In this document: positions 1-64,000 of the stretch, in pieces
How the letters are laid out: each line of letters starts with the position of its first letter
How positions within the stretch are numbered: the stretch's first letter is position 1
Assembly: GCF_963921235.1 (NCBI RefSeq)
Contig: NC_086110.1
Coordinates: 13,516,001-13,580,000, forward strand
Length of the DNA stretch: 64,000 nt
Reading direction: 5' to 3'
Source of the DNA: Mobula hypostoma
Taxonomy: Eukaryota
Notes under the pieces: model-generated
Database searches by the model: none
What the model saw: only the letters and a program-made list of their open reading frames with translations
Told to the model about the DNA's origin: nothing
Made by a program: the position numbers and the translations under genes

Positions 1-127
1 ATGCATAAAAGAAACTCTCCACATCTTACTTTCTGTTTATCCCTCATGGTGCAAACAACTTTATTTTCTTTTTCTTCCTTCTCCCCTATATCTTCGGTCA
101 GAGTGCTCTCTTTCTCTGTCTCCTGCC

Positions 128-157
128 TACCCCCCCCCCCCCCACACACACACACAC
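128..157 (+). repeat. Poly-C plus (AC)n microsatellite
   Basis: Directly visible. Confidence 0.9.
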
Positions 158-214
158 AATGTCTACTAGCTTTCTCTATTTGTGAATTAACCTTCTCTCT
201 CCTAGTCGCTTCAA

Positions 215-400
215 TTTGACTTCCACCACCAAACATTCTCGTTTAAATTCTCCCCAGTAGATTTCGCAAATCTCCCCGCCAGGATATTGGTCCCCCTCGG
301 ATTCAAGTGCAACCTGTCCTTTTTATACAGGTCACACCTGTCCCAAAAGCTAATTTTACAGCTAATTTTCAGCAGGAAGCCGTGAATGTATATGAAAGAG
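215..400 (-). mobile_element. CR1 LINE ORF1 (esterase-domain C-terminus) fragment
   Basis: FWDRCDLYKKDRLHLNPRGTNILAGRFAK resembles the DGLHL esterase end of CR1 ORF1. Confidence 0.65.
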
Positions 401-966
401 AAGCGCACTGATTTTTTTATCATCAGACATTTACTGATCAATATTCAAACACAGCGGTGTTATCGCGAGAACATGTTGCGATTTTTTTTTCACATCTTCA
501 AATCTATATTTCACTCGGTGGAACGTTGACATAAGTGAGCAAGAGTAACTGCTCTGCTGGCGTTTTTTACCCTGCAAATGAAGTTTCTCTCGCTGGTGGA
601 TGACGAATTTCTGATTTTTTTTTCATACTCTGAGGACTGTGGATGGAATATCTTGTTGGTGGGGTGATACTTTAGGCAATATAGGTTTGTATCATAGAAT
701 GATCTTGGACTGTTCAATGGTGATTCTCACGGGGTAGAAAACATAGAGGCTTATTCCCCATCTCATTCTCTAGTTTCAGACTTTTTTTTTCCTGTGATAA
801 TCGCTTCCAACAAATCAAAGACGAAATTGATCTCTAATCTTCCTAATTTATACATGTGATATCGATTAACAATCTTTGTCTGGATGCAAGAAATGAAAAT
901 AAGCAATTCCTGGGGACTGCACTGATTGATAGTCTATAGCTCTGCACTGCAGTTAGATTCTCAGCT

Positions 967-1098
967 TCACAGTTTCTTTGACGTATTCACATCAGCGTAC
1001 AATGTATGTTGGTTTTGATGTGTGAATCCTGAGGTGTTCTTGGAATCGGGAAGCTGCAGAGCAGCGTAGGTCAATTTGTCAGCTCCATTTCTTTTAGT
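967..1098 (-). CDS. Receptor gene 1, last exon with ITIM (LTYAAL) and ITSM (TLYADV)
   Basis: Acceptor ttttcacag|ACT (phase 0), reads TKRNGADKLTYAALQLPDSKNTSGFTHQNQHTLYADVNTSKKL*. The six exons sum to 930 nt, i.e. 309 aa plus stop. Confidence 0.85.
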   Translation of the reverse strand, partial: TKRNGADKLTYAALQLPDSKNTSGFTHQNQHTLYADVNTSKKL

Positions 1099-1822
1099 CT
1101 GTGAAAATATTTCAAAATCAGTGGTTAATCGAGAATCCCTTGAGTTGAACAAACTGAATCAAAAATTGTAGGGTAAATTAGTGAGCACTCATAATTTATC
1201 AATTTTAGATTTATGCCGTTTTGCACAGAGTTTATGACAACATTGTTTCAAACTTTGCCTTTTTTATTCATACGGTATTTCAACTCCAAGAACCTGTGTT
1301 ATCTCACTGAACAACCAGCTCTCTTTCCTTTCTTAATATGAACTTCAACAAAATCTAGATGGGAGAGTAGGTAACTCCTTGAAGCAGGAGGTATGGTACA
1401 AAATATTTCGCTAAGTCAAAATACAAGCACATCATTGTGTTATATGTATCTGATTGCTGCAAACTGTTTAGTCTATACACCTCACGGTGTTTCCTCAGTC
1501 ACACCTGCCAACAAAACTCGAAATACACACAGACACTGTCATCAGTGGATACCCAACGTTGGATACCCAACGATAGAATGAACGTTGGCACTTTGTTCAT
1601 TCATGCCCTATGGTTACTGCTTTGTCACAGTTCGGTATTTCCAAGAAAAACACCAATGTTCGGTTGGATCAGTGTTCCTCTGTTATTATCAGTTATTTGT
1701 GTTCATTATGGAGCTGATAATGGGCGTTGGAAAGGATGTCTGTTCCCAGATTCATGCCTTTTAGTCTTTCCTCGTTTGCAAATTACATATGAAATTAAAT
1801 TCATGAAAGCAAGGGAAGAAAG

Positions 1823-2268
1823 ATAATCTCGAGGGATTCTGCAGGAATGCAAAGAAAGATACTGATGTAATTCATTAGGTAAGGCAGCATGTACGAAGGT
1901 AAATAACCAGTCAATGTTTCTGGCCGAAACTCTTTATCAGGACGGCAAAAGAAGGAGTCAAAAGCTAGAATAAGAAGCTGGAGAAGGAATATAAGATAAC
2001 AGGTAATAGGAGAAACCATGTGAGTAAAAAGGTGTGGGGATGATGTGGGGTGGACTGACGTAAAGCTGGGAGGTGATGAGTGGAAAAACAAAAGGGTGCA
2101 AGAAGAAATCTGATAGGAGGAGACCGTGGACCCTGGAAGAAATGGAAGACGGAGGGCGACCAGTGGAGGTGATGGGGAGCCACAAATCGGAATAGAGAAC
2201 AAAGAGTAGGGGAATGATGAAATAAGTATCAAAAGTTAGAGAGATCAATGTTCATGACTTCTGGTGGG
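1823..2268 (-). mobile_element. Penelope-like element 3' end with a mutated hammerhead motif
   Basis: PEVMNIDLSNF* ORF end, pyrimidine-rich 3' region, and a degenerate core CTGATAA...GAAACATT at about 1908-1944. Confidence 0.65.
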
Positions 2269-2394
2269 AGTTCACAAGGGTGGAGAAAAAATGTGATGAT
2301 ATTTCGAGGGTGTTCATTCTTAAATGGTACAGTGACAAAGGTCTGCTCAGGTCTGTAAATTTAACCTCCTTTTGGATAATGTATATATATATAT

Positions 2395-3300
2395 ATACTG
2401 GAATCGGTTGTTAGGAATGAGATTAGGGAGTACCTGGAGGCATATCACAAGCTAGGCCAAAGCCAGCATGGTTTCCCGAAAGGAAAATCCTGCCTGTTTG
2501 ACCTACTGAAAATTGTTGAGGAAATTACAAGCAGGAAAGACAAAGGAGATGCGGTAGATATGGTGTACCTGGATTTTCAGAAGGGCTTTGGCAAGATGCC
2601 CCGCATGAAGCTGCTTAGTATGATAAGAGCCCATTAAATTACAGCGAAGTTACAGGCATCGGTGAGGCACTGGCTGATCGGCAGAAGACAGAGAGTGGAA
2701 CAAAGTGCTCCTATTCTGGCTGGCTGCCGGTTACCAGCGGAGTTCCATAGGGGCTGGTGTTGCGACCGCAGATTTTATTATGTATTTTTATGAGTTGGAC
2801 TACGGTATTAATAGATTTGTGGCTAAATTTGTTGATAATACAAACATAGGTGGAGGAGCGGGAAGTGTTGAGGAAACAGAGAGCCTGCAGACAGACTCAG
2901 GCAGTTTGGGGGAATGGACAAAGAAGTAGCAAACATAATACAATGTTAGAATGTGTATGGTGATGCACTTTGGTGAAGAAATAAACGTGTAGCCTATTAT
3001 TTAGATGGGGAGAGAATGCGAAATGCAGAAATCGAAAGGGACCTGGGCGTCCCTGTACAGGATACCCGAGAGGTTACCCTCCAGGTTGAGTCGGTGGTGA
3101 GGAACGCGAACGGAATGTCAGCATTCATTTCGAGAAATATAGAATATAAGAGCAAGGATGTGATGTTCCTACTCTATAAGGCACTCGTGAGACCGGACTT
3201 ATAGTATTGTTTGCAATTTTAGGCTCCTTATTTTGGAAACGATATACTGACATTGAAGAGAGTTCAGAGAAGATTCAGGAGAATGATTCCAGGAATAAAA
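2395..3300 (+). mobile_element. Degenerate CR1 LINE RT fragment
   Basis: VYLDFQK-like and FVDNTNIGG-like (FADDTK) motifs, plus YKALVRP, broken by stops and frameshifts. Confidence 0.85.
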
Positions 3301-3520
3301 GGGTTGGCGTAACACCATTACGCAATTACGCAGCAGTAATCCAGGTTAAATTACCGTACCCGACTAAATGGTGTGTTTCTACGTTTTCCCATGACCGTAT
3401 GATTTTCTTTGGGAGCTCGGGTTTTCTCCCACATTGCAAAGTCGTACGGATATGTTGGCTAATTGGTCAATGCGTATAATTGGGCGGCACCAACCAGTTG
3501 GGTTGGACGGCTCTGTTACA
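3300..3520 (+). mobile_element. tRNA-derived HE1/V-SINE-like SINE
   Basis: Core text acgttttcccatgacc...ctcgggttttctcccacattgcaaagtcgtacgg, also seen in the copy at 42985-43255. Confidence 0.6.
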
Positions 3521-3522
3521 GT

Positions 3523-3645
3523 ATAACAATTAGAGCACGGAAACAGGCCATCTCGGCCCTTCTAGTCCTTGCCGAACTCTTACTTTCACCTAGTCCCACC
3601 GACCTGCACTCAGCCCATAACCCTCCATTCCTTTCCTGTCCCTAA
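3523..3645 (-). mobile_element. CR1 subfamily 2 3' UTR fragment
   Basis: Reverse complement of the tails at about 17250-17375 and 19100-19230. Confidence 0.8.
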
Positions 3646-4005
3646 TATAACCATATAACCATAGATAAGCGTTATATCTCTGAGGCAATTGATTGCAATC
3701 TCTCTGCTCTACCTGAGAATAGATAATGCGCTCTTCTTTTTGAAGACCTTTGCGAAATACTTTGCTCTGCCTCATATTTAGTGGAGCATATTCAGTCGTG
3801 TGCTCAACCGCAGCTTGTTCAGCCTGTGAGGAAAAAAACATATTTAATGCTGATAACTGATACAAAGGTCAGTGATCATGAACTAAGTTTGATTCGGAAT
3901 ACCTAATAATAGAAAAGGATTAAAAAATGGTTGGAATAACATTTTGTCCACGTATAGTGATATTTTCCGTATGTTATAGCGGAAGTGGGATACCAAAACC
4001 ATAAC

Positions 4006-4133
4006 ATGAGGAATTCTGCAGATGCTTGGAAATTCAAGTCCTGACGAAGGGTCTTGGCCCGAAACGTTGACTGTACCTCTTCCTAGAGATGCTGCCTGGC
4101 CTGTTGCGTTCACCAGCAACTTTGTTGCGTGTT
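4006..4133 (+). mobile_element. Short Penelope-derived element with an inverted terminal segment
   Basis: The first ~30 bp (gaggaattctgcagatgcttggaaattcaag) are the reverse complement of the family tail seen at about 11158-11186; matches 51293-51418 on the minus strand. Confidence 0.75.
4037..4072 (+). ncRNA. Minimal type I hammerhead ribozyme motif
   Basis: AGTC-CTGACGA-AGGGTCTTGGCCC-GAAAC-GTT-GACT: stem I AGUC/GACU, intact core, stem II hairpin, palindromic ACGU stem III, GUU cleavage triplet. Confidence 0.7.
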
Positions 4134-5811
4134 ACCAAAACCATTTCACGCTGGAAGTCGCTACGTATACTTTAGATTTCCAAACAACCACTTATAACCA
4201 TCCTATCAATCGGATGGGTTTCTCAGGCCCGGCCATTTTTTTTTACATCTCTTCTGTCATATCCCTTACGCCCCTCTAAGTTTTGTACATGGGCTTTATC
4301 TAATGTGTTTCACTTACGCGCCCCGCCAAACTATTATAATTATTGACATAACCAGATTTGGTACCCAAGGTGCAATTAGGATCTGTGACCCTTCAAACTT
4401 GCATTATCTCGGTTGACAACATTGGAACAAATGGCAAGACCTGATGTGCTGTTCCTGCCTGGCTTAACCGAGGTAGCAAATACGGGAGGGGCATCTTGCC
4501 AACTGTTGAGCTTATTAGTTTTGCTGGTGAATCAATAAAATTCGAATTGAAATAAGTAGAACAGTTGGACGTGCCAGTTACAGTAAATCGCTATAACAGC
4601 ATTTGTTTTAGCTGAAATAATGGCATAGCATTCTTGAGCAATAAAGCATCAGTAAAAAAAAACTTGAACGTTTCAGCTTCAACTTAGATATTACTCTCAG
4701 AAGCGCTTCTTAATTCAGGAAGTGCTACGAACGCTGATAGATATATGACAATCTTTTTTTGCTGATAAGAAAGCCTGCTGCACCTGTTATCGTTAGGTAA
4801 AGTAAAAACATGCGCTAAAATTGGAAAGGTGATTAATGGAACACAAAAAGACGTTTCCAGTTCTAGTTAAATGGGTATACAACCGATAAAGATTTAATAT
4901 ATGCTAACGGAAGAATCCAGCTGGGACAAATTTAATAACATTGAATTGCTGGATCTGAAGTAAAACAAACAAATAAAACACACAGTAGATCAGGAAACAT
5001 GGGAGCAAAGAGAAAAAAATAACGTTTATGTTGTTTTCTGGGGAGGGGTGTTCAATCTGAAAGGACAGCGTTTTCTCTTTCCCAGGTTGTCCTTAGAGTT
5101 TTTAATTTTCGATTAAACCCAAAATGAGAGATGACAATACATTTATAGGTTTCAGGCATTGTTTTCAAAATTGAGGAAGATAATTATTCAGCATAGCCTC
5201 GTGGAGTCGGAGGTACCTTGTGGAGTTTCGTTAACCTGTGGGTATCACTGCACGGTTAATTGGAAGCATATTCGATTCCATTGCAGGTTAATCAGTGCTG
5301 TGTAGATCTTTGTTGAGAATCGGGGTTAAAAAGTTCATATGATTTTCCAAAACAACATTTCGTTGCGCTTCGTTGCATTTTTAATTTTGCCTACTGTGCG
5401 TTCAAATCAAATGTAACACATATTGCGAAATGATTCATGCCTGTACTGTATTTCCCCATTGATTACTACACCGCGATTCTCGTAAACCGACATTTGATAT
5501 ATACAATATCTCAGTCTTAGATTTGTATTTAATTATACGTCAGACGACGCATGATTAACAGCCTACATTAGTATATACTACCGTTCATCTTAGTGCAACC
5601 GGTGGTGAACTGGTGTGGAATCCTGAAAGACGAAAGGAAGCAGATGCAACAGGAAAATTCAAATACGGCTTGGATATATACTTCAGAGTAAAAAGTTCTC
5701 AGAGAGATTCATTCTTTCTTCCCACGTTTCAAATGTTAGAACAAAATAAATTTGTAATATCTCTGCTATACGTATACGTCACTCTGAAAGTAGACGAGCC
5801 ACTTCACCTAC

Positions 5812-5855
5812 CGGCTCTTCATTCTGACACCTGTCCAAAGAACTTGTGCTAATCC
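5812..5855 (-). CDS. Receptor gene 1, exon 5: short cytoplasmic exon (GISTSSLDRCQNEEP)
   Basis: Acceptor ttcttttatttttcctaag|GG, donor CCG|GTAGGT. At 44 nt it gives exactly the phase 1-to-0 change needed to join the TM exon to the last exon. Confidence 0.65.
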
Positions 5856-6292
5856 CTTAGGAAAAATAAAAGAAATTATTTGCATTGTAAAAATTGGACA
5901 TTATTCGTTTGCTACCAATCGGATTCATCGCATAAGAGGAACTGCTAAAAGTACGGATTTTTCAGAAAGCATGTTGTGGTATTGTTGTCTTAATACTGTG
6001 CATCAACATTATGGCACTATGTTCAAGAGTCTACGATATTTAACGAAGCTGAAAAGTGATAGTAGCATATGAGTGGCTATATTACATTTAAATACTGCCG
6101 CTAAAGTGGAAATTAAAATAAATGAGACATTGATGAGTTCGTTAGTTTTCTTCCCACAGTCACAGTAAGCAATAGACCTACGCCAAGTTGCTTACGCTTC
6201 AAAATATAGATTTGCCATTGCATTGAAAACTACATTTGCAGTATTCCAAAGGGATATAACGGCATTTATGAGCAAGGTACAGCATGTAAATA

Positions 6293-7498
6293 CATAGAAA
6301 CATAGAAACATAGAAAATAGGTGCAGGAGTAGGCCATTCGGCCCTTCGAGCCTGCACCGCTATTTATTATGATCATGGCTGATCATCCAACTCAGAACCC
6401 CGCCCCAGCCTTCCCTACATACTCCCTGATCCCCGTAGCCACAAGGGCCATATCTAACTCCCTCTTAAATATAGCCAATGAACTGGCCTCAACTGTTTCC
6501 TGTGGCAGAGAATTCCACAGATTCACCACTCTCTGTGTGAAGTTTTTCCTAATCTCAGTCCTAAAAGGTTTCCCCTTTATCCTCAAACTGTGACCCCTTG
6601 TTCTGGACTTCCCCAACATCGGAAACAATCTTCCTGCATCTAGCCTGTCCAATCCCTTTAGGATTGTATACGTTTCAGTCAGATCCCCCCTCAATCTTCT
6701 AAATTCCAACGAGTACAAGCCCAGTTCATACAGTCTTTCTTCATATGAAAGTCCTGCCATCCCAGGAATTAATCTGGTGAACCTTCTTTGTACTCCCTCT
6801 ATGGCAAGGATGTCTTTCCTCAGATTAGGGGACCAAAACTGCACACAATACTCCAGGTGTGGTCTCACCAAGGCCTTGTACAACTGCAGTAGTACCTCCC
6901 TGCTCCTGTACTCGAATCCTCCCGGTATAAATGCCAGCATACCATTCGCCTTTTTCACCGCCTGTTGTACTTGCATGCCCACTTTCAATGACTGGTGTAT
7001 AATGACACCCAGGTCTCGTTGCACCTCCCCTTTTCCTAATCGGCCACCATTCAGATAATAATCTGTTTTCCTATTTTTGCCACCAAAGTGGATAACTTCA
7101 CATTTATCCACATTAAATTGCATCTGCCATGAATTTGCCCACTCACCCAACCTATCCAAGTCACTCCGCACCCTCTTAGCATCCCCCTCACAGCTAACAC
7201 TGCCACCCAGCTTCGTGTCATCTGCAAACTTGGAGATGCTGCATTTAATTCCCTCATCCAAGTCATTAATATATATTGTAAACAACTGGGGTCCCAGCAC
7301 TGAGCCTTGCGGTACCCCACTAGTCACCGCCTGCCATTCGGAAATGGTCCCGTTTATTCCCACTCTTTGCTTCCTGTCTACTAACCAATTCTCCATCCAC
7401 ATCAATACCTTACCCCCAATGCCGTGTGCTTTAAGTTTGCACACTAATCTCCTGTGTGGGACCTTGTCAAAAGCCTTTTGAAAATCCAAATATACCAA
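6293..7498 (-). mobile_element. 5'-truncated CR1 LINE with an uninterrupted 368-aa RT ORF
   Basis: LDFQKAFDKVPH, GVPQGSVLGP and FADDTKL; (TTTCTATG)3 tail; AAATA(C) on both flanks may be a TSD. Confidence 0.95.
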
Positions 7499-7703
7499 AT
7501 ACAGCGCGTGGACTGGTAAAATTATTGGATTTTAAGGTCCAGCTTGTGCTGTGCCTGTTGATCATCAATGTAATCAGGTTTTAACATTACAATCTATGAC
7601 TAATCATGCTTTGATGACATCTATTCTTTTTGAAGTTCAATTTATTTAGCACATCTATTATGCACGAATCGAGGTGATATTTCTCAGCGATGAGGGCTCT
7701 TAC

Positions 7704-7802
7704 CGTGCGATCTCTTTAACTTGATTTTCACCAAAAGTATTATCAGAGCTAAAATTGCCGATCCGCCCACTGCACATGCCAGAATAAATTTAGTATCAAC
7801 GC
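7704..7802 (-). CDS. Receptor gene 1, exon 4: transmembrane exon (GVDTKFILACAVGGSAILALIILLVKIKLKRSH)
   Basis: Long pyrimidine tract then acaag|GC, donor G|GTAAGA, 99 nt, phase 1-1. About 20 uncharged hydrophobic residues followed by a basic stop-transfer stretch. Confidence 0.88.
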
Positions 7803-8407
7803 CTTGTGGATCAACGGGGGAAAAGAAGAAACAGTGAAGTATTTATACATCTAAAAAAAATGCACACATGAGAATCAACAATGCAAAATATTTTATAGGC
7901 TCCTTTCAAATTTCATTGCACAATATCGGAAAATATACCATAATACAGGAAATGTAAATTCCCACAGTTGTTATATCACGATGAGATATAAAGTTTAAGT
8001 TTTGCTTTGTCATATTTTGGGCAAATGTTCAGAAGTGTGCAACCTTACAAATACTGCACGAATTCAATTTCTTAATTCGTCCTACACAATTTAAACTAAC
8101 GGAATAACACATTAGTGTTTGAACAGGTTTCACGTTGAATATTCTCTATCAATTACGAAGCTTCATAATTAGTCATTCTTTCGTGTTTGTGTTGCTGTTC
8201 AGCTACTGCACTTACAAGGTCACATTGACCCCAGCACTATGAATTGTAAGCGCTTCCATCTTACATTGAGCGCAAAAGATTCTGAACATGCTGAAATCCA
8301 GAGAAACACTAAAAATCCTGGAAGAGCACAGCCGATAAGGCAGATCTAAAGTTTCAACGTTTAAGGCCGAGGTCAAAATTCATAACTTCATCAAGACACC
8401 ATCTTAC

Positions 8408-8701
8408 CTTGCTCTTGGATGTAGCTGAAACTGGCAGGCACCGTGAGGGAGACATGCGACACCAGACAGGTGTAAATATCTTTTCCCCAAGGAGACTGCG
8501 TGATTTCCAATAAACTAAATACTTCGTACAAGCCGTCCACGCTCCGGTTTGTCACATTTTCTATTCCAGTGCGAATTTGCTTGTTATTTCTTTGCCAAAC
8601 GAGTTCTAATTTCTCCGGGTAGAAGGCAGCCGTTTTACAAAGGAGCTTTCGAGGAGACGAAAACCCTCCAACAGGAACAATTTCCAATGGAGTAGGAGGA
8701 A
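8408..8701 (-). CDS. Receptor gene 1, exon 3: C1-set Ig domain
   Basis: Acceptor gtttttactcaag|TT, donor G|GTAAGA, 294 nt, phase 1-1. C1 motifs LLC, FYP, LVW, DGLYEVFSLLEI and YTCLVSHVSL. Confidence 0.92.
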
Positions 8702-8942
8702 CTTGAGTAAAAACAAACTTATTTTGAGTATTTTCGATCCATTTCAGTGCAGGTAGATTGCTTTATCTCCCAGACAACTGGCATGACACTCAACTATAAA
8801 ATTAGTTACCCGCCACTATTAACCAGTATTTAATAATTTTTTTTCAATTTCACGTTCTGTTTATTGTTGCTCAACCGTACACACACATCACTAAGCGAAA
8901 CATTGTTTTTTCTGGGGCCAAGTTGCGAAAGACAGTACAGTA

Positions 8943-10326
8943 CAGTGGCATGCAAAAGATTGGGCACCCCTGGTCAAAAATTCTGCCAAGCGAAAAAAAA
9001 AGATGTCCTTTTTTATCTCCAGCTAAGAGTCCTTCAATTCTTGTTTGGGGGATTTTCGCCCATTCTTCCTTGCAGAAGGCTTCTAGTTCTGTGAGATTCT
9101 TGGACCTCTCGCATGCACTGCTCTTTTGAGGTCGATCCACAGATTTTCGATGCTGTTTAGGTCGGGCGACTGTGAGCGCCATGGCAAAACAGTCAGCTTG
9201 CACCTCTCGAGGTAGTCCATTGTGAACGTTGAGGTGTGTTTAGGATTATTGTCCTGCTGTAGAAGCCATCCTCTTTTCATCTTTATCTTTTTTTTTACAG
9301 ACGGTATGATGTTTGCTTCGACAGTTTGCTAGTATTTAATTGAATTCATTCTTCCCTCTACTAGTGCCATGAGCTGCAGCACAAGCCCAAAGCGCACGAT
9401 CGATCCATCCCCGTGCTTCACAGTTGGAGAGGTGTTCTTTTCATGAAATTCTGCACCTTTTTTTCTCCAAACATACCTTTACTCATTGCGGCCAAAAAGT
9501 TATATTTTAACTTCATCAGTCCACAGGACTTGTTTCAAAAGTGCATCAGGCTTGTTTAGATGTTCCTTTGCAAACCTCTGACAGAAGTTTGTGGTGGGGA
9601 CGCAGGATAGGTTTCCTTCTGATGTCTCCTCAATGAAGGTCATATTTGTGCGGGTGTCGCTGCACGGTAGAACAGTGCACCACCGCTCCAGAGTCTGCTA
9701 AATCTTCCTGAAGGTCTTTTGCAGTTAAACGGGGATTTTGATTTGCTTTTCTAGCAATCCTACAAGCTGTTCTCTCGGAAAGCTTTCTTGGTCTTCTAGA
9801 CCTCAACTTGACCACCACCGTTCCTGTTAACTGCCATTTCTTAATTACATTGCCAACTGTGGAAACAGCTACCTGAAAACGCTTTGCTATCTTCTTATAG
9901 CCCTCTGTTGCTTTGTGGGCATCAGGCAGCTGCTTCGAGGAGCCCATGGCTACTGATTATTGGGACAAGGTTTGAGGAGTCAGAGTATTTATAAAGCTTT
10001 GAAATTTGCATAACTTGGCCTTTCCTAACGATGATTGAGAACAAGCCATCGCCCTAAAAAGCTAATTAAGGTCTGAGAACTTGGTAAAGTCAACTGAGAG
10101 CTTAAATTTCTTGTGGTGCCCAAACCTTTGTATGGTCCTCCTTTCCTTTATTTTAACTCTAAAATTGTACAAATTAAAAATAACACACCAATCTTGCCTA
10201 AAATGTTGAAAAGAATGTTTCTTCTTTAACTTTATGACTTTTGGAGATCAGTTCATCTTCTGCGCACTTAACTATTCACAGTAACAGAAATTTTGACCGG
10301 GGTGCCCCAATATTTGCATGCCACTG
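8943..10326 (-). mobile_element. Tc1/mariner DNA transposon, decayed
   Basis: ~42-bp TIRs (CAGTGGCATGCAAA...GGGCACCCC...GGTCAAAA) flanked by TA. HTH region, WTDE, QQDNNPKH and SPDLNSIENLW motifs. Confidence 0.93.
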
Positions 10327-11094
10327 TATATATAGTCACACAGAACACATGGAGTTACCATCCAGCAGAGACAGTCACAAAATAAGCAAAGTGAAATACA
10401 GTCAGTTTGGGAGACGGATGAAAGTAAGAGTTCAGAGAATACACCTCGACGGCGAAGCTTAGATGTCCGAAGTCAGGAGGACGTTCTCTGTTGAATGGTA
10501 TTTGAGCTTTAATGCACAGTTGGGTTTGCGCCGGGCGTTAGCTTTGAAAACCTAGATACGTATGGATTTTTTTTTTTTCATTTCGTATCAAGACTGAGCT
10601 ACAAAACCCAAAATATCACATATTTCTATAGTACGAATACACATGGAGATAAATATTCTGGCAGCTCAACTGCTCAGGGAGTGTTGCAGATCTTGCAGTT
10701 GAGCTCCATAGTCATAAACATCCAGTAATAGAGCTTTCCTCAGAATGTGAACCATTCCTGCAACAGTTCCCCGTGTTGAACGTGGCAAATCATTGCCTCG
10801 TGAAACAACCAGGAAGGCAAATGCAAATTGATATTAAGCGCATTGATTCTATAGATTTATTCTTTCTAAAGCGTGAAGACCTGCAGAAAAATGGTTGACA
10901 GTGAATTGGCACTGTTACAGGATTACTTGTGGAAATATTACCTTGCATAGGGTCAAAAAGGAACTGAATAACTTCAATTTAACCATACTCAGAGTTTACT
11001 AAAACTTGAGCCCAATTTTAAGGTTCTGTAAAACATGGACTTCTTCCGCTACAGCTTTAGTCGGTGTCTAACAGGGGAGATTTAGTAGTTCCTC

Positions 11095-11190
11095 CTATAC
11101 TTCTTCCTATAGATGCTGCCTGGCCTCTTGTGTTCCACCGGGATTTTGTTTGTTCTGCTTGAATTTCCAGCATCTGCAGATTTTCTCGTG
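11095..11190 (+). mobile_element. Penelope-derived short repeat (tail only)
   Basis: cttcctatagatgctgcctggcc...gaatttccagcatctgcag, same family as 4006 and 51293. Confidence 0.7.
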
Positions 11191-11224
11191 CTTGACATTT
11201 TACTAGTTCGATTCCTTTCCCTGT

Positions 11225-12545
11225 TTATCACAGCAGTTAGGATTTCGCTCTGCCTGCAGTAGCCATCCGGAGCTCACCGTTGCTCGACTCCCCGTAGCTC
11301 TTCATGCCCTAACCAATCAAGAACCTATCAACTTCTGCTTTAAATATCCATAAAGACTTCGTTTCCATAGCTGCCTGCGGCAAAAAATTCCACAGGTTTA
11401 CCACTCTCTTTTTAAGGCCTTCCTCCTCATCTCCTCTATTCTGAAGCTGCAACCTCTGGTCTTAGACTTTCCTACCATAGGAACATCCTCTCCACATTCA
11501 CATTATCAAGTACTTTCACCTTTAAATAGGGTTCAATACAGTCGGCCCTTATTTTCTGAATTCCAGTGAAAACAGGCCAGAGCCATAAAAGACTCTTCAT
11601 TGGATTAGCTAATGAATTCTGGAATCATTGTGAAGAACCTCCTTTGAGCCCTCTCCAGTTTCGGCACATGCTTTCCAAGATAAGGGGCTTAAAACTGCTC
11701 ACAATACGCCGTGACGCCTCACCAGTGCTTTATAAAGTCTTGATATTACATCATTGCTCTTATATTCCAGTCCTCTTGAAATTAATGCTATCATTGCATT
11801 TGCCTTCCTGCCCACAGACTCAATCTGCAAATTAACCTGTATGGAATACTGCACACGGACTCCCAAGTCCCTTTGCACCTCAATGTTTTAGATTTTCGTT
11901 CCAGTTAGAAAATAGTCAAACCTTTCATACCGTCCACCAAAGTTCATGACCACATACTTCTCGACACTGTATTCCATCCGCCATTTCATTGCCTATTCTC
12001 CTAGTCTGCTTAAGTCCTTCTGTTGCCTCTCTATTTCCTAAAACCCACCTGCCTGTCCACCTATCTTCATATTGACTGCAGACTTTGCAACAAAGCCATC
12101 AATTCCATCATCCATATCATTGACACACAACCTTAAATGAATCAGTCACAACACAGACCCCTGTGGAACACCGTTCGTCACGGGCAGCCAACCAGAAAAT
12201 GCTTCCCTTATTCCCATTCTTTGTCCCTTACCAACCAGCCACTACTTTCTCCACCCTTGAATCTTTCCTGTGATACTTTGACCTTGTAGCTTGTTAAACA
12301 GCCTTTTGTGTGGTACGTTGTGAGAGGTCTTCTGAAAATCCAAGTAAGCAACAATCGATTCTCCCTACCTTATCTAACCTGCTTTTCATTCCTTCAAATA
12401 ATTCAATCAGATTTTTCTGGCGAGAGTTTCCCTTGAGGAAATCATGCTGATATGGCGTGCTGTATTATACGTCTCAAAGTAACCTAAGACCTTATCCTTA
12501 ATAATGTACTCCAACATCTTGTCAACTGTACTCCAACATTTTGTC
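11225..12545 (-). mobile_element. Degenerate CR1 LINE
   Basis: Reverse-strand remnants of the DFQK and GVPQGS regions and a CR1-type 3' region. Confidence 0.8.
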
Positions 12546-14797
12546 GCCTCAAGTCTCCTACCTCCAGCCTCACCTCGCCTCAACTCTCCTGCCTCCAGCC
12601 TCCATCCTCCAGCATCGCCTCGCCTCAAGTCTCAAGTCTCCAGCCTCCTGCCAAGCCTCGCCACAAGTCTCCTGCCTCCAGCCCCCAGCCTCGCCCTGCC
12701 TCAAGTCTCCTGTCTCCAGCCTCCTGCCAAGTCTCGCCTCAAGTCTCCAGCCTCCTGCCTCCTGCCAAGCCTCGCCTCAAGTCTCTTGCCTCCAGCCTCC
12801 AGCCTCGCCCTGCCTCGTTTCCTGCCTCAAGCCTCCTGCCAAGCCTCGCCTCAAGTCTCTTGCCTCCAGCCTCCAGCCTTGCCTCGCCTCAAGTCTCAAG
12901 TCTCCAGCCTCCTGCCAAGCCTCGCCTCGTCTCTTGCCTAGCATCGAGCCTGAAGACTCCGATCTCTAGCCTCTAGCTTCTTTCCAAGCCGAGACAAATC
13001 TCTAGCCTCTAGCTTCAAGCCTGAAGACTCCAGCCTCCTGCCTCCTGCCAAGCCTTGTCTCTAATCTCTAGCCTCAAGTCTGCAGTCTCCAGCTTAATCC
13101 TGCCTGCCTGCCAAGCCTCGTCCTTGCCTAGTTCTCGGGTCCGAGCCAGTCTCAAGACCCAGGTACTGGGTCCTTGTCCAGTTCCTGCCTTGGAGTCCAA
13201 TTCGGGCTCCTAGTTCTCTTATTCAGTCCTGTTCCAGGTTCCTGGTTTTCCTGTCTATATTCTTGCCATCGCCCTGTATCCTAGTCCTGTTCCTGGTACT
13301 TCAGTGTCTGTGTCTTCAACTTGGGTCCATTCCCAGCCACCACCTTATGGCAGAACGATCCAGCCAATCATGGACCCAGCGACACAGACACTGTCGTTTT
13401 ACTCTGGGCTCCCGGGGTTCCTTTCTGTTAATTACCCTCCCACCTGCCCGGGTCGTCCATAGTCTGGATACTCTGTTTGGTCACCAGGATACTCCCGTAG
13501 AGAGGGGAGTACTGTCATGGTCTGGTCCGTGAAGTCCGTATTCCGGTTCACGGTCCAGTCCATCGACCCTTGCTCCAGGTTTTCCTGTTTACACTGTGCC
13601 TGTTCTGGTTGAGCTCTAATTGAGGCAGCTGATTCTGGTTGGGGCTGGCTGCATGAAAACCTCCAGAGACCAGGGTGTGGCTGCTGGATTGCTGTTGTCC
13701 TTACTCATTGTATCCCTTGCTCTGCCTTCTGTTTCCTCGCCTGAAACCCTGCCTTGTCTTGCCGGTAACTCTCGCCTCGTCTCGCCGGCAGTCTTGTCCT
13801 GGAGCCACCCTGTACCTAACTCCCTTCCTGTCCCTTCCCTCTGCCCAGGTAAGCCAGGCCGCCTTGCCGTTACCTGGGGTTACTTCTGTCCCTTCATGTC
13901 CCTTGCGTCCGCCCAGGTAAGCGAGGCCGTCCTGCCGTTACCTGGGGTTGGTTCTGTCCCTTCCTGTCCCTTGCCTCTGTCGGGTGGTGATCCGCGCCCT
14001 GCCCAGGAGGAGCCAAGCCTCGCCTCAAGTCTCCAGCCTCCTACCTCCTGCCAAGCCTCGCCTCAAGTCTCCAGCCTCCTGCCTCCAGCCTCGCCTCGCC
14101 TCAAGTCTCCTGCCTCCAGCCTCCAGCCTCGACTCGCATCAAGTCTCCTGCCTCCAGCCTCGTCTCGCCTCAAGTCTCAAGTCTCCAGCCTCCTGCCATG
14201 CCTCGCCTCGTCACTTGCCTAGCCTCGAGCCTGAAGACTCCAGCCTCTAGCCTCTAGCCTCTTGCCAAGCCAAGCCAAGTCTCTAACCTCTAGCTTCAAG
14301 CCTGAAGACTCCAGCCTCGAGTCTCTAGCCTCTTGCCAAACCAAGCCAAGTCTCTAGCCTACGGTCTCCTGCCAAGCCAAACCAAGTCTGTAGTCTCTAG
14401 CCTACGGTCTCCTGCCAAACCAAACCAAGTCTGTAGCCTCTAGCCTCTTGCCAAGCCAAGCCAAGTCTCTAGCCTACAGTCTCCTGCCAAGCCAAGCCAA
14501 GTCTGTAGCCGCTAGATTCAAGACTGAAGACTCCAGCCTCGTCCTGCCTGCCTGCCAAGCCTCGTCCTTGCCTAGTTCTAGGGTCAGAGCCAGAGGCAAG
14601 GCCCAGGTACTGGGTCCTTGTCCAGTCTCTGGCTAGGAGTCCAAGCCAAGGCTCCTAACTCTCTTCTTCAGTTCTGTTCCAGGTTTCTGGTTTTCCTGTC
14701 CATGTCCTTGCCAACGCCCTGTATCCTCGTCCTGTCCCTAGTACTTCAATGTCTGTGTTTTGCACTGGGGTCCATTCCCAGCCACCACCATATGGCA
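12546..14797 (+). mobile_element. Miniature Gypsy-type LTR element: truncated 5' LTR, 160-bp interior, full 3' LTR
   Basis: 5' LTR ends ...TATGGCA at 13352, followed by GAACGATCCAGCCA and a gag-like ATGGACCCAGCG at 13370. A PPT (AGAGAGGGGAG) precedes the 3' LTR, TGTCATG(13513)...TATGGCA(14797). Confidence 0.8.
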
Positions 14798-14888
14798 CAT
14801 ACATGGTAAATGATAGGGCATTGAAGAATGCTGTAGAACAGAGTGATCTAGGAATAATATGCTAGTTCACTAAATGTGGAATCTCATG

Positions 14889-16717
14889 GGGAATCTCGAG
14901 AAAAGGATTGGTCAAGACAAATGTAGGTCCCCTACAGACAGAAATATGTGAATTTATTATGGGGAGCAAGGACATGGCAGACCAATGGAACAACTACTTT
15001 GGCTCTGTCTTCACTAAGGAGGACATAAATAATGTTCCAGAAATCGGAGGGGACAGAGGATCCAGTGAGATGGAGGAACTGAGAGAAATACACGTTAGTC
15101 GGGAAGTGGTGTTAGGTAAATTGAAGGGATTAAAGGCAGTTAAATCCCCAGGGCCAGATAGTCTGCATCCCAGAGTGCTTAAGGAAGTAGCCCAAAAAAT
15201 TGTGGATGCATTAGTGATAATTTTTCAAAACTCTTTAGATTCTGGACTAGTTCCTGAGGATTGGAGGGTAGCTAATGTAAACCCCGTTTGAAAAAAGGAG
15301 GGAGAGAGAAACCGGGGAAATATAGACCGGTTAGCCTCACTTCGATCGTGGGGAAAATGCTAGAGTCAGTTATCAAAAGATGTGATAACAACATATTTGG
15401 AAAGCGGTGAAATCATTGGACAAAGTCCGTATGGATTTGTGAAAGGAAAATCATGTCTGCCGAATTTCATAGAAGGTTTTGAGGATGTAACTAGTGAGTG
15501 GATAGGAGAGAACCAATGGATGTGGTATATTTGGATTTTCAAAAGGCTTTTTACAAGGTCCCACACAGGAGATTAATGTGCAAACTTTAAGCTCACGGTA
15601 TTGGGGGTAAGGTATTGATGTGGATAGAGAATTGGTTGGCAGACAGGAAGCAAAGAGTGGGATGAAAAGGGACCGTTTCAGAATGGCAAGCAGTGACTAG
15701 TGGGGTACCGCAAGGCACAGTGCTGGGATCCCAGCTGTTTACAATATATATTAATGACTTAGATGAGGGAATTAAATGCAGCATCTCCACGTTTGCGTAT
15801 GACAAGCTGAGCGGCAGTGTTAGCTGTGAGGAGGATGCTAACAGGATGCAGGGTGACTTGGATAGGTTAGGTGAGTGGGCAAATTCATGGCAGATGCAAT
15901 TTAATGCGGATAAATGTGAGGGTATCCACTTCGGTGGCAAAAATAGGAAAACAGATTATTATCTGAATGGTGGCCGATTAGGTAAAGGCGAGTTGCAACG
16001 AGACCTGGGTGTCATTACACAACAGTCGTTGAAAGTGGGCATGCAGGTACAGCAGGCGGTGAAAAAGGCAAATGGTATGCTGGCATTCATAGCAAGAGGA
16101 TTCGAGAACAGCAGCAGGGAGGTACTACTGCAGTTGTACAAGGCCTTGGTGAGACCACACCTGCAGTATTGTATGCAGTTTTGGTCCCCTAATCTGAGGA
16201 AAGATATCCTGGCTATAGAGGGAGTACAAAGATGGTTCACCAGATTGATTCCTGGGATGGCAGGACTTTCATATGATGCAAGACTGGATCGACTAGGCTT
16301 ATACTCGTTGGAATTTAGAAGATTGAGGGGGGATCTTATTGAAACGTATAAAATCCTAAAGGGATTGGACAGGCCAGATGCAGGAAGATTGTTCCCGATG
16401 TTGGGGAAGTCCAGAACGAGGGGTCACATTTTGAGGATAAAGGGGAAGCCTTTTAGGACGGAGATTAGGGAAAACTTCTTCACACAGAGAGTGGTGAATC
16501 TGTGGAATTCTCTGCCACAGGAAACAGTTGAGGCCAGTTCATTGGCTATATTTAAGAGGGAGTTAGATATGGCCCTTGTGGCTAAAGGGATCGGGGGTAT
16601 GGAGGGAAGGCTGGTACAGGGTTCTGAGTTGGATGATCAGCCATGATCATACTGAATGGCGGTGCAGTCTCGAAAGGCCGAATGGCCTACTCCTGCACCT
16701 ATTTTCTATGTTTCTAT
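14889..16717 (+). mobile_element. CR1 LINE (same subfamily as 6293) nested in an older CR1
   Basis: 317-aa RT C-terminal ORF and a TTTCTATG tail. The flanks 14798-14888 and 16718-17375 are consecutive parts of a subfamily-2 CR1 (compare 18481 onward). Confidence 0.9.
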
Positions 16718-17375
16718 GATATAGCGGTAAAGAAAGCTTTTGGCATGCTGGCCTGTATTAATCGGAGCATTGAGGATGGGAGTTGGGATGTAATGTTGAA
16801 ATTGTATAAGGCATTGGTAAGGCCAAATTTGGAGTATTGTGTACAGTTCTGTTCACCGAATTATAGGAAAGATGTCAATAAAATTGGGACAGGACAGAGG
16901 AGGTTTACTAAAACGTTGCTTGCGTTTCATCTCATAAGTTACAGAGAAAGGTTGAACAAGTTAGGTCTTTATTCTTTGGAGCGTAGACGGTTAAGGGGGA
17001 ACTTGATAGAGGTGTTTAAAATTATGAGGGGGATTGATAGAATTGACGTGGATAGGCTTTTTCCATTGAGAATGGGGCAGATTCAAACAAGAGGACATGA
17101 GTTGAGAGTTAAAGGGCAAAAGTTTAGGGGTAACATGAGTGGGAACTTCTTTATTCAGAGAGTGTTAGCTGTGCGGAACGAGGTTCCAGTAGAAGTGGTT
17201 GAGGCAGGTTTCATTGTTGTCGCTTAAAGTTTAATTGGATAGATAAATGGACAGGACAGGAATGAAGGATTACGGGCTGAGTGAAGGTCGGTGGGACTAG
17301 ATGAGAGTAGGAGTTCGGCACGGACTAGAAGGGCCAAGATGGCCTGTTTCTGTGCTGTAATTGTTATATGGTTAT
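16718..17375 (+). mobile_element. CR1 subfamily 2 3' portion (host of the nested insertion)
   Basis: YKALVRPNLEYCVQF and RRRLRGNLIEVFK, followed by the 3' UTR. Confidence 0.88.
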
Positions 17376-19230
17376 AAGATACGAGGCTGTTTTGGAAAGT
17401 AAGGTGAAAATAAATCCAAAGGGTTTCTACAGTTATATTAATAGCAAAAGGATAGTGAGGGATAACATTGGTCCCTTAGGGAATCGGAGTGGACAGCTAT
17501 GTGCAGAACAAAAAGAGATGGGGGAGATTTTGAACAAATTCTTTTCTTCGGTATTCACTCAGGAGAAGTATATCGAATTGTGTAAGGTAAGGGAAACAGG
17601 TAGGGAAGTTATGGAAACTATTTTGATTAAAGAACAGTAAGTGTTGGAGCGTTGAATGAATATAAATGTGGACAATTCTCCGAATCCTGACAGGATAATC
17701 CCTAGGACCTTGAGGGAAGTTAGTGCAGAAATAACAGGGGCACTGACGGAAATATTTCAACTGTCATTAGTCACGGGGTTAACGCCGTAGGGATGGCGTA
17801 GTGCTCATGTTGTTCCATTGTTTGGAGAGGGTTCTCAGAGTAATCACCAGCCTGTAAGTGTGACGTCAATGGTGGGCAAATTGATGGAAAGTATTCTTAG
17901 AGATGATATATACAATTATCTGGATAGACAGGGTCTGATTCGGAATAGTCTACATAGATTTGTGTGGAAGGTCCTGTTTGAATAATCAGATTGAATTTTT
18001 TGAAGACGTTACTAGGAAAGTTTACGAGGGCAAAGCAGTGGATGTTGTCTATATCGACTTCAGTAAGGCCTTAGACAAGGTTCCACACGGATGGTTAGTT
18101 AGGAAGGTTCAATCGTTAGATATTAATATTGAAGTAGTAAAATGGATCCCAACAGTGGCTGGATGGGAGACGCCAGAGAATAGTGGTGGATAATTGTTTG
18201 TCATGTTGGAGTCCGGTGACTAATGGTGTGCCTCAGGGATCTGTACTTGTTCCAATGTTGTTTGCCATATACATTAATGATCTGGATGATGGGGTGGTAA
18301 ATTGGATTAGTAAGTATGCAGATGATACTAAGATAGGTGGCCTTGTGGATAATGAAGTAGTCTTTCAAAGCTTGCAGAGAGATTTAGGCCAGTTAGAAGA
18401 GCGGGCTGAAAGATGTCAAATGCAGATTAATGCTGGTAAGTGTGAGGTGCTACAGTTTTGTAGGACTAATCAAAATATGACATACATGGTAAATGGTAGG
18501 GCATTGAAGAAAGCAGTAGAACAGAGGGATCGAGGAATAATGGTGCATAGTTCCCTGAAGGTAGAATCTCATGTGGCTAGGTTGGTGAAGAGAGCTTTTG
18601 GTATGCTGGCCTTTATAAATCAGAGCATTGAGTGAAGAAGTTGGGATGTAATGTTAATATTGTACAAGGAATTGGTAAGGCCAAATTTGGAGTATTGTGT
18701 ACAGTTCTGGTCATCGAATTATAGGAAAGATGTCAGCCAAATGGAGAGGCTACCAGAGAAGATTTACTAGAATGTTACCTGGGTTTCAGCACCTAAGTTA
18801 CAGAGAAAGGCTGAACACGTTGGGTCGTTATTCTCTGGAGCATACACGGTTGAGGAGGGACTTGATAGAGATATTTAAAATTATGAGGGGGATAGATAGA
18901 GTTGAAGTGGATAGGCTTTTTCCATTGAGAGTAGGGGAGAGTCAAACAAGAAGACATTAGTTGAGAATTGGGCGCAAAAGTTTAGGGCTAGCACGATGGG
19001 GAACCTCTTTACTCTGAGAGTAGTAGCTGTGTGGAACGAGCTTCCAGCAGAAGTAGTAGAGGCAGGCTCGATATTGTCATTTGAAGTAAAATAGACAGCT
19101 ATATGAACAGGAAAGGAATGGAGGGTTATGGGCCGCGTGCAGGTCGGTCGGACTAGGTGAGAGTAAGCATTCAGCACGGACTAGAAGGGCCGAATTGGCC
19201 TCCTTCCGTGCTGTAACTGTTATATGGTAA
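17376..19230 (+). mobile_element. CR1 subfamily 2, frameshifted
   Basis: DFSKALDKVPH, GVPQGSVL, YADDTKIGG and the 3' UTR. Confidence 0.9.
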
Positions 19231-20268
19231 TATGCTTATATAGATTAGATTATTTTTCCCATGATTCGTAAGAGAATGAGTGAACATTTGACAGAGGTAT
19301 ACAAAATTATGAAGGTGGCAAATATGCTGCATTAAAGCCTGCTTCATCCACTGAGGTTTGGTGAGAATGCAATTGGAAATCAGAGCTTAAGTGTGACTGA
19401 GAAGCATTAAAGACAAACCTGAGCAGAAATGTCTGTATTCAGGCTGTAATGCTACTGTGGAATTAGCTGCCAGCGGAGGTGTTGAGAGTGGGTTTGCGCC
19501 CGTCTGTCTACCCTTTACTATCTAACTCCATCAAAATTCACCTTGATCTCGAGAGATGTATATTTCTCCCCATTTTGTATGGTGAAAGAAATGTGGATTT
19601 TGCTAATCCTGCATGAAAAAAGTTGGAATGACAATTTTCAGTGCCTGCGACAATTTGTTGCTTGATGTTGGAATGAAGTCTTTTGGAGCTGGGTATTATT
19701 CCTGTCTACTGGTTGATACGGAAATGGAGCATTGTGCTGCATACAGACTCTTTGATAGAGATTATATGTTTTCATATTTCTGGCGTCTGTGATGACGAAT
19801 CGAGTCATCCAACTCCAGCCATTCACATTATTATCAGTATTATTTCAACTTCTTGCATGCAAAACAATCCTAACATTACTTGACAAGTAATTCGTTGTAT
19901 TCAAAGTACCTTCGCGATAATAAGGGTAAAGTCCAAAGGTATCATAAACCTTGGACATTAGGTTTAACTGGGAGATAGCTCATGAACAGGGTTGGACAAA
20001 CAGCAGCGGGAAAGAGTCGGGGGAAGTGCGATACGATAAACAGAAGTAACTCTATTGTGCACCTAATAGATGCTACATGAAAAGTAATTAATTATTCTGT
20101 TCATTAAAATTCTGAATTTAGAATATCAGGACTGGGGTGTATTTAAACACGGAAAACAAATGTATTGTCGCCTTTTGCTTTATCAAGTAGAAACATTTCG
20201 TTAGATCCTCATCACTAAGTTTGATGTAAAATGCACAGGGCTGAAAATCTCATAACAGTCACACTCAC

Positions 20269-20574
20269 CGAACACAGTGAGCTTGGTGCCACTTCCATTC
20301 CCGAAAGAGTGCCCCTGATAGTTTGCTTCACAGTAATACAGTCCGGAGTCGGCCACTTTGGCATTCCACAGTGCAAGTTCTTCCCTTCCCCTTCCTTGCA
20401 TAAAATGTCTTCTGCTGTCGCTTTTTAAAAATACCTTCTCGCCTTCCCTCCACCAACGAACGTCAACAGTATCTTGAGATAGTGGAAATTTGCATAACAT
20501 AGTAACATTCGTACCACCCGGGACGTTCAGATCCCTAGGTAATTGAGATACTTCGCTCGCAGTTACTTTGACGG
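20269..20574 (-). CDS. Receptor gene 1, exon 2: germline-joined VJ-type Ig domain
   Basis: Acceptor ttattttccggcag|CC, donor G|GTGAGT, 306 nt, phase 1-1. Carries MLC, VRWWR, ELAL, DSGLYYC and J-like GSGTKLTV in one exon (ORF 20201..20668). Confidence 0.92.
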
Positions 20575-20778
20575 CTGCCGGAAAATAAGCAAGAGTATTA
20601 ATAACAATCAGATACAGTGAATTTAAAATAAAACGTAAGACGTAAGTCACTGGACATCTAAGAGCCAAAGGCGACCGAATAGCTGGAACACTGCAACCAA
20701 ATATGTTGCTGGCACCCAGTGTTTAATGTTCTAAAATACAACGTTCAGTTCGGAAACGGCATATATAAATTAGCATAC

Positions 20779-20833
20779 TCAGCCAAGTAGTAGCTAGAAG
20801 TGCCATATACGAAACGGTAAATTTCCCCGACAT
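20779..20833 (-). CDS. Receptor gene 1, exon 1: signal-peptide exon (MSGKFTVSYMALLATTWL)
   Basis: ATG at 20833, 18 codons plus 1 nt, then donor A|GTATGC (phase 1). It joins the V exon across a 204-bp intron to give MSGKFTVSYMALLATTWL-T-VKVTA/SEVSQ, a typical leader. Confidence 0.8.
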
Positions 20834-20839
20834 CCTACA

Positions 20840-21010
20840 AAAACCGAATCAACCAATTCCTGCAATGCCAGTGGTAATTTAAAGAGTTTTCTGGAGGAAA
20901 AGGTCTTCGTGAGGAAATTGTTTGATCATGTTAACATGACGTAGGATGACGCCTCCGCAAGTCAGAATAATGTGGTTTAGGTTTAAACTCTGCCTGGGTT
21001 GGGAGGAAAG
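20840..21010 (-). promoter_or_regulatory. Candidate proximal promoter of receptor gene 1
   Basis: ETS-type GAGGAA at 20894, 20911 and 21003, RUNX TGTGGTT at 20971-20977, and TGACG at 20947, all within 180 bp of the ATG. These are short motifs and could occur by chance. Confidence 0.35.
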
Positions 21011-24000
21011 TAAGAACTCTTGCAATTCTATGTCTTTTTATATGGCCTACCCAGTGCTTTCCTGATTATGCTGGAAATTTTGCCCTCTTGCTGAATTCAG
21101 GAATTATCCAAATCTTTATTGAGATATATATTCAAATCTGTACTCTGCGCATTTTGATGGTAAGGATGGAAAATCCGCTTAGGAGTTGGAAAAATGTCCA
21201 ATAACATATACGGACAAAAAAAAAATAACAACGTTTATTCATTCCAATTTATATTTACAGCTTTGCTCCATTTCAATCATATACCTTTGGTCAAATAGTA
21301 CCCTGCTCGTTTCTCTACAAAAGCAATTGCGCCATACGTCCAAAAGGCTTTAAGCCGCGACGCGTAGGGACGGTGTTACATAAATGAAAATTTGTTTCTC
21401 TTGATAATTTATTTTAGGGTTTGGTTATAACGGTTCGACTAATGAACTACTGCTTAACGTTTGAATTGCAAAACAAAAAGGAAATTATGAACGAAACTGG
21501 TTAGAACAACAAGTATGTTCCCTCGGACGTCGTCACGGATCCGGCACAATGTATGATGTTGGATTCTGAGTATTGATGCCTATTACTTCAGCAATTTTCA
21601 TGTAATTTTAATGCTTAAGTTTCATGAAACAAAAACATATAATGTGAAAACTTCACAAATTTATTTCAGTGACAGATTTCAGGCTGTGTTTTTTTTTCAA
21701 AGTATGCCCCAGGTTCCTCACTCGCTGCTGTAACCACAGCGAAAAGCAGCAGCAAATACTGTCTGCGATAGGAATAGAGTTAGGGTATTAGATGTTGATC
21801 ACATAACGAGAGAGCTTAGAGTTCAAACAGCAAGTTATTCAGTTTAATAATTACAGAGATTCAAGAGGGACTGCGCTAAAATCTACAAAGGGCGCATCGA
21901 GGAAGCCTCAGATGATCGATTGCAGTTCCGAGGCTCCATTTTAAATCCAATAAGCACGAGCAGTTGCGTTGCGGGAAATGCTGCTATTTTAAATATCTCC
22001 TACATTTCCACAAAGTAAAGGGGAGGCAATAGGATAGTTCATCGAGCAAAAAAAAAAATAACACGTTAGCAAAAAAGGGGTTAGCACGCACCCATGTGTC
22101 TAACCTGATAGGGTATGAATTGTTATTCATTTATAAAATGACAGCATTGAATATTTCAAAAGCAGCTTGGTTGGCGATGAAACTATACTGAGCTCCCATG
22201 GGCTTGCTACGAACGGAGTGAAGATTCTGATTACCATGTCAAACGCCTCGACATTTTGAGCAGTTATATTTCCGAATTGCCACGAAGCAATGGGGATATT
22301 ATGCTGTTTTCACAGAAGCTTGACACCATTATTAAATTTTATCTCCTGTCCTCTCAGATCTGAAATTATGTAGCTGTTTGGGACGTAAAGGTGTTCACTG
22401 GTAAAACATATTTTGTTTGTTGGATCCCACGGGATGTAATTGATGTCTGTTTGTTGAGGAGTTAGAGGAAATGGACATTGTGAACCTTATCCTGCTGTGC
22501 ATCTGGATGAATTTTAAGTAACTAGTCTAATAAGAGATAACTTAGTTTTAAGTTACACGTAATGTGTAATGCCGGATACAACAAAAAAGTGTCTGCGGCA
22601 GAAAACACGATTTCTTGGAGGTAAGTTTTCCGTCGAGATTTCTGCCTTGATCTTCAGATACTCCTTTTTCTAGAGGGATAAATCCTAATGATGAATGTAC
22701 TGTAATTACTTCCCCATGAACCATTCTCTATTTTCTATTGGTCGATTCTTCATGGTGTGTGAGAATGGAGCAGTCACTTGGACCGATTACTGAGCACTTA
22801 AAAACAAGTTGGCTGATAAAAATTGCCCTTGTTTGGGTACGGTTGGGATTGTCGTGGTAGCTCTTAGGTAACAATTGAATAAGACTGCCGATGCATTTTT
22901 AATCTCAAATGCTTCAGAGATAAGCCCTACATCTCTATGCTGTATTTTGACCAGCATAAATTTGTTAACTGGGCCGAAAAAGCACAGGAAAGTATAAGAC
23001 ACTTTAGAAACAAAGAAAACCGGGAGCCCATTCCACACACTCACCACTCTCTGTGTAAAAAATGTACCTCTGACCGACTTCGAAGTAGTTTAAAAATGTG
23101 CCTTCTCCTGCTTGGCATTTCCGCCTTGGCATAAAGCCTTTTGTTCTTATTTTTTTTAGCATTTAATATTTTTTTATTTCAAATGCTTGAATACATGACA
23201 ATCTCAGAAAAATCAAGATGTTTTTAAATGTTAAGCACAGCTCTGGTTAGGCCAAAGCATTGACTGCAAATCTAGCTTTCTAATTTGTGGAAAATGTTAT
23301 GCCCCGGACGAGATAATCATTTATAATATCGCACCTTTAAATGCCTCTGCTTTCATTGCAAACTTGTTCCGAAACGTTTTCAACAAAGTTCTTTTTGGAT
23401 AAATATTTCAATTGCATGTTCATTATTCTTTAATGGCTAATAGGGAGCTCAATTGTAGTTAGTTGAACGCAAAATTAAAGCTACTGTTTGCTACAACTGA
23501 CAGACCAAGGAAACACTCAGCAAGCCACGCAGCGTCTGCCGAGAGAAATAGTGTGAACAATTCAAGTTGGTAATTTTTTACTAGTTCATGAAGAGAAATG
23601 ATTTGTATTTCCCCCTTTCTAAGAAGGTTCTCGATGTCTTCTGCTTACTTTTGGATTGCAAACATCTTTAATGCTGTTTTCCATTAATTACTCTGCGTTA
23701 CAATTAACGATCTAACGATATGAACCAAATACAAAGCGAGATGACTTTCATTGAGATGACTTCTCCTTTCATTCGAGTCTTTAAAAGTATCGTTGAAAGC
23801 TTTAGAAAAGGCAGCTCTCGAAATTGGAACTTCATGTAATGTTGTCTACCTGATCCTGTTCATTTGACGCTGTTTTTAATATAACAATGGACGAGTACAG
23901 CACAGGAACGTGACCTTCGGCGAAGCTGTCTGTCGCAAACACGATGTGAAATTAAACTGAATCTCTACTAGCTGCGGTCCCTCATTTAATTAATTAGACA

Positions 24001-25444
24001 GGAGAAAGCTTTTCCCCTAAGATCGGTTTACAATATCATTTAATCTGCAAGTAATTGGTTCTCCATTCAGTGCTCTTAGAGAATGACTCACACATAAATA
24101 TCAGCTATTTTACTGTTTGTAACAAATGTTTCGTATAGTTATTTCCAGTATGAACATAGCACAGAAACAGGAAGTATAGACGTTGCAGCATATTTTCGAA
24201 ACATCTCGCTGACAGAAGCGAGATATCAAATAAGTTGCTTAAATTAAACTTATGGACCTACGCTTAAAAGTCAAGTGTGATAGCACGAGCTCTCTGGTAC
24301 ATGCAGGTTTTACAGAGAAGAAATCTTTGACCACAGATTTTCCATGATCTCACCAGCACGAGTGAAATTCTACTCTCAGGTAGCGTATTAGTTCCCGTAA
24401 ACACAAGGTACAAATGCTCTCTTGGTAAACTGACAGATGATTTAAAATTCTATTCGGAACATATTTTTATAGAGAACTTGCAGAAGCTCGCATGCAAATA
24501 TTCGCATTGGTGAATTATAAACAGGAAGTGAAAATATATCTGTCTTGAGAGGATATCAAACTTCGTCGGACTTGAAAAGGGAGCTGGCCTTTCAAGTGGA
24601 CAGATAAAATAGGAAAGGAAAGCACAAGAATGTGCTCATTTCTTTCGATGTTAATTTAATTGCCTGGATTTATAATTCATGAATGTGGGTTTAGAAGTCC
24701 AGCTCCACAGTTCTGAGAAAAGAAGGGAAATTGAAGTGTTAATTCTGTTGATCTGCCTGTAAATGCTAACCTGATTTGCTGGATATTCCGTGCATTCCAC
24801 ATTCAATAGTCCAGCAAGTTGGACCATTCGTCTTTTTTTGTTATCTATTCTATTAGGCCACTTAATATTCCTTGAATATGTAATTTTATTCCGGTTCTTG
24901 TTCTATCATAATCCGTAAGGGTCCTGATCCTCCAAAGGTGTTAATTATCCGCAATATGCCTCTGCCATTTGGAACAACTTTCAACTGCTGAGTCAGCTGA
25001 CGCGAAAGGAGGGGTGGGGAGGTCAGGCTAGGTACAAATTCTAGAGGGTGATAAGCAGGAAGACATAGCCTACCAGTTCTGGAATCTAAAAAATAAAGGA
25101 GAGAGATAATTAGGACCATTAGAGCAGAGCTGAAAGGCAGCTGGACCCAGGGGCCAGGGAAGACTTTGTCCAACATATGTGTGTCGTGGATGGATGGAAC
25201 CACTGGATAGCAAAGTTTTTCGGAAGTGTTGCCTTTTCAGATGTGGATGAGATAGACTGCTTGAAGTTGAATACAAGAATAGTAATGTATTACCTGTATC
25301 AGGAAGAAAATAGGAGGAAAAAGGCATAAACTTCTATTGAACATAATGCGTTTAGTTGTATATTGGTAATGACGCCTGGCAATAACTCAATTAAGCTAAA
25401 GTATTTTGTGAAGATTTTCAAATGTATTCAATGCCTGAGGCTTC

Positions 25445-25890
25445 TTGAATAATTGCCCAACCATAATCCGGCAGTATTGATGGATTCCAGCTGCCTTGAT
25501 ACCATTTATTCTTGACGGCAAGTTCCTTTTCAATCCGTTCACCATGCTCGTTATGAACAGCACCAAGATCTGCATAGAAGAAGTCTAAATTGGAATGCGG
25601 AAATTCTTACTGATATGCTACACTTCATGGTTTTGTATGTTTGAAGTATATTGTCAAGAAGCTGCGCGTAGTTTGATGCTCCGTAGTTGCTAATAAATTT
25701 TTCAACGACATCCTTGAATGACTTCAATGGCATTTTCTCCGGTCCGACTAGACATTCTTCGAATGGACAGCCATTGATGACCTGTTTGATATGTGGACCA
25801 ACAGAAAATGCCTTCCTTAATTTTGGAATCAGTTATTCTGGGAAAGATCTCTCTCAAATATCGAAAACAGTAACGGAAATTATTGTGCCT
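25445..25890 (-). mobile_element. Chapaev3-like DNA transposase C-terminal remnant
   Basis: FRYLREIFPRITDSKIKEGIF, SFKDVVEKFISNY and AVHNEHGERIEKELAVKNKWYQGSWNPSILPDYGW resemble the VSDEHGERFHQD...YQG.WN...ADY.W motif as I recall it for Chapaev3. Confidence 0.7.
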
Positions 25891-26469
25891 GGAGACAGCA
25901 GATGTCATCAGTCTAGTCTTGGATCCAGTAATTCTGCTTTTGCCTTTGAGTTAGAGTTGGAGATTAATGGGTGGATCCAGGTAAGGAAGGGATTAGCATC
26001 ACTCTGCGAAATCACTATGATGTTCCCTCTGCATACTCACAAATAACCTCGATGTTTAATCAGACTAAACTCTTCGCTCACGATCACGGCTGATCCAATC
26101 AGAATCTCAGATTCTGCTTTCCTTTTCGTCTGCAACTCATATCGGTATCAATCAGCTTTACTTTGTCCCTATTCGGTTGCTTTCTAAAATTCTCCAGAAA
26201 ACTACTGATATGATTTAGGCCATATAATATAAAAGGCTGGAAAAAATGAAGACAATCTTATTTGAAATCTCGTTCTGACAGAGCGTGAATTAGGATTCAG
26301 CTCATGATCTAACGAATCGTAGGAATAATGGTGTCCACGGCTGAGGTACAGCGCTGTCGAACACTGGAATAGATCCAGCAAATCATAGCTGCCATCCATG
26401 ATTTAATATGAGAGAGCTTTATTCTCTCTAATCTCGTTTAGCCTAACTGAGGAATTCATGAAGACTTCA

Positions 26470-27302
26470 TGACACAAAGGTTGGGGGTGTTGTGGATAGT
26501 GTAGAGGGCTGTCAGAGGTTACAGCGGAACATCGATAGGATGCAAAACTCGGCTTAGAAGTGGCAGATGGAGTTCAGCCTAGATAAGTGTGAGGTGGTTC
26601 ATTTTGCTAGGTCATACATATAGTATTAACGGTAGGACTCCTAGCAGTGTGGATTCTCAACGCAATCAAGGGGTCCGTGTCCATAGAATACTCAAAGCTG
26701 CTTCGCAGATTGATTCTGCGGTTAAGAACGTATACGGTGCATTGGTTTTTATCAACCGTGTCATTGAGTTTAAGAGCCGAGAGGTAATGTTACAAATTTA
26801 TAGTACCCTTGTCAGACCTCAGTTGGAGTATTGTGCTCAGCTCTAGTCGCCTCACTACAGGAAGGATATGGGAACTATCGAAACGGTAGGGGAAATTTAC
26901 AAGAAAGTTGCCAGGATTGGGAACATGCCTTACAAGAACAGGTTGAGTGGATTTGGCCTTTTTTCCTTGGAGCGACGGAGGCTGAGAGGTCACCTGATAG
27001 AGGTGAATAAGATGATGAGATGCATTGATCGTGTAGATAATCAAAGGTTTTTTTTTCTCTCCCAGGGCTGAAATGGCTAGCACAAGAGAACACAATTTTA
27101 AGATGCTTGGAAGTAGTTACAGACGAGATGTCAGGTGTATGTTTTTAACGCAGAGAGTGGTGAGTGCATGGAATGGGCAGTGTTGGAGGGGCATACAATA
27201 GGACGCTCCTGGATAGATACATGGAGCTTAGAAGATTAGAGGGCTATAGGTAATCCACATAAGTACATGTTCGGCACAGCATTGTTTCTGTGTTTCTATG
27301 TT
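26470..27302 (+). mobile_element. Degenerate CR1 3' fragment
   Basis: LVRPQLEYCAQL and LERRRLRGHLIEV motifs. Confidence 0.85.
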
Positions 27303-27334
27303 TTAGCTTCAATGCCCCCGTGAGCAATAGATTC

Positions 27335-28470
27335 AGCGATTTCCTCACTTGTAGACCGCTGTGATTACAGACTGTCAACAACATCTCCTCTACAAGCACC
27401 ATCAGCGGAAGTGCACCACAAAGCTGTCTAATCACTATCCTGCTCTGATCGATTTACACCTATAACTGTGTGGCTAAGCACAGATCCAAAGCATATTTAA
27501 GTTTTCTGAGGGCACCACTGTCGTGGGCCGAACTAGAGCTGGAGACCAATTAGTAAATAATATGTGGATTGAAAATCTGACTGCGTGGTGCCACAGTTAT
27601 TCAATGACAGCAAGAGGAAGGAGTAGAATATTCACTTCAGGAGGAAGAAATCGGATTTCCTTGAGCCAGTGCTCGTCGGGGGATCAGAGCTAGAGAGAGT
27701 TAGCTAATTCTAGTCACTCAATGTTATCATTTCGGAGGACCTGTCCTGACTACGATGAGATCATGAAAGAGCATCTACTTCTACATGAATGTGTGAAGAA
27801 ATAGTATGACATCTATTACTTTAACTAACTGTTGTAGATGTGCAGTGCAGCTTAGCTTGAAACGCCTGAGACCTAGAATGGAATACCTTTAAAGTGTAGT
27901 GGATATGGTCCAGCCCAACACAGATAAAGTCCTCCTCAGCAGTGAGACCATCTACATGCAGAGATATCGCTAACAGCAGCATCCATCATCAAGGACCCCC
28001 ACCGGCCGGGTCATGCTTTCTTCTCGATACTACCCTCAGAAAAAAAAAAGTACAGGAGACTCTGGACTCATACCCGCAGGTTCAGGAAAAGTTAACACCC
28101 CTCAGCAATCAAGCTTCTGAACCAGAGAGATAAACTGCGCCGAATTTTACATGTTCCATAACTAAGCTGTTCCCATAACCTATGTAATCATGGCAAGGAG
28201 ATTTTCTCCCTTCTACCGTCGGCGTGAGATGTTGGGGCTATCGGGACTTTGAGACTTTTTTTTACTGTGCCCATGGTCTGCTCTTATCATATTACGGTAT
28301 TGTTTTGTACTGTTGTAACAATATGTTATAATTATGTGTTTTTTGTCACTTTTAGTCTTGGTCTGTACTGTATTTCTGTGATATCAAACTGAAGGAACAT
28401 TGTATCATTTTTAATGCATGCATTTCTAAATGACAATGAACGAGGACTGAGTGTCCTCATAATCTAATCT
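27335..28470 (+). mobile_element. Rex1/Babar-like LINE fragment
   Basis: Decayed GAPQGC...CVAKH...FADDTTVVG-type region and 3' end. Confidence 0.65.
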
Positions 28471-28474
28471 AAAT

Positions 28475-28800
28475 GTTCCTGTATAATTCTATTTTTGATG
28501 ATACTGTATAATGACCATGGGATGATACCAGTTGTAGATATTGCTATTCAGACAGTATATCAGGTTTATATTCCATAGTCTTTCAACTTCCTTTTTTAAT
28601 GTAACATATTTCTGGTCTTTTTCACTTATTGGCTTCTGTATGTTGTGCATGCTTGGAATGGCTATATCTATTGAGGAAGTTGTCCTTGCTTACACATCCT
28701 GTAATCTATCCGCACAGTTATTACAGATTGTCCTATCTCTAATGCTTTTGTCTCTGCAACTCTACAAATTTTTCTATGATATTACACAGTGTGAAGATCG
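28475..28800 (-). mobile_element. R4/Dong-like non-LTR element, restriction-like endonuclease C-terminus
   Basis: IDIAIPSMHNIQKPISEKDQKYVTLKKEVERLWNI, then a TTGIIP-like motif after a frameshift. Confidence 0.65.
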
Positions 28801-29409
28801 AGTCAACAGAGCCTCTGTTTCTTCTGAAGTCTCCTTGCTCTTTCCTCAAGCACACATCTCCAACATCTGAATCTCAATTTACACAACAGTCAGATAAATC
28901 TTCGAAGGATATATTATCTGTAATAACGGATCAGTCATAATATCATTCGTGTGATTCTGACTCTAAAACTGGACCAAGCTTGTACTTACAGTGAGATATG
29001 ATTTATTTCATCATGTTGTATTTTAAAGGAAGATTTTATGAATAGTGTTTGCTATTTTATTGTGCATGTGCAAGTAATCAGATTGAGTTAAACTGCTTCA
29101 AGATCCTGTAATTTGTTCGATTATTTCTGTTTCTTTTTCTCGTGAAATGTTCGATAATTATCATCTTGAATTTGTTGGTTTTTAATATATTTTTGCTAAT
29201 TGCTGCTGTGCTAACCACCACGTCGTGCATGTTATATGAATATGAATACTGAAGATTCCAGGGCCATGACACGTGTATATCCGGATGCTTGATTCGCAGA
29301 AGGCTACTACGAACCTGTGTCAATAAAGTTACTAAAGGTCCAGATGCGATATCTGGAAAGCAGACTGTAAACAAACTGTGCAAATGCAGATCTAAATAAG
29401 TAGCAATAA

Positions 29410-30400
29410 GTAACGAATATGAAATAACAATCTAGCAGAGCCCTTAAATACGTGTAGATATCCCCTTTGTTGAAGAACCTGATGGTTGAGGGATACTAAC
29501 TGTTCTTGAACCTGGTTGTATGAGTCCTGAGACACCTGTACTTTCATCATGATGGCAGCAGTGAGCAGACAGCATGGCCAGGGTGGTGAGGATCTTTGAT
29601 GATGGATGCTGCTTTTCTGTGGCAAAGTTTCATGTAGATGTACTCAATGGTCAGGATTGTTTTACTTTGATATACCGGACCCAATCCACTACTTTTGCAG
29701 TATTTTCTGCTGAAATCCGCTGCAGGCTTTTCCTTACCAGGCTGGAATACAGCCAGTCAGCAGACATTCCACCAAACAGCTACAGATGTTTGCCAAGGTT
29801 TTCGATGACATACCGAACCTCTTTAGGAAGTAGAGTCGCTGGCGTGCTTTCTTCACTATAATATTTATGTAATGAGTCCAGGGCAGATCCTTTGAGATAG
29901 TGAAACCGAGGACCTTAAAGTAACTGACCCTATCCAGCTTTGATCCTCCATTGATTACTGTCTCTGGACCTCCAGTTTCCCTTTCCTGAAGTTTAAAATC
30001 AATTTCTTGGTCGTATTGACATTGAGTGAGAGACTGTTGTTATTACATCACTCAGCCAAGTTTTCAATATCCCTCCTGTATGCTGATTCATCATCACTTT
30101 TGATAAAGCCTCCAACAGTGGTGTCGTCAGCAAACCTGTATATGGTGTTGGGGCGTACTTAGCTACACATATATAGGCGTAAAGCGAGTGGGAGCAGAGG
30201 GCTGTTTCGCATCTCTGCGGTGCTGCAGTGCTGATGGACACTGTAGAGGAGATGTTTTTGTCATCCGAACTAACCCTAATGCTAGCATTTACAAGTGAGG
30301 AAATCCAAGATGCAATTGCACAAAGACGTCTTATGGGCCAGTTTTTGCAGTTTACTGTTTGGTTTTGCGGGATGATGGTGCTAAATGCCGAGCTGTAATA
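29410..30400 (-). mobile_element. Rex1/Babar-like LINE fragment
   Basis: ORF 29999..30241 (TAAPQRC...SLYAYICVAKY) resembles GAPQGC...SLYTYDCVAK. Confidence 0.7.
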
Positions 30401-30479
30401 TAAATCTCTGGAAAATAAATATAAAGGAGGGAGGTAAGACTGTAGGTGAATAGACCCGGGGTTTTAACTCTGGTGGACC

Positions 30480-30900
30480 GAGCACAGTGTTTCTGTCGTA
30501 GTTCACAGTATTGCTCTCTTATCAGGAAGGAAATACAGTAGCCTTAGGTCCCAGACCACAAGGTTTAGGAACAATGATTATCTTCGACCATCAGGCTGCT
30601 CAAACAACGTGGATAATTTCACTCTTCTCAACTTAACTGATTCAACAAACGGTGGACTTGCTTTCAATTACCTTCCAACTCATGTTCTTAGAATATTTCC
30701 TTAGCTAATTATTTATGATTGTTACAATATTTTGTATTTGCATAAGTTGTCTTCTTTTGCACATTGGTTGTTCGTCAGTCTTTTTATGCAATTTTTCATT
30801 GATTTGATTGTATTTCTTTGTTGTGTCGTGAATGCCCGCAAGAAAATGAGTCTCGGCGTAATAAATGGTGACAGAAACGTACTTTGATATTAACTTTACT
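30480..30900 (+). mobile_element. Rex1-like LINE 3' end
   Basis: accacaaggtttaggaacaatg...accatcaggctgct matches the 3' parts at about 28070 and 52480. Confidence 0.5.
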
Positions 30901-31574
30901 TTGTCTGCTGAACTTTATTTTGAGGAATGGTTCAAATACATTGGAATCTGTTCTGCGTGATGGTATATAAGAATGATCTGTAGATGGGCGAGTAGTCAGT
31001 TAAGGCATGTTGGCCCAGCTGAAGTTTAGAAAAGGCATAGTGAGAACGGTTGATATCGATTTGATCTTGAGGGCTCTACAGTGTGTAGCTATAAAAGGCT
31101 TATATGCCCATGTGAGGAAAAATAAATTACTCTCAGTGTTTCGAGTCTTAGGATCCATCATCCTGAAACAAAACATTCAAAGCCATATTTTTGTGGTATT
31201 TTAAGGTAGGCAATAAAATCTGCTCAAGAAGCAAGAGTCGAAAGTTACGGTGAGTGGGCGGGTTGGAGATTTGATGTTACCGTCAGATCAATCACAGTTT
31301 TATTGAATGGCAAAATATGTCCGATTTGCCAAGTGCCCTACTTTTGCTCCAGCTGGAATGTACGTATGTTGTTTTCCTGGTAACCTGTACAGTTAAAGTT
31401 CCAGATATGTTCCTCCAAATCTTCATCTTCGTGGAAGGTAAAATCCCTTCACTTCTGAGCCACCTCCAACATCTCACTGCAGCAGTCATATTGAGCAGCC
31501 CCTAATTTTGCCTCAAAGCCAAAACTGCATGTTATTCTGTTGCCGGCACTGTTCGAATGATTAGACATTTACTG

Positions 31575-32030
31575 ATTGGCTATTTTATAAGGTTAATGCA
31601 AATATCTAGTCAGGCATATATGTAGCAGCAAAGCAATGCATAAAAACATACAGGCATGGCCAAAAAAGTACAGTTGTTGTTCTGACCAAACATTAGAATG
31701 GGAAAAGAAATACGATCTTAGTCATTTTGACTTGGAATTATTGTGGTGCCAGAGGTGGTTAATTGATATCTCAGAAATTGTTGATAGGCTGGAAACAGTC
31801 TCTAAAGATTAAAAAAAAAATGGTGCCAAAAATAAACCCGAGAAAACATCAAGTGAGTGACAGTCCGTAGGCGAAAACTTATTGATAATGAGAGAGATCA
31901 GAGGAGAGTGGCTCGACTGGTTCAAGATGACAGGAGGGAGACAGTAAACACATGTTAGAACAATGGTGTGCAAAAGAGTATCTCTGAACCAGCACGAACA
32001 TACAACAATACACTCAGTGGCTACTTTATT
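31575..32030 (+). mobile_element. Tc1-like transposon remnant
   Basis: Decayed HTH-coding stretch and a TACACTCAGTGGCTACTTTATTA TIR-like sequence. Confidence 0.55.
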
Positions 32031-32429
32031 ATATAATTCATGTGGTTAATAAATTTAATGCGACTATTGTGTCTGTGGATATGAATTTATTTTCTGTACT
32101 GATGGCAGTTAATCACAATGTTAGGCAGACTTCACCGGGGAACGCATTTCCAACCGTGCTATTGACTTACTATTGGTCAGCAGGTAAATAAAGGCTATTT
32201 ATCTTTAACATGATGGTTATGAACAACTTACCTTCGCTTTCCATTCCTAGATTGGGAATCGTGGTCCTTGATTTTATTTTAAGAACAGGTGGGCAATTTA
32301 TTTGTAATAATGGAACCAGGGATGCCACTTGAATTTTCCCGCTCCATTACAGCATGTGCCGATCAGTGCATGTTTCTCACATTTTGCTTGTCTCGATTTT
32401 GTTCTTCCGTTTGTGCTACCGTAGAGCAG

Positions 32430-33170
32430 TTAGTAGCAAAACTGCACTAACGGCGACTGCTTTGCCTGAATCTTCGGAAAGAGCGCTACTTCTATCCTTT
32501 TTTTCCTTCTTTTCAGGGGACCCTGAACTGGAGTTACACGTGGACTTCGGTTCTCTGCGGAAATGGAACTTTGTCTCAGGGCCTAAGGAGCGTCCGCTTT
32601 TAGATATTGCAAGGACGCGGCATGGAAAAGGGTTAATTTGGAGACGAGTTAATTCGAGGCTGGTGCCGCCGCCTGATGGGAGTACACGGAAGATGGAAAG
32701 CAGCGAGTTGACTGCTGACTGTGTGCCCAGAGACCCGGGTTCTTTGGGCACAGAGCTCGGAAAAAAGTGAAGTAACGGAATTTTGACACAATGAATCAGC
32801 GAGTTGTTTTGTTATGTCTCCCCTCTCACTGTGAAACGGAGACATCACTTTTTTCCCTTATTAGGGGGAGAGAAAGAGCTGTGGCTGTGGAAAACCGGGT
32901 GAATGAGTACTTTTTGCGAGTCGAGTCTGCCTTTCTTGATGCTTTGCTGCAAGCTTGAGTGCTCGGTTGTGGATGCAGCTGCTTTTTGCTGGTGTGTGGG
33001 GGTGGTCTTTGCGTGGGAGGAATGAGCTGGGGGGGGCTTTGGGTTTATAACATTTAACTGTCAGTCATTCTTCGGGGCATTCCTCTATTTTCGTGAATGT
33101 TTGTGAAGAAATAGAATTTCAGGATGTATATTGTATACATTTCTCTGACATTAAATGTACCATATAAAAC
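32430..33170 (+). repeat. Unclassified interspersed repeat, copy 1
   Basis: Shares aatcagcgagttgttt and gaatttcagga..tatattgta blocks with 52595-53445. Confidence 0.65.
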
Positions 33171-33623
33171 CTATTGAAATAAAATGGTTCAGATATATTT
33201 GAAAAGTATAGCTCCTTAATTAACTGCAAAGAAATTACTTCAAAATCTGAATTAATTGCTGACATGACAACAAATAATGTTGTCATCATTACGAGATAAG
33301 TTAAGTGAAGAGAACGTCGCGTAATTTAGACACCACGACAACGGCGATAACGTTCACATTTGTAACAATGTAAATGGGCGAAACAAAGTGTTGCTGTTCT
33401 CTCTGAGTAGGCTGGCATTTTTGTTCGCATTTTCAACACTAAAAACAGTCAATTATTCTTTGGTTGGAGGCACTTCCGCCTAACGGTCGGCTCAAGGAAG
33501 GTGTAAAGGACACTTCAAAGTTCACCATTGTCTCTCCTAAACCCAACTACGTTTAAATCAAACTAAAAATATATTGGACCTATATTTAGTCATAGCTTTC
33601 GTTGCGGAAGTTTGCTTCGACTG

Positions 33624-33761
33624 TCAGCTTCTCGTCTTCTTTAAAGTATGTACATCTGCGTACGTTGCACATTCCTGTTTCTGAATGAATGCAGATGTAT
33701 CTTTGATACTGAGAAGGTGCAGAGTTGCCGTGGCCAGCTTGTTAATCTTATAACTTGTGAT
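33624..33761 (-). CDS. Paralogous receptor gene 2, last exon (ITSYKINKLATATLHLLSIKDTSAFIQKQECATYADVHTLKKTRS*)
   Basis: Same tttcacag phase-0 acceptor as gene 1. Aligns without gaps: KLTYAALQL/KLATATLHL, KNTSGF/KDTSAF, TLYADVNTSKK/ATYADVHTLKK. Confidence 0.75.
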   Translation of the reverse strand: MTSYKINKLATATLHLLSIKDTSAFIQKQECATYADVHTLKKTRS

Positions 33762-34264
33762 CTGTGAAAGTAAATCATATTGACCATTAGTTCATCATCC
33801 TGCGGCTGCAGAGGCGCTTGAGTCTGTAAGAAAGTGGTCACGTGTATCTGTATCTCATTGATTGCCAGCGGCAGGCTGTAACCGCAATGTTTGTCGTTTA
33901 AAATAAGCTTTCTTTTTCTGATTTTCCATTCGGGCTGAAATCACGTGCTACGGTTCATCTGTCGTGTACAGAACAATGGTCGTGCTCATTTTAACATTCA
34001 GCCTATCATGTGAACGTTAATGCAATCTGTTTGAGGGTGCAGTTGAATGATAAGATCAAAGCTGCCGACGCTTTGAGATACTAATGTTGCAAATGATAAT
34101 TTTATGGATCGCCTACGGTCAAATTGACCTGCTGTTTATGTGCGTTGTAGATTCAGCCTGGGTGATTAATTGTAAAAAAAAACAGTGGGAAATAAAGTTC
34201 GATCAAAAAGCTGGCACGCCATACCTAGAAGGTTGAAAGGTGGACCTTTTTAGTTGAGTCTCAC

Positions 34265-34307
34265 TGTCTTCCTGCTCTGCACTAATTTCGGTCATTATGT
34301 GAATAAC
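34265..34307 (-). pseudogene. Candidate disrupted micro-exon of gene 2 (GYSHNDRN*)
   Basis: ccttcag|GT ... A|GTGAGA, 43 nt (the gene 1 equivalent is 44 nt). Has an in-frame TAG in phase 1 and shares TATTCACA-AAT with the 35346 micro-exon. Confidence 0.3.
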
Positions 34308-35345
34308 CTGAAGGCGAGGTACTCTTGCAACGTTCGAGAAAATATCTGGCTATATTTTTTGTGACGCTTGAGCAGGTTTAGATTTTCCCATTTTCTTTAA
34401 TTTTAAGTTTAAAGCTGAGTTGCAGTGAAATCATCAACCATCGTCAAACACAGACCCTGAAAGTAAAGCAAAGATAATTTTGAGTGTGGCAGAAGGGTAA
34501 AATGGGTGAACGGCTGAAACCTGTTTTTTTTAAACATGCAGATTCGCAAGTTTTGTAATTAGTGAAATTTCGTAAAATATCATAGGATTCACATTTAAAA
34601 TGTTTGTTTTCACAATGTGAAGTATTTTTAAAATCAAATATGCCTAGAAATATACGAATATCTGCAAAAATTCCCACATTAATATGCACGCTCCACATTT
34701 TTGCACAGTCACTTCAAACTGAGGAGCCATTTGTATTTCCGCCAAATGTTGAAGGCAGATTCCAGAGGAAATTCAAAATGTTTATTGCAAATATTTTGCA
34801 AATAAATATTTAATGCAGCCAGAATGGCTTCCTTCTGTTCAGCAAAGTTCTAAGATTCTACAGAATTAACATATTATTTGCTTAGCTTACTGCAGTACTT
34901 CTGCTCCTAATTCATCAATTAAAAAAAAACAAAGAAACGGTTTAATCTCAAGAAATTGTCTGATTCTCACCTCCTATCAAAGAATTATGCTTATAGTTGA
35001 AGGAAGGCCGGGGGATGGGAGGTGGAATCAATGAGCCTACCGATGAACATTGTATCATGATACAAATCGATTTTCTTGCCCAAAGTAAGATCGCCTGAAG
35101 ATATTTTCTGAACTAGTGTAGCAGTACATGTTATTCTAATATTGTGTTTTGTGTATTACGTTCACCTTCATCTTTTGTAAATTATATCCCCTCTCATCTA
35201 AAGTGCGTTTTTTCCAGTCTGAGTTACATTGTGCTTTCAGCTACTTCATAGGTACTGGTGCAAAAATCTACCTCAAGCATAACCATACAACACACTTCCA
35301 TGATTCGACCTCCAGCATAGTATCACTGAAGGGATATCTTCATAC

Positions 35346-35381
35346 CTGAGTGGGTATTGTGTGAATAGCCATATCGGCTAC
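35346..35381 (-). CDS. Candidate cytoplasmic micro-exon of gene 2 (GSRYGYSHNTHS)
   Basis: ctctctgtcatctag|GT ... CAG|GTATGA, 36 nt, phase 1-1, open reading. Confidence 0.4.
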
Positions 35382-36283
35382 CTAGATGACAGAGAGAATC
35401 AATTCGGAATTGATTTACTTCACTTCTGTTCGTCATAATGAAGCAATAACACCTGCCAAGCATTTAGTCGGTGGATCATTACATAGCGATCATTAAAAAA
35501 GTTATTTTCTTAATTTCCATTCAGATTCACAATATTATGAAAGCCATGTATTTTATTTATACAGACCGTACGCAGTCACAACACGTTTCTATGTTTGCTG
35601 TTCATATTGGGTTAGGTCCCAGTTAATCCGATCAAGGGAGAAGCTTTGAAATAGAAATACTTATCATTTAAATTGAAGTTAATTCTGTGATTTATTTTGT
35701 AAGATCCAACACAAAGGCACATGCGGCTTCAAATCAACCAATGCATGGCAAATACCGTATAACCAACTTAAACTTATACTTGAACGTTTCTGTAGAATTC
35801 CATTGCTCAACTTGTATGCTTCACAGTATTGTTTCAAGTAAACCAAATACAATTCAGTTTTGCGACTCACTCATATTATTTAATCACTAAATAACATCGG
35901 GTTGATATTTGAAGGCAAAGTAAATAGTGCAATGGTTTCTTGAATCTAGATTTTCTCTTTTGCCTCCACCTTCATTTTTGCATTCTGCTAATCACTTCCT
36001 TCCTTATTTCTCTCTCTGTTTTTCAGCTATTTCCAGATAATCTCTGTCCTACTTGATTCTCTACTGTTCACTTGTGAACTCCAGTGAACCTCCGGAATAC
36101 TGTGCGTCTCCAAGGTGCAATTTCCTTTTGGCAATTTATTTCTCCCTCATATCTCCAAAGAAGCAATGCTCCTGAATAACAAAATTGCGGGCATTTGATA
36201 TAGCATGCATTATCTTTCAGTCTCCGTATCAGAAAACTGAAAATCATTTTTCATCAGCAATGATCAGAAAACTATTCAGTTAC

Positions 36284-36388
36284 CTATTTTGATATTTGCT
36301 GAAAGACGAAGAATTTGGAATGCTAGCCCTATGGAAATGGTCAAAATTTGAAGGAAGATAGAAAATAAGCAACCACCTTCGTCAGTTT
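36284..36388 (-). CDS. Candidate TM exon of gene 2 (ETDEGGCLFSIFLQILTISIGLAFQILRLSANIKI)
   Basis: ttttccagtatag|AA ... G|GTAACT, 105 nt, phase 1-1. Hydrophobic stretch lying upstream of the gene 2 last exon; little similarity to the gene 1 TM. Confidence 0.4.
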
Positions 36389-38205
36389 CTATACTGGAAA
36401 AGCGATTGTTTTTATTTGTGAACCAAAGTATTTTGATTATGAACCCTGCTTTAAATGCTTGCATACAAGATAATATGGTAATAAAATATGACGAATTTTC
36501 TGACCTTTGAAAAAGTTTGTTAAAAATCTACAGTTGTAAAATAATAAGCACATCGTTTCAATTCCTGCGAATATCAAGATAATTTGACAACTGCAACTAA
36601 TGGGTGTTGGCTGAACACAAAACATTACGTAAACGGCAGGACAGTACTTTCCAAGAACAACTCATTTGGCAATAAAATGGAGACAAGAGAGTTCCGACGC
36701 TGGAACATGGAGCAACACAATAAGGGTTGGCGGAACTTAGCGTGCTGGGCAGCATCATGGGAGGGAAAAAGAGAGTCGACGGCTGGGGCCGAGCCTCTTC
36801 ATCTACACTTCATTGTCTAGCCAGGAAATTAGATAGTGAGGAACATCGAAATTAAACCTTCTAAACTTCATCCCACGTCTTCTCCTTGCCACTTTTGTAA
36901 CTGTTGGGTTCGAAATAATTGTTAACGATTTTATTTTCTATTATTTAATTAATTTTATTTCCATTCTTGAAACTTTATAAATGATTTAAATACTTTAAGA
37001 AGAAATGTTTTGTCAATCTGATTAAGATCAGAAATTGTCTCAAGTTACTTCTTCGTTTTAATGTGCGTGTCATTTATACAACCCAACGCCCTTAATACCA
37101 TCTATAATGGTAAACTCTTATAATGTATATGGCCTCGTTCCATAGAACTTTCCAAATATTCTATGATCTCGAATACGGAAAGTTGCTACAGATAATGTTG
37201 TTCTGATATCTTACCAAGCTTACTAATGAGTTCTGGTGGGTTGGACTCACCACATAATCGACACAAGTTGAAAAACACAGAAGAAAAGTAAATGCAGAAG
37301 GTTTTGGAAATAACCGATTAGTTCGGCACCTTCGTTGGGGAGAAGAAGTTGGCTGGGAGGCTTTCACCACGCGATAACCCGAAAAAATCTTAACCAGGCA
37401 TTTTCCACAGTTGCTTCCTGAGTTGGTGTAAGGCCTAAATTTGAAAAACCTCAGGCATTTGCTTCCGTCCACACTCACCAGATACTAACCAGCTCATTTA
37501 CTACCTTGCTTCTTTGCATTTATCATTTATAAATATAATGAAACTTCGTGGTCCTAGAAAAAACTCCAAATGGTCGCCAATTAGCCCATTAGTATAATAT
37601 GAATACCTTTTTATTCTGAATCCCATCTCTCGAGTCTTCACGCTCGAACCATTTCAACCTGCAACCGAAAAAAAATCTTCAATCCTTATTTTGTTAATCC
37701 ATTCTTCTGTGGAATAATTCTGATACGCTTTGACAATGCTGTATTAAATAAATGCACCATGATAAAATGTCAGTGTCCACAATGTCAATATCCCCTTTGT
37801 TTTAACTGAGATTGCGAAGATATCTTCCGTATTTAAAGTTAAGCATTACAAAACTTTTATCCACGCTCCAGATTTCTACTCCTGTTAGTAAACACATGAC
37901 AACACGGTAAAAACACTCTTAGTTCACCACTCCGCGTTCTGAGGGTTTAAACGGACAGAAAATACTATGCATATATAAACAATACTTGTCTAGCATTTTT
38001 TAGGATTTGTGCATAGATTCGTACAAGGCAATTTGTCCTTCTCAATATCCTATCATAACCTTAAGTGATTTCACCTAAATTCCGAGAGGCAACTGCTTTA
38101 TCTGGAAACAATCGACAATTTTTCCAACTGGACTTTTTCACGATACATTTGTTTGACGGATTAAAAGAGTTTTTCTCCTGGCATTGACTTTATATTGTCT
38201 ATTCG

Positions 38206-38241
38206 AGTTCTGAAGAAAGGTCTCCGTCTGAAACGTTGACT
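38206..38241 (+). ncRNA. Second Penelope-type minimal hammerhead motif
   Basis: AGTT-CTGAAGA-AAGGTCTCCGTCT-GAAAC-GTT-GACT: core intact, stems partly G-U. Confidence 0.5.
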
Positions 38242-38875
38242 GTTGATTCATTTCCATAGATGTTGCCGAAAGTGCTGAGTTCCTTCAGCAATTGCTGTGC
38301 TCAGGGCTTTCAGCATTAGCGCAATATTTTTGCTTATACATTTTATCCAGCTTAAGATCACAAAATGCAATTATTCTGTGTTCTGAGAAAAATACTGGAT
38401 CTTTTTAAACAGGTATTGAACCGATGTAAAAAAAAATGGCTGATAAACATTTGTTGTTTTTGAAAAACATATCGTGAGTTAAGAAACACATACTTTTCTG
38501 AAATAACTTTACAATTAATTAAATTAAATTAACTTTCTTACTTTTCACTTAAGCGTTAAACGCGATAACGTGGGCATCTGCAACTTACTCGCCTGAGGCG
38601 GTGAAACTTCTGACCGCATGGAGTTTCCATGATGTCACCAGCCAACCGTGAGTGCAGTTACTTTGCTATGTATGTTGACTCTGTTAGCAAATATATCTGT
38701 ACTGGGTGCATTTGTCATTGCAAAGGTAGATAGTCCGCATTTAAGGATTAGAAATCGCGTTTCACATGCAAAGTATGTGCTTCTTTTGATAAATACTATC
38801 ATTTACATTTCAATCTAGTCAGAGCAAAGGAAAACACAACTACACATAAACACAATGTTGCACAATAGGTTCTAT

Positions 38876-39442
38876 ACATGCGGCACGAACGTTTATTTAG
38901 ATATAATTTTAAAATCGTTACCATATATTGATGGAACATAGCAAAATTATTTAAAATACGTTCTGATTTTGAGCACTTCAGATAATATGACAAAACACAT
39001 GTTGAATGTTAACAATGTTAAATACACAAAAAAGTGAGGTTACCCAAAGGAGTACCTCTTTCGACAAGTGATTTACATTTCCATNNNNNNNNNNNNNNNN
39101 NNNNNNNNNNNNNNNNNNNNNNNNNNNNNNNNNNNNNNNNNNNNNNNNNNNNNNNNNNNNNNNNNNNNNNNNNNNNNNNNNNNNNNNNNNNNNNNNNNNN
39201 NNNNNNNNNNNNNNNNNNNNNNNNNNNNNNNNNNNNNNNNNNNNNNNNNNNNNNNNNNTACATGTAGCATGAAGGTTTATTTAGATATAGTTTTAAAATC
39301 GTTACCATATCTTGATGGAGCGTAGCAAAAAGAATAATTTTAAACACGTTCTGATTTGAGGACTTCAGATAATATGAGAAAGCAAATGTTAAATGTTAAC
39401 AATGTTAAATACACAAAAAAGTTAGGTTACCAAAAGGAGTAC
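38876..39442 (+). repeat. Diverged ~180-bp direct repeat flanking an N-gap
   Basis: About 38876-39060 and 39259-39442 align with scattered substitutions. Confidence 0.85.
39085..39258. other. Assembly gap (174 N)
   Basis: Run of N. Confidence 0.99.
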
Positions 39443-40189
39443 AAAAGAGAAGAAAAACACTAAATACCAGAGGTAAGGTTTGGCATTTTTCGCCGTGGAA
39501 AAGAGACGATCATTGGGGGTTGGGGACACTGTGAATCAGCCGAGGTATACTTTTAGCTCTGGGCCTGAAAGAGTGGGATAAAATCTGGAGGAACAAAAGC
39601 ACGGAGAAAGTTGAAAGGATGGATGACAATTACAATTGCAAAATCCGTGTTTTGTTTCACTAAATGGCAAGTGGATCGATGAGCGTGTGGATTTCAGATA
39701 AGCGGGTCGCATACACAGATCATAACCAGTCACGCAGAATTCTTAGGATTAGTCATTCACATTGACACGCATATATACTCCCACAGTAATGTCCTCTCGC
39801 CCAGGAGTGCACAAAGAAGCACAAAGGCAGACATTTCTTCTGAACCTGCTCGGACTGCAACACTCTGTTTGAAACTGTTCAATTGGATTGCTTTCCCAAC
39901 ACAATAGCCAGCAATGCCGAACAATAATCGCATATTCTTAGTGACAGTCACCCGAAATTTTCTGAATTATGAAGACACTTTATGAAGACAGGTCCTCAGA
40001 TCTAGATTTCTGGAACAGTAACATCTTCATATGAAAGCATTCATTTCTGAATATACTCCTAACACTCATCTTGCATGTCCTCGTATTCTATCGTCCAGGG
40101 CTCAGTACCTACCTTCGTTCAGGTGCCCCAGTGTTTCAAATTTATAATCGCCAAACTCAGGCAAAGTATTTTTTTAATTATTATTTCGA

Positions 40190-40420
40190 GTGAGTAAAGC
40201 CAAACAGAGTAATTTCTCAACTGCTAGCAAAATTCAGACTTGTGTTTAGTATTGTGGCTTTCTGGAGATTTCTATAAATACTGCTCTGTAGACCTAATTG
40301 TTTAATGCTGTTGTGTTATGATTTTGGGATGATATCAGTTGTAGATATCACTATTTGGACAAGGTATACACTATTTATGTTCCATAGTCTTCCAATTTTC
40401 TCTTTTAATTTAAGGTGATT
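40190..40420 (-). mobile_element. R4/Dong-like 3' remnant, copy 2
   Basis: KLKEKIGRLWNINSVYLVQIVISTTDIIPKS*HNSIKQLGLQSSIYRNLQKATILNT. Confidence 0.7.
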
Positions 40421-41255
40421 TGGATATGCATGGCAGATGCAGTTTAATGTTGATAAATGTGAGGTTATCCACTTTGGTGGTAAGAACGGGAAGGCAGATT
40501 ACTATCTAAATGGAGTCAAGTTAGGAAAAGGGGAAGCACAACGAGATCTAGGTGTTCCTGTACATCACTCACTGAAAGCAAGCATGCAAGTACAGCAGGC
40601 AGTGAAGAAAGCTAATGGCATGCTGGCCTTCATAACAAGGGGAATTGAGTATAAGAGCAAAGAGGTCCTTCTGCAGCTTTACAGGGCCCTGGTGAGGCCC
40701 CACCTGGAGTACTGTGTGCAGTTTCGGTCTCCAAATTTAAGGAAGGACATTCTTGCTATTGAGGGAGTGAAGAGTAGGTTCGCAAGGTTACTTCCCGGGA
40801 TGGCGGGACTGTCATATGTGGAAAGATTGGAGCGACTGGGCTTGTATACTCTGGAATTTAGAAGACTGAGAGGGGATCTTATTGAAACATATAAGATTAT
40901 TAAGGGATTGGACAAACTGCAGGCAGGAAGCATGTTCCCGCTGATGGGTGAGTCCAGAACCAGAGGCCACTGTTTAAGAATTAGGGGTAGGCCATTTAGA
41001 ACGGAGTTGAGGAAAAACATTTTCACCCAGAGAGTGGTGGATATGTGGAATGCTCTGCCCCAGAAGGCTGTGGAGGCCAAGTTTCTGGATGTGTTCAAAA
41101 AAAGATGGATAGAGCTCTGAAAGATAGTGGAAACAAAGGTTATGGGGATGAGGCAGGAACTGGATACTGATTGTGGATGATCAGCCATGATCACAGTGAA
41201 TGGCGGTGCTGGCTCGAAGGGCCGAATGGCCTACTCCTGCACCTATTGTCTGTTG
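40421..41255 (+). mobile_element. 5'-truncated CR1 LINE (227-aa ORF)
   Basis: WQMQFNVDKCEVIHFG...LYRALVRPHLEYCVQF, then the 3' UTR. Confidence 0.92.
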
Positions 41256-42464
41256 TCTATTGTCAATTTTCACTCATTGATTCCTTATATTGCGTGTGTT
41301 TGAACTGGCTATATCTATTAAGTAGGTTCTGTTTGCTCTTCAACCAGACACGCATTTTATCACAAGGCATGGTTCCACCACTGAGATTGAAATTTAAAAC
41401 AAGATTTTGGTAAAGATGTTTGCCACTTAATTGTGCCTGTCTAAGTAATCGGATTGACTTCAACTGCTGCAAGGTCCTGTAATGAGTTGGATTGTTTCTG
41501 GTTTCTGTTGGCCTTACTGCATTAATCGTCTTACTTTTGTCGGTGGTTTTTATTCTGTATTTTTGATTTTTTGTTTTTGTGTTGACCAGCTGGTCATGTA
41601 TTGCCACGAAAAACCACTTTCTTCTGAGAAGAGGTCTCCAAATCTGTACCAGGCATTCGACACTTCCTTGATGACATCTAACCTGTTCAGATCCTCGGAA
41701 TGTCTCCAAGGACGGTCATATTCTTCCATTGGTTAAGTGTTTTTTTTTCCTTCTAGAGTGATAATTACTTCATTTTTCTGTTTTGTGTTTCAATTTCGTT
41801 TTAGTGGTGTGTTCTTCTTATCAGAATTGCATGTGCTCGCCTGGAGTGTTGAATCCTGTTTTCGTTGATGAAAAAAAACACATATTTAGAAGTTTTATCT
41901 GACTGTTGTACAAAGTTTAATTATGAATGTTATTCCTCTACCCCTTCTGTTCTAGGTAGCGTTAATATACGTGCGTTGCCAACGCATGCCAGAAATCCCG
42001 AGCCGAGTGATCAGGGATGTTTCCTTCGAACAATTGACTTTGCCATTGCAGTGCGCCGCAGCCTTTCTACTGACTGCTCAATTTTCTTCCCCGTTTGCAT
42101 CCAATCAGGATGGAAAATTCATTTAAATCGTTGCTTAAACATCGCAGGAAAGCTTACATGAGATTACCGTTGTTGGCACTGCTTTTCCAAGCCTGGTATC
42201 AGATAATTTTGCACACCTATCTTCCATAAGTTAAGTACTCCCTTTCAAAGTGTCCATTTGAACGATGATAGTTTGCCTGGATATTTTCACGTTCTGGATG
42301 CGTCTTTTAAGCAAACTCCCACTCTTGAAGCGTTCCTCCTGAATTGATCTGAGGAACAGCAATTCTAGTACCCACAATATTAGGCTAAAATTCACAGCGG
42401 TAAGAATAAAACTCAACAAAAACTGAATTAATATCTTACAAAGAATATTTAAAACTAAGGGTTG

Positions 42465-42571
42465 TTAACATTGACGGGGTAGGTCATATTATCCTTGACC
42501 AGTATTTTTGAATTGTGTATAATTATTAACATTGACAGAGTAGTCCATATTCACGTTGACCAGTATTTTTG
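42465..42571 (+). repeat. Imperfect ~61-bp-period duplication
   Basis: ttaacattgac...catatt...ttgaccagtatttttg occurs twice. Confidence 0.7.
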
Positions 42572-42984
42572 CATCAACAGTTAGACAGAGTCGAAAATCA
42601 CCAGAAGTTTAATTTAAGGGACATAATCCTGGAAATATATGTTCACACGACAGCAACAGTTTACAGAAGACTCATCGAGTTAGATGATATGAAATCAAAA
42701 TCAATGTGAAATGGAATAACATCAGACAGATTGTTAATTTACCTGCTCATATTTCCCTTGTCTTGCTTGTTACGAAGTGTGGATTACACAGCATTTCTGC
42801 TTTCAATATTTTAAGTGTGTCCCCTCCCCTGATACGTAGGATTGATTTATAAATATTAGTCAATTTGTTGGTGTAAAGCCTATTTTCTCAGCGAATATCT
42901 TTTGCACCATTTTAAAGGTAGAAGCGGGATATACTGAGACAGGCAGCATTGTTTAACGTTGTTCTGTGTATCACTCATTTGCTG

Positions 42985-43255
42985 AAAGATTCAGCACAGA
43001 ACAGAGCCTTCCAGTGCAATGAGCAGCGAGCCAGCAACCCACTTACTTAAATCCAGTCTAATCACAGGAGAATTTACAACGACGGATTAAACTACTAACC
43101 GGTACGTCTTCAGACTGTCCGAGTAAACCGGAGCACCGGAAGGAAGCTCGCGCGGCTCATGGGGAGAAAGTATACGGGGAGGCTTGAATTGAAACCCGAA
43201 ATCCGGAACGCCCCCAAGTGTGATAGTGTCGCGCTAACCGTTATGCTACCGTGGA
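42985..43255 (-). mobile_element. tRNA-derived HE1/V-SINE-like SINE
   Basis: A-box-like GGTAGCATAACGGTTAGC, B-box-like GGGTTTCAATTC, conserved core and a CR1-like tail. Confidence 0.7.
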
Positions 43256-43679
43256 GCCCATAATTTCGGAATCACGCAAATTTGTCTGAAAGTAACTCGC
43301 TTTTTTAATGGAAATTCCTTTCAGCTATATTTGCACGTGATCTGTGACTTAAAACATGGTGCGGGGTGTTCACCGGATGTTCGGAGTTTATGGAATTTCA
43401 AGAGGTTATTTTACAGGGATTGAACATGAATTGCATGCTGTGTAAGCCAGTCTGCCTCTCAAATTGAACAAATGTGACTGATCATCAGACAATTTATAAA
43501 TGGTGTGCACCATATCCTTCTGCTTGAGAAATACTGTTAATTCTTGGCGGCAATAGCTTTAAAACATTTCTTCACATCGATGATAATATCTTTCCAATTC
43601 TTTCTATTTGCTATCCAAGTTTCGCCCCTTCATTTTGTGATTATGATGCCTTACCTAAAATTTTAAATTACCTAAGTAA

Positions 43680-44720
43680 CCTGTTGAAAACAAATTCACT
43701 GCTGACGCCTTATAAGGTGTTGGTCAGTCCACATTTGCAATATTGTGAGCTATTTTGTTCGGTATGGACAGAAATATGTCCTGGGCCTGGAAAGGAGCTT
43801 GACGAAAATATTCCCAAAGTTAAAAGGATTAACAGCGAGGGGCGTTGGATATCACTGTGTCTGTAGTGGATGGAGTTCATAAGATCATAAAACCATGAGA
43901 CATAGGTGTTGAATTAGGCCATTTGGCCCATTGAACTGAGCTACATTTCATTAAGGACCATTCAATTTTCCTTTGAGCTCCAATCTTCTGCATCCTCCCC
44001 GCATCCCTTCAAAAATTAAAAGTCTATCAACCTGTACCATAAATATACATAAAGATCTCGTCTGTGGTCAATATTTACCCAGATCCACCACTCTCTGGCT
44101 GTAGAAAATTCTGCTCATCCCCATTCTAAATGGAAGCCCCTCTATTCTGAGGCTGTGCCCTCTCATTGCAGACTCTCCCAACATTGGAGACATCCTGTCC
44201 ATATACATTCTATCAAGACCTTTAACTATCTGAGAGGTTTCAATAACGTTACCCCTCATTCTTCTGAATTCTAGTCAATGTAGCCCAGAGTCATCAAACG
44301 CTCTTCATATGAGGGGTGGGTAGGGATGGGTACGGCGTGAGTGATCTAAATGAAATATGCCATATACTGAGAAGCCCATGGAGAGGAGACGTGGAGAGGT
44401 GTTTCCTTTTGTAGCAGAGCCTGGGATCAAAGGTTACAGATGTACATTGAAGGATTATTCCTTGGAATTAGCAAGAATTTCTTCCTGCAGAGGGTGCTGA
44501 ATCTGTAGAATTCGCTGGCAGAGAAGGCTACGGGGGCCAAGTTTTTGGATGTACAGTATTTAAGGCAGAGATTGAAGGGTTCTTGACTGGTAAGGCATTT
44601 AAAGGTTGCGAGTAGAAGACGGGAGAATGGGATTGAAAAATAACAACCTGGATTGAACGGTGGAGCAGAATGGATGAGTTAAATTTCCTAATTCTGCTTC
44701 TGTTCTCAAAATCCTATGGT
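43680..44720. mobile_element. Cluster of degenerate CR1 3' fragments in both orientations
   Basis: YKVLVSPHLQYC (+), MRGNVIETSQIVKGLDR (-), and a further 3' end (+). Confidence 0.7.
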
Positions 44721-44958
44721 CACTGCAGAACTCTTGAAACGTTATTAAACTAATTAAAATTTCTCATGAAAAGTCTTTGAAGGGATTATAGTGCGGCGTA
44801 AAAAAAGTTGTTGGATCAAAAGTCAGCGACCAGCGTTCTGTTATTCATTTGTGGGTTGCTCAAAATGGAATGTAAACAAAATTACTCACTTTATTTTTCT
44901 TTTGTGTTTCAGCATTGCTGTCCCTAAAGGCCGTTAAACTAATCAAACTCAAAAGCAT

Positions 44959-45087
44959 NNNNNNNNNNNNNNNNNNNNNNNNNNNNNNNNNNNNNNNNNN
45001 NNNNNNNNNNNNNNNNNNNNNNNNNNNNNNNNNNNNNNNNNNNNNNNNNNNNNNNNNNNNNNNNNNNNNNNNNNNNNNNNNNNNNNN
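44959..45087. other. Assembly gap (129 N)
   Basis: Run of N. Confidence 0.99.
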
Positions 45088-48000
45088 TATGTTTGTGCTT
45101 GTAATGCGCTCGCCGGGCCTTTGCGTGGAGCCGGAGAGCACTGGGCTGCAAGGTTTTTTAAGCACCTAAAGTGGTTAATTACGGTTTATCGAGATTCGTT
45201 AATTGTTGTTATTGCCTTGTGACGTTTGTTTTGAATAGCTCAGGGATTCCTTGTGACCTGTACTTTTCACGAGTACGGTCTACAAGTACTATCACTAACT
45301 TGGAGAAAGTTTCAGCCGGGCTGAGTCACTGATGATCTGTTGTTATTCCTATGTGTAAATTCTGATCACCATATCTACAGGTAGGTCCACGTGGCAGATT
45401 ACCCCTTCGAGACCCTCATTTTTTTCTTCACTCTCAATTGAAAGAGTTTGGGGTCTGGTGAACTGCCAAAAGGGAGTACCTCCATGGCATATAGCGTCCA
45501 CACGGCGTGATAAAGTTTCTGCGCTCCTGTGACTCAGTGGCTAAACCGATCTGCAGAACCTTAAGTTTGTATATACTTTAGTGAAGAATTTAACTCCACC
45601 CAGTATACCCAACGTGTTCTCAACAGAGGGAAGAATAAACTTCTACCACCTCACTGCATTATTCAGTTTTGTTAGATCAACACAGACCCTCACTGTGCAA
45701 TCTGACTTGGGACCAGAAGAGTGCATGCACACCAGACGGTAGATTCATTCACTCAATTTACCATGTCAAGCGCCTCCATTCTCTCAAATTCAGCTTTGAT
45801 GTTGTTTATCAGAAGAGGGTATATGGCTCGCAGTGGTTAGAGTGTAGGGCGCAACTCCTGGCCTCAATAAGATAAGGTAACCTTCTTTCAGTACCACCAG
45901 TCCAGAGAACAAGGATCTGTACATTTCCTGCCACCGAGCATTGTTTAGCGAATCCAGCCTTGCAATGTGGTTCAGCTTCTCGATGGCGTACCTTGTTTCT
46001 ACAAGGCATTTTGAACGATATACACATCCTCTTTTAACTGTTTTAAAGTTTTTTTTATACGGCTGGAAGCAAAGAACAGGTATTTCATCTAAGAGGAACT
46101 GGGCAAATATGATCCCCTATGAGCTCAATATTTTTATATGAAATTTGGAAACTGATTATTTTCAAACAATCCCACATTTCTCAATTCATCACCCCCCCCC
46201 CCCACCGCCCTCTAAGGGAAATCATGAGCAAGTCAAAAATGGGAAGTGAACACTACGTAATCCCTCTCCAGGACGCATCTTCCAGCATTCCACTGGGTGT
46301 CAGCCAGACCGAGGAATTGACGGACATGAGAGAGTTCTAGAGAGGATCATTTGCTCTCACACGCTTTCAGTTTCAGAGTTTCATCAATGGCTCTCAATCA
46401 GAAGCAGTGATCTTTGACCAAGCCCTTTTCCATTTACAAAAAAGAAAAAAAAAAGTCATGCTAAAGGATGATGTCATTATTTGAACTCCCGTTAAATCTA
46501 GCTCTCATAAAGTCAGAATGTGGTGCACTGGCCGAAATTGCAAAGATGATTTAGGAAGGCCGGTATGTGACTGGCCAGCCTAAAATAGCCCTAGTCGTTA
46601 TTCTATAGTAAATAGAATAAATTAAATATTTAACTCTTTTTGCGAGTTATCGAGTTTGATACAGAAAGACAAATACTATTGGAGCTGTGGAACACGTAAA
46701 TGATGTACGTTTAATAAAATTCCACGAAGAACCAAACGACCCCTAAAGATATGTTGAACTCTCCTGTATAATTTGTATTTGGAGATGACATATTATCATC
46801 CTGATTCGAAAGAATACGAGACGTTTGTGTGCGAATTGCTTAAACACAACGTGGCCGTTGTAAACCAGTCATCATACAGCCCTATCAGTGTGTGATCTTG
46901 GTTTAATGGCAATCAGATCCGATAGAGTTGGAAGCGAAATTCTGATACGTACTTTCTTTTCATGCGAAAGTAACACTGCACAAGGCTGATAAATTAATTA
47001 ATTCATCAGAGCCCTACATTACCTCGCTGAGTACTTTTATAAAACTTCCACTCTGAAATTGAATCCAATTTAAGCTAATCTAATTACTTACTTTATCATT
47101 CCTCACTACGACCACTCAACAACCATCTATTCCTCACAAGATCCGTTTTCACTCTAACAGAATGAAAAATTGTAGATGAGTCAGCAGGATCGTCCATCTG
47201 CCTCCCTCTAACTCATTCCCTTAACTCTGATGACATGGAATACATTTTTGAATGTGTTCTGTAATAATATTTAAAAGAAAATTAAAAATTAATTTGTAAT
47301 GCATATTTAACCAGCTTCGTTCCATATACCTTAAAATTCTGTGAAAATCAATCTTTTTCTTTATTAAATGTAATGTATCTACTGTCCACCTACCCCTTTT
47401 TGAATGGAAGTGGTTTTTTCCCCATCCATTTTCCTCTTTACATGCTTTCACAGTATTTCCGTTGATACCTTGAGGACAATTTAATAAAAACACAAAATAC
47501 TTTGTAAAACAATGAGCATACAAATAATTATCTAGCTCTCAAATGCAGTCATAATGTGATGTCTCTGATGTTAATTGAACTCCTTTTTTAAGTAATACTG
47601 TCTGAAGTTATGGATCTATCTGTAGGTCTTCAGATATACCAGCTGCCATCCAGATTATGCTACCGAAATGTCATATCTTTGTTCATGAGGTTTATTTTTT
47701 GTCGTCGAGTACCATTATTCCACATTTGCACTTTTTATATACATGATTTTTTAAAAAACTGGAAACTATTAGTAAAATAGAGGGCATTTAACCACTTAGT
47801 CCCTCGTATATTCGTTCTGCAAAAATTATCAACGAGCTAAAATTGCTAATCCACCCTGAGTACACGCGAGTATTAGCATAATTGTATGATGATCTACAGG
47901 AGCAAAAGATTAAATATGTAAATCACATACACGTATACATACACACATAAATAAATCAACTAGAATAGGATGTCTTCTAATCCTGACTGCAAAAATGTCA

Positions 48001-48502
48001 AGGTGCAAAATGACACCAATTGCGATTTAATGATGAGATTTACGAAAGGAAACAAATCACATTAATGTACATTTATTTCTACGAAGTTTATCTATTAAAA
48101 TAAAATGATGATGTCAGCATTTGTGTAAACATGAATAGTGTAGAGTAACGGAGAGTCATTAATACAATAAGAGAACCCAAACAGAGTGGGAACAAATAAC
48201 TTTCAGACCAGGCAATGCATAACGAGATGTTAACGGATGTAATCAAGCATTAGATGAAAAAGAACAAACGGGGCATTTTAAGAAGATGTGGCGAGGCAAA
48301 TGTAGCCATAGAAGAACATCTAGTGGATGGTGTAGTGGATGATCTAGTGGTAGCTGCAAACATGCGGTGCTGTAGAGAGTTGAATGTGATGACATTAAAT
48401 ACCTAGGAAAAACAAACTGGAAAAGAATGGATGGACACTTTGTACTGGGATACAGGTATACATATTAGACTACATGACCTTTTACGATATTTTGCTAGAT
48501 TA

Positions 48503-48860
48503 TAGAAACATATAAACATAGAAAATAGGTACAGGAGTAGGCTATTCAGCCCTTCGAGCATGCACCGCCATTCAGTATGATCATGGCTGATCATCCAACT
48601 CAGAACCCTATACCAGCCTTCCCTCCATACCCCCGATCCCTTTAGCCACAAGGGCCATATCTAACTCATTCTTAAATATAGCCAATGAACTGGCCTCAAC
48701 TGTTTCCTGTGGCAGTGAATTCCACAGATTCACCAGTCTCTGTGTGAAAAAGTTTTTTTTTCCTAATCTCGGTCCTAAAAGGCTTCCCCTTTATCCTCAA
48801 ACTGTGACCCCTCGTTCTGGACTTCCCCAACATCGGGAACATCGGGAATAATCTTCCTGT
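48503..48860 (-). mobile_element. CR1 3' end, same subfamily as 6293
   Basis: Near-identical to about 6293-6640. Confidence 0.9.
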
Positions 48861-49844
48861 TTGATTTTTGTGCCTGTTGTTAATCCCGCTTGATCGGTTG
48901 CTTGTTCAAAATATGCTAATCTCAGAATTGTAATGTTTTCTGATTTGTCGTGTTCTATAGCAGGGCATTACCTATAAGTAATAAAATTTCACTCCATAAC
49001 TCAGTCCTATTTGTCTGAATATGAGAATTGTTCTAGGCAGTGTAAATATATTTTCATTACGTGCTGTAGATTTATATTTTCATATCTTAAGCGCTTTGGA
49101 GGTAATATTTTATTAGTTTTCCTCAAGCGACGTCAGACTCATCCGATACAATGATTTCTGGGAAGATAGTCCACTCATCTGTCAAAGTACAGAAGTTCAA
49201 AGTTCAAAGAAATTTTATTTGTCACTCCTTGAGATTCATTGTCTGGCGGTCATACTCACTAAATCCATAGAATAATAAAATTCGCATGTTTAATGAAATA
49301 CTGCACCAAAATGGACGTACAACCACTGTGCAAAAGACAACAAAGTGAGCAAATACCAAAAGAAAGAAATAATAAGTAAATAAACAATAAATTTCGAGAA
49401 CATGAGAATGTACGGAGGGAGTAATTGATGGTGGTGAATCGAAGCGCAGAGAATGGTCTTGATTAACTTAGACTCGTAATAAGCAAAGAGACACATATGA
49501 AATCCAAAGGCGAAATCACAACCGGTAGTACTCTAAATAGAATTCCTCCGATCGACACATCACTCCTCAGCACGAGGCCTTAAGTGCAGAATTTTCAGAA
49601 GATAATAATGTGGCAGGAAATAACTGGTAATCTGAGTCTTAAGACGACAGCGCCAGTTAGCCATACTCCGGGGAATTGGAGTGCCAAAACGTGGATGCCT
49701 GCCACAGTTCAGTCGGGACGGTGACCAAACCCACCCTTCCTACAATTGTCTCCTGACGACCCAGTACGATCAAGGTGGTGGTGATGACAGTCCTCCATCA
49801 AAGTAGGGTCCAGGATGTGGCGTGAAGGAATCCAGCTTCTTCCT

Positions 49845-50338
49845 TCTTGTCACCTCACTATAGGAAGGATGTGGAAGAATTGGAAAGGGTACAGAGGAGA
49901 TTTACCAGGATGCTGCCTGGTTTAGAGAGTATGTATTATGATCAGAGATTAAGGGAGCTAGGGTTTTACTCTTTGGAGAGAAGGAGGAAGAGAGGAGACA
50001 TGGTAGAGGTGTACAAGATAATAAGATGAATAGAGTAGATAGCCAGCGCCTCTTCCCTAGTGCACCACTGCTCAATACAAGAGGACATGGCTTGGAGTGG
50101 GAAGTTCATGGAGGATATTAGAGGAAGGTTTTTTACTCAGAGAGTGGTTGGTGGGTGGAATGCACTGCCTGAGTCAGTGGTGGAGGCAGATACACTAGTG
50201 AAGTTTAAGAGACTACTAGACTGGTATATGGAGGAAATTAAGGTGGGGGCTTATATGGGAGGCATGGTTTGAGGGTCGGCACAACATTGTGGGCCGAAGG
50301 GCCTATACTGTGTTGTACTATTCTATGTTCTATGTTCT
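49845..50338 (+). mobile_element. CR1 3' fragment with a TTCTATG tail
   Basis: SPHYRKDVEELERVQRRFTRMLPG. Confidence 0.88.
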
Positions 50339-50344
50339 TCTGCA

Positions 50345-51100
50345 CCGCATCCCTCACAGTTCAGGAGGCACTGCCTTTTACCACAAACAATATGGGTTGC
50401 CAAAAATCATCGGACTGTTTCGGCAGGTTGCCCTTCAACAATTCTGAGAGGGGAAGCAGTTGAGGGAACCGGAGCTAAAGGACTGGTACGAAAGAGTTTG
50501 AGGCAGGATACGTGGAATATGAGGTGAATCGTCATGGTTCACGAGAGCTGGAGATGATTGGTAACTGGGTTGACGCGTCGCAGGATTTTGAACAGATCGA
50601 TGCAACAAGGGAGCAATTGCTGATTTTAACCCACATGAGGAGATCTCCAGTTGAGATCCAGTTTCGAGCCAGACACAATGATGGAATGAATTGCCGGCCC
50701 GTGTCTTCTCTGGCGATTGGCCTCGTCTTGTTGTGGCTGCCAACTGGCCAACAACGCCTCTCTCGCCTTAAACCATTTCTGGCGACATTTCTAGACCAGT
50801 TGTTCCGTTGATGGCACCCCTCATTCTCTTCTTGTTCCAGAAATAGGGGAGGACGGTACCCAAATTGGCTTTGGAAAGCGGTCATTCTGAAAGACGAATG
50901 CTGAATTGTGTTAAGAACAAAGCTCACCACCCGCCCCGCCCCCCTCCCCCACCTCCGCCCCCGACCGCCAGATCAGGTTGTCATTACAGTTGGTCGGGTT
51001 TCCCGAGGCGCGACATCTGAGTGTTCTCTCAAGGTCCTGGTTAACCTTCTCCATAGTCCATTGATCTACGGATGGAACCCGGACTGGCAGAGGCCACAAT
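50345..51100 (-). mobile_element. Gypsy integrase C-terminal remnant
   Basis: EKVNQDLERTLRC, FGYRPPLF and FKILRRVNPVTNHLQL..FHVSCLK. Confidence 0.75.
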
Positions 51101-51292
51101 GACCTCAGAAAATGTCTTCCAGACGAAGAAAGGGATCGGCTGTATTGTCCTATACTTCTCCTGATAATAGATATCAGCACATCTACTCAACGTGTCACCA
51201 TTAAACCTAACAAGATTCTCTTCTTAATTAAGTCTGCTAAATCACTTTTGTCAGGAACATTATTTATTACAATCCGAACAATATAGGTAACT

Positions 51293-51418
51293 CAAACAAC
51301 AGGAATTCTGCAGATGCTGGAAATTCAAGCAACACACATCAAAGTTGCTGGTGAACGCAGCAGGCCAAGCAGCATCTATAGGAAGAGGCGCAGTCGACGT
51401 TTCAGGCCGAGACCCTTA
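51293..51418 (-). mobile_element. Penelope-derived short repeat, hammerhead truncated
   Basis: The reverse complement keeps AGGGTCTCGGCCTGAAACGTCGACT but lacks CTGANGA. Confidence 0.8.
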
Positions 51419-51869
51419 CAGTAACAATTTGCTTCCGTATTACTTGCTCAAGTAGCTCGCTAACTTTCTGAATTTATAACATTGTACTCTCTATGGCGTG
51501 TGATTCTGTATCTAGCACTTTAAAGGTGATTTTTCGTTGATATGGCTTACAAAGCTTCACGAGTGGCCAGCCGAACTCCAGTCACCGATCTGGACTGCAT
51601 TGCCCACTAATATTGGAAGCTAATTACTCAGAGACTGGAGCTTATCAAAATCTGTGCACAGACAGTCCCAAATATATCCGTTCCAGGTGGGATTTAAGTG
51701 TCACGCTTCAGTGTTCAGGAATTCCCATCTTGAAGCTGATTTTGCCTTATCTCCAATTTTTTATAGTAAAACTCTTAATTAAGTACAGCATAACTGACCG
51801 GCAAATGGTCCCCACCTTTGCTATACCACTATACGGTTTAGAGTTTAAGTTTTGTTTTGTCACATTTTT

Positions 51870-52590
51870 GTCGTATTTCAGAAGTTGTCTGCCTTACACA
51901 CACTAACGAGGTGGCCTATAGAGAAGAAGTCATCTCTCTGACACAGTTGTGTCAAAAAACAACCTTTTCCTCAATGTCGCAAAAACAAAGGAGCTGGCTG
52001 GAGATGACAGGAGGAATGGAAATGGGCGAACTCCTATTGAAATCAACGGATATGTGGTTGAGAGAGTAAAAAGCTTCATGTTCAGCGGCATTCACATCTC
52101 CGAGGACATCACGTGGTCTGTACATACTAGCAGTGTGTTCAAAGAAAGCACAATAGCTACTCTTTCACCTCAGACGGTTCGGGAAATTTGCTATGGGCCC
52201 CTAAGAACTTTCTACAAGGGCACAGTTGATAGCACCCTGACTGGCTGCATCATTGTCTGGTATGGGAAATGTACGTACCTCCCTTATTCGCCGGATTCTG
52301 CAGACAGTGGTGCGCACAGCCCAGCGCATCTGTAGTTGTGAACTTCACATGATTCAGGATATTTTTAAGACAGATATCAAAAAAGGGCACGAAGGATCTT
52401 TGGGGACTCGAATCACCCCAACCACAATCTATTCCAGCTGCAAAAGCTGGAAAACGGTACCGCAGCATGAAAGCCAGGACCAACAGGCTCCGGGACAGCT
52501 TCTTCCACCAGACCAGCAGATTAATTAATTCACGTTGAACCAATTGCATTTTAAGCTATATTGATTGTTCTGTTGTATATTTACTGTACA
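51870..52590 (+). mobile_element. Rex1/Babar-like LINE 3' fragment
   Basis: NNLFLNVAKTKEL, VERVKSFMFSGIHISEDITW and FYKGTVDSTLTGCIIVWYG. Confidence 0.8.
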
Positions 52591-52594
52591 TACT

Positions 52595-53445
52595 GAAGGC
52601 AGGGCGAAGTTAAGATGGCGCTAAACGGCGACTCATTTTCTTACATCTTCGGAAACAGTTTTATTTCAAACTTTGATATTTCCCCTTTCCCTTTTCAGGG
52701 CGTTTGGGGTGGGGGGTGGGGTGGGGGCAGTTCTTTTGAAAATTCTGACCTGCAGTTACGCTCTGACTTTGGTTTTTGCGGGTATAGGACCCTCTCTCTG
52801 GGCCTCACGACCGGCCGCATTTTGATATCCCAAGGAAATTGCCTGGAAGACGATCGTTCCTACAGGGTTCTAGGATTTTTGTAGCTCTGGGGACGTGCTG
52901 ATTCTAGGCCAGTGCCCCTGACTGAAACGTCACAGGGGAACACAGAAGGTTGAAAGAAATTGTTAGCTGTCGGGACTTGTGTGCCTGGAGAGTTGCGCCT
53001 TTATGGTGCTGAATCTCCAGGCGCAGAGCTTGGGAAAAACCGACGCGAAGGACTTTTAACATCGTAAATCAGCGAGTTGTTTGTTACGTCTGATCTTTCG
53101 CTGCCAAACGGGAACGCGTCTTTTTCTCTTATTTGGGAGAGAGAGAGAGAGAATCTTTGGTGTCTTGAATTATCAGGTGAACGAGTAGTTTTTGCTGTAC
53201 AAGTCGCTATCTTCACTGATGCTTTTTTTTTGCTGGTGGGAGTGGGGTGGGAGAGGTCATTGCCTTGCAGCTGCTTGTGTATGGGATGAGTATTTGGGGG
53301 GACTTTGGGGATCTAATGTTTTTACTGACATTCGTCCTTCGGTGCACTCTTCAGCTTTCGTGGATGTCTGCAATGAAAAAGAATTTCAGGAGTTATATTG
53401 TAACCTCAACGTGTGCCAAGATAAGTCAATTCTCAGTGTAGTGGA
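52595..53445 (+). repeat. Unclassified interspersed repeat, copy 2
   Basis: Begins AAGATGGCG and is homologous to 32430-33170. Confidence 0.65.
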
Positions 53446-53448
53446 CTA

Positions 53449-53880
53449 ACACGTTATATTCTCTCTGTGTAGCCTCCAACATGATTGTATAAACATTAAT
53501 TTCTCTCTCGGGTAAAAAAATCCCTCCCCCCTGCCCTCTACATCTATTCCCCACTCTGGCATTTTACCTCTTCTCACTCGTCTATCACTCACCCCTGGCT
53601 CCACACGTTGTGTACCCCTGCTCCCATTTCTCCTAGGGCGCACTACCCTCTCCTCTCATCACATTCCTTCATCTCCAGCTATTTACCGTTTTGATGCATC
53701 TGGCTTCACCTTACACCTTGTTCTACCCTCTATTCTTTCCCCCACCTTCTTGTTCCGGCGTCTATCCCTTTCCTGTTCAGTCCTGAAGAAGGGTCCCATC
53801 CGGAAACATCCATTGTTTATTAGTTTCCATATAGGTTGTCAGTTTTGCTGAGTTCCTTCAGCATTTTCTGTGTGTAACTC
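53449..53880 (+). mobile_element. Penelope-like element 3' end with a defective hammerhead
   Basis: IFSLCSLQHDCININFS ORF end, pyrimidine-rich tract, then AGTCCTGAAGAAGGG...GAAACATC at 53779-53810 with broken stems. Confidence 0.7.
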
Positions 53881-53884
53881 CAGA

Positions 53885-54097
53885 GACGGTTGTGCACGAA
53901 AATCCCAGGACATCAGCAGTTTTTGAGATACACAAGCCGCGCTGCCTGACACAAACAATCATTCCGTAGTCAAACTCATCAGAACCTCTTGACCATATCT
54001 ATCTGTTTCTATGCAGAGTTGCTGCCATGATTAGCTGATCAGATATTTGTATTAACGAGCAGTTACATACATGTACCTAATAAAATGGCCACTGTGT
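53885..54097 (+). mobile_element. Tc1-like right-end fragment
   Basis: Ends GTACCTAATAAAATGGCCACTG, the complement of the TIR-like sequence at about 32010. Confidence 0.55.
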
Positions 54098-55544
54098 GGG
54101 CGTATGATCTGCATGTTGGGCTGCTATTGTAAATTTTTCATTGAACTTGTACTTCACCGTATCTGTGCATGTGAAAATAAACTTGACTTGACTCAATTAA
54201 TAGTAATATTTTTACAAATTCAGTTTCGTTAAGAAATTGAACTATGTTATCAATTTCCTGGTAAACCTTCGAACCAGGGACCACAGGAAATGGAACCACG
54301 CACAGTTTAAACAGAATGTAGGAAACAGGACCAAAATATATTGAATGGAAACACGGAAACTAGACATCTAACCACAAAGGCAAACGTTACCCGGTAAGCC
54401 AGATGTCAAATCATCAGGACTCTTCACTCGTCAGATTATTGGAATTTTAATGTTATTAAACTCGGGTCTGCGGATTTCACAATTCGAACAGTAATTACTG
54501 AAGAACATGCACAATGCGTTACAAGTTTGATCATGCTTACCCAAATAACTCATGCTTACCCAATTTCATCAAGATCGGTAACGGGCGTATTAAACGCTGT
54601 TTATAAATCCCCTCTCTGCTTGTAACTGGATTTAGCCGTAAATCCAGCACATTTAAATTGATCAGATGGCGTAAGCCAGAAATTTCTTTCAAACGTGGCA
54701 CATTGTTAAAGTACAAGCATGATCTTCCACTATTGCAAGCACTCTAAAGTCTGTACAAGGAAAGACATACACACATTCATTCATGAACCAACTAACACTT
54801 TTGATTTTAATACTGCACTTTCATATTTCTCACTAAGAAATAATGTCAACTTCTTAGAATCAACTGTGATTCCAAGTTCTGTTACAAATCTGTCCACATG
54901 AATAGACTGAAACGAGAGACACAATCAATATTTAATTGTAAGATCCGTAACAATAAGTTCTGCTCAAGAAGTAAAATTGTACACAACAGATGGCTATCAG
55001 GCCCACAAACGTAACCAAGTTCCATCTGTTTCAGGATTTTGAACACAGATGAGTATTTCTGATATTCCGAAGTATTTAAAATGCTATAAAGATATACTGT
55101 GGGAATTAAAATTACTCAAAATGTTTCAATGTATGAAAGAAAATGAAATAAAACAGTAGAATCCCTTAAAATTATCTTAGGTCATTTAAGTGATCTCAGC
55201 AAAGTCCTCTTACAGCCTTTCAGTCACATTTACATGAATGAACTCACTGATCGCGATTTCTTCCATGATATCTACCCGGTCATTGCATCCACCAATGTCA
55301 GCTTGGCAAATTCTGGGAATAAGGTACCTTCAAGTTCAGTAACTTTCATGAGGAAAGCACAGGCACTGAGAGATAACGAATCAGAATCCAGTTTAATTTC
55401 ACCTGCAGATGTTGTAAAACTTTTTAAGTTAGCCGCAGCAGTATTAAGCAACGCAAGTCAAAAAAAAACATATAAGTCAATTCAATTATATATATAAACA
55501 TATATATGTGTTTGTGTGTGTGTGTGAATGTATATATATCCGTG

Positions 55545-56982
55545 TTTTCATACTCCGGTCTGTGAAGTCCATATTCCAGTTCACGGTACGGTCCATCGAC
55601 CCTTGCTATAGGGATTTCCAATCTACCCTGTTTCTGTCCTTGTTGAGCTAATTGAGTCAGCTGATGCTAGTTGGGGCTGGCTGCATAAATACCTCCAGAG
55701 ACCGGGGCGTGATTGCTGGATTATTCTTGTCTTTACTCCTTGGATTCCTTCCTCTGCCTTCTATTTCCTCACCTGAAGCCCTGCCAGTCTCGCGGGTTAC
55801 TCTCGCCTCGCCTGAAGTTCTGTCTCGCCTTGCTTTGCCAGAAGCCCTGCCTTGTCTTGCCGGTAACTCTCGCCTCACCTGAAGTTTTCGTCTTGCCTTG
55901 CTTTGCCAGTAGCCTTGTCTTGTCTTGCTGTCTGGTCCTGGAGCCACCCTGTACCTAGCACCTTTCCTGTCCCTTGCCTCCGCCCATGTAAGCCAGGCCG
56001 TCTTGCCGTTACCTGGGGTTGGTTCTGTCCCTTCCTGTTCCTTGCCTCCGCCCAGTTAAGCCAGGCCGTCTTGCCGTTACCTGGGGTTGGTTCTGCCCCT
56101 TCCTGTCCCTTGCCTCTGTCGGGTGGTTATCCGCGCCCTGCCCATGAGGAGCCAAGTCTCAAGTCTCAAGTCTCTTGCCTCCAACCTCCAGCCTCGCCTC
56201 GCCTCAAGTCTCCAGCCTCGAATCGCCTCAAGTCTCCAGCCTCGAATCGCCTCAAGTCTCCAGCCTCGCCTCGCCTCAAGTCTCCAGCATCGCCTTTAGT
56301 CTGAAGTCTCCAGCCTCGCCTCTAGTCTCAAGTTTCCAGCCTCGCCTCTAGTCTCAAGTTTCCAGCCTCGCCTCTAATATCAAGTTTCCAGACTCGCCTC
56401 TAATCTCAAGTTTCCAGACTCGCCTCTAGTCTCAAGTCTCCAGCCTCGCCTCTAGTCTCAAGTCTCCAGCCTCGCTTCTCGTCTCAAGTCTCCAGCCTCG
56501 CCTCTAGTCTTAAGTCTCAAGCCTCCAGCCTCCAGCCTCGTCTCTAGTCTCGTCTCCAGCCTCCTGCCAAGCCTCACCTCGTCTCTTGCCTAGCCTTGAA
56601 CCTGAAGATTCCAGCATCTAGTCTCTAGCCTCTAGCCCCTTGCCAAGCCAAGTCTCTAGCCTTACGCCTCTAGCCTCTCGCCTAGCCAAGTCTCTAGCCT
56701 CTAGCCTCAAGCTTCAAGCCTGTAGATTTCTGCCTCGTCCTGCCTACCTGCCAAGCCTCGTCCTTGCCTAGTTCTGGGGTCCGAGTCAGAGGCAAGACCG
56801 AGGTACTGTGTCCTTGTCCAGTCTCTGGCTCGGAATCCAAGCCCCGGCCTCCTAGCTCTCTTGTTCAATCCTGTTCCATGTTCCTGGTTTTCCTGTCCAT
56901 GTCCTGGCCATCGCCCTGTATCCTAGTCCTGTCCCTAGTACTTCAGTGTCTGTGACCGTTCACAGCCACCGCCCGTATGACA
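55545..56982 (+). mobile_element. Solo LTR of the 13513 family, with 24- and 26-bp minisatellites
   Basis: Colinear with 13513-14797 and ends TGACA. CCGTG lies on both flanks (55540-55544, 56983-56987). About eight copies of CCAGCCTCGCCTCTAGTCTCAAGTYT at about 56310-56515. Confidence 0.85.
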
Positions 56983-56987
56983 CCGTG

Positions 56988-57000
56988 TGACCGTGTGTGT

Positions 57001-57045
<45 letters not shown>
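56988..57045 (+). repeat. (TG)n microsatellite
   Basis: Directly visible. Confidence 0.95.
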
Positions 57046-57047
<2 letters not shown>

Positions 57048-57129
57048 CGCATTAGTTAAATTAAAAATAGTCCAAAAACAGAAATAATACAAAGTTGGAT
57101 AATGTTCATGGTTTCAATCTCCATTTAGC

Positions 57130-57410
57130 AATCGATTAGCAGAGGGGACTAAGCTGTTCCTGAATCACAGAGTGTGTACCATCAGGCTTCTGTACCTTCT
57201 TCCCGATGACGACAATGTCCTGGATGATGGAGATCGTTAATAGTTGTTGGCGGCTTTTTGAGACACCGTTCCTTGAAGATGTCTTGGATAATACCAAGGC
57301 CAGTACCCATCATGGAGCTGACTAATTCTACAACTTTCTGTAGAATCATTTGATCCTCTGCAGTAGACCAACTCATCTACCAGGCAGTGAGCAGCCTGTT
57401 AGAATTATCA
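57130..57410 (-). mobile_element. Rex1-like LINE 3' fragment
   Basis: LQKVVELVSSMMGTGL..IQDIFKERCLKK. Confidence 0.7.
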
Positions 57411-57776
57411 CCAAAGTGCAATAAAGTAGCAATTTAGTATCAACTCTCTTGCATTTCACATCAAGTTTTGGCCCATTGGATACAAACACCAAGCTAAAGA
57501 TAGCTTGTGAGTTGTATTATCCAATGTCACTGGTTAGTTTTAATACAAATATTTGCTGAGTGTTTCCCATCTCCATTCTGGATCTTTACAACTACAGTTT
57601 TAATCTTAGCTCAACATAATACTCTGAACACTCTTTCTTGAATTATAGATGATGCTGTTGGATTCTGCTTTACAAAAAAATAAAATTCAATCAAAACAAT
57701 TCTAACAAGAATTTTTACTTCAGCGGTTTCTGTTCAAACGAAAGATTCAAAATATAGAACACAACAAAGTATCAAT

Positions 57777-58751
57777 TGTCACGTACCCCGTGACGGGAAT
57801 AAAGAACCAGCAGAAATAGAAAACGGTTTGGAGTCACGTATTGCTATAAACTAACTAATATTTATGAGTAACTACGCAATACAGTAATATCAATGTAAAT
57901 AAATCACACAGGTTAGCAACGATTATATATAAAATTAAGTGTGGAATATATATGTATGAAAACAAGTTTCTTTAAATCTAGGGGTATAAAGATACAGTCT
58001 TACGATGTTGACTAAAGTTCAGTTCAGTTCAGTTCGTTGTATTCAGTTGAGAAATGATGGAGAGAGAGAGAGAGAGAGAGAGAAAGAGCGAGTTGAGTCT
58101 TCAGGTGAGCTGATGCCGTCGATCTTCTCGTCGTCCTCCGAAATCCTTTACAAGTCACCGACTGTGACTTTAACAGGGGGACCGGTTTTCCTGTGGTGGA
58201 GCTATCACCCCAGCAAGGGTGGACACATAGACAACACCCCACCAGTCAACCCCTTCTTCACCGTTGGAATAGCAATTTGTTTCGATCCGCCTGATCAATG
58301 CTCCAAAACCCACTTTCTCTGCGGGCACAACAATACTCATTCAATGTCCAGATCATGTGACTGACGTCTGTATCATCTGACCTCCTATTTATCTCACCAG
58401 GCTGAGCATCACCTCTCATTCAAAGAGGAGTCCCTCCTTCTTTTGTCTGTAAAGGAAATGCACAAGCAGACAACAAGTCCTTGAAGAAATATCAACAACC
58501 TGCTGAAAATCATAACATCGAGTGTCCATTAAATAACACCGTCTTCGGTCACCATAGGAACTTACGAGCTGCTCGGTGCTGTCTCTAACTCCAACCTCAG
58601 TAAAAATCCAAAGTTACTTCCAATGCCTTAAAGTAACAGTCCAACCGTTAATCGTCGTCTCTCTCTCCTTTCCAAACAAACCATCAATGATGAATGTCTC
58701 TCTCTGTCTCTCTTCAAACAGTTAATAGGGGCACTCCTGGATCCCCTCGCA
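57777..58751 (-). mobile_element. Full 3' LTR (975 bp) of a Gypsy element
   Basis: On the minus strand it starts TGCGAGG and ends CGTGACA, preceded by a PPT (AGGAAGGGGAG, 58752-58762). Confidence 0.85.
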
Positions 58752-61700
58752 CTCCCCTTCCTCAGGGAAAAAAACTGTCGAAGACGATTTTTTTCAATAT
58801 CTATCACAGGGTTTTAAACAATACAGGGAATAACATCATAGACAAAGCAAAAATGGTTACAGTTTTCAACTTATCTTCTGGATAACTAATCAGCTATGAT
58901 GTTATCAGTACCTTTGACATGTTTGATTTTTAAGTCACCTTCCTGCAATATCGGACTCCAATTTAACAACCTTCTATTCTTATCCCTCATTTTAGTTAGA
59001 AACATCAATGGATTATAACCCATGTAAACCACAAGTGGTCTCTGAGCAAGGGAAAGGTTTTGAGATCTCAGATCATAGGCCTCAAAATGTTGTAAAGCCA
59101 GAATACCTGCTAGCAATTCCTTTTCAAAAGTTGAATAATTCTTCTGGTGTACATTAAAGTTCTTTGAGAAATAAGCTACTGGATGTTCAATGTCATCCAT
59201 TCCCTTCTGTAACAGTACTGGCCCAGCAGCTTCGTCACTAACACCTGTTGTTATAGAAAATAGCTTTGAAAAATCAGGTGTTTTGAGCACAGGATAATAA
59301 CGCACGACTGTTTCCAGACGTTTAAATGCCTCCTGGCAAAGTTCATTCCATTCAAATCATTCACTTTTCCCTAGGAGCTTTGTTAGGGGGAGAGCGATGT
59401 CAGCAAGGTTCTTCAATAACTTTCTATAATACTCAATCGTTCTTAAACTCCTTCTTAAAGCTTTCTTGTCGGTTAGAACAGGAACTTCAGCAATAGCTTG
59501 AATCCTGGCCAGTACAGAAGCCAGCTGGCCTTGGCCCACCACATAACCCAATATGTAACTTTCGCATGGCAAATTCACTTTTAGCAAGGTTCACAGTAAG
59601 AGTGGCCTTGGAAGGTCTGTCAAACCGTTTTTCCTCAGCTGCAATACGCTCTTCCCACGTATCATTCCAGACCATTAAGTCATTGATATCAACCCCTGTG
59701 CTTTCTAACCCTCCAATCACAGAAGTTATCATTCTTTGAAATGTTTCTAGAGCATTCTTCATCTCAAAGTGTAAAACATTGTATTCATACAGTCTAGACG
59801 GTGTCACAAATGCTGATATCTCTTTAACCCTCTCTGTTATAGGAACACCCCGGTATCCTTTTAACAAGTCAATCCTAATAAGGTATTTAGACTTCCCCAC
59901 TCTATCAATGCAGTCATCCATTCTCTTTCTTTGTTCATTCTTGTTTCTAATTCCTTGATCAACGCTTTTACTTTCCTCAAAGTTCACTTTGTGAAGATGC
60001 CATTTCTTAAGGTGGGCTAAATTCATAATGATGTCATGCACTGTACCTGTGCTCCATTTCAAATCAGCAATTAGTCCTTTACTTGTTTTTTCGGCTTTGG
60101 ATCCAACTGGTGGACATTATCAGTAATATTTTCCAAAACAATGGAATTTTGACATCTGGATGAGTCTAGATTCAGTGAGTAAACATGCCTTTCCATTCCA
60201 TTATCAGATTTCACGATTCCATTTTGTCCTACAACAATTCTCCCAGCTGCAATTCCAGTAACCAAGTGTCTTATTTAGACTCGACCATTTTGTAAACCTT
60301 GCTTAGCAAAGTCACAATGCTTACTAATTCACCTCCAGAGTTCTCTGAGTAGGGTCAAAGGTCCTTTTGGCCTGTAACTGAACACAGGTTCCAACATATT
60401 ACCCTTCACTGCCTTCTGAATCGAATCTCCAACAATAAATAAAAGGAGGGGAACCGCTCGTTCCCATTTTCCTCATTTCTCACACGATGATGTCCACCTA
60501 AAGGCATACTGTAAGCCATGTTTAAAATTTCAGCCTTGTAACCTTTCAAAACCACCACGTGACTTGCAGGCACAGTAGCTAGTCTCCACTTCTTCATCAA
60601 CATCCCATCTTTAAGGTAATATCCTACAGGCTCTCTCTGAACCTTCTCTCCTCTGAGAGCTATCACTCTTAAAACCACCATTCCAGAATCTTGCTTCTGT
60701 TCCTCGATACATTCCTTTCTCAACAAAGACAAGCCTTTCTTATACACCTTACCCTTATCAATTGTACTACCCTCTAAGTCCTGCTGAAATCTGGAAGGTA
60801 GAACAGTCTGTGACACATCATTATAATTTAAACCCCTGGTTTCCCTATCATAGGTCTCAAAAGCAACTTTGCTCATTAGCTGAATTGCTGAAACACTCTC
60901 ATCTTGGAGAGCTGTCAACATACCTCCATTGTTTATTAAACTCAGTACCATCATCAGGATGATCAGAATCAAGAATACATTATGAAAGAGACCAAGTAAA
61001 CTACCCATCTGATTACGACCTATACTTCGACTTGTATCCACAGCAACTTCCACTCCAAAACCACAACAATTCTCCTTTTCCTCCCCCATAACATCACCCT
61101 GAATAACAGCACGACCTTGCAGGTGCTTAAATGTCCAAACAAAATCCAACATAGCGGCACAGCAACTCTCAGCAGCCCTTTGTCCTACAAGAAGGGAAAA
61201 ACGGTCGCGCAACCAATCCAACCTTTTCCAGCACTTTATCCAAAAGTCCAGGAACAGCGTTTTTCCCATTACTTCCAGCAACATTGACCTCACCAGCTTT
61301 TAAATCACGGTCTACTACAAATGATTCAGAATCCCCACATTCCACTGCTACAAAGGTTAAACCCTTACTCACTGAACCAAATCCATCTGACACAAAAGGA
61401 CTACATTCCCTTTCAACCAAGTCAGAAAGCTCAGACCTCAACTGAGCCTCAACATAAGGATCAGAATCCTGTGAACTCACAGGTACTACAACAACCTTGG
61501 CACATTCCAGCGGAACAACTGCCTCTTCTGCGGTGTCATCACTTGTCCCAGTTTCATATTCAAGGTCATCTCGAACCTCCCAACTATTCTCTTGCCAACT
61601 GCTTTCTGGAGTAAACTCAACTTCTTGGGTTAAAACTTCGTCTGTTTTCTTAACAAGCCCCTTCAGGGTAGGGGCATCCTCTGCCACCGGTAATGCCCTT

Positions 61701-62278
61701 ACCTCATCAGGAACACAACTTTTGAATTCATCACACAAAACTAGCCCTTCCGAGCTGTAAAAATCATCAGGGTCCGACACTGAACCTCCTTGCTGCAACC
61801 TCTCCCTTTTAAACTGCCTCTGCCGTTCTGTCACGTGATCTTCACGTTGTCATTTCTCCCTCTCGAGCTGTCTCTGTCTTTTTGCCTTTTCTCTCTGTCT
61901 TGCTGCTTCTTCTCTCCGTTTCTCAGCCTCTCTGACCTCCCTCTAGAGCTGTTTTAATTTCCATTCATGCTCCCTGTTTAATATTTCCAACAGAAGCTGT
62001 TCTCATCCTCAGTAGGTTCACATTCCACGATCAACTCTGACGCCTGCTCATCAAATGTTCTCTTAGCTATATAATATTCACTATTTTTTCTTTGAATACC
62101 TACCTTAGTCACACCCTTCTTTACATCAATTGTCAATTTTTTAGCAATATCCCGCAACTCATACGTTTTAGCTGACTTTCAAAGCACCAGATCTGGTGAT
62201 TTCAGAAAGTCTCTACCTTCCATTTCTGCTGTCTTTCCACACAACCAAACCAAAAGTTTTGTTATGTGGAGAAACTCC
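58752..62278 (-). mobile_element. Gmr1-like Gypsy interior, copy 1 (gag, PR region, IN zinc finger, RT, RH), decayed
   Basis: gag start MEGRDFLKSP near 62225; EILNMAYSMPLGGHHRVR at about 60480-60540; RT RMDDCIDRVG...SAFVTP; RH EHPVAYFSK...HVKGTDNIIAD* ends about 120 bp before the PPT. Confidence 0.85.
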
Positions 62279-62794
62279 CCGCCAGTCAACCCCTTCTTAA
62301 CTGTTGGAATACAAATTTGGGTCGAGCCGCCTGATCGATCCTCCAAAACCCACTTTCTCTGGGGGCACAACAATGCTCATTCAGTGTCCAGATCATGTGT
62401 CTGAGGTCTGTATCATCTGACGTCCTATTTATCTCACCAGGCTGAGCGTCACCTGTCATTCAAAGAATCCCTCCTTCCTTTGTCTGTTAAGGAAATGCAC
62501 AAGCAGGCGACAAGTCCTTGAAGAAATATCAACAACCTGCTGAAAATCATAACATCGAGTGTCCATTAAATAACACCGTCTTCGGTCACCATAGGAACTT
62601 ACGAGCTGCTCAGTGCTGTCTCCAACTCCAAACTCAGTAAAAATCCCAAATTGCCTCCAATGCCTTAAAGTAACAGTCCAACCGTTAATCTTCGTCTCTC
62701 TCTCCTTTCCAAACAAACCATCAATGATGAATGTCTCTCTCTCTCTCTGTCTCTCTTCAAACAGTTAATAGGGGTACTCCTGGATCCCCTCGCA
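62279..62794 (-). mobile_element. Shared central LTR, truncated
   Basis: Matches about 58240-58751 and is joined directly to the gag leader. Confidence 0.85.
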
Positions 62795-64000
62795 CTCCCC
62801 TTCTTCAGGGAAAGAATTTGTCGAAGACGATTTTTTTTAAAAAAATGTTTATCACAGGGTTTTAAACAATACAGGGAAAAACATCATATGACAAAGCAAA
62901 AATGGTTACAGTTTTCATCTTAACTTCAGGATAACTAATCAGCTATGATGTTTTTCAGTACCTTTTACATGTTTGATTTTTACGTCACCTTCCTGCAATA
63001 TCGGACTCTATTTTAAGAACCTTCTATTCTTATCCTTCATCTTAATTAGAAACATCAACGGATTATATCACATGTAAACCACAAGTGGTCTCTGAGCAAC
63101 AGAAAGGTTTTGAGGTCTCAGATCATAGTCCTCAAAATGTTGTAAAGCCAGAATAAGTGCTAGTAATTCCTTTTCAATAGTTGAATAACTTTTCTGGTGT
63201 ACATTAAAGTTCTTTGAGAAATAAGCTACTGGATGCTCAATGTCATCCATTCCTTTCTGTAACAGTACTGCCCCAGCAGCTTCGTCACTAACACCTGTTG
63301 TTATAGAAAATGGCTTTGAAAAATCAGGTGCTTTAAGCAGATGATAACACAGGATGGTTTCCTGACTCTTAAATGCCTCCTGGCAAAAGTGACTCAATTC
63401 AAATCTCTCACTCTTCCCTGGGAGCTTTGTTAGAGGGAGAGCGATGTCAGCAAAGTTCTTACATAACTTTTCATAATACCCAACCATTCCTAAACCCCTT
63501 CTTAAAGCAATCTTGACGGTTAGAACAGGATTTCAGAAGTAGCTTGAACCTTGGCCTTTACAGAAGTCAGTTGGCCTTGGCCCAACACATAATCCAGATA
63601 TGTAACTATGGCATGGCCAAACTCACTTTTAGCAAGGTTCACAGTAAGAGTGGCATTGGAAGGTCTGTCAAACCGTTTTTCCTCAGCTGCAATATGCTCT
63701 TCCCACGCATCATTCCAGACCACTAATTCATTGATATCAACCCCTGTGCTTTCTAACCCTCCAATCACAGAATTTATCATTCTCTGAAATGTTTCTAGAG
63801 CATTCTCCATCCCAAAGTGTAAAACATTGTATTCATACAGTCCAGACGGTGTCACAAATGCTGATATCTCTTTAACCCTCTCTGTTAAAGGAACACCCCG
63901 GTATCCTTTTAACAAGTCAATCTTAGTAAGATATTTAGCCTTCCCCACTCTATCAATGCAGTCATCCATTCTCTTTCTTTGTTCTTTCTTGTTTCTAATT
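62795..64000 (-). mobile_element. Gmr1-like Gypsy copy 2 (PPT, RH, RT), running off the window
   Basis: Colinear with 58752-59950; ORFs 63068..63487 and 63520..63969. Confidence 0.9.

Follow-up and report, generated by a model that had tools for sequence, protein, structure and literature searches.

The SIRPs have long stood as the precedent for a V domain combined with a C1 domain outside the antigen receptors (PMC2785349, PMC12975943). They are the established case of a V(J)-C1 ectodomain carrying an ITIM, and they supply the main argument that a myeloid V plus C1 receptor predates the rearranging antigen receptors (PMC2785349). The C1-set domain is recognized by three hallmarks: (F/Y)(F/Y/H)P at the BC loop, exactly 13 residues separating the Cys of strand B from the Trp of strand C, and xVxH following the Cys of strand F (PMC2785349). 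In elasmobranchs among the cartilaginous fish, UrIg and UrIg2 combine a split leader, a germline VJ exon and C1-type domain(s) without rearrangement; UrIg is described as antibody-like, and UrIg2 is a dimerising protein with 9-11 C domains, for which no ITIM tail is reported (PMC12227049). Non-rearranging V domains with J-like motifs, often accompanied by ITIMs, are also known for the teleost NITR and for PRARP (in part PMC11599192, PMC10751288).

The gene described here, a devil ray (Mobula hypostoma) gene, shares these last features and is set apart from NITR and PRARP, as they are described, by its second domain, which is C1-set. NITR and PRARP, both described in bony vertebrates, have been proposed as relatives of the antigen-receptor precursor, and their second domain is I-type or C2-type, not C1. 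The PRARP architecture of Fu et al. 2019 is said to be V(J)-C2-TM-ITIM, and the "PRARP/VJC1-type" comparison drawn in the original prediction for this DNA was loose in this respect.

The gene lies on the minus strand of chromosome OY992605.1, at positions 20833-967 of the stretch of 64,000 nucleotides that was analysed (the window). In public annotation the locus already has a model from NCBI, under the name [quoted passage not shown] (SIRP-alpha-like). We are fairly confident that it is an expressed seven-exon gene for a putative SIRP-alpha-like type I inhibitory receptor of V(J)-C1 architecture, belonging to a chondrichthyan tandem family.

Exon structure and expression

All of the six minus-strand exons originally proposed were found over the predicted span, with AG/GT borders and compatible phases. 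The six-exon model was incomplete, as a seventh coding exon (3823-3713) had been overlooked; the seven-exon CDS translates into a protein identical to NCBI protein P0001 (346 aa), and the junction from exon 5 to exon 6 is present in RNA. The 346-codon frame is open through all seven exons with correct phases, and the start ATG at 20833 agrees with P0001. The features are as follows.

Exon 1, 20779-20833, minus strand: ATG and the bulk of the signal peptide, 18 codons and 1 nt, split leader, donor GTATGC
Exon 2, 20269-20574, minus strand: end of the leader and V-set domain with the J-like G strand FGNGSGTKLTV; phase 1 to 1; donor GTGAGT
Intron 2 (V to C1), 8702-20268, minus strand: about 11.6 kb
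Exon 3, 8408-8701, minus strand: VPPTPL linker and C1-set domain; phase 1 to 1
Exon 4, 7704-7802, minus strand: short stalk, uncharged TM helix (hydropathy scan) and KIKLKRSH stop-transfer; phase 1 to 1
Exon 5, 5812-5855, minus strand: 44 nt, juxtamembrane spacer; phase 1 to 0
Exon 6, 3713-3823, minus strand: 111 nt, 37 aa, with Y278 (TEYAPL) and Y301 (IIYSQT); phase 0 to 0
Last coding exon, 967-1098, minus strand: ITIM LTYAAL (Y314) and ITSM TLYADV (Y337); stop TGA at 969-967

The gene extends over 20 kb of transposon-rich DNA, with a 3' UTR of at least about 500 nt. Intron 2 contains LINE reverse-transcriptase fragments, a remnant of a Tc1/Sleeping-Beauty-type transposase and a GC-rich 38-bp minisatellite. 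An alternative acceptor for exon 5, a weak AAG at 3813, was dropped after P0001 and the RNA junctions showed exons at 5855-5812 and 3823-3713.

Expression was followed in RNA contigs from four runs (X1-X4) under two organism codes, the reads being mapped to one 6-kb stretch, with the V-to-C1 junction situated outside. The C1 exon was matched in runs X1-X4. Junctions 8408|7802 (C1 to TM) and 5812|3823 (exon 5 to exon 6) were each detected in all four runs and junction 7704|5855 (TM to exon 5) in three, all with GT..AG borders, and a single contig connects C1, TM, exon 5, exon 6 and exon 7. Contig pieces stop exactly at 3713, the end of exon 6, and then go on elsewhere; contigs X4-25, X3-15 and X1-1 reach 141-647 nt past exon 6. 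Of the predicted junctions, those from C1 through TM to exon 5 were thus found spliced and the contigs do enter the last exon, but exon 5 joins exon 6 first. As to the V exon, every sampled word was found in run X1, and we infer that it is spliced to the C1 exon. The transcript depth was low (word depth 3-40). The locus is a real, transcribed gene, and its transcript is spliced from the C1 exon through the last exon.

The product of 309 aa originally proposed does correspond to an open frame joining the six exons, but the supported product is 346 aa. Since exon 6, with its 111 nt and phase 0 to 0, is present both in RNA and in P0001, the 309-aa form is predicted to be an in-frame, exon-6-skipped version of the 346-aa product; such a layout is displayed by P0153, an isoform (312 aa) belonging to a Mobula birostris relative. 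Read-through of the exon 5 donor would yield a short tail that lacks the tyrosine motifs, like the tails of the short-tailed paralogues, and the read-through sequence agrees with the ends of P0155 and P0004.

Ectodomain, membrane helix and tail

The V-set domain (Pfam, 3.7e-11) carries the motif DxGxYxC, as read from the sequence, and runs within the same exon into the J-like GSGTKLTV, in good agreement with the original prediction. It is compact, its cysteines being separated by 53 residues and the structure model showing no C'' strand, and its fold was predicted confidently (AF2 pLDDT about 90). A WYRQxPG-type interface motif is missing from the domain, and the stalk offers no cysteine through which a covalent dimer could form. 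The V exon had been described as free of RSS, and indeed no heptamer-12/23-nonamer was detected within 19500-21200 on either strand, the background in the window being 0.41 per kb.

The assignment of the second domain to the C1-set was equally well founded (Pfam, 1.7e-12, against 0.025 and 0.15 with C domains of butyrophilin and CD80 type). All three hallmarks are present, i.e., F147-Y148-P149, 13 residues between C142 and W156, and C199-L-V-S-H203, and these residues are invariant in an alignment of 18 family sequences; the structural residues invariant across the family are all retained in this gene. A tblastn search with 52 family proteins found no second C1 exon between V and TM in the window.

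The TM helix is devoid of charged residues, as predicted. The cytoplasmic tail consists of 96 residues with four tyrosines, Y278, Y301, Y314 and Y337, at a spacing of 23/13/23, which form two pairs with 23 residues within each pair. The last pair is made of the ITIM LTYAAL and the ITSM TLYADV, both of which had been recognized from the outset and satisfy the consensus (S/I/V/L)xYxx(I/V/L) and TxYxx(V/I), respectively; the other two of the four motifs are non-canonical, IIYSQT because its +3 residue is not hydrophobic, TEYAPL because T stands at -2. In the family alignment, which ranges from chimaera to rays, all four tyrosines keep their positions. The tail is longer than first described, and its tyrosines number four in two pairs, because one exon (exon 6) had been missed.

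An ITIM followed by TxYxx(V/I) about 23-25 residues downstream is a spacing that suits the tandem SH2 domains of SHP-2 and SHP-1. The same arrangement occurs in PD-1, PECAM-1, BTLA and CD33-type Siglecs, of which the ectodomains are unrelated to the present one and only the signalling logic is alike. The uncharged TM helix and the ITIM plus ITSM tail uphold the proposal of a putative inhibitory receptor, and the most likely function, judged from these motifs, would be SIRP-alpha-like inhibition through recruitment of SHP phosphatases. In the mechanism that we propose, the V domain would first bind a ligand and the tail tyrosines would be phosphorylated by Src-family kinases; SHP-1/SHP-2-type phosphatases may then dock on the paired phosphotyrosines through their tandem SH2 domains, the expected outcome being a weaker activation of the leukocyte bearing the receptor.

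A chondrichthyan family in tandem array

At least five paralogues, including this gene, share one strand of the chromosome within the interval 12.84-13.83 Mb, the array thus covering at least about 1 Mb. A search with the C1 profile through a library of 1.84 billion proteins gave a sharply bounded family, with members at 94 bits or more and all other proteins at 50 bits or less. The members with a named source are all chondrichthyan, from chimaera (holocephalans) to elasmobranchs; three word-indexed protein searches returned the same 34 chondrichthyan proteins each time, and an E-value limit of 10 added none, so that named SIRP, TCR, IgL, NKp30, NITR or PRARP sequences were not among the matches. 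In a tree of 231 C1 domains, those of the family form one clade (SH-aLRT 99) on a long stem (0.67), with later C1 domains from two multi-C1 models of amphibian type as sister, at a support of only 84. Members with two C1 domains (P0026) represent recent duplications of one C1 exon. Many of the members have been named automatically as SIRP-alpha-like or SIRP-beta-like and several paralogues as NCR3LG1-like or PD-L1-like; we found no paper describing the family. The gene is one ordinary member among many such genes of sharks and rays, publicly annotated as SIRP-alpha-like.

Short-tailed members and members with R/D in the TM helix also exist. Given these tail-less and charged-TM members, the family behaves as a set of tandemly arrayed, chondrichthyan-restricted V-C1 receptors of the paired-receptor type, organised like SIRP alpha/beta/gamma. 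The dN/dS against the paralogue P0151 is high (0.75 for V and 0.59 for C1, from few substitutions), which fits an immune receptor and equally a relaxed constraint.

The only gene called within 10 kb downstream is retroelement debris. An orphan tail exon, in which the ITIM tyrosine is lost, is located nearby at 33636-33761. Look-ups of neighbours at Mobula and Callorhinchus paralogues remained within the cluster or were empty. In the available part of the shark MHC gene tables, the automatic names of the family were absent except for one genuine MHC-IIA entry, and neither this part of the tables nor the neighbour look-ups gave linkage to the MHC or an antigen-receptor complex.

Relation to SIRP and to antigen-receptor precursors

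Among the named genes compared, no one-to-one orthology emerged to SIRP, NKp30, UrIg or Ig/TCR, the identity to each being 13-26%. [quoted passage not shown] The spacing of 23/13/23 is comparable with that in human SIRP-alpha (about 24/17/26), and the inhibitory, tail-less and charged-TM (activating-type) forms in the cluster parallel SIRP alpha, gamma and beta. The family might accordingly be a chondrichthyan co-orthologue of the tetrapod SIRPs that lost one C1 domain and possibly binds CD47, a reading that we regard as possible though doubtful. The NCBI names of many members point in this direction, as do the top structural matches in Swiss-Prot by Foldseek, which are bovine, human and rat SIRP-alpha (identity with the mammalian SIRP-alpha proteins 15-17%), but the lead of SIRP-alpha is narrow, with TCR-beta, TAPBPL, PD-L1, CD276, NCR3LG1 and Ig light chains following within three E-value orders at 13-21% identity. 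In hhalign, a SIRP-beta-1-like protein of the coelacanth is also collinear with the family profile over V, J and C1 (probability 98.8, E 4.5e-17, 26% identity); the C1 domain of the coelacanth SIRP-like protein, however, reaches only 47 bits against the family C1 profile, no better than Ig lambda or MHC. Moreover, SIRP has two C1 domains where the devil ray gene has one, the two-C1 type of P0026 being a recent exon duplication; the devil ray V domain is shorter by about 10-15 residues; and in the C1 tree the family stands alone on its stem, apart from SIRP-like domains. SIRP-alpha V is also outside the best 60 V matches in PDB, a list dominated by the summed scores of multi-domain proteins, in which TCR-alpha V, Ig light-chain V and amphioxus VJ-C2 lead the full-length matches.

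These V matches favor a different origin, in which the family would have survived as a branch of its own from the pre-RAG VJ-C1 precursor, kin of UrIg/UrIg2 and Ig/TCR rather than of SIRP, and acquired its inhibitory tail later; we consider this origin rather unlikely. The order V-J-C1 is that of Ig light chains and TCR, the J motif GTKLTV is identical to that of lambda J, and the best fold matches in PDB are Ig light chains (20-23% identity). For the C1 domain, the best single-domain match is human Ig lambda C, and UrIg2 comes second overall among the best 60. The split leader and the VJ exon followed by a phase-1 C1 exon are shared with UrIg/UrIg2 and the antigen receptors (PMC12227049), and the occurrence of the family in both holocephalans and elasmobranchs agrees with an early origin of this kind. 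In contrast to Ig and TCR, V and J of the devil ray gene are contiguous in the germline without RSS, the interchain cysteine is absent, and the TM is followed by a long signalling tail. The compact V domain and the lack of a WYRQxPG-type motif and of a stalk cysteine argue against this origin, as does the lack of linkage to the MHC or an antigen-receptor complex in the part of the MHC tables and the neighbour look-ups described above. Unlike UrIg and UrIg2, the gene has a single C1 and an ITIM/ITSM tail and is part of a large tandem family. The multi-C1 shark/ray proteins P0002 and P0003, probably of UrIg2-type, gave no match to the V profile and at most 44 bits per C1 domain, and the near-equal similarity of the family to every C1 group shows no specific affinity.

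It is quite improbable that the product is a ligand of the B7/butyrophilin type (NCR3LG1, PD-L1 or CD276-like) with incidental tail motifs. PD-L1, CD276, NCR3LG1, Skint and BTN are among the best Foldseek TM-scores (0.45-0.54), in line with the NCR3LG1-like and PD-L1-like names of several paralogues, but Pfam clearly prefers the C1-set over the butyrophilin/CD80-type, all the C1 hallmarks are present while domain 2 of CD80 is without them (PMC2785349), the G strand is J-like, and the four tyrosine positions have been kept from chimaera to rays. A decaying gene or an annotation artefact assembled from exons among transposons, as might be suspected from the 20 kb span in transposon-rich DNA, the low RNA depth, the fairly high dN/dS and the adjacent orphan tail exon, is highly improbable and largely refuted by the intact seven-exon frame, the exact spliced junctions in four RNA runs, the retained family-invariant residues and the confidently predicted fold.

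As a SIRP-alpha-like member of a chondrichthyan tandem family, the gene is informative for the history of immunity, yet unsurprising, being one of many and its SIRP-alpha-like name already public. C1-set domains are rare outside Ig, TCR, MHC and their helpers, and a large, expressed V(J)-C1 family with SIRP-like tails that is confined to chondrichthyans forms a second, much older data set on whether a myeloid V plus C1 receptor came before the rearranging antigen receptors. We raise tentatively, as an unlikely but instructive case, that the family is an ancient line apart from SIRP, dating back at least to the split between chimaeras and sharks, which descended from a non-rearranging VJ-C1 ancestor of Ig/TCR/UrIg and was kept as rapidly diversifying paired innate receptors of inhibitory, tail-less and activating kinds; if true, it would be a living example of the role of the pre-RAG antigen receptor on leukocytes. 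The family also supplies candidate pairs of inhibitory and activating receptors for the leukocytes of sharks and rays, of which the innate repertoire is poorly known.

Exon structure and transcription of the gene

The gene was found to be already present in public annotation. Its C1 exon is 100% identical over the exon to P0001 (exhaustive HMMER search), a 346-aa Mobula hypostoma protein that NCBI names 'tyrosine-protein phosphatase non-receptor type substrate 1-like', and the coding locus of P0001 (OY992605.1:13,516,967-13,536,833, assembly GCA_963921235.1) agrees to the base with the span originally predicted. Every one of the six exons of that prediction was recovered on the minus strand from 20833 to 967, all with AG/GT borders and with phases 1-1-1-1-0, and they indeed join into an open frame of exactly 309 aa; P0001, however, adds a further exon, E6, and the seven-exon coding sequence of 1041 nt translates into P0001 exactly.

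Coding exons (sequence; E6 also contained in P0001)
20833-20779, minus: E1, leader, with ATG and donor GTATGC
20574-20269, minus: E2, V
8701-8408, minus: E3, C1
7802-7704, minus: E4, TM
5855-5812, minus: E5, 44 nt
3823-3713, minus: E6, 111 nt, phase 0 to 0, strong polypyrimidine-CAG acceptor
1098-967, minus: E7, terminal exon

RNA contigs of four runs (X1-X4) holding the C1 exon were compared with window positions 2900-8800, and three junctions were identified.

Splice junctions in RNA contigs
8408 to 7802, minus, GT..AG: C1 to TM, contigs of 4 runs
7704 to 5855, minus, GT..AG: TM to E5, contigs of 3 runs
5812 to 3823, minus, GT..AG: E5 to E6, contigs of 4 runs

The predicted joining of C1 to TM and of TM to E5 was thereby seen in contigs, and in these E5 is joined to E6. 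Contig X4-25 (465 nt) joins 71 nt of C1 with TM, E5 and E6, and carries 141 extra nt past E6 that are compatible with the last exon. In contigs X3-15 and X1-1 the E6 piece stops exactly at 3713, and 647 and 633 nt continue elsewhere, extensions that fit E7 followed by some 500 nt of 3' UTR. Runs X1 and X3 show zero differences from the window, and X2 and X4, which carry another organism code, show a few base differences. Since the junctions and contigs of the four runs carry E6, this exon belongs to the main transcript in 4/4 samples. Splicing of V to C1 over an 11.6-kb intron, outside the 2900-8800 stretch examined, is supported indirectly, because 100% of the sampled words of the V exon were found in run X1, the V and C1 exon phases match, the window holds no V or C exon besides E2 and E3, and dozens of independently modelled relatives have the identical V-C1 layout.

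Other elements in the window
12544-14515, V-C1 intron: GC-rich minisatellite arrays, units of ~31-69 bp, mainly 38 bp, up to 10.5 copies
6392-7498 (minus), 15693-16646 (plus), 16643-17227 (plus), 17368-18960 (plus) and 9630-9947 (minus), introns: LINE reverse-transcriptase fragments (Pfam RVT_1) and a Tc1/Sleeping-Beauty-type transposase HTH remnant
33636-33761, minus: orphan copy of the family last exon
39085-39258: run of N, 174 bases
44959-45087: run of N, 129 bases

The minisatellites create long Ser/Leu/Pro-rich ORFs, all spurious, on either strand, and give a local GC peak of 0.53. The word depth in RNA contigs was 10^4 to 10^5 for the intronic repeats versus 3-40 for the gene exons. In the orphan exon the CAG acceptor is intact and an open frame runs to a stop; the ITIM tyrosine is replaced (KLATATL versus KLTYAAL) and the second motif is kept as ATYADV. 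As no other family exon was found in 21-64 kb of the window, it is either part of a paralogue starting outside the window or a relic.

Domain composition and relation to known receptors

Exon 2 encodes a V-set domain (Pfam, 3.7e-11) with the DxGxYxC motif, and terminates in FGNGSGTKLTV with the splice donor directly after it; V and J are therefore joined in the germline. The predicted lack of RSS beside V was borne out, with zero heptamer-12/23-nonamer sites on both strands of 19500-21200 (window-wide rate, 0.41 per kb), and the product is not a rearranging receptor. The V domain is short, its cysteines enclosing 53 residues, and the AlphaFold model (pLDDT ~90 in both Ig domains) has no C'' strand. 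For exon 3, a C1-set assignment (1.7e-12) stands against 0.025 for butyrophilin-type and 0.15 for CD80-type C domains in Pfam. Hatherley et al. list three C1-set hallmarks, including the BC-loop motif and the Cys-Trp spacing (PMC2785349). All three are present here (BC-loop FYP; 13 residues between C142 and W156; C199-L-V-S-H), in good agreement with the original prediction, and these residues are invariant across the family alignment of 18 sequences. The same prediction proved correct for the uncharged TM and for the ITIM and ITSM of the tail, but its 'PRARP/VJC1' label is imprecise, since the second domain is C1-set and PRARPs are reportedly V-C2.

In Swiss-Prot, the top structural matches by Foldseek are SIRP-alpha of cow, human and rat (E 1e-16 to 2e-14), followed within three orders of magnitude by TCR-beta, TAPBPL, PD-L1, CD276, NCR3LG1, Ig lambda/kappa, Skint and butyrophilins, all at 13-21% identity, while the best structural matches in PDB are Ig light chains (20-23% identity). 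With the C1 profile against PDB sequences, human Ig lambda C was the best single-domain match (44 bits) and UrIg2 the second overall. By sequence and at full length, the V domain best matches TCR-alpha V, Ig light-chain V and amphioxus VJ-C2, and SIRP-alpha V was not among its best 60. Among named outsiders that have V and C1 together, a coelacanth 'SIRP-beta-1-like' protein is nearest (C1 47 bits, V 26 bits; hhalign over V+J+C1, probability 98.8, identity 26%). By these levels of matching the family lies about equally far from every C1-bearing group. We consider it rather unlikely that the family is unrelated to SIRPs and descends separately, as an ancient offshoot of the VJ-C1 lineage. The best-supported reading of the product is a SIRP-alpha-like inhibitory receptor. 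SIRPs share with the family the overall plan, the tail organisation and the paired-receptor character, but have two C1 domains instead of one, and by domain number the family falls outside the SIRP definition. UrIg and UrIg2 likewise have a split leader and a germline VJ, but carry many C domains (PMC12227049).

Six amphibian or other bony-vertebrate proteins (P0141, P0143, P0119, P0122, P0060 and P0075) are long models in which V(J-like)-C1-TM precedes more C1 domains; tandem genes of an unnamed amphibian V-C1 family have probably been fused in them. In the C1 tree, their later C1 domains come out as sister to the ray family, with weak support.

A clustered family in cartilaginous fish

Word-indexed and profile searches gave 34 relatives, all (34/34) from cartilaginous fish (Mobula, Hypanus, Hemitrygon, Pristis, Chiloscyllium, Scyliorhinus, Heterodontus, Heptranchias and Callorhinchus), and a cluster look-up added Rhincodon. 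Their automatic names disagree (SIRP-alpha-like, SIRP-beta-like, NCR3LG1-like, TCR-beta-like, Ig lambda-like, tapasin-related-like, PD-L1-like, MHC class II-like), as expected where Swiss-Prot holds no true orthologue. Against the family C1 profile, members score 94-148 bits, and the other proteins in the top 150 from 1.84 billion representatives reach at most 50 bits. A tree built from 231 C1 domains groups the 35 that belong to the family into a single clade (SH-aLRT 99, stem 0.67 substitutions/site). Paralogues are found on OY992605.1 at 12.84, 13.09, 13.52 (the gene under study), 13.65 and 13.77-13.83 Mb, on one strand throughout, and the Callorhinchus members are likewise clustered, in an array spanning 15.25-15.37 Mb of MU249845.1.

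Between close paralogues the V domains diverge faster (66-68% identity) than C1 (84-88%). Against P0151, the closest paralogue (locus at 13.09 Mb, 77% identity), small counts gave dS 0.25, dN 0.18 and omega 0.75 for V, and dS 0.08, dN 0.05 and omega 0.59 for C1. This pattern is compatible with selection on the binding domain being either diversifying or relaxed, together with some homogenisation of the C1 exon. In P0151 the J-like strand is without GxG (FFVSSCGTSLTV) and the first tail tyrosine is gone (TPHVSL), pointing to rapid motif turnover inside the array.

Tail types and proposed signalling

Long ITIM tails, as in the gene under study, are one tail type of the family. The short tails of P0004 and P0155 are read-through past the exon-5 donor, and the shark members P0069, P0173 and P0133 combine a short tail with arginine and aspartate in or at the TM; judged from sequence, these types look like an inhibitory, a tail-less and an activating set. 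Read-through of the exon-5 donor in the window (5755-5856, minus) gives ...NEEP-VGEVARLLSE-stop, matching the annotated C-termini of P0155 and P0004, so that tail-less members may arise through loss or skipping of this splice, and the gene itself might make a tail-less isoform in the same way.

A targeted full-text literature search found no published description of the family, and V-C1 genes that are SIRP-like or carry an ITIM go unmentioned in the recent papers on the shark MHC and on UrIg2. The idea linking V+C1+ITIM receptors to antigen-receptor precursors comes from the SIRP literature (PMC2785349).

The tail of P0001 carries Y278 (TEYAPL), Y301 (IIYSQT), Y314 (LTYAAL, ITIM) and Y337 (TLYADV, ITSM), spaced by 23, 13 and 23 residues, and the stalk of the protein lacks a cysteine through which a covalent dimer could form. 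Comparable tyrosine spacings are found in PECAM-1 (~23), PD-1 (~25) and SIRP-alpha (~24 and ~26). As a SIRP-alpha-like inhibitory receptor, the product would bind a ligand by its V domain, leading to phosphorylation of the tail tyrosines by a Src kinase, and SHP-1/2 would then dock, through their tandem SH2 domains, on the phosphotyrosine pairs 23 residues apart.

What the first reader, a model, noticed from the sequence alone, without database searches (positions are those of the whole stretch)
33624..33761. Hidden paralog whose last exon has lost the ITIM tyrosine
Seen: a 46-codon frame absent from the ORF track aligns without gaps to the gene 1 last exon and uses the same acceptor context. 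LTYAAL has become LATATL (no Tyr), and TLYADV has become ATYADV (Tyr kept, non-consensus residue at -2). It lies in the same orientation about 12.8 kb upstream of the gene 1 ATG. Known: paired-receptor clusters (KIR, Ly49, SIRP, NITR) evolve by duplication with loss of inhibitory motifs. Inferred: a tandem family in which this member has weakened or altered signalling.
Basis: partly seen in the sequence, partly recalled or inferred. Interest (0 to 1): 0.75.

Follow-up and report, generated by a model that had tools for sequence, protein, structure and literature searches.

The report
Stranded tail exon of ray receptor
This is a real but decayed leftover of the last exon of a second SIRP-like immune receptor gene in the lesser devil ray; it is still spliced into a little RNA, but it cannot be read as protein there, so it is a gene fossil rather than a receptor with altered signalling.

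Summary
On the minus strand, 33761→33624 is an open 45-codon frame plus stop. It aligns without gaps to the last exon of gene 1 (1098→961): 18/46 residues, 86/138 bases, in-window tblastn E 4.6e-5. Both exons follow the same TTTCACAG acceptor. LTYAAL has become LATATL and TLYADV has become ATYADV.

Gene 1 is the annotated Mobula hypostoma "SIRP-alpha-like" VJ-C1 receptor (P0009).

The reading as a working paralog with weakened signalling is not supported:
- No V, C1, exon-5 or exon-6 relative lies anywhere in the 30 kb upstream.
- The only other relic is a transmembrane exon at 47893-47793, which has three in-frame stops.
- In a closely related species the predicted acceptor at 33761 is used (GT..AG intron 34224-33762). 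The partner exon ends in TAG in the ITIM frame, so that frame is closed.
- Seven working family tails agree at 29-40 of 43 positions with each other. The hidden exon agrees at only 12-16, and its differences fall evenly over codon positions.

Best reading: a stranded, decaying tail exon of a dead tandem paralog, transcribed at low level as non-coding RNA. The scan has flagged similar stranded ITIM tails elsewhere in this genome. Interest is low.

The parts
33624..33761 (-). Relic of the family's last (ITIM/ITSM) exon: 45 open codons plus TGA. The ITIM tyrosine is lost (LATATL). The second motif keeps Tyr but has Ala at -2 (ATYADV).
   Evidence: The acceptor at 33761 is used in a spliced contig of run X2.
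33762..34224 (-). 463-base intron with GT..AG ends on the minus strand, removed in RNA of a closely related species.
   Evidence: table 5: the joint 33761/34225 skips 463 bases, with ends CT..AC on the plus strand. The sequence was checked.
34225..34325 (-). Upstream exon, at least 101 bases, joined to the relic in RNA. It has no likeness to any gene 1 exon. In the phase needed for the ITIM-like frame it ends ...TTC TAG and has two more stops just before.
   Evidence: record 12; frames; no alignment to gene 1 in 1099-8400; no family-profile hit.
33221..33623 (-). Transcribed continuation past the stop codon. No AATAAA or ATTAAA signal lies within 1.2 kb.
   Evidence: record 8 (X1 contig 33221-33645, no differences, depth 3).
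47793..47893 (-). Relic of the family's transmembrane exon. It is 101 bases against 99 in gene 1 and reads HHTIMLILACTQGGLAILAR**FLQNEYTRD*V, with three in-frame stops. The later part matches only after a frame shift.
   Evidence: alignment score 41 against a shuffle maximum of 33 in 100; next-best family-profile hit, E 0.37, right strand and order.
967..1098 (-). Gene 1 last exon, the working comparison copy (tail of protein P0009).
51811..51904 (-). Match of 95 bases at 75% identity to gene 1 intron 3 (7961-8055), in the same order and orientation. This is doubtful evidence and is probably a shared repeat fragment.
   Evidence: It is more alike than the exons are, while the tail exon's own flanks cannot be aligned.

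Best explanation
The stretch is the stranded last exon of a dead tandem paralog of the devil-ray SIRP-like VJ-C1 inhibitory receptor, which is gene 1 (protein P0009).

Inferred history: an old local duplication gave a second copy. That copy lost its coding capacity, and the TM exon relic and the tail exon are the only pieces still recognisable in this window. The tail has drifted, and that drift removed the ITIM tyrosine and the -2 threonine of the second motif.

Shown: the old acceptor at 33761 is still functional as a splice site, and low-level RNA joins it to a non-homologous upstream exon. In that RNA the ITIM-like frame is closed by a stop codon at the junction, so the motif changes have no signalling consequence. 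They are decay, not tuning.

Inferred rather than shown: the order of events, and which upstream Ig exons (if any, beyond the window) once belonged to this copy.
For: Homology of the exon:
- tblastn E 4.6e-5.
- BLOSUM62 score 60 against 19 for the next best of 127,738 windows.
- Family profile E 0.003.
- Its best match among 34 family proteins is gene 1's own tail.

No intact gene around it:
- No V, C1, exon-5 or exon-6 relative in 21.5-64 kb by tblastn, motif scan or family profile.
- No Pfam domain in the ten nearby ORFs.
- The public annotation calls no gene in the 10 kb upstream of gene 1, that is up to 30,833; this does not reach the exon at 33.6 kb.

Disabling lesions:
- The TM relic at 47893-47793 has three in-frame stops and the wrong length.
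- The spliced RNA partner exon ends in TAG in the required phase.

Drift:
- Seven working tails from two Mobula species and Hypanus are 29-40/43 identical to each other, with 25 invariant columns.
- The hidden exon is 12-16/43 identical to them and keeps 10 of the 25 invariant columns.
- Differences from gene 1 by codon position are 19/14/18, and NG86 gives dN 0.50 and dS 0.82.
- The open frame carries little weight: 12% of neutrally mutated tails stay open.

Transcription:
- X2 has a spliced contig, and an X1 contig covers 33221-33645 exactly.
- No run holds 47500-48200.
Against: - The 45-codon frame is still open and ends at the same TGA that closes the longer Hypanus and Heterodontus tails. 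This could reflect residual constraint.
- Homology is confined to the exon and the flanks cannot be aligned. That allows a long functional life after duplication, and possibly a working copy in other species.
- The RNA evidence is thin. There is one low-depth spliced contig from a related species and one depth-3 contig from the same species label. The run type is only guessed to be RNA, and other isoforms with other upstream exons cannot be excluded.
- Ig exons could lie beyond 64 kb. Unverified scan notes place a leader-VJ-C1 pseudogene and a tail-less VJ-C1-TM gene 14-27 kb past the window's end.
- The TM relic's homology is only moderately significant.
Confidence: 0.72

Rival explanations
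1. Working divergent paralog. The exon ends a live receptor whose Ig and TM exons lie far upstream, perhaps beyond the window. Its tail has lost the ITIM and kept one tyrosine, giving weakened or altered signalling.
For: - The frame is open and keeps YADV.
- The acceptor is used in RNA.
- The cluster continues beyond the window, with more VJ-C1 genes according to unverified scan notes.
- Conservation is confined to the exon.
Against: - The only observed splice partner closes the frame with TAG.
- No exon-5 or exon-6 relatives were found, and the TM relic has three stops.
- Only 10 of 25 family-invariant tail positions are kept.
- Differences are even across codon positions.
- No protein with such a tail was found among 1.84 billion representatives or among the 34 family proteins fetched.
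Confidence: 0.1
2. Exapted non-coding exon. The relic now serves as the long terminal exon of a spliced non-coding RNA just upstream of gene 1's promoter, and that RNA has a role of its own, for example influencing gene 1 transcription.
For: - A GT-AG splice into 33761 exists in a related species, so the splice is conserved across at least two species.
- Contigs of X2 lie at 31.2-33.3 kb and 35.8-36.9 kb, suggesting a longer transcribed unit.
- The region 33.2-37.2 kb is unique in the window.
Against: - Depth is very low, 3-15.
- There is no poly(A) signal nearby and no Rfam family.
- Two of the three runs with the window's own species label show nothing.
- Low-level splicing of dead exons is common and needs no function.
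Confidence: 0.15
3. Chance resemblance of an AT-rich open frame to the gene 1 tail.
For: The alignment is short (46 codons) and only 39% identical.
Against: - In-window E 4.6e-5.
- Score 60 against a next-best of 19 in 127,738 windows.
- An independent hit with a Mobula birostris protein at E 4e-4.
- The same acceptor octamer, and that acceptor is used in RNA.
Confidence: 0.01

Closest known systems
Elasmobranch SIRP-alpha-like VJ-C1 ITIM receptors (gene 1 = P0009 of Mobula hypostoma; relatives in M. birostris, Hypanus sabinus, Hemitrygon akajei, sharks and Callorhinchus)
   Same: The last exon is homologous and has the same acceptor. It shares the KL..A.L ... YADV..KK skeleton and the same stop position as the longer Hypanus and Heterodontus tails. 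It sits in the same orientation within the same cluster.
   Different: It has no V, C1, exon-5 or exon-6 in reach and its TM exon is broken. The ITIM Tyr is lost, although (N/D)KLTYA is otherwise kept in every full-length tail fetched, from chimaera to rays. It is not translatable in the observed RNA.
Mammalian paired receptors (SIRP alpha/beta, KIR, Ly49), in which activating or decoy members arise from inhibitory ones
   Different: In those families the derived member keeps an intact ectodomain and usually gains a charged TM residue and a short tail. Here the ectodomain exons are missing, the TM relic has no charged residue and is broken, and the tail is not translated.
Transcribed pseudogene fragments and stranded terminal exons
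   Same: It is homologous to a working gene, carries disabling lesions, shows relaxed sequence drift, and has residual splicing from a surviving splice site.
   Different: Nothing notable. The scan's own notes describe comparable stranded ITIM tails elsewhere in this genome (unverified).

Membership tests
Ray SIRP-like VJ-C1 inhibitory receptor (working member) | Tail exon homologous to the family's last exon | tested here: met
Ray SIRP-like VJ-C1 inhibitory receptor (working member) | V(J) and C1 Ig exons upstream in the same orientation | tested here: not met
   None found in 21.5-64 kb by tblastn, Ig motif scan or family profile. The region beyond 64 kb cannot be read here.
Ray SIRP-like VJ-C1 inhibitory receptor (working member) | Intact transmembrane exon (99 bases, phase 1 to phase 1) | tested here: not met
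   The relic at 47893-47793 is 101 bases long with three in-frame stops.
Ray SIRP-like VJ-C1 inhibitory receptor (working member) | ITIM (I/V/L/S)xYxx(L/V/I) in the tail; the family form is KLTYAxL | tested here: not met
   The sequence is KLATATL, with no Tyr. The consensus is from general knowledge.
Ray SIRP-like VJ-C1 inhibitory receptor (working member) | Second motif TxYxx(V/I) (ITSM-like; the family form is (T/A)LYADV) | tested here: inconclusive
   The sequence is ATYADV: Tyr and +3 Val are kept, with Ala at -2. Five of the seven working ray tails compared read HALYADV. In those the residue at -2 is also Ala, so this change alone is not diagnostic.
Ray SIRP-like VJ-C1 inhibitory receptor (working member) | Transcript that reads into the tail exon in phase 0 | tested here: not met
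   The only junction seen has TAG as the last codon of the upstream exon in that phase.
Activating partner of a paired receptor | Intact ectodomain, charged residue in the TM segment, short tail | tested here: not met
   No ectodomain exons were found. The TM relic IMLILACTQGGLAILA has no Lys or Arg and is broken.
Pseudogene or stranded exon | Homology to a working gene plus disabling lesions | tested here: met
Pseudogene or stranded exon | Neutral evolution of the exon itself | tested here: inconclusive
   Differences by codon position are 19/14/18, and pairwise dN/dS is 0.61. Only 10 of 25 invariant positions are kept. No ortholog was available for a branch test, and the frame is still open (12% expected by chance).

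The most novel reading that the evidence does not exclude
The exon might be a rarely used alternative terminal exon of one of the upstream VJ-C1-TM genes of the cluster; unverified scan notes say one of these has lost its inhibitory tail. That would give a minor isoform with a single-tyrosine (YADV) tail, a living intermediate in the conversion of an inhibitory receptor into a tail-less one.
Probability: 0.05. Interest if true: 0.5.

Novelty: new member of a known kind. Interest (0 to 1): 0.15.

Why it matters
It matters little on its own. It is one more fossil showing that the devil-ray SIRP-like cluster evolves by tandem duplication followed by loss or stranding of the inhibitory tail exons. 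Other notes of this scan show the same pattern.

It is useful as a marker for reconstructing the history of the cluster. It is also a caution that an open frame with a plausible motif change is not evidence of tuned signalling.

Tried and rejected
- Plus-strand reading of the coordinates: it has a stop, and the frame is on the minus strand.
- Search for partner exons: tblastn with gene 1 exons and with five family proteins, an Ig-motif regex and a family HMM on six-frame pieces found no V, C1, exon-5 or exon-6 relic upstream.
- Hydrophobic-segment scan: it gave only the TM relic and a few AT-rich chance stretches.
- The partner exon 34325-34225 aligned to gene 1 (1099-8400): nothing beyond a poly-T run.
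- HMMER search of 1.84 billion representatives with the 45-residue peptide: the two hits are repeat proteins that match a short motif many times, so they are spurious. This negative is weak, because close family members collapse into one representative.
- Pfam on ten nearby ORFs: nothing.
- Rfam on 30-53 kb: nothing.
- The look-up of encoding contigs: P0009 was found but no DNA was served. No gene is called in the 10 kb upstream of gene 1, which reaches only to 30,833. P0003 is not on record.
- Colinearity evidence considered and set aside: the match 51811-51904 to 7961-8055 and the block 55.5-57.0 kb to 12.5-14.8 kb are 75-82% alike. That is more alike than the exons (62%), while the tail exon's own flanks cannot be aligned. 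They are therefore most likely younger repeat copies.
- My own first inference that exon-only conservation proves a long functional life: withdrawn. A constrained gene 1 branch plus a neutral relic branch gives about the same picture.
- Run search on the TM relic (47500-48200): no holder was listed.
- Operator limits: read laying was limited to one 6,000-base call and was kept within that limit.

Full report
**1. Observation**

The coordinates are right, but the frame is on the minus strand. The plus strand has a stop. Read 33761→33624, the sequence gives 45 sense codons and TGA: ITSYKINKLATATLHLLSIKDTSAFIQKQECATYADVHTLKKTRS*. The last exon of gene 1, read 1098→961, gives TKRNGADKLTYAALQLPDSKNTSGFTHQNQHTLYADVNTSKKL*S*.

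The two align without gaps at 18/46 residues and 86/138 bases, and both follow the octamer TTTCACAG.

The likeness is far beyond chance:
- tblastn of either tail against the window finds the other at E about 4.6e-5.
- The ungapped BLOSUM62 score is 60, against 19 for the next best of 127,738 six-frame windows.
- The tail of a Mobula birostris family protein hits the frame at E 4e-4.
- A profile of 11 family proteins ranks it directly after gene 1's own seven exons, at E 0.003.

The motif changes are as described: LTYAAL→LATATL and TLYADV→ATYADV. The distance to the gene 1 ATG (20833) is 12,791 bases, in the same orientation.

**2. What gene 1 is**

The scan's earlier notes name the genome as the lesser devil ray and gene 1 as a SIRP-like receptor. 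I confirmed this. Protein P0009 (346 aa, Mobula hypostoma, named [quoted passage not shown] by its source) matches the window's exons:

| Exon | Window coordinates (minus strand) |
|---|---|
| Leader | from 20833 |
| VJ | 20575-20270 |
| C1 | 8699-8406 |
| TM | 7802-7704 |
| Exon 5 | about 5856-5812 |
| Exon 6 | 3823-3713 |
| Tail | 1098-967 |

Relatives occur in M. birostris, Hypanus, Hemitrygon, several sharks and Callorhinchus. Every full-length tail fetched keeps (N/D)KLTYA.

**3. What surrounds the hidden exon**

If this were a live paralog built like gene 1, exons 6, 5, TM, C1 and VJ should lie upstream, at higher coordinates on the minus strand. tblastn with gene 1's exons and with family proteins, an Ig-hallmark scan and the family profile found no V, C1, exon-5 or exon-6 relative anywhere in 21.5-64 kb. 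The ten larger ORFs nearby have no Pfam domain.

The only further relic is a TM-exon relative at 47893-47793. It is the best local alignment of the gene 1 TM exon in the whole 30 kb, with a score of 41 against a shuffle maximum of 33 in 100. It is also the next-best family-profile hit, on the right strand and in the right order (E 0.37).

It reads HHTIMLILACTQGGLAILAR**FLQNEYTRD*V. The family frame runs into TGA TAA after 20 codons, with a third stop later. The later part (LIIF...) matches only in another frame. The exon is 101 bases instead of 99. So the one other recognisable piece of this copy is broken.

**4. RNA**

- Run X2 comes from a different organism label and differs from the window by about 2-5%. 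It holds a 288-base contig that joins 34325-34225 directly to 33761-33576. The 463 skipped bases begin with GT and end with AG on the minus strand.
- The same run has some depth inside the intron (bin 34001-34200). This fits a mix of spliced and unspliced RNA better than a genomic deletion.
- Run X1 carries the window's own species label. It holds an exact 425-base contig at 33221-33645 at depth 3, and none of the words of 47500-48200. Runs X3 and X4 show nothing unique.
- The run type is only guessed to be RNA, so for the window's own species the evidence of transcription is weak.

The decisive point is the reading frame. The partner exon ends ...AAG GTC CAC CTT TCA ACC TTC TAG|gt in the phase that the ITIM-like frame needs, and it has two more stops in the 30 codons before. 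The ITIM-like frame has no ATG of its own. The only open phase of the partner exon reads the relic in another frame (SQVIRLTSW...YIL*).

The partner exon has no likeness to gene 1 or to the family profile. No AATAAA or ATTAAA follows within 1.2 kb.

**5. Drift**

Seven working tails (gene 1, two more from M. hypostoma, two from M. birostris, two from Hypanus) agree at 29-40 of 43 positions, with 25 invariant columns. The hidden exon agrees at 12-16 and keeps 10 of the 25.

Its differences from gene 1 fall 19/14/18 on codon positions 1/2/3, and NG86 gives dN 0.50 and dS 0.82. There is no excess at third positions.

The open frame carries little weight. 12% of gene 1 tails given the same number of random substitutions stay open, and 4% of random sequence does.

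The flanks of the exon cannot be aligned (upstream p about 0.4, downstream p about 0.2 against shuffles). This can mean an old copy that was functional for some time. It can equally mean a relic evolving neutrally against a constrained partner, because flanks diverge on both branches and the exon mainly on one. I therefore do not claim a date.

Hints point both ways:
- The relic's best match among 34 family proteins is gene 1's own tail, with which it shares TS.F.
- It also keeps the shark and chimaera NKL and the terminal ..RS seen in Heterodontus.

**6. Explanation**

The simplest account is a dead tandem paralog. Its tail exon survives as a recognisable, still-spliceable but untranslatable fossil, and its TM exon survives as a broken relic. 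The loss of the ITIM tyrosine is part of that decay.

A working receptor with altered signalling would need exons that are not in the window and a splice form that was not seen. I give it about 0.1. A functional non-coding use of the transcript cannot be excluded (about 0.15), but nothing requires it.

**7. Context from the scan (unverified leads)**

Beyond the window's end the notes list three features:
- a leader-VJ-C1 pseudogene, about 14 kb on
- an intact VJ-C1-TM gene said to have lost its inhibitory tail, about 21 kb on
- another ITIM-like tail remnant, about 29 kb on

Elsewhere in the genome, follow-ups describe stranded ITIM tail exons and a rearranged tail. So the scan has seen this kind of thing before on other DNA of this genome, and the present relic may be the 3' half of the noted pseudogene. 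I could not read that DNA.

**8. Comparison and novelty**

By homology it belongs with the elasmobranch SIRP-like VJ-C1 family, but it fails every test of a working member except tail homology. It is not an activating partner.

It is a new, unannotated, decayed member of a known kind, and its interest is low.

**9. Limits**

- Only one lay of reads was allowed.
- Only contigs, not raw reads, were available.
- The runs' nature as RNA is guessed.
- The window ends at 64 kb.
- No ortholog DNA could be fetched.

Noticed in passing
window 33001-33200 (also 31600-32000 and 32600-33000): Short repeat-like segments have very high summed contig depth in all four runs, up to about 18,000 at 33001-33200, with many loose ends at 33156-33161. 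This is probably an abundant, transcribed SINE-like element just downstream of the relic exon, and it breaks the contigs.
   Followed up: no
window 12483-14806 and 55548-56954: Two GC-rich (about 50%) blocks of Pro/Ser/Leu-coding tandem repeats (…PASSLQPPA…) are 70-82% alike and in the same orientation. One lies in gene 1's VJ-C1 intron and the other is upstream of the relics. They are probably copies of one repeat-bearing mobile element rather than traces of the old duplication.
   Followed up: partly
window 5856-5755, minus strand: The M. birostris protein P0001 ends in a read-through of the exon-5 donor (…CQNAEPVRVVVPLLSERRIYIADTL). The equivalent read-through in gene 1 hits a stop (…EPVGEVARLLSE*). 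Short tail-less isoforms or paralogs of this family therefore arise by intron read-through.
   Followed up: no
window 6395-7531 (-), 15666-16643 (+), 40419-41117 (+), 58889-64000 (-): Reverse-transcriptase fragments of LINE-like elements lie inside gene 1's introns and between the relics. A Ty3/gypsy-like pol and gag-like ORF run lies at the window's end. Transposon load explains the long introns.
   Followed up: no
window 35764-36902: Run X2 (a related species) has about 1.1 kb of contigs at depth 10-15 over unique sequence with no ORF of known family. This is possibly the 5' part of the same non-coding transcript that splices into 33761.
   Followed up: partly
window 3823-3713 (gene 1 exon 6): Gene 1 carries two further tyrosine motifs upstream of the tail exon, TEYAPL and IIYSQT. 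The first is absent from the M. birostris paralog P0003 (TPHVSL).
   Followed up: no
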